A DNA stretch of 27,843 nt. Source: a virus. Taxonomy: Duplodnaviria; Caudoviricetes. The notes under the pieces are model-generated. The model searched no databases. It was not told the origin of the DNA and saw only the letters and a list, made by a program, of their open reading frames with translations. The DNA lies in IMG/VR virus record IMGVR_UViG_3300030397_000179, positions 1 through 27,843 of that record; one strand, given 5' to 3'. Of the stretch, positions 1 to 27,843 are shown piece after piece. Each line of letters begins with the position of its first letter. Within the stretch, counting starts at the first letter, position 1. A program made the translations under genes and the position numbers.

Positions 1-379
1 GTGTTTGTTCGTTGTCTGGTTTACCATCACTCACTACAATGATTTTAATTCCGCAATCATCAGCAATTTTTACAAATTTAAGCGCATCCGTTAAATTAGT
101 TCCCCCATTTGCCGGTGACAATTTTCCATTTGGGCGAAATTCCACAAATGAGGCAAATTCAATCAATGCTATTTTGCCTTGATATTTACCCTGTAGCTTG
201 GTTAGATGATCTTGCGCCACATCCCAACGTGATTTACCGTTGCCAGCGTCATTTGTTTGCATGGAACCGCTAATGTCTACCAAAGCTACAAGGTCAACAT
301 TTAAAAATGTTTCAGCCAATGACATGTTATTTTTTTGTGCTAAATCCGACTGACTACCCAATATGCTTAAATTACTCAT
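1..379 (-). CDS. von Willebrand factor A (vWA) domain protein, partial (runs off the left edge)
   Basis: Not in the ORF track; translated by hand from the ATG at 379: MSNLSILGSQSDLAQKNNMSLAETFLNVDLVALVDISGSMQ...WGTNLTDAL...IIVVSDGKPDNEQT. It has the MIDAS DxSxS (DISGS), the conserved T (GTN) and hhhhSDG. Confidence 0.85.
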   Translation of the reverse strand, partial: MSNLSILGSQSDLAQKNNMSLAETFLNVDLVALVDISGSMQTNDAGNGKSRWDVAQDHLTKLQGKYQGKIALIEFASFVEFRPNGKLSPANGGTNLTDALKFVKIADDCGIKIIVVSDGKPDNEQT

Positions 380-683
380 CACTCATTCCTTGATTGACTT
401 GAATACTAAAGTTATATTGATAGTAGGGTAATGCCAACAAAAATCTTACAATTACTGCACCACATTGAACAGCTTCGATTTCTATATTATCAAGGTTACT
501 CTTTGTTGGTTCATAAATATTTTCTAGAATAGCTTGAGTTAGTTCACCGATTTCCTCTTGTATTATTGCTACTGCATGAACTGGATCGGTGGGCCAATTT
601 GGAAATTTGTTTAATGCACGAAGAAATTCGTCATTAATATTATTATATATACTTGCCCTATTAATATTTTTAGTCACACCCAT
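372..683 (-). CDS. MazG-like all-alpha nucleotide pyrophosphohydrolase domain protein
   Basis: IIQEEIGELTQAIL...IEIEAVQCGAV matches the EExGE...ExxQ/D pattern of MazG-like phage proteins. Confidence 0.6.
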   Translation of the reverse strand: MGVTKNINRASIYNNINDEFLRALNKFPNWPTDPVHAVAIIQEEIGELTQAILENIYEPTKSNLDNIEIEAVQCGAVIVRFLLALPYYQYNFSIQVNQGMSDE

Positions 684-1552
684 TCCCTCCTTAAGGAATT
701 AGTAGCCATATCCCAACTGGTGATTAAAGTTTTGCCCCCCTCTACAATGTCAACCCATTGATCGATCCGCTCTACCATAAATCGACCTACAGATTCGTGA
801 CCTGTACATAAAATATTTCCACACCGTACAGGGATTTGAAAATAGTTATTATTTTGGAATTGATTGTTATTCCGAGCCAATGAACCTTGTAGAGTTAAGC
901 CAGTATCATACTTTTTGCGCTTCATTGGATTCCGTAAAATGTTGTACGCCTCATTGATTTTGATGGTCATCTGTTCGGCGTCACTATCACTATTATGATC
1001 AGGATGATAGCGAAGTAGCATTTTACGCCATGCTTTTTTAATGTCTTTTTGATCAATGTTTTGCTGAATATTTAACAGTGTGTAGTAAGTGCTGATGTTT
1101 GGTGAATCCTTGCCGGTAAACCATTCTTTTAAAACCAATTCGGGAAAAACAACTGACCAGTTTAACCCACCAGGAATATAAGATATATCCATTCCATATT
1201 TGCGAGTGGTTTTTATTTCATGTACAACACCACCCAACGCTGATAATTCACCACCCCTATCTTTAATCGATCCAATATATTCAACCCGAATCATACGCTG
1301 TTCAGATGTTACGGCCGTTTTTTGTTGAATGCTTGAAATATCTAAATCAACCCCCAATTCATCTTTTACTAAATCACTCAAAATGTCTAGGTAATTCTTA
1401 TCAACAATCCAACATTTAAATTTGTTATCGACATAATGCGGTCGCCTTGCATTAGCTGGTATTTGTTGTTTCAGTCGATTGATTAGATAAGGGTCATAGC
1501 TGGAATAAAACTCCACACTAGAGCCACTATTTTTTACCCTTGCCCATTTCAT
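674..1552 (-). CDS. J-domain (DnaJ-like) protein with extra N- and C-terminal domains
   Basis: YYTLLNI...DIKKAWRKMLLRYHPDHN...INEAYNILRNPMKRKKYD is a canonical J-domain with an intact HPD motif. Confidence 0.9.
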   Translation of the reverse strand: MKWARVKNSGSSVEFYSSYDPYLINRLKQQIPANARRPHYVDNKFKCWIVDKNYLDILSDLVKDELGVDLDISSIQQKTAVTSEQRMIRVEYIGSIKDRGGELSALGGVVHEIKTTRKYGMDISYIPGGLNWSVVFPELVLKEWFTGKDSPNISTYYTLLNIQQNIDQKDIKKAWRKMLLRYHPDHNSDSDAEQMTIKINEAYNILRNPMKRKKYDTGLTLQGSLARNNNQFQNNNYFQIPVRCGNILCTGHESVGRFMVERIDQWVDIVEGGKTLITSWDMATNSLRREWV

Positions 1553-1715
1553 TTTTTATTCCATCAAGATTGCTGACAAAGAGAAATACAATACAAGTTA
1601 TCACATAAATAAGCACAATTTCCCATAGGTGATTACGCTCTATAGTAACTGCTATTAAAAAACCCGTAGAGTACGCCCAAAGTTCGTTAAATACATCCTT
1701 AATCAATCGTTTCAT
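1527..1715 (-). CDS. Small membrane protein
   Basis: 62 aa with hydrophobic segments; overlaps both neighbours in operon fashion. Confidence 0.55.
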   Translation of the reverse strand: MKRLIKDVFNELWAYSTGFLIAVTIERNHLWEIVLIYVITCIVFLFVSNLDGIKNEMGKGKK

Positions 1716-2428
1716 TTCATCCCACCTTTACACAATTCCCAAAACTCGCAATAGTTTGATGAGCATTTCCACGTAGTTGGATTAGGAACATGCTGCCCTG
1801 CCCTCATGGAGTCGGATACAACACCTATAAGGTTAAACAGCCCTAGTACATCTTCAACCGTTCGCCATGTTTCCAATACCTGTACATCAGGGTTTTTTGT
1901 TTTGGTGAAAATGTGATATTCAAACTTAATCGGAAAATCTGACGTTTGAATCATGCCCATTTTGTGCATGCCGGCAATGTAGAAAGTTGCTTGCAAATCT
2001 TTATCTGCTTGTGCCTGTGACCATTTGCGTTTGCTTGTTTTAAAATCAACTGGTGTGCCATCTTCTAAAATTGCATCAATATAACCAATAATGGGCAATT
2101 CACTCTGCGGGATTGTGAGCTCAAATTTTAATTCAGATTGTTTGATTTCAAGACCTTGTAGGTGTGCTTTAATTGGGGTTGATTCAGACATTCTAGATAG
2201 AGCGTGGTAGTTCTCTTCACTCTGCATAGAAGTGTCCAATGACTCAAGAAAGGCTTCATCGATCGGCTGTAGTGTACCAGCTACAAGGTTAATCATTTTA
2301 TGCCATGCCGAACCAAATAATAAAGCATCATTTTTTTCTGATTTAATTTGATCAATATAACGATACCTCCAATGACGTTGACACATCAAATAATTTTGAA
2401 TAGATGAGTATGACAGATGGTCAATCAT
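1712..2428 (-). CDS. PD-(D/E)XK exonuclease (RecB/AddB/Cas4-like, probable Fe-S cluster)
   Basis: HLSYSSI...C, GSAWH, GYIDA...VDFKT, QxxxY and C-terminal KCSSNYCEFWELC (one plus three Cys). The start was moved to the ATG at 2428 (AAGAGG SD, ATGA overlap with the upstream gene); the ORF is open to 2467. Confidence 0.88.
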   Translation of the reverse strand: MIDHLSYSSIQNYLMCQRHWRYRYIDQIKSEKNDALLFGSAWHKMINLVAGTLQPIDEAFLESLDTSMQSEENYHALSRMSESTPIKAHLQGLEIKQSELKFELTIPQSELPIIGYIDAILEDGTPVDFKTSKRKWSQAQADKDLQATFYIAGMHKMGMIQTSDFPIKFEYHIFTKTKNPDVQVLETWRTVEDVLGLFNLIGVVSDSMRAGQHVPNPTTWKCSSNYCEFWELCKGGMK

Positions 2429-2616
2429 TTCGGCCTCTTTTCCAAACCACTCTTCAACTGTTTCCATTTGTTATGTGTAATATATCTTCCTGTTGGCTCA
2501 TATCCGCTAATGTTTAACTTTGGTTTATCTTCAAACCAAGTCCATTTTTCAATGTCATTTAAAGCTAGCCAATTAGCCCATTCAGGCGCATCATTCCAAT
2601 TCGGTTTTTGGTTCAT
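2425..2616 (-). CDS. Small Trp-rich phage hypothetical protein
   Basis: PNWNDAPEWANWLA...WTWFEDKP; GGAGA SD before the ATG at 2616. Confidence 0.65.
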   Translation of the reverse strand: MNQKPNWNDAPEWANWLALNDIEKWTWFEDKPKLNISGYEPTGRYITHNKWKQLKSGLEKRPK

Positions 2617-3334
2617 AATTTTTCTCCAGATATACAACCATTTCTTCTATAGAACCATTCGTTTTGGAAGATGCTTCAAGAACATTGTCAGGATCATACT
2701 TTGCAATCAAGCTCTCCCATGTCGGTGAAATCTCACCTGTATCCTGATCAATAGTAACTACCTCGGACTGATTAGACATTTCACCACTGACATAGACTGA
2801 TTGCATAAAAATATCGGGGCAAAACCGCTTATAAGCTCGTGATGTCGCCCTATTGAGAAGCATATCAATAGGGTATTTTTTGTAATTCTCTTTATCCTGT
2901 AGTCCGGCCGCTTTGACATCATCCCAAGTGAATGAAGCTTTTCCAATTTCAACCATTTTGACAACATCTAGCTTTTTAACAAAATTTTTGTTTTCATCAT
3001 ATTCTAGCAATTCCGTTTTACCTAAAATTGTTATGATGCATTCTTTATCAGTCAACTTTTCAATGTGATAATCATAATCAGGATGCTTGCGTATTTGTGC
3101 CCGAATAACTGTCCCTTCCACCTCTACACGGCCATTCACTGTATACAAACCACCATTTACGGCAAGTGATAAAGGTAGATCGTTTTCAAAACAAAACAAT
3201 AGATGCTTTGCAATCTTGGCACGTTCTGTAACTGCTCTAGGCTCTACAGTTTCGCTTATTGCTCTGATCATATCCCAATTTGCGGGATTCATTTCACGTT
3301 GTGTGGTTAATTCATTCATCCGTTTCATTCCCAA
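2591..3334 (-). CDS. RecT/Red-beta-like single-strand annealing recombinase
   Basis: LYTVNGR...SFTWDDVKAAGL..KENYKKYPIDML..RATSRAYKRFCPD...VY..GEM resembles phage RecT-family motifs, and the gene lies near an exonuclease. The start may be 3328 or 3319. Confidence 0.7.
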   Translation of the reverse strand: MGMKRMNELTTQREMNPANWDMIRAISETVEPRAVTERAKIAKHLLFCFENDLPLSLAVNGGLYTVNGRVEVEGTVIRAQIRKHPDYDYHIEKLTDKECIITILGKTELLEYDENKNFVKKLDVVKMVEIGKASFTWDDVKAAGLQDKENYKKYPIDMLLNRATSRAYKRFCPDIFMQSVYVSGEMSNQSEVVTIDQDTGEISPTWESLIAKYDPDNVLEASSKTNGSIEEMVVYLEKNYEPKTELE

Positions 3335-3548
3335 CTTCTATATATTCAGCTATTCTATACCTAAAATTTGTCACTCTTTTTTCAAGGGAGATAAAGCTTT
3401 TTAACGTATGCGGATTCAACTTAGCTTTTATCAATTGATCTTTCGCATTAAACAAAGCTGTCTCAGCTTTAATTATATTTACTATTGCCAATTTTGTATG
3501 ATAGCTATCCATTATTACCATCCTCACTTGCAAAAAACAATCGACCAC
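3312..3548 (-). CDS. Hypothetical protein
   Basis: Fills the gap between the ERCC4 and RecT-like genes with overlaps; the real start is probably the ATG at 3512. Confidence 0.5.
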   Translation of the reverse strand: MVDCFLQVRMVIMDSYHTKLAIVNIIKAETALFNAKDQLIKAKLNPHTLKSFISLEKRVTNFRYRIAEYIEVGNETDE

Positions 3549-4209
3549 CCAAAGAGTTAATTATTTTTTCCTTTGTTTTATATCCAATTCCAGAAATATT
3601 TTTTGCTGTTAAATCTGTAAGCCATTCCAGGCCCTTACCTAAATTCCCGAATTCACTAGCAATCTTTTGCGCCTTATCTGAACCAATACCGTCAAACGCC
3701 ATATACACTTGCTCATGTGGGCTAAATACATACGATTGTCGCCTAGGTGCGACTTTTACATCATTGCGCGATCGATTTATAAGCCGTTCGACCGCTCCGT
3801 GAAAGTCGGGATCATAAACTACAGTACAGCCCATTTCTTGAATGGAAGTTAGGGAACCTTGTAGAGATGACCATTGCCAACCAGATAGATTTTTCTCCCC
3901 CCGATGCACCTCGTGAAGAAAGTGATCATCAAGAGGCTCAAACCAACCTTCAATCACAACATAACCCCACTCATTACCCTCTACAAGGTCATTCACCTGA
4001 TTAAACAATCGCCCATCTCGCAATGAGTCTAGATAATCACGTGGTGTTTTGCGCTCAATGTTCAGAATAGAGCCGTCAGGACATGATACCTGAAAATCGA
4101 AAGGTAGGGATTTTACAAGGCACAAAATACCCATTGCCTCAAATCGCTCTTTGTGTTCTGGATAGTGCGAGTGTTCATTGCTATCAATAGTTATTATTGT
4201 GCCTCGCAT
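3505..4209 (-). CDS. ERCC4 (XPF/Mus81-type) structure-specific nuclease with helix-hairpin-helix motifs
   Basis: IDSNE, DF, IERKTPRDYLDSLRDGRLFNQ, VVIEG; HhH-like FDGIGSDKA and ISGIGYKT. Confidence 0.9.
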   Translation of the reverse strand: MRGTIITIDSNEHSHYPEHKERFEAMGILCLVKSLPFDFQVSCPDGSILNIERKTPRDYLDSLRDGRLFNQVNDLVEGNEWGYVVIEGWFEPLDDHFLHEVHRGEKNLSGWQWSSLQGSLTSIQEMGCTVVYDPDFHGAVERLINRSRNDVKVAPRRQSYVFSPHEQVYMAFDGIGSDKAQKIASEFGNLGKGLEWLTDLTAKNISGIGYKTKEKIINSLGGRLFFASEDGNNG

Positions 4210-4218
4210 AATTATCTC

Positions 4219-4950
4219 CTACCAAGGCAATAAGTCTGGATTTGCTTTTAATGCAATTTCTTGCATTGCTGTATCCTCTAAATTGATATTTGCCAGCATA
4301 GGCATTTCTGACACTCTCTGGGCAAGTTCAGCATGATCCTTTGATTGTTTTGCTAATGTTTCAAGGAATGGGATTGCTTGCTCTAGTGAGATAGCTTCAA
4401 CTTTCTTTTCTTCGATTTTGGAACCTTGAGGCAATTCACCTTTATGTTCATCATAAGCCGCTTGACAATCATCTGCATTTTCAAAAACTTCTAACAGTTT
4501 GATACCACGGATAGGTTTTTCAACACCATCAGAGTTTTTGTATTTACGAATGACTGGCGTCTCATATTTGAAAAACCTCGACCCCTCTGTTAGGCCACGT
4601 AAAAATTCATTGATTTCTTGTCGTTTGTGCGGGTCATTGGGATCAACACCTAAAATTTCACCTGCCGAATTAAAGATTGATTTCCAATCGTCCGACCATA
4701 CAGGAGATTGATTTTTAAATGTCTCAAATTTTGCTCCAATAGGGAAATGTTGATACTCATAAACTACATGAACCCTCTTCCCATCCGCAATAATAGCTTT
4801 GTGTTCTTCATCATTTGAGTCAAATTCAACCCAATCTCGCACACCTGCCATACGGATACCCTGAAAACCGCGATAGATTACAAACTCACCAAAAAATACG
4901 TCACTTGGTGGTGCTGTTTCTTCTTTTCCAAATGGGTCAAAGTTAGTCAT
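4219..4950 (-). CDS. Hypothetical protein (acidic; possibly ssDNA-binding/recombination accessory)
   Basis: 243 aa ORF in the recombination operon; function inferred from context only. Confidence 0.5.
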   Translation of the reverse strand: MTNFDPFGKEETAPPSDVFFGEFVIYRGFQGIRMAGVRDWVEFDSNDEEHKAIIADGKRVHVVYEYQHFPIGAKFETFKNQSPVWSDDWKSIFNSAGEILGVDPNDPHKRQEINEFLRGLTEGSRFFKYETPVIRKYKNSDGVEKPIRGIKLLEVFENADDCQAAYDEHKGELPQGSKIEEKKVEAISLEQAIPFLETLAKQSKDHAELAQRVSEMPMLANINLEDTAMQEIALKANPDLLPW

Positions 4951-5140
4951 TATCTGCCACCTCCGCTAATTTATCGTTTAAGAATTCATATAAGTCCTGC
5001 CCAATTGCTGATGTCATTTTCCCGCTCGCACGAGCAAGAGACTTTAAATCAATAGTCGACGCTATGGTTAATTGGATAACTAAGGGGTCTTTCTGCAGTG
5101 GGTCAACTCTTTTACTTTTGATTTGTTTCACTTGAATCAT
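4943..5140 (-). CDS. Hypothetical protein
   Basis: 65 aa, overlaps both neighbours. Confidence 0.55.
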   Translation of the reverse strand: MIQVKQIKSKRVDPLQKDPLVIQLTIASTIDLKSLARASGKMTSAIGQDLYEFLNDKLAEVADND

Positions 5141-5351
5141 TTGTATCTTCCTTTTTGTCTTGAATTTCTGCCATCGTTAATTGGCGATTGACATGATTTT
5201 GATATTGCTGATCGCATTCATACCCAATAAATAGCCGATTAAGGATTACAGCACGCAAAGAAATATCCTTTTCGTTCGCTTCATTTTTAATCATTTCAGC
5301 TAAATTTGGGGGGATGCTCAAATTATAATTCCAGTTTCCATCATTTACCAT
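5112..5351 (-). CDS. Ribbon-helix-helix (Arc/CopG-like) DNA-binding protein
   Basis: NYNLSIPPNLAEMIKNEANEKDISLRAVILNRL fits the RHH strand-helix-helix pattern. It is the first gene after the promoter and has an AGGAG SD. Confidence 0.75.
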   Translation of the reverse strand: MVNDGNWNYNLSIPPNLAEMIKNEANEKDISLRAVILNRLFIGYECDQQYQNHVNRQLTMAEIQDKKEDTNDSSETNQK

Positions 5352-5372
5352 AAGTTTTCTCCTATCGTTTTA

Positions 5373-5400
5373 TATGTCATTTTAATACAAATATGACATA
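5373..5400. promoter_or_regulatory. Inverted-repeat operator TATGTCAT-N12-ATGACATA overlapping the promoter
   Basis: Perfect 8 bp arms at 5373-5380 and 5393-5400 bracket the -10 element. Confidence 0.65.
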
Positions 5401-5407
5401 CTGTCAA
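5379..5407 (-). promoter_or_regulatory. Sigma70-type promoter of the early/recombination operon
   Basis: Minus strand reads TTGACA (5407-5402), 17 bp, TAAAAT (5384-5379). Confidence 0.85.
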
Positions 5408-5432
5408 GCTGTAAACCTTAAATTTTTCCAAC

Positions 5433-5460
5433 AAAAAACCGCCTCACGTGGAAGCGGCTT
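5433..5460 (-). terminator. Rho-independent terminator ending the late operon
   Basis: Minus strand AAGCCGCTTC-CACGT-GAGGCGGTTTTTT, about 40 nt after the last tail gene. Confidence 0.8.
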
Positions 5461-5502
5461 AGTGGGTGATTGACCTACAAGATCAAACCATGAGCAATTC
5501 TA

Positions 5503-5928
5503 TTATATATAATATGCCAAAACGTACAAGGATATTCTTATTGTGTCATCGTATTCTATGTAAACATCGCCATTAGAATCACAGGGGACAATACCTTGTA
5601 GGCTAATCCATTCATCATGAGAATTACCATAACCTGTATAAGCCAGCATAGATGTACTGTCGCTAGATTGCTTCTTGATCTTTACGGCCGTTATTGTAGG
5701 ATCGATAATATCCATTCTGAGCATAACCGCTCTGATATTATCCGGTACGCCAAAATCGGCAGAGAGATCGATAATACCATCATCGGCAGTGCCCTTAGTT
5801 TCATCAAACCAATCTGTAAGATTTTCCAATCTTTCAAAATGCCACTGAGGGGTATCTTGGCTTTCTAGTTGCGACAATCTTTCTTCTAGATCTTTTACAA
5901 TTCGCTCAATTCTAGCTAATTCGCTCAC
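5503..5928 (-). CDS. Small tail-tip/fibre-associated protein
   Basis: N-terminal coiled coil then a beta-rich domain; last gene of the tail module. Confidence 0.55.
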   Translation of the reverse strand: MSELARIERIVKDLEERLSQLESQDTPQWHFERLENLTDWFDETKGTADDGIIDLSADFGVPDNIRAVMLRMDIIDPTITAVKIKKQSSDSTSMLAYTGYGNSHDEWISLQGIVPCDSNGDVYIEYDDTIRISLYVLAYYI

Positions 5929-7040
5929 AAATCAAGCTCCACTTTTGACGAAATTGTCTCACGCCCTGTGCCATCAACACGAATATGTACAGCCCTGATA
6001 ACAGTATTGGCCTGAAAACCGGCATGGGATATTGTTACCTTGTCACCAAAATCCCAGTCAACCCCATAGCGGAATGATGGAGTATCAATCATAGACCCCT
6101 GCAAAGTTATTTGTGGTCTAAATTTTGCTAGTTCAGATTGGCCAACATCGTTTAGGGACTCTGTATCATCTATATCGATAAACGTTGCGTTGCGAAACTT
6201 TTCCCGCCGCCCCCAGTAGGATTGCCCAGATCTCGCAGTGTCTTCGACCTCCTCTATATTCCTATTCGCACCTTCCCCTTTGCCCCCAACATAAATATAA
6301 GATGCAACATCAGACCAATCGTACTGTAAATCCACCTCTACAAGGTTCCCATTTTCAGTACTAAAAACAACAGGATTACCAGAACCACCTACAGAACGAT
6401 CAACTCCGATTTGATTTTTGAAAAATCTTGCTTCTAAATATGTATCAGATATAGGAATTATTCCCCAAAATATTTCTGTTCCTTGATTCTTGCTGGCTTG
6501 CTGGAATTTCTTTAATATCTGAAGGAGAGGTTTCCATGCAACTTTGGATTTTATATTTGCGCCAAAATCAAAGGCACTAGCTTCATCATAGTAATTCCCA
6601 CTAATATTCCGCACGTCAGGATTAGATCCAAATGATCCTAAATTTCTACCCAATGCAATTCTGATTGCTTGCCCTATTGAATAGTCGTATTCGCTATTTG
6701 AATGCTCACTAGAGAATGCATTTATTCGCCTTTCTGTTAATCCATTTGGGCCATGCCCTTCTGTAGAAAATTGACTACCCCCTCCTCGCATCGTACTGTA
6801 ATTAAACTTTTGCAAAAATGCCACAAAGTCTAACTTTAAACTACCCCCAATGGGCTGACGATAGACATGTATGCGCCTATCTACTTGATTTGTTTCCCAC
6901 AAAGAACCTTGTAGGGGTGTGTTGAGTGCAAGAAACCCGACATCACCAGCAACTTTTACATACTCAAATTGTGTGACATTGGTGATATTTGTGATCCGAT
7001 TTCCAAGATCATCAGCATACCAAAATTCGTAGTAAGTCAT
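5925..7040 (-). CDS. Siphovirus minor tail/baseplate hub protein (ReqiPepy6 Gp37-like)
   Basis: Follows Dit; motifs YVGGKGEGANR, WGRREKF and FRYGVDWDFGDKVT are typical of this family. Confidence 0.8.
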   Translation of the reverse strand: MTYYEFWYADDLGNRITNITNVTQFEYVKVAGDVGFLALNTPLQGSLWETNQVDRRIHVYRQPIGGSLKLDFVAFLQKFNYSTMRGGGSQFSTEGHGPNGLTERRINAFSSEHSNSEYDYSIGQAIRIALGRNLGSFGSNPDVRNISGNYYDEASAFDFGANIKSKVAWKPLLQILKKFQQASKNQGTEIFWGIIPISDTYLEARFFKNQIGVDRSVGGSGNPVVFSTENGNLVEVDLQYDWSDVASYIYVGGKGEGANRNIEEVEDTARSGQSYWGRREKFRNATFIDIDDTESLNDVGQSELAKFRPQITLQGSMIDTPSFRYGVDWDFGDKVTISHAGFQANTVIRAVHIRVDGTGRETISSKVELDL

Positions 7041-8962
7041 TAGTCATCCAGTGATAAAAACGCGGCTTTAAATTTCATATTTGCAGTTACAACAGTACTA
7101 CCACTCAAGGTCTGTTCATCTACAAACAAATTGATGATATTTTCACTCGAGCCTGATGAGTTGTCAGGGTTTAGGAAAAATTGACCTTGATTGCTATTTT
7201 CAAGAAATGCATCATTTACATTACCAAACTTTGATGATGTTGCTTTTATTTCTTCATGCGGTCTTAGCTCTAGCGTCAATGTTTCCCCATCTAGTAGTGT
7301 GTAGTCCATATAGATAATTGCGCCAGTCGTTTCATTTTTTAATCTTTTTATTATACACCTTGTAACAGTGTCCCCACTGTCATCTCTTGAGATTTCTACA
7401 TAAGGATAAGCTGGAGCAGTTCCGCTATAATTGATGGTGTCACCACCAGAATGGTTAACTTGAGCCGATGCTGTATCAAATCCAACAAAAACATCATCTC
7501 CTTCAAATGCGATAGCAGATAATCCCCCGCTATTAGGCTTGATATCTATATCTGCCCATGTGGAGCCATTCCAAATTGCCCCTCCCGTTAAATGAGATAG
7601 TGATGAAATAGTAAAACTACCAAAAACATAGATTAAATTACCATTGACCACTATTTTGTTAACATCACTATCCAATGTGTCATTGCCAACTTTTGCAAAT
7701 GATGTCCCATTCCATGTCACAAATCTATCGCTAGATAAAATTGTGCCGCCAGCCACATAAAGTAAACCGTCGGCACCAAACGCCATAGCATTCACATCGT
7801 CATCTAGTCCGGAATTCATAGCTGTGTATGCCGATCCATCCCATTTCACAATGTAATCAGCATCAGTAATATTCCCAAACGATGTAAAATTACCACCAAT
7901 ATAAACATTGTTTTGCGCGTCACTGCTTATCGCGTCTACACTAGTAATTGATGCGCTTCCAGTAGTTGGATCAGCCATTGCATTCCATGCCGATCCATCC
8001 CAGTACGCCACATAATCAGCATTAGTCACACCACCTATTGAAGTCCCGCTAGTACCAATATAAATATTCCCATTTCTAGCTGTATGAATTGTGTTTACAT
8101 CTGAGGGTGAACCAGTTCCCATTGCTGACCATGATGTCCCATCCCAACGGGCAATTCTATCAGCATTACCAACTCCACCGGCATTTGTAAATCCACCCCC
8201 AACAATTAAATCGCCATTCGCCGCAATTTCTAAGGCGTTAACTGCTCCGTTCAAACCCGTAGAAAGTGCAGAAAATGTGTCAGTTGACATATTATAACGT
8301 ACAATGTTATCAAAATTGCCATCCCCATTTAACGAAGTGAACGAACCGCCAAAGTAAATGTAAGTTCCATCTGATATGATGGCATTGATGGAAGTAAAGG
8401 CACCAGCCGCGCTATTATTTCCCAAATCTGACCAGATTCCCGCCTCTTTTCCTGCTGTTCCTCTGATCGTCGAAATTCTGTCACTAGGATCGAGTGACTC
8501 TGTTGTCTCACTAGTGGCATAGAACAATGGATCGGGCGATAAAAAACGCAATGGTATATCTGTTTCCGTCCACTCTATAGGAATACCATCTTGCAATGCC
8601 CCATCATAATAAGCTGAAATTTCTTTGTCTGTTGTCCCTCCAGTATATCTAATTGCCCTTGCTGGCAATTGCTCATTAATGTTTGTGACATAGCTCATAA
8701 TAGCTTTGATCAAATCGTGCCGTTTGTCATGCACATCTGCTACAGATTCGCCCCCCTCTGCGACAATAGAGCCTTGTAGAGTCCAAACCCTTTGATCTAT
8801 TTGTCTATTGTTATAGCTGGAGCCAAATTGTAAGGGAAGTGGGTTTGTAATATTTCGTATAGGTGGCAACCCTGTCCCAAACGATGAAGAGACTATAAAA
8901 TTAAGGTTGTCCCTAAAATCAACAAAAGAGCCATCTATCTCTATTTTCCAGTTACTAGGCAT
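7040..8962 (-). CDS. Distal tail protein (Dit) with inserted beta-propeller repeats
   Basis: Follows the tape measure gene. It has Dit-like FLSPDPLFY and NYSGTAPAYP around repeated xYxGGxFT...hhxWDGSxWxxM blades. Confidence 0.8.
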   Translation of the reverse strand: MPSNWKIEIDGSFVDFRDNLNFIVSSSFGTGLPPIRNITNPLPLQFGSSYNNRQIDQRVWTLQGSIVAEGGESVADVHDKRHDLIKAIMSYVTNINEQLPARAIRYTGGTTDKEISAYYDGALQDGIPIEWTETDIPLRFLSPDPLFYATSETTESLDPSDRISTIRGTAGKEAGIWSDLGNNSAAGAFTSINAIISDGTYIYFGGSFTSLNGDGNFDNIVRYNMSTDTFSALSTGLNGAVNALEIAANGDLIVGGGFTNAGGVGNADRIARWDGTSWSAMGTGSPSDVNTIHTARNGNIYIGTSGTSIGGVTNADYVAYWDGSAWNAMADPTTGSASITSVDAISSDAQNNVYIGGNFTSFGNITDADYIVKWDGSAYTAMNSGLDDDVNAMAFGADGLLYVAGGTILSSDRFVTWNGTSFAKVGNDTLDSDVNKIVVNGNLIYVFGSFTISSLSHLTGGAIWNGSTWADIDIKPNSGGLSAIAFEGDDVFVGFDTASAQVNHSGGDTINYSGTAPAYPYVEISRDDSGDTVTRCIIKRLKNETTGAIIYMDYTLLDGETLTLELRPHEEIKATSSKFGNVNDAFLENSNQGQFFLNPDNSSGSSENIINLFVDEQTLSGSTVVTANMKFKAAFLSLDD

Positions 8963-11016
8963 TAAGTGCCCCCTGTTGCAAATTGCAATGCTGTTCGTGA
9001 TTCACTGCGCAAATCAACTGAACTTGTATTAATCGTTGTATTCTGATTGATAATCCTATTATTTGTCACAGTAGAATTCCCTGTTTGCTGTAGCGCATTG
9101 TTAAATTGTGGAAGGTCGCCAGTAGATAAACCTTGTAGCTGGGTACGAACACCCTTTAAACCAATTTCCCAAGGTGTTGGGGAGCCTGGAGTCATCCAAT
9201 CGGGCAACTCTATATTTTCTAGTCTATCTGTCAATCCGTCTAGAAAATCGCTAACATTTTGAATTATATCGCCCAATCCCGCCAATGATTCTTTTAGTGG
9301 ATCAACAGCGCCCCCTTTAAATCTATTGAACACTGGTTCTAGCTTGTCTTTTATGAATTGCCACACCTTCTCTAACGCAGGCAAAAGAACATTTTCCCAT
9401 ACACCTTGTAAAGCTGTCAAGGCGACAGTTACGGCCGTATTCAAGAGATCTGCTAGGGATTCCCAAATTGGCAACATATCTGATGTTAAGAAATCCCATA
9501 TAATTTTTAAGTTTTCAAGTACTTTGTCCCACTCGTCTTTCATTAGTTTCAGCGCTACAGGGATATTTTCGCTTAAAAATGGGGCTAATGTATCTCTAAG
9601 AAATGGGATTAGGGTGTTTTGCAACCAGTCCCCAACACGTTGCAATGCTGGCAATAATGTGTCCTCCCACCACCCGCGCAAAGTCTCAATTGCAATGGGT
9701 AAATTTTCTTGAATCCAGAGTTTTAACTCTTCTATTTTGGGAAGAATAAATTCCATAAATGCCGCTGTTTTTTCTTGAATACCTCCCCAATTTTCTTCCC
9801 AAGCAGTACGTAGTAAAGCGACTGCTCCAATAATTGCACCTACAAGAATTACAATTGGGGCTATTGCAGTTATTACAGATATAATAGCCGATAAAACCAC
9901 TCCACCCAGAATAATTGCCAAACCTATCAAAACATCTTTTAATTGAATATTATTTTGAATCCATTGCTTTATTGGTTCAAAGAACTCGATAACACGATCT
10001 TTCATTTCGGTGACTTTGGGCACAATTCGCTGTTCTATAACATTAGCGATTTTTTCAAGCATGTCCCCATTCTCTTCTCCGAATTGGGTCCATGTGAATA
10101 TAGAGTCAATGATTGCTGTTAGGGGATCGCTTCCGTTCCTTAGCTCACTAAAGAAACCACGGATGAATCCAGATATATCTTGTACAACTGGTAATGCTCT
10201 ATTAAAAATATCGATCAAACGTGGAACTGCATTCGTCGCCATCTCACCAATCATAGACAAAACAGGAGTTAAGGAAGGTAGTAATTTCACCCCCAATTCA
10301 GTAGCGGCGTCAGTCAATGTTGATTTTAATCGGCGCATCTGATTGGCCCACGATCCGCTTGTTCGTAATGCGTCCCCCTGAGCATCAGTAGTGCCAGCCA
10401 TTAACAAGTTCATTCTGGCTTGTACTTTGGCTTGTTCCAGCATCGCGCCTGTGAGACCATCAGCCCCCATTCGAGCCAATTCAGCTTTTAGGGTGTTCTC
10501 ATTAATAATTGTCCCAAACGCTAAAGCATTTTCGTGATTACCAATCAATGTACCTTGTAGACGTTGCATAGCTTCGTCCATTGGCATATTGTTAAATGAT
10601 GACAAATCAGTAGCCAATTGAGTTAATTGTACCGAAAAATCAGCCGCCGCATCCTCTGTGAAGCCCATCGGTTTCAACGTATCACCAAAAACAGAGGCCA
10701 TTTCCCTTAACTCGAACTTTGAGCGCCCTACAAGAGTGGCAAAATCATCTAATGCGGCTGTAACGCGATCGCCAGTATTGGCGAAAACGACATTGAATTT
10801 ACCCTGCATCTCTTCTGCATCAGAGCCAAGCCCAATCAATTGTGAACCCAGCCCAATAGTAGCGGCACCCAATCCAGCAATAGCAGTTACACCCCCAAGC
10901 ATGGAAGATTTCACAACCCCCTGCAATTTGGTGAATGATCCACCAACACTACCAGCGACTTTTGACAGCGTTCGATCTTGCCCCTTGAATATTACAAGAA
11001 CTTCACTTTCAGCCAT
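8962..11016 (-). CDS. Tape measure protein
   Basis: 684 aa, helical and Ala/Gly-rich, with a hydrophobic stretch, W-periodic repeats and C-terminal TPGSPTPWE; directly after the tail chaperones. Confidence 0.92.
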   Translation of the reverse strand: MAESEVLVIFKGQDRTLSKVAGSVGGSFTKLQGVVKSSMLGGVTAIAGLGAATIGLGSQLIGLGSDAEEMQGKFNVVFANTGDRVTAALDDFATLVGRSKFELREMASVFGDTLKPMGFTEDAAADFSVQLTQLATDLSSFNNMPMDEAMQRLQGTLIGNHENALAFGTIINENTLKAELARMGADGLTGAMLEQAKVQARMNLLMAGTTDAQGDALRTSGSWANQMRRLKSTLTDAATELGVKLLPSLTPVLSMIGEMATNAVPRLIDIFNRALPVVQDISGFIRGFFSELRNGSDPLTAIIDSIFTWTQFGEENGDMLEKIANVIEQRIVPKVTEMKDRVIEFFEPIKQWIQNNIQLKDVLIGLAIILGGVVLSAIISVITAIAPIVILVGAIIGAVALLRTAWEENWGGIQEKTAAFMEFILPKIEELKLWIQENLPIAIETLRGWWEDTLLPALQRVGDWLQNTLIPFLRDTLAPFLSENIPVALKLMKDEWDKVLENLKIIWDFLTSDMLPIWESLADLLNTAVTVALTALQGVWENVLLPALEKVWQFIKDKLEPVFNRFKGGAVDPLKESLAGLGDIIQNVSDFLDGLTDRLENIELPDWMTPGSPTPWEIGLKGVRTQLQGLSTGDLPQFNNALQQTGNSTVTNNRIINQNTTINTSSVDLRSESRTALQFATGGT

Positions 11017-11237
11017 TATCTACCAGCCTCGTCATTTTTTGTTTTTTGCGCTCTAGCTTTTTCATCGTTCATCCATCTGTGACGATTCAACCACTGGTGT
11101 TCTGAAAACACAAACGGCGCAATTTCCCAAGGAGGACATCCCCAATCTTGCGCCGCTTCTAATATCATCACCCACCTTGGCACACTCGCTACACCATGAT
11201 AATAGTATTGATATAAATCACCCCTTACGCTTTTTTT
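11016..11237 (-). CDS. Tail assembly chaperone, -1 frameshift extension (lambda gpT-like)
   Basis: The -1 frame is open from the A8 run to a TAA overlapping the tape measure ATG: KKSVRGDLYQYYYHGVASVPRWVMILEAAQDWGCPPWEIAP...EAGR*. Confidence 0.75.
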   Translation of the reverse strand, partial: KKSVRGDLYQYYYHGVASVPRWVMILEAAQDWGCPPWEIAPFVFSEHQWLNRHRWMNDEKARAQKTKNDEAGR

Positions 11238-11533
11238 TCAAGTGATTCTGTAGCACCTTCAATAAATGCTTCAGCTACACTACGCAATTTGTTTGCCGGC
11301 AAAGTTTCCAGCCACTCAAAACCTTCACTATCCATAAGCTGATTCAATTCATCTTTCGATAATTTGCGAATTGGTTTCTTATCTGGAAGATTTTTTGATA
11401 TAGGTTCATCACTCCCATTGGCCACATAGCGAGAGAGGATTAAGCAAATATTTTTCACGCTCAACTCTTCAATTGCCATTATCTCCCATGTCTGGAGTTG
11501 ATCAGGGTTACATGCTATTCTGTAATCTGCCAT
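11225..11533 (-). CDS. Tail assembly chaperone (lambda gpG-like)
   Basis: Position between tail tube and tape measure; ends GAA AAA AAA GCG TAA (slippery run). Confidence 0.75.
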   Translation of the reverse strand: MADYRIACNPDQLQTWEIMAIEELSVKNICLILSRYVANGSDEPISKNLPDKKPIRKLSKDELNQLMDSEGFEWLETLPANKLRSVAEAFIEGATESLEKKA

Positions 11534-11691
11534 TTTTTCATTAACCTTTTTTTCTCTTCTTGATACTCCGCCGCCTGCTCAATAGTAATATTTTCAAAAT
11601 TCCCATAAGAAGCAAGTAATTTCTGACGCTCTACAAGATACTTTTTCTTACGATTTTTTTTCTTAATCTTCTTGATTTGAGACCTTAGCAT
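11515..11691 (-). CDS. Small basic hypothetical protein (58 aa)
   Basis: Hand-translated: MLRSQIKKIKKKNRKKKYLVERQKLLASYGNFENITIEQAAEYQEEKKRLMKKWQITE. It has an AAGG SD-like sequence and overlaps the chaperone start. Confidence 0.45.
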   Translation of the reverse strand: MLRSQIKKIKKKNRKKKYLVERQKLLASYGNFENITIEQAAEYQEEKKRLMKKWQITE

Positions 11692-11889
11692 AATAACCTT
11701 AAATTTTTCTGCGCGTTTTTCGTATATACATCTCGTTGCCTAATTCGGTCAAATTTCGTGTTCTAAGCGTTTTTGTCAATTCTAGGTCTAAACATAAAGG
11801 GGGTAAGCTATAAATTGATTTTTAGTTTATGTCATTCCTATGTCATTTTTGTATAGACGCATGCAATAAGCCGCTTAGAGATGAAATTT

Positions 11890-11971
11890 AACCTTGTAGA
11901 GGGGGTATCTACCCACTATCACAACCCTACAAGGTTTAATTTTTTTAAGGTTACGCGATTATTTTCGCGTA
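11890..11971 (-). other. Structured element A after the tail tube gene
   Basis: Hairpin TACGCGA/TCGCGTA (11952-11971), then a stem formed by AACCTTGTAG/CTACAAGGTT (11890-11936) enclosing TTGTGATAGT and a small GGGTA/TACCC hairpin. Confidence 0.6.
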
Positions 11972-11985
11972 CTCATTATTTGGCA

Positions 11986-13011
11986 TTAAGGCAACGCAGA
12001 AAGTTCGTTAACGACAAGAAAATTGAGCCCTAGAGTGGCGGTCAAATCGTAACCAACTTGTACTTCCATTGACCAAACATTGTTTCCGTCGTTATCTGTG
12101 AATTCTGGATTGTTAATATATGTCCCTGCGCAGTCAATACGGAACTTTAGATTGTCATGAGTTGCGCCCGTGTTATCTGACACTGCCGCCCCTGTAAATT
12201 CTAATCGATATTGACGTGGCGTGTTTGCTTCAAACAAGTCAACCTGCGCTTCACTGGTTGTATTGTGTTCAAAGGTCAACTTTAGAACTGCATTAAATGT
12301 ATCACGATCCCAGTAAATAAAATCAAAATATTTTGCGGCATTAGTGAATTTTGCTTTATATCCTGTGGTGACATCCAACTCAAATGATAGTAATGTGTTA
12401 CTGATTGTGGTTGCCCCAAGCGTCCCTCCCACTGCATCAATCGCCAATGTGGAGCCACCAAATACAAGATTGTCAGCAGGGATGATGGTAGGCACAGCTA
12501 GGGCGCCTGTAAAAGATGCGTCACTAGATTGACGACCACGCCAAGCCGCCTCCATCATTACACCCTCGGCAGCGTTGCCAGAAAGTTTAAATGATTCAAT
12601 GAAGCTATATTCCATTTCTCGCGCCTGAACATTGTTGCCATGCTCTAGAGTGTAAGTATTTAACGTATTCATTGCGCTTGTGGGCATAGAATAGGCATAG
12701 ATATACCCCGATCCTGTACCATCTTGAGTAGGGGATTCGGATGCTACGCCAGCTTCAAACAAATAAGGCAGTTGTTGAAATGTCGCCTCTACAGGGTCAA
12801 ATGTCAGTGTAGCCCCAAGCTTGGGATTGTATTCCCGTGTTGTAGGGAGGGCAATCCCTACACTTTCATCTACTCGCTTGTTCTCATTGTCGTATTGCAA
12901 GCGACCCTTACCACGCCAAATAGTAGTGGCGGGTACGGCCGTTCCTGCCGTGGTCTCTTTTCCTAGCTGGATTTTTTCTAATGCTTTTACGCCCGTTGTA
13001 ATTGTAGCCAT
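11986..13011 (-). CDS. Major tail (tube) protein
   Basis: 341 aa, beta-rich; N-terminal IQLGKETTAGTAV is typical of tail tube proteins; located between head-tail genes and chaperones. Confidence 0.85.
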   Translation of the reverse strand: MATITTGVKALEKIQLGKETTAGTAVPATTIWRGKGRLQYDNENKRVDESVGIALPTTREYNPKLGATLTFDPVEATFQQLPYLFEAGVASESPTQDGTGSGYIYAYSMPTSAMNTLNTYTLEHGNNVQAREMEYSFIESFKLSGNAAEGVMMEAAWRGRQSSDASFTGALAVPTIIPADNLVFGGSTLAIDAVGGTLGATTISNTLLSFELDVTTGYKAKFTNAAKYFDFIYWDRDTFNAVLKLTFEHNTTSEAQVDLFEANTPRQYRLEFTGAAVSDNTGATHDNLKFRIDCAGTYINNPEFTDNDGNNVWSMEVQVGYDLTATLGLNFLVVNELSALP

Positions 13012-13208
13012 TAGCTCTTTTCCTTATCATCAACCGTGTAGGTTGTGTATAATTTTGATTTTGTCAAACTCTTTTTGACTTCTGTAATGGTCCCCCCCAA
13101 TACACCACCTACAAGGTTTTTTACATCTTCTTCAGTCAAATCTCTTGGTGGTACCGTGGGGATAATGCCATCCCCAATATACATGTACTTTATGGTAATT
13201 TCAGTCAT
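13011..13208 (-). CDS. Small hypothetical protein in the neck/tail region
   Basis: 65 aa, TAATG-coupled on both sides. Confidence 0.65.
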   Translation of the reverse strand: MTEITIKYMYIGDGIIPTVPPRDLTEEDVKNLVGGVLGGTITEVKKSLTKSKLYTTYTVDDKEKS

Positions 13209-13663
13209 TACGCTGTTATCTCGTTTTGAATTTTAACCCCATTTAAGGTTATTAAATATCCAAACATTTGCTGACCTTGAGGCCATTCAATGGGTGACAT
13301 GTTAATTGTAATTCCTTCTCCAATGTGTTGAGCGTGATCGCTATTCACACCATTGCCGTTTCTGTAAAAGTGCTTGTATAAAGCCATTGGTATCTGCTCA
13401 CGATAGGGTAGTAGAAACTCAATTGATTTTTCTAGATTATCTAATGGCATAATCATAGCAATTGTTACATCAGTTAAATCTTTCTGTACATACCCAGCCG
13501 GTTCACCTACTGATGTGCCGGTTGTCATATAAACAGTGATATATGGATAAATCCTAGGATCAAGATCGGGGTTATCAGGCACGTAATTGACATGCGCCAA
13601 TCCTCGCAGGACTTCCAGAACTTCATCAATAAAACCTTGTAGATTGTGTTTCGTTGTTTCCAT
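13208..13663 (-). CDS. Probable tail terminator/completion protein
   Basis: 151 aa, in the syntenic position before the tail tube; YPYITV motif. Confidence 0.6.
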   Translation of the reverse strand: METTKHNLQGFIDEVLEVLRGLAHVNYVPDNPDLDPRIYPYITVYMTTGTSVGEPAGYVQKDLTDVTIAMIMPLDNLEKSIEFLLPYREQIPMALYKHFYRNGNGVNSDHAQHIGEGITINMSPIEWPQGQQMFGYLITLNGVKIQNEITA

Positions 13664-14082
13664 TACTGACTATTCAACTTTTTTTCTGCAAACTCAGTCA
13701 ATTTCATTGTCAATAACGGCATTCTGGATTGCACTTCATCAGCCATTACCCACCATCGCAAAAATGACGGATGTTGACGCTTCTGAAATGGCCTACCAAT
13801 AACAAACGGTGAATGTTTTTGCGAATTTTTAACACCATATACACCTACCTTTTTTTGAATCATCCCAAATGACCCCGCTATACCACCAAAAAACTTTTTA
13901 CGTGTATGTGTAAAATGAGGCAAATAGCTAGGATAGGGTGTTTTTCTTAATTGACTCGCTTCTTGTTTTGCATGTTGCTTAATAACAGGATCAACTTCAC
14001 TGGGATACATAGCCATCAAAAAACGAAGCTGATTTTTTACTCTGTTTGTTCCTCTGATTTCATATGTAACAAAGTCAGGCAT
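13663..14082 (-). CDS. Probable neck protein (HK97 gp10-like)
   Basis: Basic protein starting MPDFVTYEIRG (GAGG SD, start 14082; ORF open to 14154); syntenic position. Confidence 0.55.
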   Translation of the reverse strand: MPDFVTYEIRGTNRVKNQLRFLMAMYPSEVDPVIKQHAKQEASQLRKTPYPSYLPHFTHTRKKFFGGIAGSFGMIQKKVGVYGVKNSQKHSPFVIGRPFQKRQHPSFLRWWVMADEVQSRMPLLTMKLTEFAEKKLNSQ

Positions 14083-14734
14083 AGAAACCTCGCTTATTAA
14101 CTGCTTCAAGCAAGTTCTGGATATCGGTATCTTGTTCAATTCTGGCCCTGACAACCTGTACGCCTAATTGCGGTGTACCTGCCACACCAAAGATAGCATC
14201 CTTGCGAGAAAACACACGATTAGCCATAAGTAAACAAGCATTTTTCACGTATGGAGGTACATCCGTCGGATCGCCATTATCATCTATACCATCCGTATAA
14301 CCCCATACACCCGCCAATTCAACAGAATGCCTTGTCGTTGGAAAACCGTAGTTACCATTTGGATTTATTCGTATCTGCCTATAAGGTTCTTTATCAGCTT
14401 CATTAGACATCGCTCTTGCATTTCTTGGCTCAAGCCAATAATCCGAAGCTGTCCAAGTCACCTCAAAAGTTCCATCATAATCTTCATCAGTTCTTAAAGT
14501 TGTTACACTAATCAAATCATCTTCTAACCAAAGAAGATCGTTAAATTGGGCAGTTAATATCCGTGTTTCAGTTCGCCCATAAAACGTTGTCTCGCAATGC
14601 TCGTCTATCCAGCGGCTAATAGCATCAATGGCTAAATTCATGTTGTCTATATCAGCCTGCCTAAATTCCGTAGGCTGACCATTTGAATGGAGATGCTCTT
14701 GAAGCTCGACTAGTGTGATGTATCCGTTAGGCAT
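14075..14734 (-). CDS. Head-tail connector (HK97 gp6/SPP1 gp15-like adaptor)
   Basis: YITLVELQEHL, AISRWIDEHC, GVWGY and VPPYVKNACLLMANRVFSR. Confidence 0.85.
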   Translation of the reverse strand: MPNGYITLVELQEHLHSNGQPTEFRQADIDNMNLAIDAISRWIDEHCETTFYGRTETRILTAQFNDLLWLEDDLISVTTLRTDEDYDGTFEVTWTASDYWLEPRNARAMSNEADKEPYRQIRINPNGNYGFPTTRHSVELAGVWGYTDGIDDNGDPTDVPPYVKNACLLMANRVFSRKDAIFGVAGTPQLGVQVVRARIEQDTDIQNLLEAVNKRGFYA

Positions 14735-15054
14735 TATTCTTCTTCTGGGTTACCAAAATCAAACTTGAATAAATATTCTGCCAATTCTGCTTTCTTGCCT
14801 TTTGGTAATTCAACGCCCATGTCAATAGCAAATTGCTTCATCTCTTTGACAGTCATGTCTGAAAAGGGATTTGATATTAAATCCCCCCACCCCTCACGGG
14901 CATAGCCAAGATCGATCAACCGTTTTCCCAGTCGCAAGGTAGCTTCATCGCCTTTTTTGTAAGCCGAATTTCCAGATTCAACAATAGCAGGACAATCTTT
15001 GATAAATGTAATATTCATAAGATTTAAAAAGTTGGAACCTTGTAGGGTGGTCAT
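14734..15054 (-). CDS. Small capsid-region protein with C-terminal Rho-N/HeH-like helical motif
   Basis: FSDMTVKEMKQFAIDMGVELPKGKKAELAEYL; the start may be the ATG at 15018. Confidence 0.6.
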   Translation of the reverse strand: MTTLQGSNFLNLMNITFIKDCPAIVESGNSAYKKGDEATLRLGKRLIDLGYAREGWGDLISNPFSDMTVKEMKQFAIDMGVELPKGKKAELAEYLFKFDFGNPEEE

Positions 15055-15165
15055 GGTTATTCTTTGCTACTCTTTTAGCAATCCAAACTATCACAAAGAG
15101 GCGTCACCACCTACAAGGTTCTCTATAATAAGTTGTGGGAAACTCGAAAGACATCAACACAACTT
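15035..15165 (-). other. Structured element B after the capsid/decoration genes
   Basis: Hairpin AAGTTGTG/CACAACTT (15130-15165), then stem GAACCTTGTAGG(TGGT)/(ACCAC)CCTACAAGGTTC (15035-15121) enclosing TTGTGATAGT and a TTGCTA/TAGCAA hairpin. Confidence 0.6.
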
Positions 15166-15176
15166 GAAAGTATCAA

Positions 15177-15638
15177 CTAAGTAATAACAGTCACGCCTTG
15201 TGGTTGTTTACGGGTGTTGACAATTCGTGCCAAAATGCCGCCAAGCACAGGTGAGTCTACAGATTCAACCGCGACTAACCGAGCATAGTTGTATCCATTA
15301 GCGCCGATTAAATCAGCAGGTACCCAGATTCGGAACATAGCATTAGTGCCAGCAGTCCGAACAAATCCAGATGTTGTTGCAAGTGTCCACTCAGTGTCGC
15401 CAGGATCGCTAGTGATTTCTTTGTACCAAAAAGCAACTTTCGCGGTGGTCGTAGGTGTGACATCATCGCACGCGTCAACAGTAAATGTGCTAGTGCCAGT
15501 TGCACCTACACCAGTTTGAACAATAAATTCAATCCCATCACCATCAACCTTAACAACATCACTGTTAGTTGTTCCACTAAAAGCATCGGCTACTGGTGGA
15601 AGGGCATTTACAAAATGATCAGCATCAATATTATGCAT
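15177..15638 (-). CDS. Probable capsid decoration/cement protein
   Basis: 153 aa, beta-rich, immediately after the capsid gene, with a strong AGGAG SD. Confidence 0.65.
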   Translation of the reverse strand: MHNIDADHFVNALPPVADAFSGTTNSDVVKVDGDGIEFIVQTGVGATGTSTFTVDACDDVTPTTTAKVAFWYKEITSDPGDTEWTLATTSGFVRTAGTNAMFRIWVPADLIGANGYNYARLVAVESVDSPVLGGILARIVNTRKQPQGVTVIT

Positions 15639-15655
15639 AATATTTTCTCCTAAAA

Positions 15656-17674
15656 TTACGCTCGTGTCGCCAATGCAACAAATGGGCTAACAGTATTTGA
15701 GCCTTTATAAGGCGTTAATGCATTTTCCCATGTCGCTTGGCCATCATATGCAACAGTAAAGCGGAATGCGGTTTGATCGGTCAGGAATTGAACATGAATA
15801 CTTGAGGCAGTTTGCACACCACTTCCGACACGCGCAATTTTATATTGACTCATATCAGCCAAAACGATATCACCGACAGTGCCAAGTGTTGCATTGAATT
15901 CGGTCTCAACTACAGGGCGGCCAAATAAAACACCAAATGGTGAATCATTACCAATGGTACCAGGGTGACGATAAAGCAATGAGCCACCGGAACCGATTTC
16001 TAATTGATGCAATTGAGGGGCAGTGTCTTGATTAACAAACCATACTGCATTAGGTTTTGAACGCGACCACAATCTGGCCCACATATTTAAGATATTAGTT
16101 TTCGTAATTGTAGCTGCCGTTTGGCCTGAATCCTTAGCTACAGTCACAAGACAATCAGCTTGTAAAATACCTTTTGGATAACCAGCCGATGCGCCATTCA
16201 TAATATCATCATCAAGCATAAAAGCTAATTCTAGCGGAACGCTATCCATGACCTCTTGTTCTGCAAGTCGAGAATCACGGAGCAATTCATTGGTTGAGTA
16301 AACAACAGCGGCATATTTCTCAGGCTTCAATGTATATTTATAAAACTTCATTTGAGAAGCTGGAATGGGTTGCCCCCTGCCTACACGATAACCCTGTATA
16401 CCACCAAGGCGATTGCCATTAGCTCGCGAGTCTTCACGCACACCGTAAAAATCCACACTATTCGCACCCTCGCCAATATCACGTTGCGAGGCTCGTCCAG
16501 CAAACACGGCCGTTTCGTGTATTTTCTTCATTAGCTCGCTGTCTTGTTCAGTGCCTACAAGGTAGCCACCTTCACTAGGGATACTTTCATTTTGCCCCAA
16601 AATAGCCTTTTGAGCTTTTGTAAGTTCTTCATTTACTGCTTTAGCACGCACGGCATGCATCAAAGAGCCCAGTTTCCACGGATCAGCTTTGACTTTTTTG
16701 TCAGTTTCGTCTTCCTCAACAATGACGCTTGAAGATTTAGCGGGAATTTTTTCTAATGCTTTAGTAATACCACCTACAGAATCAGTAACATTTTTAACTG
16801 ATTCCGCAATGGTGCCAAGTGTATCCTCTATCTTTTCAAAGCGACTATCAACTGCTTTTTGGTACTCACTTTCATTTTTATTTGGGTCCATTTTATTTTT
16901 ATCTCCATTACTAGGGCTTGAATCACTATTTGCGCTTTCCTTGTCGCCTTTTAATAGAGATTGTAAACCTAAACTTTTTACAATTTTAATTTGATGATCT
17001 GTCAATAACTTTGGTTCCATTGGATTGACTGTGAACGTTTGACGTTTCAGAGGCCATTTTATAATTTCACCATCTTTATTCACTATAGCCTTTGGGGTAG
17101 CTTCTGAACTGGTGCCAAGTAAACCAGCCTCCAAAAGCGGTTCAACAAAATTACTTACATAGGCTTGTTTTCGATCTAAAACATGAGTCACTAGCAAGCC
17201 TATATCATCTGTCTTAGCTGTATTCCAATCCAGCTTTCCGAAAATATCATCTTCTGTTGGCTGATTCTTGACTGGATCAGGTGTCATACCATGTTCCCAA
17301 TCCAGTAGAACCGAATTAGCTTTTGTATAAGATGATTCAAAATCAGTATTTTTAGTGAAGTACTCCCCTACAAGGTCTTTGCCACCAAATAAAGCGACGT
17401 AACCTTGTACATAAAGTTCATCATCTGTAGACATACCTTTAAGAATCTTGAGCGATTTTGTAACCCAATCTTGAGTAACTTCTACCCATTGCGCCCCATC
17501 TGGATAAATCACTTCTCCATCATCTGTCAAAGTATAATCTATCATGAAAGTGCGATTATCCCATGATGCGACAATCTGGGTATCTGAAACATCACGCACC
17601 CAAGCATTGTAGCCATAGTGCCTGTCAATGGACTGATGAATCTTTTCTAATTTCTCATAAATACTGTCAAACAT
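15656..17674 (-). CDS. Prohead protease-major capsid protein fusion (HK97 fold)
   Basis: Protease-like region YVQGYVALFG..DLVGEYF, WEHG, GTSS, TVNPMEP. Capsid region SEGGYLV, STNELLRDS, PKGIL, LFGRPVVETE, GDIVLADMSQY, SPFVALATRA. Confidence 0.92.
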   Translation of the reverse strand: MFDSIYEKLEKIHQSIDRHYGYNAWVRDVSDTQIVASWDNRTFMIDYTLTDDGEVIYPDGAQWVEVTQDWVTKSLKILKGMSTDDELYVQGYVALFGGKDLVGEYFTKNTDFESSYTKANSVLLDWEHGMTPDPVKNQPTEDDIFGKLDWNTAKTDDIGLLVTHVLDRKQAYVSNFVEPLLEAGLLGTSSEATPKAIVNKDGEIIKWPLKRQTFTVNPMEPKLLTDHQIKIVKSLGLQSLLKGDKESANSDSSPSNGDKNKMDPNKNESEYQKAVDSRFEKIEDTLGTIAESVKNVTDSVGGITKALEKIPAKSSSVIVEEDETDKKVKADPWKLGSLMHAVRAKAVNEELTKAQKAILGQNESIPSEGGYLVGTEQDSELMKKIHETAVFAGRASQRDIGEGANSVDFYGVREDSRANGNRLGGIQGYRVGRGQPIPASQMKFYKYTLKPEKYAAVVYSTNELLRDSRLAEQEVMDSVPLELAFMLDDDIMNGASAGYPKGILQADCLVTVAKDSGQTAATITKTNILNMWARLWSRSKPNAVWFVNQDTAPQLHQLEIGSGGSLLYRHPGTIGNDSPFGVLFGRPVVETEFNATLGTVGDIVLADMSQYKIARVGSGVQTASSIHVQFLTDQTAFRFTVAYDGQATWENALTPYKGSNTVSPFVALATRA

Positions 17675-17693
17675 AACATAATCCTATATGAAG

Positions 17694-19391
17694 CTACACT
17701 ATTTTGTCAAACCATTTATCTGATGTGTCCCCAGGACATGCGGTAGTATTCAGATCCTTGTGTCGCTTTAAATCTAAATCAACATTTAAGTCACCACGCA
17801 GTATACCCACAAGAGCCTTGGCGCTTTCTAATTGTTTATCTGTTGGAGGGGTGTTTGTAAAATTCCCTTGCAAGGCAATACCCACAGTGTGATTATTATG
17901 ACCGGAAACATGATAACTACGTGTTGATAGTCTGTTGGTTATATATATCACACCATCTCCATTAATTACATAATGATAACCAATGGCAGGCCATCCCTGA
18001 GTATTCACATGAAAACTTGCAATATTTTTGATATCTTGATACGCATCTCCAACAGTGTGATGAATTACCAATGTATCAATAGCGCCCCATTCTCTAGTAC
18101 CATAACTTAATTCTGGATGAACAGGTAAATCGTTAACAATATCAATAATTTCTAACTCAGGTTCAGGGTTAGATCCTGAATTAATTTCTTGAAAAACTAA
18201 CCTTGTAGCGGGGTAATGCTCCGTATACCAACCAGCAAATTCATCTTTATCGTTTTCAGGGATGTTAAACAATACGGCCGTTTTATCATCCAATTTACCG
18301 ATACCAGCGTCATCATAGGAAAAACCCACAGAACGTCTTTTATCATTGTAGGCTAATCGGCAAATCTCTAGCCACTCTTCTTCTGTTGCATCTTCATGTG
18401 CAACGTACACCACTCTTGAGTACTGGACTCTGGGTAATCCGTCATCGATTGGTGGTTCAGTAGGGGGTGGTTCAATTGGTGGTTCGGTGGGTTCAGACAA
18501 ATTATAGTCACTTATAAACTCGCTAATCTTTTCCCATTCATAGCTGTCCAGTTCGTAATCTGACCATTCGCTACTACCACCAGATGTAAATAAAACACCA
18601 CCAAGAAAGCGATTGCCATTTCCATTATTCCATTCTGTAATTTTATCTATTTGGTATTGCAGACATTCCTGTAAATAACGATTCAAGTCGCCATTCAAAA
18701 CTTGTTCATGTCGCCACCCTTCATGGACACCGTGATATGGACCGCCCTCAGTCATTAACCATCTCAAGTAAATGCCAGTGGATTTAAACATGTCATCTAA
18801 ATATGTCCAGCGTCCTGAATGATACCGCCAATCTAAAGGATCACGTACACCATTGTTGAACCTTGTATAATTGTGATATGACATAACATTATTATGCTCG
18901 TAAACTACCTTTGCGTAACGAGGATCAATATCATTTCCAATAGCCACAGAGCAGCATACAAGTGGTATATCACGTCCCCCAACTTTAGATGTTCCCCTGT
19001 ACTCTTCATTCCATACAGCATTAACGGCCGTTAACCATGCAATGATATCTTGACGCTCTGCCTCTGGTTGTGAAGTAGCAATGTACTCGTTCCACTCTTT
19101 CACATAGTCAACATACTGCCATAATTCTTGCTGTTCCCATGTTCCATCAATAAATGAATCGAAATAATTACGGGCGGCCTGCTTTGCCCCTTCGGGATTA
19201 TCAGAGAAACCAGAGTACCCTTGATTGTTTGACCACCATTTACGAAACACAGTTTTTACTTCTGGATTAGCTATTTTTGCGTCTCTAAGTAAGTGAATAT
19301 TATCTACGCTTAAAACAGGTGTTCCCTTTGGTAATTTGGCAACATGATCCAACCAATTATCAATAGGATTTTGAAGGTGAAGTCCAAACAT
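17694..19391 (-). CDS. Endolysin: N-terminal glycoside-hydrolase-like domain, Pro-rich linker, C-terminal Amidase_2 (PGRP-like) domain
   Basis: VIHHT, GWPAIGYHYVI, HVSGHN..TVGIALQGNF and HKDLNTTACPG give the Zn-amidase ligands. The N-terminus has EWNE, YHNY and MTEGG patterns. Confidence 0.85.
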   Translation of the reverse strand: MFGLHLQNPIDNWLDHVAKLPKGTPVLSVDNIHLLRDAKIANPEVKTVFRKWWSNNQGYSGFSDNPEGAKQAARNYFDSFIDGTWEQQELWQYVDYVKEWNEYIATSQPEAERQDIIAWLTAVNAVWNEEYRGTSKVGGRDIPLVCCSVAIGNDIDPRYAKVVYEHNNVMSYHNYTRFNNGVRDPLDWRYHSGRWTYLDDMFKSTGIYLRWLMTEGGPYHGVHEGWRHEQVLNGDLNRYLQECLQYQIDKITEWNNGNGNRFLGGVLFTSGGSSEWSDYELDSYEWEKISEFISDYNLSEPTEPPIEPPPTEPPIDDGLPRVQYSRVVYVAHEDATEEEWLEICRLAYNDKRRSVGFSYDDAGIGKLDDKTAVLFNIPENDKDEFAGWYTEHYPATRLVFQEINSGSNPEPELEIIDIVNDLPVHPELSYGTREWGAIDTLVIHHTVGDAYQDIKNIASFHVNTQGWPAIGYHYVINGDGVIYITNRLSTRSYHVSGHNNHTVGIALQGNFTNTPPTDKQLESAKALVGILRGDLNVDLDLKRHKDLNTTACPGDTSDKWFDKIV

Positions 19392-19582
19392 TATTTAGCA
19401 TGTTTCCCAAAATCAGCCAATCCTTGACCAATAATATAAGCTACTACAGCCCACATGAACTCTGGCAAGACCTCTTTGTACTGCTCTAGATCTGGAATAG
19501 CAACTACCAGAACAGATACAATAACACCAAAGACCATCATCCAAAACTTTTTGCTAGTCAAGTATTCTTTTAAATTATCCAT
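19391..19582 (-). CDS. Probable holin
   Basis: 63 aa, two TM segments, LTSKKFW...AYIIGQGLAD; coupled to the endolysin gene. Confidence 0.8.
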   Translation of the reverse strand: MDNLKEYLTSKKFWMMVFGVIVSVLVVAIPDLEQYKEVLPEFMWAVVAYIIGQGLADFGKHAK

Positions 19583-19584
19583 TT

Positions 19585-20067
19585 TTATTCTCCTAATGGG
19601 TCTGTGCCCAATCGCGACGCCAATACATTATTATGTCTTTCTAGTTTTTCGTTTTGTCTCTCTAGATACAAAACTCTTTCTGCTAATTCAAGACGCTTTT
19701 GTGTTTCATTGCTCAATTTCTCATCAAGTTTTTTGACTTTTTTCTTTTCATCTTCAATGTCAGTTTTTAAACGCCTGTTTGCTATTTTGGCTTCACTTAA
19801 TTCCGCTCTCATCATTTCTATTGTATCAAGAGCAGAGCCATATTTTTTAAACTCGCGCGATAATTTTTCTTCAAGTCTATCCGCTCTATTGTCGCAATCA
19901 TCTATTTGCTTGCTAAGTTCACCCAAGAGATAGGACTTAGTTTTTTCTGCTTGTCGATTAAGGGTAAACCACAATACAGGGACTGACAAAATACTAGCAA
20001 GAAAGACGACGAGTAATATTATAAAAGATGCGGAGTTTAGATCCATGACTAAAACTCCATAAAGCAA
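19585..20067 (-). CDS. Membrane-anchored coiled-coil protein (lysis-associated?)
   Basis: N-terminal TM helix then about 110 aa of heptad repeats; directly upstream of the holin. Confidence 0.6.
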   Translation of the reverse strand: MLYGVLVMDLNSASFIILLVVFLASILSVPVLWFTLNRQAEKTKSYLLGELSKQIDDCDNRADRLEEKLSREFKKYGSALDTIEMMRAELSEAKIANRRLKTDIEDEKKKVKKLDEKLSNETQKRLELAERVLYLERQNEKLERHNNVLASRLGTDPLGE

Positions 20068-22226
20068 TCGCAGTTGTACCCCTTACAAGCTAAATTTCTT
20101 GATTGGGGGTAAAAACCCACTTGCGCCAATGATAGCCATTCAGATTTTGAAGATTTACGGCCGTTAAACCGTAAGCAATCTTCGCAATGCTCCTCTGTGT
20201 TCCCAAGCCTCCAAGTCAGTTCCTCCTCACGTCTACCAACAATTAAACCGCGATTGAAAAACAACCTTGCAGCGTTTGCCCACATCAAAACACGACTAGC
20301 AATAGACCCGCCCTGATCATCTTGTATATTTTCTATAGTCGCCTTTTGTGAAAAAATAGAATCAACAAAACCTTGTAGGTGGGACAACTCTTCTGTTAAT
20401 AGTGATTCAAGCTCAACCAATTCATCTTCTGTGAAATCTTCATCTAAATCGATGCCTACAGCCTCGCGATATATAGATTCCAATTCGTCAGATACCACTG
20501 ATTCAAATTCATCTCTAAAGCCATCTTGCCCCATAGATTTTGCCCCATCTACAAGGTCAACTAATTTTTGGGTGTAGTCCTCTAGTAAATCATCTATCAA
20601 TGCCTTGCGTCTAGGTGCATTTTTAAAAGCAATGTCTAATTTATTTTCCCTGGTGAGATAATGAGAGTCAAAATCGTTTATATCTATTTGCTCATAGTTT
20701 CGCGCTTTTAGCCATCTAATATACTGGTTTTTTTCATCCCGCATATCTAATAAATCTAAAAACTTTTGCTTAGAATCGTTCTCCTGTGCGTTTTCTAGTA
20801 CTTCTCTTTGAGCAACGGCGTTTGTGTCGGTCTGGATTGGCTTATCTACCTTTTCTGGAATGAGCCTTTTTGCTACATCTGGGTTAACACCAAGGAATGC
20901 ATCATACATATTGATAGCATTATCACGGGTGATAACATTCTCCCCAAAAGTATTAATAATCTTTAGTGCTGATTCAATTTGAATGCCGTTCAGCAGTGTT
21001 TTTTCTTCTCCAATATCATCACTTCCCAAAATATCCAATTGATCTTTTATGACTTCTTCCTTCAATTCCTTTGGAATATGAAGTCCTAGCATGTTTTCTA
21101 TTTCTTTTTTCGCATACCCAACATCGAAATAGTTCTTTGCAGCTTGGCTGCGTTCAACTTCATCAGTTTGCATGACTCGCAATTGTTGAGGTAAAGCAAC
21201 AATAGAATAGCCCATTGGATTTAATTTTTGTTCGTTCAGGTCTGCATAAATCCATCCGGTTTCAGGAATAATTGTTTCTTCAATATACCCTCTATCATCT
21301 CCATCTTTAGTAGCACGGTTAACGCCCTCTGGTAAAAGTTTAGATAGTGGCACACCTAAACCAACGGCGATATCCTTTTTCTCATCTTGACTCAAAACAT
21401 TATCGCGTAAATCTTTTACACCTTCTCCAATCTCAAGAGTTTCAAAGTCGCCGCGAATAACCTCGGTAGCATGTGCATTACTCACACCAGAAAACACCCG
21501 TTTCCACCACTCCTTAATACGTGGCACCTCACTTGGTTTAATCCCATCCTTGTACTTCAGCAATGTGGCCTTGATTAGGCCACGATTAAAATAACCTTGT
21601 AGAAATAAATCCAGTGCGCCAACAACACCAGCGTTTTGAAATACAGCTTTGGCAGGATAGTTTTTTGCCCTCCCAATTTCTACCGCATGATCGGGGTACC
21701 AAAAGTAAAGGACATCCTCAATTTCCAACTCTCTTGGTACTGCGTTTGGTGGCTCATCACGCCAAAACCCAAGTAATTCACCATAAGGTTGCATCGAATC
21801 AGTTCGCAATCCCCCTCTGCCAACAATACCGTTTAAAATAGGATGAACTGACCAAGGTAAGTACCAGCGCAAGGGCATGTCACCGCCTAACACATTTTTC
21901 CTTTGAGAGAGGTATGCCTCTCCGCCCAATATGGAAGCGACTTCAATTGATCCTGAAAAGCGAGGCCATTTAAGAATCCACTCTAATTCTTTTGGTGGGG
22001 TATTCTGAGGTGTTACACCGTCATATTCATAAACAACAGATTCGCCTTTGCGGATCTCAAAAGGCATAGCGGCAACACTGTTCCCTCGAATATTTACGCA
22101 ACGATACAACCAAGCAATTGTGGAATAAAGATGATTGATATCAACATCGCTATCGTTATCAGAGTGAATAGTCCAAACTTCTTCAGGAAAATTTGGAGCG
22201 CCTAGCGATTTTATCCTTATAGTCAT
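20049..22226 (-). CDS. Portal protein with C-terminal minor-head (Mu gpF-like) domain
   Basis: WLYRCVNIRGNSVAAMPF, YFNRG, IAVGLGVPLSKL and NRAT are HK97-type portal motifs. The C-terminus has LTWRLGNTEEHCEDC...LACKGYNCDC. Confidence 0.85.
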   Translation of the reverse strand: MTIRIKSLGAPNFPEEVWTIHSDNDSDVDINHLYSTIAWLYRCVNIRGNSVAAMPFEIRKGESVVYEYDGVTPQNTPPKELEWILKWPRFSGSIEVASILGGEAYLSQRKNVLGGDMPLRWYLPWSVHPILNGIVGRGGLRTDSMQPYGELLGFWRDEPPNAVPRELEIEDVLYFWYPDHAVEIGRAKNYPAKAVFQNAGVVGALDLFLQGYFNRGLIKATLLKYKDGIKPSEVPRIKEWWKRVFSGVSNAHATEVIRGDFETLEIGEGVKDLRDNVLSQDEKKDIAVGLGVPLSKLLPEGVNRATKDGDDRGYIEETIIPETGWIYADLNEQKLNPMGYSIVALPQQLRVMQTDEVERSQAAKNYFDVGYAKKEIENMLGLHIPKELKEEVIKDQLDILGSDDIGEEKTLLNGIQIESALKIINTFGENVITRDNAINMYDAFLGVNPDVAKRLIPEKVDKPIQTDTNAVAQREVLENAQENDSKQKFLDLLDMRDEKNQYIRWLKARNYEQIDINDFDSHYLTRENKLDIAFKNAPRRKALIDDLLEDYTQKLVDLVDGAKSMGQDGFRDEFESVVSDELESIYREAVGIDLDEDFTEDELVELESLLTEELSHLQGFVDSIFSQKATIENIQDDQGGSIASRVLMWANAARLFFNRGLIVGRREEELTWRLGNTEEHCEDCLRFNGRKSSKSEWLSLAQVGFYPQSRNLACKGYNCDCFMEF

Positions 22227-22559
22227 TTAATTTACCATATCAATATAGAGAACGGCATACCAAGCATCACCATCAATAGTGAAACTAAACACCATCTTAT
22301 ATCGCTTTCCCGCAGTAGCGGCGCTTGCAACAAATTTAGAAGAAGTAAAGACGCCCGATGAAATACTAGGCGACCCTGTTAACAGCGATCCTGCTAAATC
22401 ACTACCAAAGGTGCCATCAGATTGACGCAAATGGATGGTATTCGCCTCATCTGCATAAGTCCCTGATGGAACATTGTTAGTCAAAGTGAATTCGTAAGAA
22501 TACCCTTCCCCGATATGACGCTCCACTGGGGATTCTTTTAGCTCAATTTTACTAGGCAT
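22227..22559 (-). CDS. Hypothetical virion-associated protein
   Basis: 110 aa, beta-rich, in the structural cluster. Confidence 0.6.
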   Translation of the reverse strand: MPSKIELKESPVERHIGEGYSYEFTLTNNVPSGTYADEANTIHLRQSDGTFGSDLAGSLLTGSPSISSGVFTSSKFVASAATAGKRYKMVFSFTIDGDAWYAVLYIDMVN

Positions 22560-23264
22560 TTAGCCACCAGAACTAACAGTCAATTCATAAGTGAATTCAA
22601 TCGAATCGCCATTTACAACATTAATAGCTGAGAACACGTGGCGATCCATTAACTCACCAGATGTTGAAGCATTGAATAATCCATGCTCTGTAATTGCTTT
22701 TGTGGTCGTGTAAGAAATTGTACCAACTGAGCGGTAAATGTTTGCTGATGCGCCCTCAGTTTGTGTACCAGTTGCACGGGATTCGCCATCAGTTGTTTCA
22801 ATATCAGTGTCACCAATAGCGGCGGCAGTTGTACCCACTCCTGAATCATGAAATTTAAAATCCCCCCAAGTTGAGTCCTCTGTCTGGAGTTGATCAACCA
22901 TTTCATTGACAAACGCAGTGGTGACTACGCGACGCTCGACAACGCCATAATTTACCCACTGCCCAAATTGTCTCGCCCAATCCAGCGCGTTTCGCTCATC
23001 TTCATATTGCATCAACTTGAACATTTCACGCTGACTTTCAGTCAGTCGCAAAACACGAATTGATAATTGACTTGTCAATGTGGGAATACCAAACAGTTTT
23101 GAAACACCCCTTGCACTCCAATTCCCAATCAAACCCTGCCAATACGCGAAACGCAGTCTATTTTTCAATCGCCACGACAAAGGAGCATCAATATGTTTCT
23201 CTAATTTACTAGCTACAAGGTTGCCCTCAAATGCAGTATTACTATTTATAGATAAATTACCCAT
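22560..23264 (-). CDS. Probable virion structural protein (fibre-base-like)
   Basis: GVGTTAAAIGDT...ITEHGLFNASTSG.LMDRHVFSAINVVNGDSIEFTYELT resembles fibre-anchoring domains. GAGGTGG SD before the ATG at 23264 (ORF open to 23327). Confidence 0.65.
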   Translation of the reverse strand: MGNLSINSNTAFEGNLVASKLEKHIDAPLSWRLKNRLRFAYWQGLIGNWSARGVSKLFGIPTLTSQLSIRVLRLTESQREMFKLMQYEDERNALDWARQFGQWVNYGVVERRVVTTAFVNEMVDQLQTEDSTWGDFKFHDSGVGTTAAAIGDTDIETTDGESRATGTQTEGASANIYRSVGTISYTTTKAITEHGLFNASTSGELMDRHVFSAINVVNGDSIEFTYELTVSSGG

Positions 23265-23472
23265 TATCCACCTCGCGAATATTAGAGACAAAATCAATAT
23301 CAAACAATTCGCCACTCCACCCATCAATCTCTATAGTAAGAGTTTCGCCACTTTTTAAAATAACACCAGATGGAACAATGAACCCAGCGCGATTATTCCC
23401 ATTATCTTGACGGAATTCAACGGGGATTGTTTTCCCATTCTTTTTAACCTCAACAGATTTAATATTCATCAA
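23257..23472 (-). CDS. Hypothetical protein
   Basis: 71 aa, overlaps both neighbours. Confidence 0.55.
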   Translation of the reverse strand: MMNIKSVEVKKNGKTIPVEFRQDNGNNRAGFIVPSGVILKSGETLTIEIDGWSGELFDIDFVSNIREVDNG

Positions 23473-24953
23473 TCTCTATCCTTTAAATTCAATATATTAG
23501 TACGCTTACGCATAGTCAATATATTAGTACGTTTAAATAATGTCAATACCCTGGATGTTACAACACCTACACCGGCTTGCAACTCTGTAGCCAAAGAGCC
23601 AGCAAACGAGATGGCCCCAACAAGTATTTTTTTTGTCTTTAATGCCAACCCCCCAACAAAAGAAAGCGAACCTTGTAGAGTTACCGGTATCTTATAGTTG
23701 GCGATTCCGCTTAGGGAAAGTATCCCAGATATCGCCTTACTAGCAAAACTCACAAGAGTACCAGGGAGTGACAGTACACCCCCTAACGATTTCCCAACTT
23801 TTTGAACCAGCCCGCCAGCAAACGAGATAGCCCCACTAATTGAGGTTGTAAACACAATTTTTTGTGAAGATGTGCCAATAGATGAAAGCACGCCGGTAAC
23901 AGATAGGGCGGCCCCCTTGATTAAATCACCCGAGAAGCTAATAGCACCTACAAGGTTATATTGAATTTTTCTGATAACAGATCCCGTAAATGACAACGAT
24001 CCATCAACTAACTTTTGGGTTTTGTTTACCAAGCTACCACCAAACGACAAGACACCTGCAATAGATTGCGTGAATACAATTTGTTGAGACAGAGTGCCAC
24101 CAAGCGATAAGACCCCAGATAAAACTTTAAACACTCCCTCACTCAGACCTCCTAAAAAGGATACCGTGCCAGAAGAAATTTTTTGGGTATTTCGTGAAAT
24201 AGCCCCACTACTTGATAGTACCCCCGCCAATGCTCTCGTTAATTTATTTACCAGAACCCCAGATGTTGACAAAGTACCTACAAGATTTGATAGTATTTTT
24301 AATACCACTGCCCCAATAAATGACAACGATCCTGTATAAGTTACGGCCGTTTTTTTGCCCACAGCCCCACTTGTTGATAATGACCCTGCTGTTGACTGGT
24401 TGTAAGTGGTTCCTCCCGATTCGGTCCACTCAATATAAAGATCAGCAGGATCGTCCCCGCTGTCTTCTGAATTAACCCTAAATGTTTTTGTTGCATTTGA
24501 TTTTGGTGTAAAAATAACCATTACACCTGCGCCACTTGCTAAGCCCTCATGAGTATCTATTAGATCTTGCATAGGGGTGACAAGCGATGGAGAATTAACA
24601 GGACTTGCCCCTAATCCATCTTGAGTCCAATTAACATTGTTTCCTGTTAGTGTTCGTGTTGATATCTCGGCTGTAGTTGTGAAGTCATCACAATCTGCGC
24701 TATCCTCGAAGTCAAGATCTCCATTAACGTCATCAGCGCCAGTTGAATCAGGATCAAGCGTGATATAGCAAGTATCGATTGTGGCACCATCAGGGATCGC
24801 GCTTGTTAGTTCAAAATAGAATCCACCTCTAAACCTTGCCCCGTTTACGGTGGCATGGTCATCCATTCTGACAATACTATTTGTATCATTGAAAGATGAT
24901 CCTGTAATATTTTCATGAGCATCTTCAATAACATTTAACGTTTGATTAGGCAT
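23469..24953 (-). CDS. Fibre-like protein: acidic N-terminal globular domain plus about 15 GxhSxxG repeats
   Basis: 18-20 aa repeats such as AGSLSTSG, TGSLSFIG and VGAISFSG. The N-terminal domain ends PADLYIEWT, resembling DNRLRE-like adhesin domains. Confidence 0.7.
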   Translation of the reverse strand: MPNQTLNVIEDAHENITGSSFNDTNSIVRMDDHATVNGARFRGGFYFELTSAIPDGATIDTCYITLDPDSTGADDVNGDLDFEDSADCDDFTTTAEISTRTLTGNNVNWTQDGLGASPVNSPSLVTPMQDLIDTHEGLASGAGVMVIFTPKSNATKTFRVNSEDSGDDPADLYIEWTESGGTTYNQSTAGSLSTSGAVGKKTAVTYTGSLSFIGAVVLKILSNLVGTLSTSGVLVNKLTRALAGVLSSSGAISRNTQKISSGTVSFLGGLSEGVFKVLSGVLSLGGTLSQQIVFTQSIAGVLSFGGSLVNKTQKLVDGSLSFTGSVIRKIQYNLVGAISFSGDLIKGAALSVTGVLSSIGTSSQKIVFTTSISGAISFAGGLVQKVGKSLGGVLSLPGTLVSFASKAISGILSLSGIANYKIPVTLQGSLSFVGGLALKTKKILVGAISFAGSLATELQAGVGVVTSRVLTLFKRTNILTMRKRTNILNLKDRD

Positions 24954-24956
24954 AGT

Positions 24957-25055
24957 TTAATTTAAAGCAAAAACAAAAAACAAGACACCAACAAGTGCAA
25001 CAATACTAGAAACCAAAGCCACAAGTGCCCACTTCATTTCATCATCCATGTTCAT
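24957..25055 (-). CDS. 32 aa single-TM peptide
   Basis: Hand-translated: MNMDDEMKWALVALVSSIVALVGVLFFVFALN. TAATG overlap with the terL stop; fills the gap to the next gene. Confidence 0.55.
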   Translation of the reverse strand: MNMDDEMKWALVALVSSIVALVGVLFFVFALN

Positions 25056-26299
25056 TATAAGAATGCTGGTTGATAACTGGTGATGGCATGAGTCATTAGT
25101 GCCCGAGCTATCACCGTGTCATCATGCACACCACTTGGTGCGTTATATATCGGTCTACCTAAATGATTAACTTTCATTTCATACGCCTCTGCCTCTGCCG
25201 TTGCAATAGGAATATTCAAGTATTGCATTTCTGTACGCTCATAAACAAGTTTTTGATTTTCTATAATCATGACCTTGCTTTGGTGAGTAGTCGCAAAACC
25301 TTGTAGGGGGTATCCCTCATTCTGTAGCACTTCTAGGTTAGGCTCTCCTATACTGTTTAGTTCTGCCAAACCATCAGCCACGCCCCAATAATTCAGCAAT
25401 TTCCCTATACGATCACGTTGATATATATAATCGATTTTATTAAATCTGTCCAGCGCGACCTCGCATTTGCAATCCATGCACCCAATAGAAACCACCGTGT
25501 AATCCTTATGCTTCCCCCAATCAATGCCCGCGACTAGCGTATGACCCTCATGATCTTTGGGTTCAGCATCTATAGGAGCATTCAAACATGCGCCAATGTT
25601 ACGGAATACAGCCCCCTCGTTATCGAGAAAGTTGGCCATGATCTCTTGACTATAATCATCCTCAGTCATATCTTCAGATATCTCTTCGAGCGCTTCTTGA
25701 CTTAAATAGGGGTTATCGTGACTAGTAAATTTAAAGGATTCGTACCTTTCATCCCCTCGATCTAGGCCACGCACATAGAGAGAGTGGAAGTGATTTTTAC
25801 GGTTGGGGGTTGATATAAACCACGCCTCCCCATTGGTATCCAGCATCATAGGAGCCCCTACAACATCCCAAACGTCCGGTTTCATAAAAGCATATTCGTC
25901 AAAAATAAGGATGTCACCCCAACCACCGCGCCATGTGTCCGCATCGTAAGCCGTTTGTGCCGAGATAATGGCCCCACTGTCCTGATCCTTCTCATGCATC
26001 CATTTGATATATTTTTCAGTTTCATTTTTGTAAATATGGCCCGACTGTATAAGAGGTTTTAGATATTCCTTGATCTTGCCCCAATATTGAGATAGCTGCT
26101 TTGACACAGGGGTGCCGTAAATTATCCTATGGCCCATCAAGAATTTTTGCACACTATACGAACTAAGGATCGTAGTTTTTCCCGCACGTCTACCAGCGCA
26201 GACAATTTTACGCTTAGATTCACTGTCAAGTATCAAGCGTTGTTTTTGATGGGGGGTAGGTAATGTTATGTCTATGTCCACATAAGGATAATAACACAA
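25055..26299 (-). CDS. terL: Terminase large subunit
   Basis: Walker A CAGRRAGKTT, Walker B LIFDE, coupling motif ISTP, nuclease GIDWG and HDDTVIA. The start may be the GTG at 26281. Confidence 0.95.
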   Translation of the reverse strand: MCYYPYVDIDITLPTPHQKQRLILDSESKRKIVCAGRRAGKTTILSSYSVQKFLMGHRIIYGTPVSKQLSQYWGKIKEYLKPLIQSGHIYKNETEKYIKWMHEKDQDSGAIISAQTAYDADTWRGGWGDILIFDEYAFMKPDVWDVVGAPMMLDTNGEAWFISTPNRKNHFHSLYVRGLDRGDERYESFKFTSHDNPYLSQEALEEISEDMTEDDYSQEIMANFLDNEGAVFRNIGACLNAPIDAEPKDHEGHTLVAGIDWGKHKDYTVVSIGCMDCKCEVALDRFNKIDYIYQRDRIGKLLNYWGVADGLAELNSIGEPNLEVLQNEGYPLQGFATTHQSKVMIIENQKLVYERTEMQYLNIPIATAEAEAYEMKVNHLGRPIYNAPSGVHDDTVIARALMTHAITSYQPAFL

Positions 26300-26324
26300 A
26301 ACCCCCTGCTATTTGCAAGGGGCC
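26293..26324 (-). terminator. Intrinsic terminator immediately upstream of terL
   Basis: Minus strand GGCCCCTTGC-AAATA-GCAGGGGGTTTTGTGTT. Confidence 0.6.
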
Positions 26325-26382
26325 TGTTACAAAGGAGGAACTTCTTGTGTGTCTCATGAGGAGGAGGTGCAGATGCACCATC

Positions 26383-26411
26383 AGTGTAAACCGTCCCGAG
26401 TTATATGTCAA
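26383..26411 (-). promoter_or_regulatory. Candidate late promoter
   Basis: Minus strand TTGACA (26411-26406), 17 bp, TACACT (26388-26383). Confidence 0.6.
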
Positions 26412-26454
26412 GGTGGTGTGTAGTGGTGGTGTGCAGTCGAGTGATGTACACTAC

Positions 26455-26658
26455 TTAGTAATGGGGTGGGGGGTGCTTTAACACATAATCAACGGGATGG
26501 GGGATTGGACCTTCCCGTATTGTATGCCCCCTATCTTCATATTCCCCATCGATGGTCAAGCGGAATGCATGCAGAAACTCACAATCCAAACAAACCATTT
26601 GAACCTCATCTTGAGATACCCTTTTGAGATAATACTTGTGTGCAGGTCGAGTGTACAC
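26455..26658 (-). CDS. Small hypothetical protein with CxxC and several His
   Basis: 67 aa, VCLDCEF; GTG start directly after the upstream stop. Confidence 0.5.
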   Translation of the reverse strand: MYTRPAHKYYLKRVSQDEVQMVCLDCEFLHAFRLTIDGEYEDRGHTIREGPIPHPVDYVLKHPPPHY

Positions 26659-26659
26659 G

Positions 26660-26812
26660 TTACCCCTTCAGACGCTTTCTAAGTTTCGATAAGATACCCG
26701 TGCCCTTCTCTTCTTTGTTCGTGCGCGTAACTATTGGATCTCGCTTCGGTTGACCCATTTCTTTTACAATTTTCTTGAAATATTCTCGTTTATTTTCTTC
26801 TCTTTGTGGCAT
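26660..26812 (-). CDS. Small basic hypothetical protein (50 aa)
   Basis: Hand-translated: MPQREENKREYFKKIVKEMGQPKRDPIVTRTNKEEKGTGILSKLRKRLKG; GAGGT SD. Confidence 0.55.
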   Translation of the reverse strand: MPQREENKREYFKKIVKEMGQPKRDPIVTRTNKEEKGTGILSKLRKRLKG

Positions 26813-26815
26813 AAT

Positions 26816-27250
26816 TTACCTCTTCAATTCCAAAGATATTGCATCGATAATCTCTCTATTATAAATAATTGATTGATTAGATTGAAAAACAGGAAGAATA
26901 GACAATCCAAATAATACCTTTTTTAACTTTTTTCTGCCTATATCAAAATGAGTCATCAATGCCCCAAAGCTAATAAAAAGGTCAGACTTTGGAAAAATTT
27001 TATTATATTCTGGTTGATATAAAGTTATATACATCGCTTCAAAATTGTTCAACTCATTTGAATCAACTTCTAAAAAATAATATGAATCAAAATCTTTATC
27101 TCGCGCATGAGCATGTATACGCTCAACCATATTTTTTGATTGTCCCACATAAACAACACTATTATCTTTAATTAAAAAATATATACCGCATAATTGAGAG
27201 TACCCACATTTGTTTTCAATGATCTTGTCTAGCCCTATCACTTTAACCAT
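26816..27250 (-). CDS. GIY-YIG nuclease
   Basis: GIYFLIKDNSVVYVGQS..MVERIHAH...E...YQPEYN. Confidence 0.88.
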   Translation of the reverse strand: MVKVIGLDKIIENKCGYSQLCGIYFLIKDNSVVYVGQSKNMVERIHAHARDKDFDSYYFLEVDSNELNNFEAMYITLYQPEYNKIFPKSDLFISFGALMTHFDIGRKKLKKVLFGLSILPVFQSNQSIIYNREIIDAISLELKR

Positions 27251-27843
27251 CCCACAGCCTTTATACGGCCGCTTTCCGTTATCACAGGTACGCTATTCTT
27301 TGTTTCATTTTTGTGAAGCAGTCCAATGGCCTTTAGTTGCGCTACAAGGATTTGATAATTATCATCTGACCAGCCCCTTTGCCGAGCCTGCCGCAAACTA
27401 AACTCTACCCTGTCATTCTCCAGGCAATCCTTGAGCCAATGTCTAAATGCATTTGGGCTTGGCTGGCTAATAACTTGAGTACCGAGTCCATTGCGCAAAT
27501 TTAACGTAACAGTATTTTGATGATAAACGGCCGTTTCTTTTTTAGGCTCACGATAGACAATTTTCTCACCAATACCATCTACAAGGTTAACCCATTCGAT
27601 AGCACGCTCTTTTAATGAATAGACTATGCCCACGCCTGCTATGCCAAGTCCAGCCACAAAAGAAAAAAAAAGAGTGTCAATCATAGGGATATTCAGCGAG
27701 TGTAAAATCGCCATGCTCAAAGATGCCCCTACGAGGAAACATCCCCATGAAAACCTTGTAGAGTAACCCCATACAAAGTCAATGTAGCTAACTGGTAACG
27801 GCCGTTTATTCACTTGCGCTGGACTATCGGATATTGTTCTCAT
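27238..27843 (-). CDS. Membrane protein with two TM segments and a soluble C-terminal domain
   Basis: Hydrophobic stretches at about aa 33-52 and 57-77. The ORF begins at the window edge, so the start is uncertain. Confidence 0.6.
   Translation of the reverse strand: MRTISDSPAQVNKRPLPVSYIDFVWGYSTRFSWGCFLVGASLSMAILHSLNIPMIDTLFFSFVAGLGIAGVGIVYSLKERAIEWVNLVDGIGEKIVYREPKKETAVYHQNTVTLNLRNGLGTQVISQPSPNAFRHWLKDCLENDRVEFSLRQARQRGWSDDNYQILVAQLKAIGLLHKNETKNSVPVITESGRIKAVGWLK

What the first reader, a model, noticed from the sequence alone, without database searches (positions are those of the whole stretch)
286..27761. Non-palindromic 9-mer ACCTTGTAG written into the phage genes about once per kb
Seen: 29 exact copies (16 forward, 13 reverse), plus about a dozen one-mismatch copies (e.g. 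188, 742, 5475, 7357, 8771, 9403, 11631, 12789, 17402, 18860, 20264, 24278, 27342). At roughly 40% GC about 0.2 exact copies are expected. The extended consensus is (A)ACCTTGTAG(A/G/C): A precedes in 21 of 29 copies and T never follows. About 26 copies are in coding sequence of unrelated proteins, read as LQG (CTA CAA GGT), [N/D/Y]LV (xAC CTT GTA G) or xTR. Fixed synonymous codons in three frame/strand contexts mean the DNA word, not the peptide, is what is favoured. Known: Neisseria DUS and Pasteurellaceae USS uptake sequences are 9-10-mers at about this density, on both strands, and bias tripeptides the same way; this word is neither. Inference: an undescribed sequence-recognition system, such as a host DNA-uptake signal, a self-mark for an asymmetric methylase/defence system, or a binding site for a phage or host DNA-organising protein.
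Basis: partly seen in the sequence, partly recalled or inferred. Interest (0 to 1): 0.92.

Follow-up and report, generated by a model that had tools for sequence, protein, structure and literature searches.

The report
Phage primase start words with dialects
A nine-letter DNA word is written about once per kilobase into this phage's genes, and related phages carry variant words that go with one type of primase gene, so the words are likely start signals for the phage's own DNA-priming enzyme.

Summary
Observation confirmed: 29 copies of ACCTTGTAG; in called genes 25 against about 1 under codon shuffling. It is not a host word: none of 401 genomes of the likely host phylum is enriched. It is one dialect of a family (CCTTGTAK, CCTTGTTG, CTCAGTAT, GCCGGTA) found in phages encoding a Prim-Pol primase fused to a DnaG-type zinc finger: 33 of 40 such phages carry a family word against 2 of 111 control loci. 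Words have a one-sided G-rich tail of about 8 bases, are kept between relatives, and in this window are evenly spaced per strand. The dialect changes with the zinc-finger position that sets DnaG specificity (two lineages only). A sister phage with an NrS-1-type primase has a GTGG word instead. Best reading: primase start sites (0.7). This window's own primase gene lies outside the window and was not seen; no biochemistry. The scan noted primase-site words and this palindrome before on other DNA, but not this enzyme family.

The parts
884..27761 (+). 16 copies of ACCTTGTAG at 884, 2153, 3856, 5593, 6906, 9130, 10552, 11891, 13634, 15037, 18200, 20370, 21594, 23670, 25298, 27753; gaps 1224-3163, evenly spaced
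   Evidence: gap CV 0.30, P about 1e-4 against random placement
286..27587 (-). 13 copies of ACCTTGTAG at 286, 2281, 3981, 6338, 11927, 13109, 15111, 16555, 17368, 20549, 23213, 23948, 27579; gaps 735-5589
   Evidence: gap CV 0.60, P 0.04
11891..11935 (.). Intergenic facing pair (word, 27-base spacer, reverse word) after the tail tube gene; candidate two-way priming module
   Evidence: same order in 12 of 12 pairs under 100 bases apart in five CCTTGT phages; not called as a terminator
15037..15119 (.). Second facing pair (65-base spacer)
8771..8779 (+). GCCTTGTAG variant in the distal tail gene, at a position where relative G001 also has the word
1311..27805 (.). Second word: 11 copies of the palindrome ACGGCCGT at 1311, 5684, 9431, 12935, 16506, 18274, 19024, 20157, 24343, 27527, 27798; host-family HIP1-like word, separate from the finding
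1..379 (-). vWA-domain gene cut by the window's left end; in G407, G408 and L362 the Prim-Pol/zinc-finger gene follows its homologue within about 0.1-4 kb
674..1552 (-). DnaJ-domain gene of the replication/recombination module
   Evidence: Pfam PF00226; 45-46% identical to G407, G408, L362
1712..2467 (-). PD-(D/E)XK exonuclease
2591..3334 (-). Putative single-strand annealing protein; closest copies in L362, G408, G407
   Evidence: weak PHROG 561 hit
3505..4209 (-). ERCC4-domain nuclease; both of its word sites (3856, 3981) are shared with G001
4219..4950 (-). Gene of no Pfam family found only in this window, G001, G407, G408 and L362 among the loci held
5925..26299 (-). Siphovirus structural and lysis genes (terminase, portal, amidase, capsid, tail tube, tape measure, distal tail) that carry most copies

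Best explanation
ACCTTGTAG is a phage-specific, directional word that is likely the start site read on single-stranded template by the phage's own primase, predicted to be a Prim-Pol (AEP) enzyme fused to a DnaG-type CHC2 zinc finger encoded just left of the window. Shown: the word, its enrichment, its absence from host genomes, related words in phages with this gene, the one-sided G-rich tail, site conservation and turnover. Inferred: an 8-9 base site is too rare by chance, so selection writes it into each strand every 1-2.5 kb, about an Okazaki-fragment length, even at the cost of amino-acid changes. Most likely geometry (inferred, weaker): the template is the CTACAAGGT strand; the zinc finger reads its 5' trinucleotide (CTA here, ATA in most dialects; CTA is a known DnaG start) with CAAGGT as an extension, and the primer copies the 8 or so C-rich bases 5' of it, giving an AG-led, G-rich primer equal to the tail. 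Facing pairs would then send two primers across each other and could serve as origins. Changes in the finger's beta-4 residues would shift the dialect.
For: Word family follows the gene: 35 of 44 primase clusters (90% identity) have a family word at P<1e-4; 33 of 40 with at least 8 kb against 2 of 111 control loci. CTCAGTA was seen, before the primase scan; 20 of 32 clusters new in that scan have it. 0 of 32 tail-tube relatives' records hold a full-length gene, 0 of 7 complete ones. L362 (G683:C53) has this window's module, then the primase, and 26 CCTTGTA in 17.3 kb with the same tail; its host genome is at background. G423 has the module with an NrS-1-type primase and instead TGTGGWCA, 40 copies, holding GTGG, a shown NrS-1 site (PMC8718748, passages). 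Protein is pRN1-like Prim-Pol plus DnaG zinc-binding domain with invariant D84, D86, H115. Tail: G 0.37 against 0.22-0.28 on coding, template and intergenic sites (624 sites), absent in controls. Sites kept: 35 of 49 between G417 and G421 against 26% background. All 5 of 80 conserved columns changed in both non-CTC lineages lie in the finger (P 0.004), one matching S. aureus Cys57 (PMC2978363, passages). Here 0 of 11 site pairs under 700 bases apart share a strand (P 7.5e-4).
Against: This window's primase gene was not seen, nor that of G001; the link runs through synteny with G407, G408, L362. 9 of 44 clusters show no family word; five are 60-64% GC, and L322 and L328 keep the IC pair yet have none, also on their fuller records. 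Even per-strand spacing is strong only here; 38 strand sets of other phages give combined P 0.009, 5 below 0.05, and G407 has gaps of several kb. The vWA, DnaJ and ERCC4 genes travel with the primase in most loci, so only G423 and the incomplete G412 separate them. The residue-dialect link rests on two lineages and a quick tree. Four of the eight core words were chosen after seeing the data. Characterised primases read 3-4 bases, and NrS-1's 8-mer proved weaker than GTGG (PMC8718748). G408's dialect lacks a CTA/ATA start. Of 12 genome pairs tested for site conservation, five were not significant or had no aligned site.
Confidence: 0.7

Rival explanations
1. The same Prim-Pol/zinc-finger protein binds the word, but the selected function is not routine Okazaki priming: fork restart, helicase loading, or origin use only.
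For: All gene-word links fit equally; uneven density in G407; weak regularity outside this window; words on both strands.
Against: A primer-length one-sided tail and about one site per 1-2.5 kb per strand are more than origins need.
Confidence: 0.13
2. Another gene of the module (ERCC4 nuclease, vWA, DnaJ-domain protein, helicase) reads the word, for example a site-specific nickase or resolvase.
For: These genes co-occur with the primase in most loci.
Against: G423 and G412 have vWA, DnaJ and ERCC4 without a family word; helicase type varies (D5 or VapE) among word-bearing phages; dialect tracks the zinc finger.
Confidence: 0.06
3. A Chi-like polar site that stops a host helicase-nuclease and protects linear phage DNA.
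For: Directional, G-rich flank, per-strand spacing here; phages can over-represent Chi (PMC3784561, abstract).
Against: Chi is abundant in the host chromosome; these words are not. That paper ties Chi excess to phages lacking recombinases; this one has an exonuclease and a putative annealing protein. Phages sharing the ACGGCCGT host mark use different dialects.
Confidence: 0.04
4. A self-mark or mutational by-product of an asymmetric methyltransferase or defence system.
For: HIPs are tied to methyltransferases (PMC4390886, passages); G408 has a helicase-methylase gene.
Against: No methylase gene was seen among the listed genes of near-complete G407 (ORFs inspected; only seven of them scanned); no reason for a one-sided tail, facing pairs or a link to a primase.
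Confidence: 0.05
5. A host DNA-uptake sequence (DUS/USS type).
For: Length, density, dialects, flank bias and inverted pairs resemble DUS (PMC3630211, abstract).
Against: DUS is present in thousands of copies in the host genome; here 0 of 401, 0 of 5 and 0 of 121 candidate host genomes are enriched.
Confidence: 0.02

Closest known systems
pRN1 ORF904 and phage NrS-1 Prim-Pol recognition sites (GTG; GTGG/GTGA and TTTGGTTA)
   Same: Same catalytic fold; sequence-specific start with the primer made next to the site (PMC8718748, passages).
   Different: Those use a helix-bundle domain; this family has a DnaG-type CHC2 finger and a separate helicase gene. The word is 7-10 bases and written genome-wide at about 1 per kb.
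DnaG and T7 gp4 zinc-binding-domain trinucleotide recognition (CTA/TTA, CTG, GTC)
   Same: Homologous zinc-binding domain (1d0q, 2au3); the beta-4 position that switches DnaG specificity (PMC2978363) changes with dialect; flank composition matters for T7 (PMC6136900).
   Different: Catalytic domain is AEP, not TOPRIM, and the finger is C-terminal; known sites are 3-mers already frequent by chance.
Neisseria DUS / Pasteurellaceae USS
   Same: 9-10 bases, about 1 per kb, both strands, dialects, tripeptide bias.
   Different: Absent from candidate host chromosomes; confined to phages with one primase type; same-strand copies repel here.
Chi sites in lambdoid phages
   Same: Polar word over-represented in a phage genome.
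   Different: Not a host chromosomal word; follows a phage gene.
Cyanobacterial HIP1 (for the second word ACGGCCGT)
   Same: 8-base palindrome at up to about 2 per kb through a bacterial family, with a replacement palindrome in some members.
   Different: Different sequence and phylum; the link to a methyltransferase was not tested here.

Membership tests
Primase recognition site | A primase initiates synthesis at the site on single-stranded template | not testable with these tools
   needs biochemistry
Primase recognition site | Genome encodes a primase with intact catalytic motifs | tested here: inconclusive
   met in G407, G408, L362 and the 44 clusters; region missing from this window and G001
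Primase recognition site | Directional, strand-specific, one-sided context | tested here: met
   G-rich tail on one side in all strand contexts; 0 of 11 close pairs share a strand
Primase recognition site | Sequence changes with the primase's recognition domain | tested here: inconclusive
   5 of 5 shared changes in the finger, P 0.004, but two lineages; G423 swap; L322 and L328 are exceptions
Helix-bundle Prim-Pol (pRN1/NrS-1 type) | C-terminal helix-bundle domain | tested here: not met
   C-terminal domain is a CHC2 finger
DNA uptake sequence (DUS/USS) | Thousands of copies in the host chromosome | tested here: not met
   the exact host is unknown
DNA uptake sequence (DUS/USS) | Raises DNA uptake by competent cells | not testable with these tools
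   no assay
Chi site | Over-represented in the host chromosome | tested here: not met
Chi site | Attenuates a host helicase-nuclease | not testable with these tools
   no assay
Highly iterated palindrome (HIP) | Palindrome, hundreds to thousands per Mb in the chromosome | tested here: not met
   ACCTTGTAG is neither; ACGGCCGT meets it (52 of 81 genomes with at least 1000 copies)
Repressor 'stoperator' (recalled, no call) | One orientation relative to transcription | tested here: not met
   10 on the coding and 15 on the template strand

The most novel reading that the evidence does not exclude
A family of Chloroflexota phages replicates with a chimeric primase (pRN1-type Prim-Pol plus DnaG zinc finger) that needs an 8-10 base site plus a defined primer sequence, and each phage has rewritten its genes to place that site every 1-2 kb on both strands. 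Enzyme and genome co-evolve into private dialects, so genomes alone give a code from zinc-finger residues to primase specificity, and dialect mismatch would slow the swapping of gene modules between phages.
Probability: 0.45. Interest if true: 0.85.

Novelty: new variant of a known kind. Interest (0 to 1): 0.72.

Why it matters
How a primase picks its start sites in a genome is poorly known: T7's GTC occurs every 30 bases yet few copies are used (PMC6136900, passage). Here the sites appear to be spelled out, with 35 enzyme-word pairs already in hand and 584 representatives of the protein family at E<1e-30 (not all need be full-length). That gives direct tests of zinc-finger specificity, a candidate source of site-specific primases, and an example of replication signals changing protein sequence. 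The two words together also separate a phage-made mark from a host-made mark and point to the host family.

Tried and rejected
Terminase query found no relatives; capsid relatives at 37-44% lack the word. Paired-word scans of viral contigs gave 19 and 49 loci, and only G001 was word-rich. No CRISPR array at the three short matches in 160 host-family genomes. Contigs of the three holder runs (one study, possibly the source) showed one variant base, so no strain-level test; no RNA holder listed. The pair at 11891/11927 is not called a terminator. No clear word in G745-G749 or G412 under codon shuffling. The careful tree did not finish; the quick tree is used. Iyer et al. 2005 is not held. Tandem repeat or mobile element: rejected, as flanks differ at every copy. 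Peptide selection: rejected by codon shuffling and by conserved peptides lacking the word in G001.
Full report
Observation. The window is a 27,843-base fragment of a tailed phage; terminase, portal, amidase, capsid and tail genes lie on the minus strand. ACCTTGTAG occurs 29 times, 16 forward and 13 reverse, against a mean of 0.08 in 100 dinucleotide shuffles. In 36 called ORFs there are 25 copies against 0.97 in 200 synonymous-codon shuffles. One other word passes the same test and was missed: ACGGCCGT, 11 copies against 0.18.

Anatomy. On the plus strand the gaps are 1224-3163 bases (CV 0.30, P about 1e-4); on the minus strand CV 0.60 (P 0.04). Of 11 pairs under 700 bases apart none shares a strand (P 7.5e-4). 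So here each strand keeps its own series. This is weaker elsewhere: 38 strand sets of 19 other phages give combined P 0.009 with 5 below 0.05. The source contig goes on 6.6 kb to the left in run X1, and its first loose letters hold another copy; the three runs are one study and may be the source.

A relative and turnover. Among tail-tube relatives only L036/G001 (57% identical) has the word, as RCCTTGTAG, 34 copies in 26.8 kb. In 17 pairs of homologous genes five positions are shared; the rest have turned over, some with amino-acid change (LHG to LQG, VRG to LQG, SIV to SLV), and some conserved peptides (YLVG, TAV) carry a word in one phage only.

Not a host word. Related prophages lie in records titled Anaerolineales, Chloroflexia and Chloroflexales, among others. 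In 401 genomes of the phylum of G002, RCCTTGTAG reaches at most about 23 per Mb, against 1080-1270 per Mb in the two phages; RCTCAGTAT is at background in 121 genomes of the class of G005. These are samples, and the exact host is unknown. ACGGCCGT is a host word: 52 of 81 genomes of the family of G256 hold at least 1000 copies, up to 14,148, and four hold TGCCGGCA instead. In five genomes of that family CCTTGTAK is below its control.

Dialects follow a primase. Phages found with the ERCC4 gene carry other words: GACCTTGTAT (G407), CCCTTGTTGC (G408), CTCAGTA(T), GCCGGTA. In G407 and G408 the vWA gene, whose homologue is cut at this window's left end, is followed by a 280-residue protein with a Prim-Pol domain and a CHC2 zinc finger, matching pRN1 ORF904 and the DnaG zinc-binding domain by sequence and by predicted fold. 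A scan with this protein alone gave 64 loci. With records fetched earlier, 63 full-length copies fall into 44 clusters at 90% identity; 35 have a family word at P<1e-4 (28 CTCAGTA) and 9 do not. For loci of at least 8 kb it is 33 of 40, against 1 of 59, 0 of 10, 1 of 13 (Prim-Pols without the finger) and 0 of 29 in four control sets that were not dereplicated. CTCAGTA, CCTTGTA, CCTTGTT and GCCGGTA were seen before the primase scan; the other four cores were chosen afterwards. None of 32 tail-tube relatives' records has a full-length gene (two finger-only hits; 0 of 7 complete; one of the 32 is the G001 fragment). A contig in a genome of the ACGGCCGT family (G683:C53, L362; G683 has 7867 palindromes) has this window's module, then the primase and a D5 helicase, and 26 CCTTGTA in 17.3 kb, many reading GCCTTGTAG. 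G423 shares vWA, DnaJ and ERCC4 but has an NrS-1-type helix-bundle primase and 40 copies of TGTGGWCA, which contains GTGG, a site shown for NrS-1 (PMC8718748, passages read).

Signs of function. Eight bases 3' of the word are G-rich: 0.37 against 0.22-0.28 further out for 624 CTCAGTA sites, whether on the coding strand, the template strand or between genes; 0.33-0.42 against 0.18-0.24 for 153 CCTTGTA sites; nothing at 138 chance sites in control phages. Sites are kept between relatives: 35 of 49 for G417/G421 against 26% of all 7-mers; 7 of 12 pairs tested gave P<0.05, the rest had few or no aligned sites. In five CCTTGT phages all 12 pairs under 100 bases apart run word then reverse word, none the other way, about 4.5 expected each; two of the 12 are one repeat.

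The zinc finger. The profile aligns 'r-f-g-C' to 'I-F-H-C' of 1d0q. Counting from L37 and D42 as numbered in PMC2978363 (abstract and passages read), these are the S. aureus Ile56/Cys57 positions whose exchange switches DnaG's start trinucleotide. The pair is [ILMV]-C in 28 of 29 CTC-dialect clusters (V-G in one), R-[FY] in 4 of 4 CC-dialect proteins and L-F in 2 of 2 GCC ones. Of 80 columns conserved in the CTC group, five are changed in both other lineages and all five lie in the finger (28 of 80 columns; P 0.004). That is two lineages on a quick tree, so suggestive only. L322 and L328 keep I-C and show no word.

Mechanism. Shown: word, phage specificity, gene association, tail, conservation. 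Inferred: the primase needs a long site, so selection installs it at roughly Okazaki spacing on both strands. I favour CTACAAGGT as template, because it starts with CTA, a DnaG start trinucleotide read from the middle base (PMC2978363), and because the tail then equals a purine-led primer of about 10 bases. The opposite strand cannot be excluded: its GTA core and G/T flank resemble T7's GTC and preferred flanks (PMC6136900, abstract and passages), and G408's dialect fits it better. Facing pairs recall the RSF1010 priming sites (recalled, no call).

What is known. AEP domains fused to zinc-binding domains are noted in general (PMC5862659, passages). I found no paper with these words, with Prim-Pol plus CHC2, or with genome-wide long primase sites in phages, nor with the palindrome in this group; the library holds only open-licence PMC and bioRxiv text, and I read no supplements, where such word lists could stand. 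For Chi (PMC3784561) and DUS (PMC3630211) I saw abstracts; for HIP (PMC4390886) passages. After my reading was formed, the scan's notes showed primase-site readings for other phages and many reports of ACGGCCGT, none for CTCAGTAT or this enzyme; they are unchecked and not used as support. The family name Promineifilaceae comes from one such note and from recall, not from a call.

Verdict. Real, phage-specific and best read as primase start sites (0.7). Primase sites are a known kind; long genome-wide sites with dialects tied to a chimeric primase are a new variant. The main gaps are the unseen gene in this phage and the lack of any assay. Interest 0.72.

Noticed in passing
window 1311-27805; genomes of the family of G256: ACGGCCGT is a HIP1-like host palindrome (52 of 81 genomes with at least 1000 copies); G601, G605, G633, G652 use TGCCGGCA instead. 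Phages G407 and G408 carry it, G001 does not.
   Followed up: partly
G423 (L287:1213-3582, L265): NrS-1-type primase-helicase phage with 40 copies of TGTGGWCA, which also resembles a DnaA box (recalled).
   Followed up: partly
L142 (metagenome contig, tail-tube relative): RACGCGTY 20 times in 21 kb plus many CGGCCG; possibly another host palindrome.
   Followed up: no
G407 3.6-8.1 kb and 12.3-17.8 kb: Word-free gaps in structural genes unrelated to this window's; may be recently acquired modules not yet rewritten.
   Followed up: no
P0153, P0155, P0159; G408:11508: At one position of the primase, G408 reads PCC (its own word) and three homologues read PCR, which CCTTGTAG would encode. P0159, P0130 and P0006 (tail tube 74% identical to this window's) share the contig length 37,453 and source.
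   Followed up: partly
L017, L019, L021, L025, L033, L034: Related unrelated-to-this-window phage contigs with CCTCTTCAG 6-9 times per 11-15 kb; not checked for tandem repeats.
   Followed up: no
L205, L208, L209, L204, L216, L239: High-GC phages with repeated short hairpins built on CCTTGTAGAG...CTCTACAAGG.
   Followed up: no
L036 against window: GATC occurs 17 times in 20 kb of L036 against 100 in this window, suggesting restriction avoidance.
   Followed up: no
window 674-1552, 1-379: A DnaJ-domain gene and a stand-alone vWA gene sit together in nearly all of these replication modules; role unexplained.
   Followed up: no
L362:13782-14924: The frame holding the ERCC4 gene begins with a long HG/QG repeat.
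   Followed up: no
window 26816-27250: Free-standing GIY-YIG gene upstream of the terminase.
   Followed up: no

Follow-up and report, generated by a model that had tools for sequence, protein, structure and literature searches.

Genes and word arrays of the window

The window, meaning the whole 27,843-nucleotide stretch of DNA that was analyzed, is a partial siphovirus genome with all of its genes on one strand. Its left end carries a vWA-domain gene truncated at the contig end (positions 2..382, minus strand), followed by a minus-strand replication/recombination block of five genes (674..4950) that encode a DnaJ-domain protein (674-1552), a PD-(D/E)XK exonuclease (1712-2467), a weakly RecT-like protein (2591-3334), an ERCC4 nuclease (3505-4209) and a 243-aa protein of no assigned function (4219-4950). 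The structural genes (5503..26299, same strand) comprise tail, Dit, tape measure, head-tail adaptor, amidase, portal and terminase large subunit genes, with the tail tube at 11986-13011 and the capsid at 15656-17674; a GIY-YIG nuclease is also encoded. Single-protein scans with the capsid and terminase recovered no viral relatives, and queries with the 243-aa protein or an alignment of DnaJ returned a sister phage or bare DnaJ domains and nothing else. The phage host is probably a member of Anaerolineae. A palindrome, ACGGCCGT, present in 11 copies between 1311 and 27805 (10 of them as WACGGCCGTW), is a feature separate from the word described below; it fits the highly iterated palindrome type, likely a host-type word, and was used as a host pointer. 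The literature searched (mostly open-access) gave no match to it.

The word ACCTTGTAG occurs on both strands over the entire window. An exact recount placed 16 copies on the plus strand (884..27761), starting at 884, 2153, 3856, 5593, 6906, 9130, 10552, 11891, 13634, 15037, 18200, 20370, 21594, 23670, 25298 and 27753; these positions and all 15 gaps agree with the first-pass annotation, and the recount found no missed exact copy. Thirteen exact copies lie on the minus strand (286..27587), starting in plus coordinates at 286, 2281, 3981, 6338, 11927, 13109, 15111, 16555, 17368, 20549, 23213, 23948 and 27579. Same-strand copies are on average ~1.8 kb (plus) and ~2.3 kb (minus) apart, and some opposite-strand copies are separated by just 36-180 bp. 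Relative to transcription 16 copies are antisense and 13 sense. Fifteen of the 16 plus copies fall inside genes, 13 in an L-Q-G frame and 2 in an x-T-R frame, leaving one that is intergenic, while minus copies within genes encode x-L-V-[E/A/G/D]; the gene tally omitted the truncated vWA frame, in which the minus copy at 286 sits.

Two variants accompany the exact copies: GCCTTGTAG on the plus strand (8771..8779), which has the spelling preferred by the sister phage and aligns, at the same codon, with a copy there, and TCCTTGTAG on the minus strand (27342..27350). Four plus-strand L-Q-G sites (6096, 9403, 10918 and 17865; 6096..17873) do not carry the word and are possibly decayed copies; each has a live plus copy at a distance of 273-503 bp, and at the aligned codon of site 6096 the sister phage has a live copy. 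Unused and variant L-Q-G sites number five in all, and each has a live copy no more than 503 bp away, a weak signal (~0.07 by arithmetic) because 58% of the contig is equally near. Two further plus L-Q-G sites that had seemed unused were discarded as gene-edge artefacts.

Excess and per-strand spacing of the word

A Markov-3 model predicts 0.3 copies of ACCTTGTAG in the window, against 29 observed, a ~90-fold excess. The tripeptide L-Q-G itself occurs 18 times where 2.1 are expected, and 14 of the 18 sites use the exact codons of the word, compared with ~11% predicted by codon usage. Such a ninefold L-Q-G excess, combined with exact codon choice, supports selection on the word over mutational bias, as had been proposed. 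The 3' flank of the word is G/T-rich in window and sister copies alike, and at 13 copies outside listed genes G or T fills 51 of 52 flank positions. That mutational or codon bias produced the word, with its evenness arising by chance, would accord with the lower evenness of the sister and of most strands of related phages. These counts, with the flank bias outside genes and a surviving look-elsewhere check, largely refute it, and we regard it as having a negligible chance of being correct.

The first-pass annotation had described the plus copies as evenly spaced, with gaps never below 1.2 kb. The minimum plus gap of 1224 has an analytic P of 3.3e-8, no simulation out of 200,000 was as extreme, and the coefficient of variation (CV) of the gaps is 0.29 (P 5e-6). 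Minus copies are also spaced out, with a minimum gap of 735 (P 0.007; CV P 0.04). When the strands are pooled the minimum gap becomes 36 (P 0.35; CV P 0.024), and when the 29 positions were kept and their strand labels shuffled, both minima were reproduced in 1e-5 of trials, indicating that evenness belongs to each strand. The null restricted to synonymous-compatible positions gave P values of 1e-5 (plus) and 0.003 (minus), although this null is partly circular because the same selection probably made the compatible sites. The 9-mer is the most even of the 1638 words tested that are 5-9 letters long and have 10-30 plus copies, the runner-up reaching 4e-4. The 1.2-kb floor holds for exact plus copies in the window, an unusually clean case, but is not absolute. 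Counting the 8-mer core CCTTGTAG brings in the variant at 8771, which reduces the minimum plus gap to 359 (P 0.02; CV still P 3e-5), and on contigs that are possibly the source of this DNA a further copy seems to lie ~20 bases left of the window, ~900 from the copy at 884; the sister phage does not keep to the floor either. Convergent pairing of plus and minus copies within 300 bp (6 versus 1 in the window) was rejected because the sister (3 and 3) and the wider family (35 and 51) do not repeat the pattern.

The word in relatives and its link to a Prim-Pol-CHC2 primase

The sister phage has the same word core in 35 copies, 11 plus and 24 minus. Its copies are modestly even (plus P 0.005; minus minimum gap 96, CV P 0.05), less so than in the window. 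A phage of the window's tail clade (L086) has zero copies in 21 kb, and the word therefore does not track tail genes. An IMG/VR paired-motif scan of at least 120 loci found no phage rich in the motif on both strands among the 80 flanked loci listed; one locus among the matches listed (L242) has 11 copies on one strand and 60% GC.

Homologs of the vWA protein lie 1.1-5.6 kb upstream of a particular primase in 24 of 29 loci encoding that primase, a Prim-Pol AEP (PF09250) fused to a DnaG-type CHC2 zinc ribbon (PF01807) and having no PriCT match. With loci of at least 8 kb, dereplicated, and significance set at lp < -6, a TAC-core word was significant in 14 of 26 Prim-Pol-CHC2 loci (11 of 22 minus the four discovery loci), compared with 2 of 137 controls (1 of 75 tail relatives, 1 of 53 unrelated loci and 0 of 9 loci with other Prim-Pols; Fisher 2e-11, though kin are not independent). 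TACTGAG reaches at least 4 per 10 kb in 22 of the 29 primase loci; the perfect co-occurrence of the primase is built in, because the primase served as the locus selection criterion. These rich loci are spread over the primase tree, in its two large clades, and they include D5-type or VapE-type helicases as well as several terminase and capsid families; the helicase type varies across loci whose word stays constant. Seven loci fall below the cut-off: TACTGAG is absent from five (L361, L362, L365, L381 and the G113 prophage, in which the primase is present and a dispersed word was not found), its density in L357 is 3 per 10 kb, and TACCGGC replaces it in G416. A weak excess of AGTGGGA in the G113 clade was a post hoc pick and was left uncounted. 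No strong word was found in three phages that have vWA, DnaJ and ERCC4 genes but a fused Prim-Pol-PriCT-D5, and this fused type accounts for 3 of the 8 vWA-found phages with a visible primase (G113 included).

TACAAGG of the window and TACTGAG of the family differ in 3 of 7 letters, for which reason their homology is an inference. The two words are built alike: both have TAC, a G at +7, in most copies a pyrimidine at +8, and a C/A-rich 5' side (C/A 0.82 in window and sister versus 0.52 at other TAC; 0.59 in the family versus 0.50). In one phage (G413) the word comes close to a palindrome, TACTSAGTA. Per-strand evenness pooled over 33 family strands is significant (Fisher 2e-7), with only 5 strands individually at P < 0.05 and 29 more even than the random median. 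The proposal of a strand-specific process is thus borne out in the window and, more weakly, in its relatives. In two host genomes TACTGAG clusters in the integrated phage region, which in G643 spans 38 kb and has 35 of the 106 copies and in G627 spans 29 kb and has 22 of the 38 copies, and TACTGAGY is 30-fold and >100-fold denser within two prophages than elsewhere in their respective hosts.

The primase gene was not found within the 27.8-kb window, which, like the sister sequence, ends before the expected place; sample contigs extend 6.6 kb beyond its left end. A primase (P0233) and a tail protein of the window's tail clade (P0048) each lie on a 39,474-base ENA contig, presumed from the equal length to be one and the same, the single match among the 20 of 150 primase homologs looked up. 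A search of annotated phages gave partial primase matches only.

A candidate priming site and its alternatives

Because the word recurs every ~2 kb per strand, in genes too, and most related phages with the Prim-Pol-CHC2 primase carry similar words, we consider that ACCTTGTAG is probably a start site for the phage's own primase, a predicted Prim-Pol-CHC2 encoded just past the left end. The first-pass annotation had offered priming, Chi-like control of a nuclease or translocase, and protective protein loading as strand-specific processes; the link to one primase type favors priming, and a host Chi-like word is disfavored. Host chromosomes show an excess of Chi and uptake words, and Chi sites and highly iterated palindromes are dispersed host-chromosome words over-represented inside genes. 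The 9-mer is likewise dispersed in genes but not enriched in the 301 Anaerolineae-class genomes searched, where it stays at or below ~20 per Mb versus ~1040 per Mb in the window, although the host may lie outside this set. In two palindrome-rich genomes, likely of the host lineage, it has 11 and 8 copies compared with 35 and 30 in controls, and TACTGAGY is concentrated in the prophages and not in the rest of the two host genomes. That the phage copied a signal of its host, be it a Chi-like site, a sequence for uptake or a mark for evading defence, is thus quite improbable, even with a non-palindromic word on both strands and a palindrome common to the phage and some Anaerolineae-class genomes. 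Mycobacteriophage stoperators are transcription-control operators, and many exact asymmetric copies within and between genes would suit such a role; however, genes on one strand with 16 antisense and 13 sense copies do not, nor do operators predict per-strand evenness, making this reading very improbable.

Directional loading at the word of another protein of the module (helicase loader, vWA, DnaJ or a DNA binder) for restart, recombination or protection is unlikely. In its favor, vWA accompanies the primase in most loci, several phages have the primase but not the word, and the near-palindromic G413 form fits a dimer. By contrast, G411, G412 and G414 keep vWA, DnaJ and ERCC4 with the word absent, and the word is constant while helicase type changes. 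Rather unlikely, too, is that packaged DNA is nicked at the word, as happens at specific sites in Pseudomonas phage tf and phiKMV-like phages, whose motifs (tf TACT/RTGMC, phiKMV CCTA/CTCCGG) are also exact, short, asymmetric and TAC-containing words with many copies per genome, tf having TACTG like the family word and a comparable density of 14 nicks in 46 kb (PMC3517423). The ERCC4 and GIY-YIG nucleases of the window would be at hand for nicking, but word-free relatives also have ERCC4, and opposite-strand copies 36-180 bp apart would risk breaks. Moreover, tf-, phiKMV- and T5-type sites are described as one-strand (PMC3517423), in contrast to 16 plus and 13 minus in the window and 11 and 24 in the sister.

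Under the priming explanation, a helicase would unwind the genome and expose the word on single-stranded template, where the primase would bind it and a new fragment would begin. Strand gaps much beyond ~2-3 kb would leave DNA single-stranded too long, and a second nearby site would add little benefit; with long gaps costly and extra near sites of little use, spacing would become even on each strand separately. The favored orientation is a template 5'-RCCTT-GTA-G-N-KKKK-3' with a GTA triplet and a primer starting 5'-ACAAGG, and a template 5'-MMMM-N-CTACAAGGY-3' with a G/T-rich primer is less favored. Counting against the priming explanation are the sites on both strands along the full length, since one-origin theta replication would swap strands at the origin; the G413 word, which fits a dimeric binder too; and the primase loci lacking the word, the fused-type vWA phages and the modest evenness of the sister.

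The phage NrS-1 PrimPol recognizes an 8-nt site and GTG, and its authors suggest that the 8-nt site allows initiation at a specific place (PMC8718748). Like the primase proposed here, it is a phage Prim-Pol AEP with a long template site plus triplet and a primer start adjoining the site; unlike it, the NrS-1 enzyme reads through a helix bundle with no zinc finger, whereas a CHC2 ribbon and no PriCT match are found here (PMC8718748). The NrS-1 word differs from that of the window, and an evenly spaced array does not appear in the passages describing the site (PMC8718748). The NrS-1/pRN1 helix-bundle type has a GTG-type core, which the GTA/TAC core here does not share; an AEP has been reported to prime at GTA, opposite T (PMC10250227). 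In DnaG/T7-type primases a zinc-binding domain reads a template triplet (PMC6163395), and the predicted reader here shares CHC2 (PF01807) and a word spacing of Okazaki-fragment scale, with a catalytic domain that is AEP (PF09250), not TOPRIM. Being 8-9 nt long, the site must be written into genes, unlike a triplet.

The starts of discontinuous synthesis are usually viewed as loosely chosen from triplets that occur often. Should the priming explanation be true, these phages hard-code their fragment starts, so that both the length of fragments and what unprimed DNA costs the phage could be read from the genome. Neither the word nor an evenly spaced priming array is described in the literature searched (mostly open-access). 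We propose tentatively, and at less than even confidence, that in a large group of Chloroflexota phages a chimeric AEP plus zinc-ribbon primase reads an 8-9-nt word, giving a fixed priming map on both strands at the expense of altered protein residues, and that divergence of the primase was accompanied by switches of the word (TACTGAG, TACAAGG, TACCGGC), each of which meant rewriting it throughout the genome. This small primase (~290 aa), with its predicted long and switchable specificity, would offer natural variants for mapping specificity residues. The unexplained TAC-containing nick motifs of tf- and phiKMV-like phages could belong to the same class, which would open to testing the long-standing question of why phages have site-specific nick motifs; speculatively, nick sites and priming are compatible if the nicks are unsealed fragment junctions.

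Spacing of the nine-base word and selection on it

The counts, positions and gaps of the nine-base word (9-mer) listed in the first-pass annotation were reproduced exactly, with 16 copies on the plus strand (minimum gap 1224 bp) and 13 on the minus strand (minimum gap 735 bp), and a third-order Markov model expected only 0.3 copies in the window. The per-strand evenness claimed there was recovered on the plus strand (P 3e-8; CV P 5e-6) and on the minus strand (P 0.007), and it persisted in permutations limited to synonymous-compatible positions (P 1e-5 and 0.003, respectively, under a partly circular null). When both strands were pooled, the closest pair of copies lay 36 bp apart (P 0.35), and both per-strand minima were matched in 1e-5 of strand-label permutations. 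Among 1638 comparable words the 9-mer ranked first in evenness. That plus-strand gaps never fall below 1.2 kb held for exact copies in the window, but this floor is softened by the variant GCCTTGTAG at 8771, 359 bp from the nearest copy, and by one further copy apparently located just past the left end of the window, about 900 bp from the copy at 884. At 11891-11935, plus and minus copies 36 bp apart enclose a short intergenic inverted repeat, and a comparable pair is found at 13454/13481 in the sister phage G001.

The selection proposed by the annotation is backed by the Markov excess and by two further lines of evidence. The 8-mer core, CCTTGTAG, occurs 31 times, and 27 of these occurrences lie inside listed genes of the window, whose proteins contain L-Q-G 18 times versus 2.1 expected, with the exact word codons used at 14 of the 18 sites (about 11% predicted from codon usage). 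In addition, the sequence context of the word is one-sided (R-CCTTGTAG-N-KKKK, its 5' side being poor in C). This flank bias persists outside genes: at 13 copies beyond the listed genes (one of the 13 in the cut vWA frame), 51 of the 52 flank bases conform to it. Taken together, these results indicate that the 9-mer array is real, selected and strand-specific. LQG is not among the eight commonest triplets at the DnaJ site in 26 homologs (LEA 9, LQS 3, others), and QG is ancestral at the ERCC4 site. Judged from these comparisons, some sites were newly made by residue change and others arose on pre-adapted peptides.

Sister phage, gene setting and host class

The window is the whole record of a partial siphovirus with every gene on the minus strand, in the order terminase, portal, amidase, capsid, tail with tape measure, then ERCC4, exonuclease, DnaJ-domain protein and the cut vWA gene (2..382). 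In most of these phages, the replication block contains a DnaJ-domain protein and a stand-alone vWA protein as a conserved pair (2-1552 in the window). Within the tape measure, two runs contain a contig matching both ends of 9812-10571 at about 85% with 827 different letters between, probably from a co-occurring related phage.

G001 is syntenic with the window (protein identity 30-71%) and carries 35 copies of CCTTGTAG, 28 of them preceded by G. The even spacing was repeated on its plus strand (minimum gap 1021, P 0.005), but on its minus strand evenness was slight (minimum 96, CV P 0.05). Five of the 18 window copies lying in orthologous genes fall at the same aligned codon in G001; word density is therefore maintained while positions turn over. 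Shorter relatives contain two (L081), four (L083) and one (L084) copies, and L086 has none in 21 kb.

Tail relatives were found in Anaerolineae MAGs, among others, making Anaerolineae the likely host class. Across 301 genomes, all from the class to which an Anaerolineales MAG belongs, the 9-mer never exceeds about 20 per Mb, versus about 1040 per Mb in the window. The second word of the window, the palindrome WACGGCCGTW (11 sites at 1311-27805), occurs about once per kb in two of the 301 genomes (4322 copies in G058 and 4056 in G250), pointing to these as marking the host lineage; in these same two genomes the 9-mer is found 11 and 8 times, below its backwards control word. By these genome counts, the 9-mer is phage-borne and not host-borne. 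WACGGCCGTW is like a highly iterated palindrome; it is frequent too in the tail relatives L032, L034, L012, L004 and L014 and absent from G001, and our literature search found no description of it. Its backwards control WTGCCGGCAW occurs 1778 times in the 4.5 Mb of genome G273, which suggests a different iterated palindrome of another lineage in the class. GGATCC, CAGCTG, CCATGG and CCSGG are absent from the whole window, and GCWGC, CCWGG, GATGCC and AAGCTT are depleted, as might be expected if the phage avoids sites cut by host restriction enzymes.

TAC-core words in phages with a Prim-Pol-CHC2 primase

A prophage in G113, reached via its DnaJ homolog, has the order ERCC4, exonuclease, DnaJ, vWA, D5 helicase and Prim-Pol with a CHC2 zinc finger. 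Scanning with vWA gave eight viral loci, comprising four with Prim-Pol-CHC2, three with a fused Prim-Pol-PriCT-D5 and one distant match. TACTGAG was present in 44, 29 and 24 copies in G413, G415 and G417, and the word of G416 was TACCGGC; the fused Prim-Pol-PriCT-D5 phages had no strong word. Loci were then fetched by primase (38 full-length, at least 8 kb; 26 after dereplication), counting TACTGAG, its one-base shift or TACTCAG as the family word and requiring lp < -6 for a TAC-word. The top 7-mer was the family word in 19 of the 26, and 14 of 26 had a TAC-word (11 of 22 once the discovery loci were set aside), compared with controls of 1/75 tail relatives (L129, itself TACTGAG), 1/53 unrelated loci and 0/9 other Prim-Pol loci. 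At least four TACTGAG per 10 kb were found in 22 of 29 primase-bearing stretches, spanning both large primase clades and differing helicases, terminases and capsids; of the seven under this cut, five lacked TACTGAG, one had 3 per 10 kb and one had the other word, TACCGGC. TACTGAG is crowded into the integrated phage region, 30-fold (G643) and over 100-fold (G627) above the rest of the genome.

Other enriched words were CTCCTAACG (L040), GTAGGAAC (L019), CCAGCGAGA (L113), ACAAACTCAC (L089), TACCCCA (L198), AAACGAAC (L204) and TACCCCCT (G414, 12 copies). The G113 prophage, L361 and L362 form a primase clade without TACTGAG, where an excess of AGTGGGA is weak (22 vs 5.5 expected, the word being picked afterwards) and strongly one-stranded in L361 and L362. 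The G113 prophage also carries a repeat-rich gene, likely of beta-propeller type, between its replication and lysis/tail genes (L310:5268-7127).

Several observations tie the window to this family. On the opposite strand, the words read C-TAC-AAGG-T (window), C-TAC-AAGG-C (sister) and n-TAC-TGAG-Y (family), with a C/A-rich 5' side throughout (0.82 vs 0.52 at other TAC for window and sister; 0.59 vs 0.50 for the family). The family words are also under-dispersed per strand, with 29 of the 33 strands falling under the random median and five at P < 0.05 (Fisher 2e-7, versus 0.04 for pooled-strand minimum gaps). In 24 of 29 loci, the primase is preceded at a distance of 1.1-5.6 kb by a homolog of the window's vWA, and sample contigs reach 6.6 kb beyond the window. 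The primase homolog P0233 and the tail protein P0048, the latter in a tail clade with the window, G001, L081 and L083, each lie on a 39,474-base contig from the same source. These links argue indirectly that the window phage belongs with the Prim-Pol-CHC2 family, no DNA examined carrying TACAAGG together with a primase.

A candidate priming map

The most likely reading, which we consider reasonably probable, is that the 9-mer array is a priming map for a predicted Prim-Pol-CHC2 primase. In this model, the phage helicase would lay single strands bare, and the zinc ribbon and AEP domain would bind the word and lay a primer there. Selection against long unprimed stretches, with close duplicates adding little, could then produce per-strand evenness at about 2 kb. 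GTA would be the template triplet, favoured by analogy with the GTG of NrS-1, for which a long AEP site is described (PMC8718748), and with R-T-M, the triplet at which the N. equitans primase initiates opposite the T (PMC10250227). Template reading by a zinc domain is likewise already known, from DnaG (PMC6163395). AEPs fused to zinc-binding domains have been noted in mobile elements (PMC5862659), a source whose main text lacks the terms 'CHC2' and 'Chloroflexi'. Our search of the main texts of openly accessible papers returned nothing relevant on these words or on a priming array with even spacing.

The nick motifs described for tf and phiKMV (PMC3517423) have TAC in common with the window word but are confined to one strand, whereas the window word occupies both. 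With sites throughout on both strands, forks would be expected to cross the genome in either direction, as when replication is recombination-driven or restart-heavy; a single-origin model does not explain this. In G413 (L321-L323), the word is the near-palindromic TACTSAGTA, with 44 copies and further biased positions downstream, and a single such site may serve both strands.
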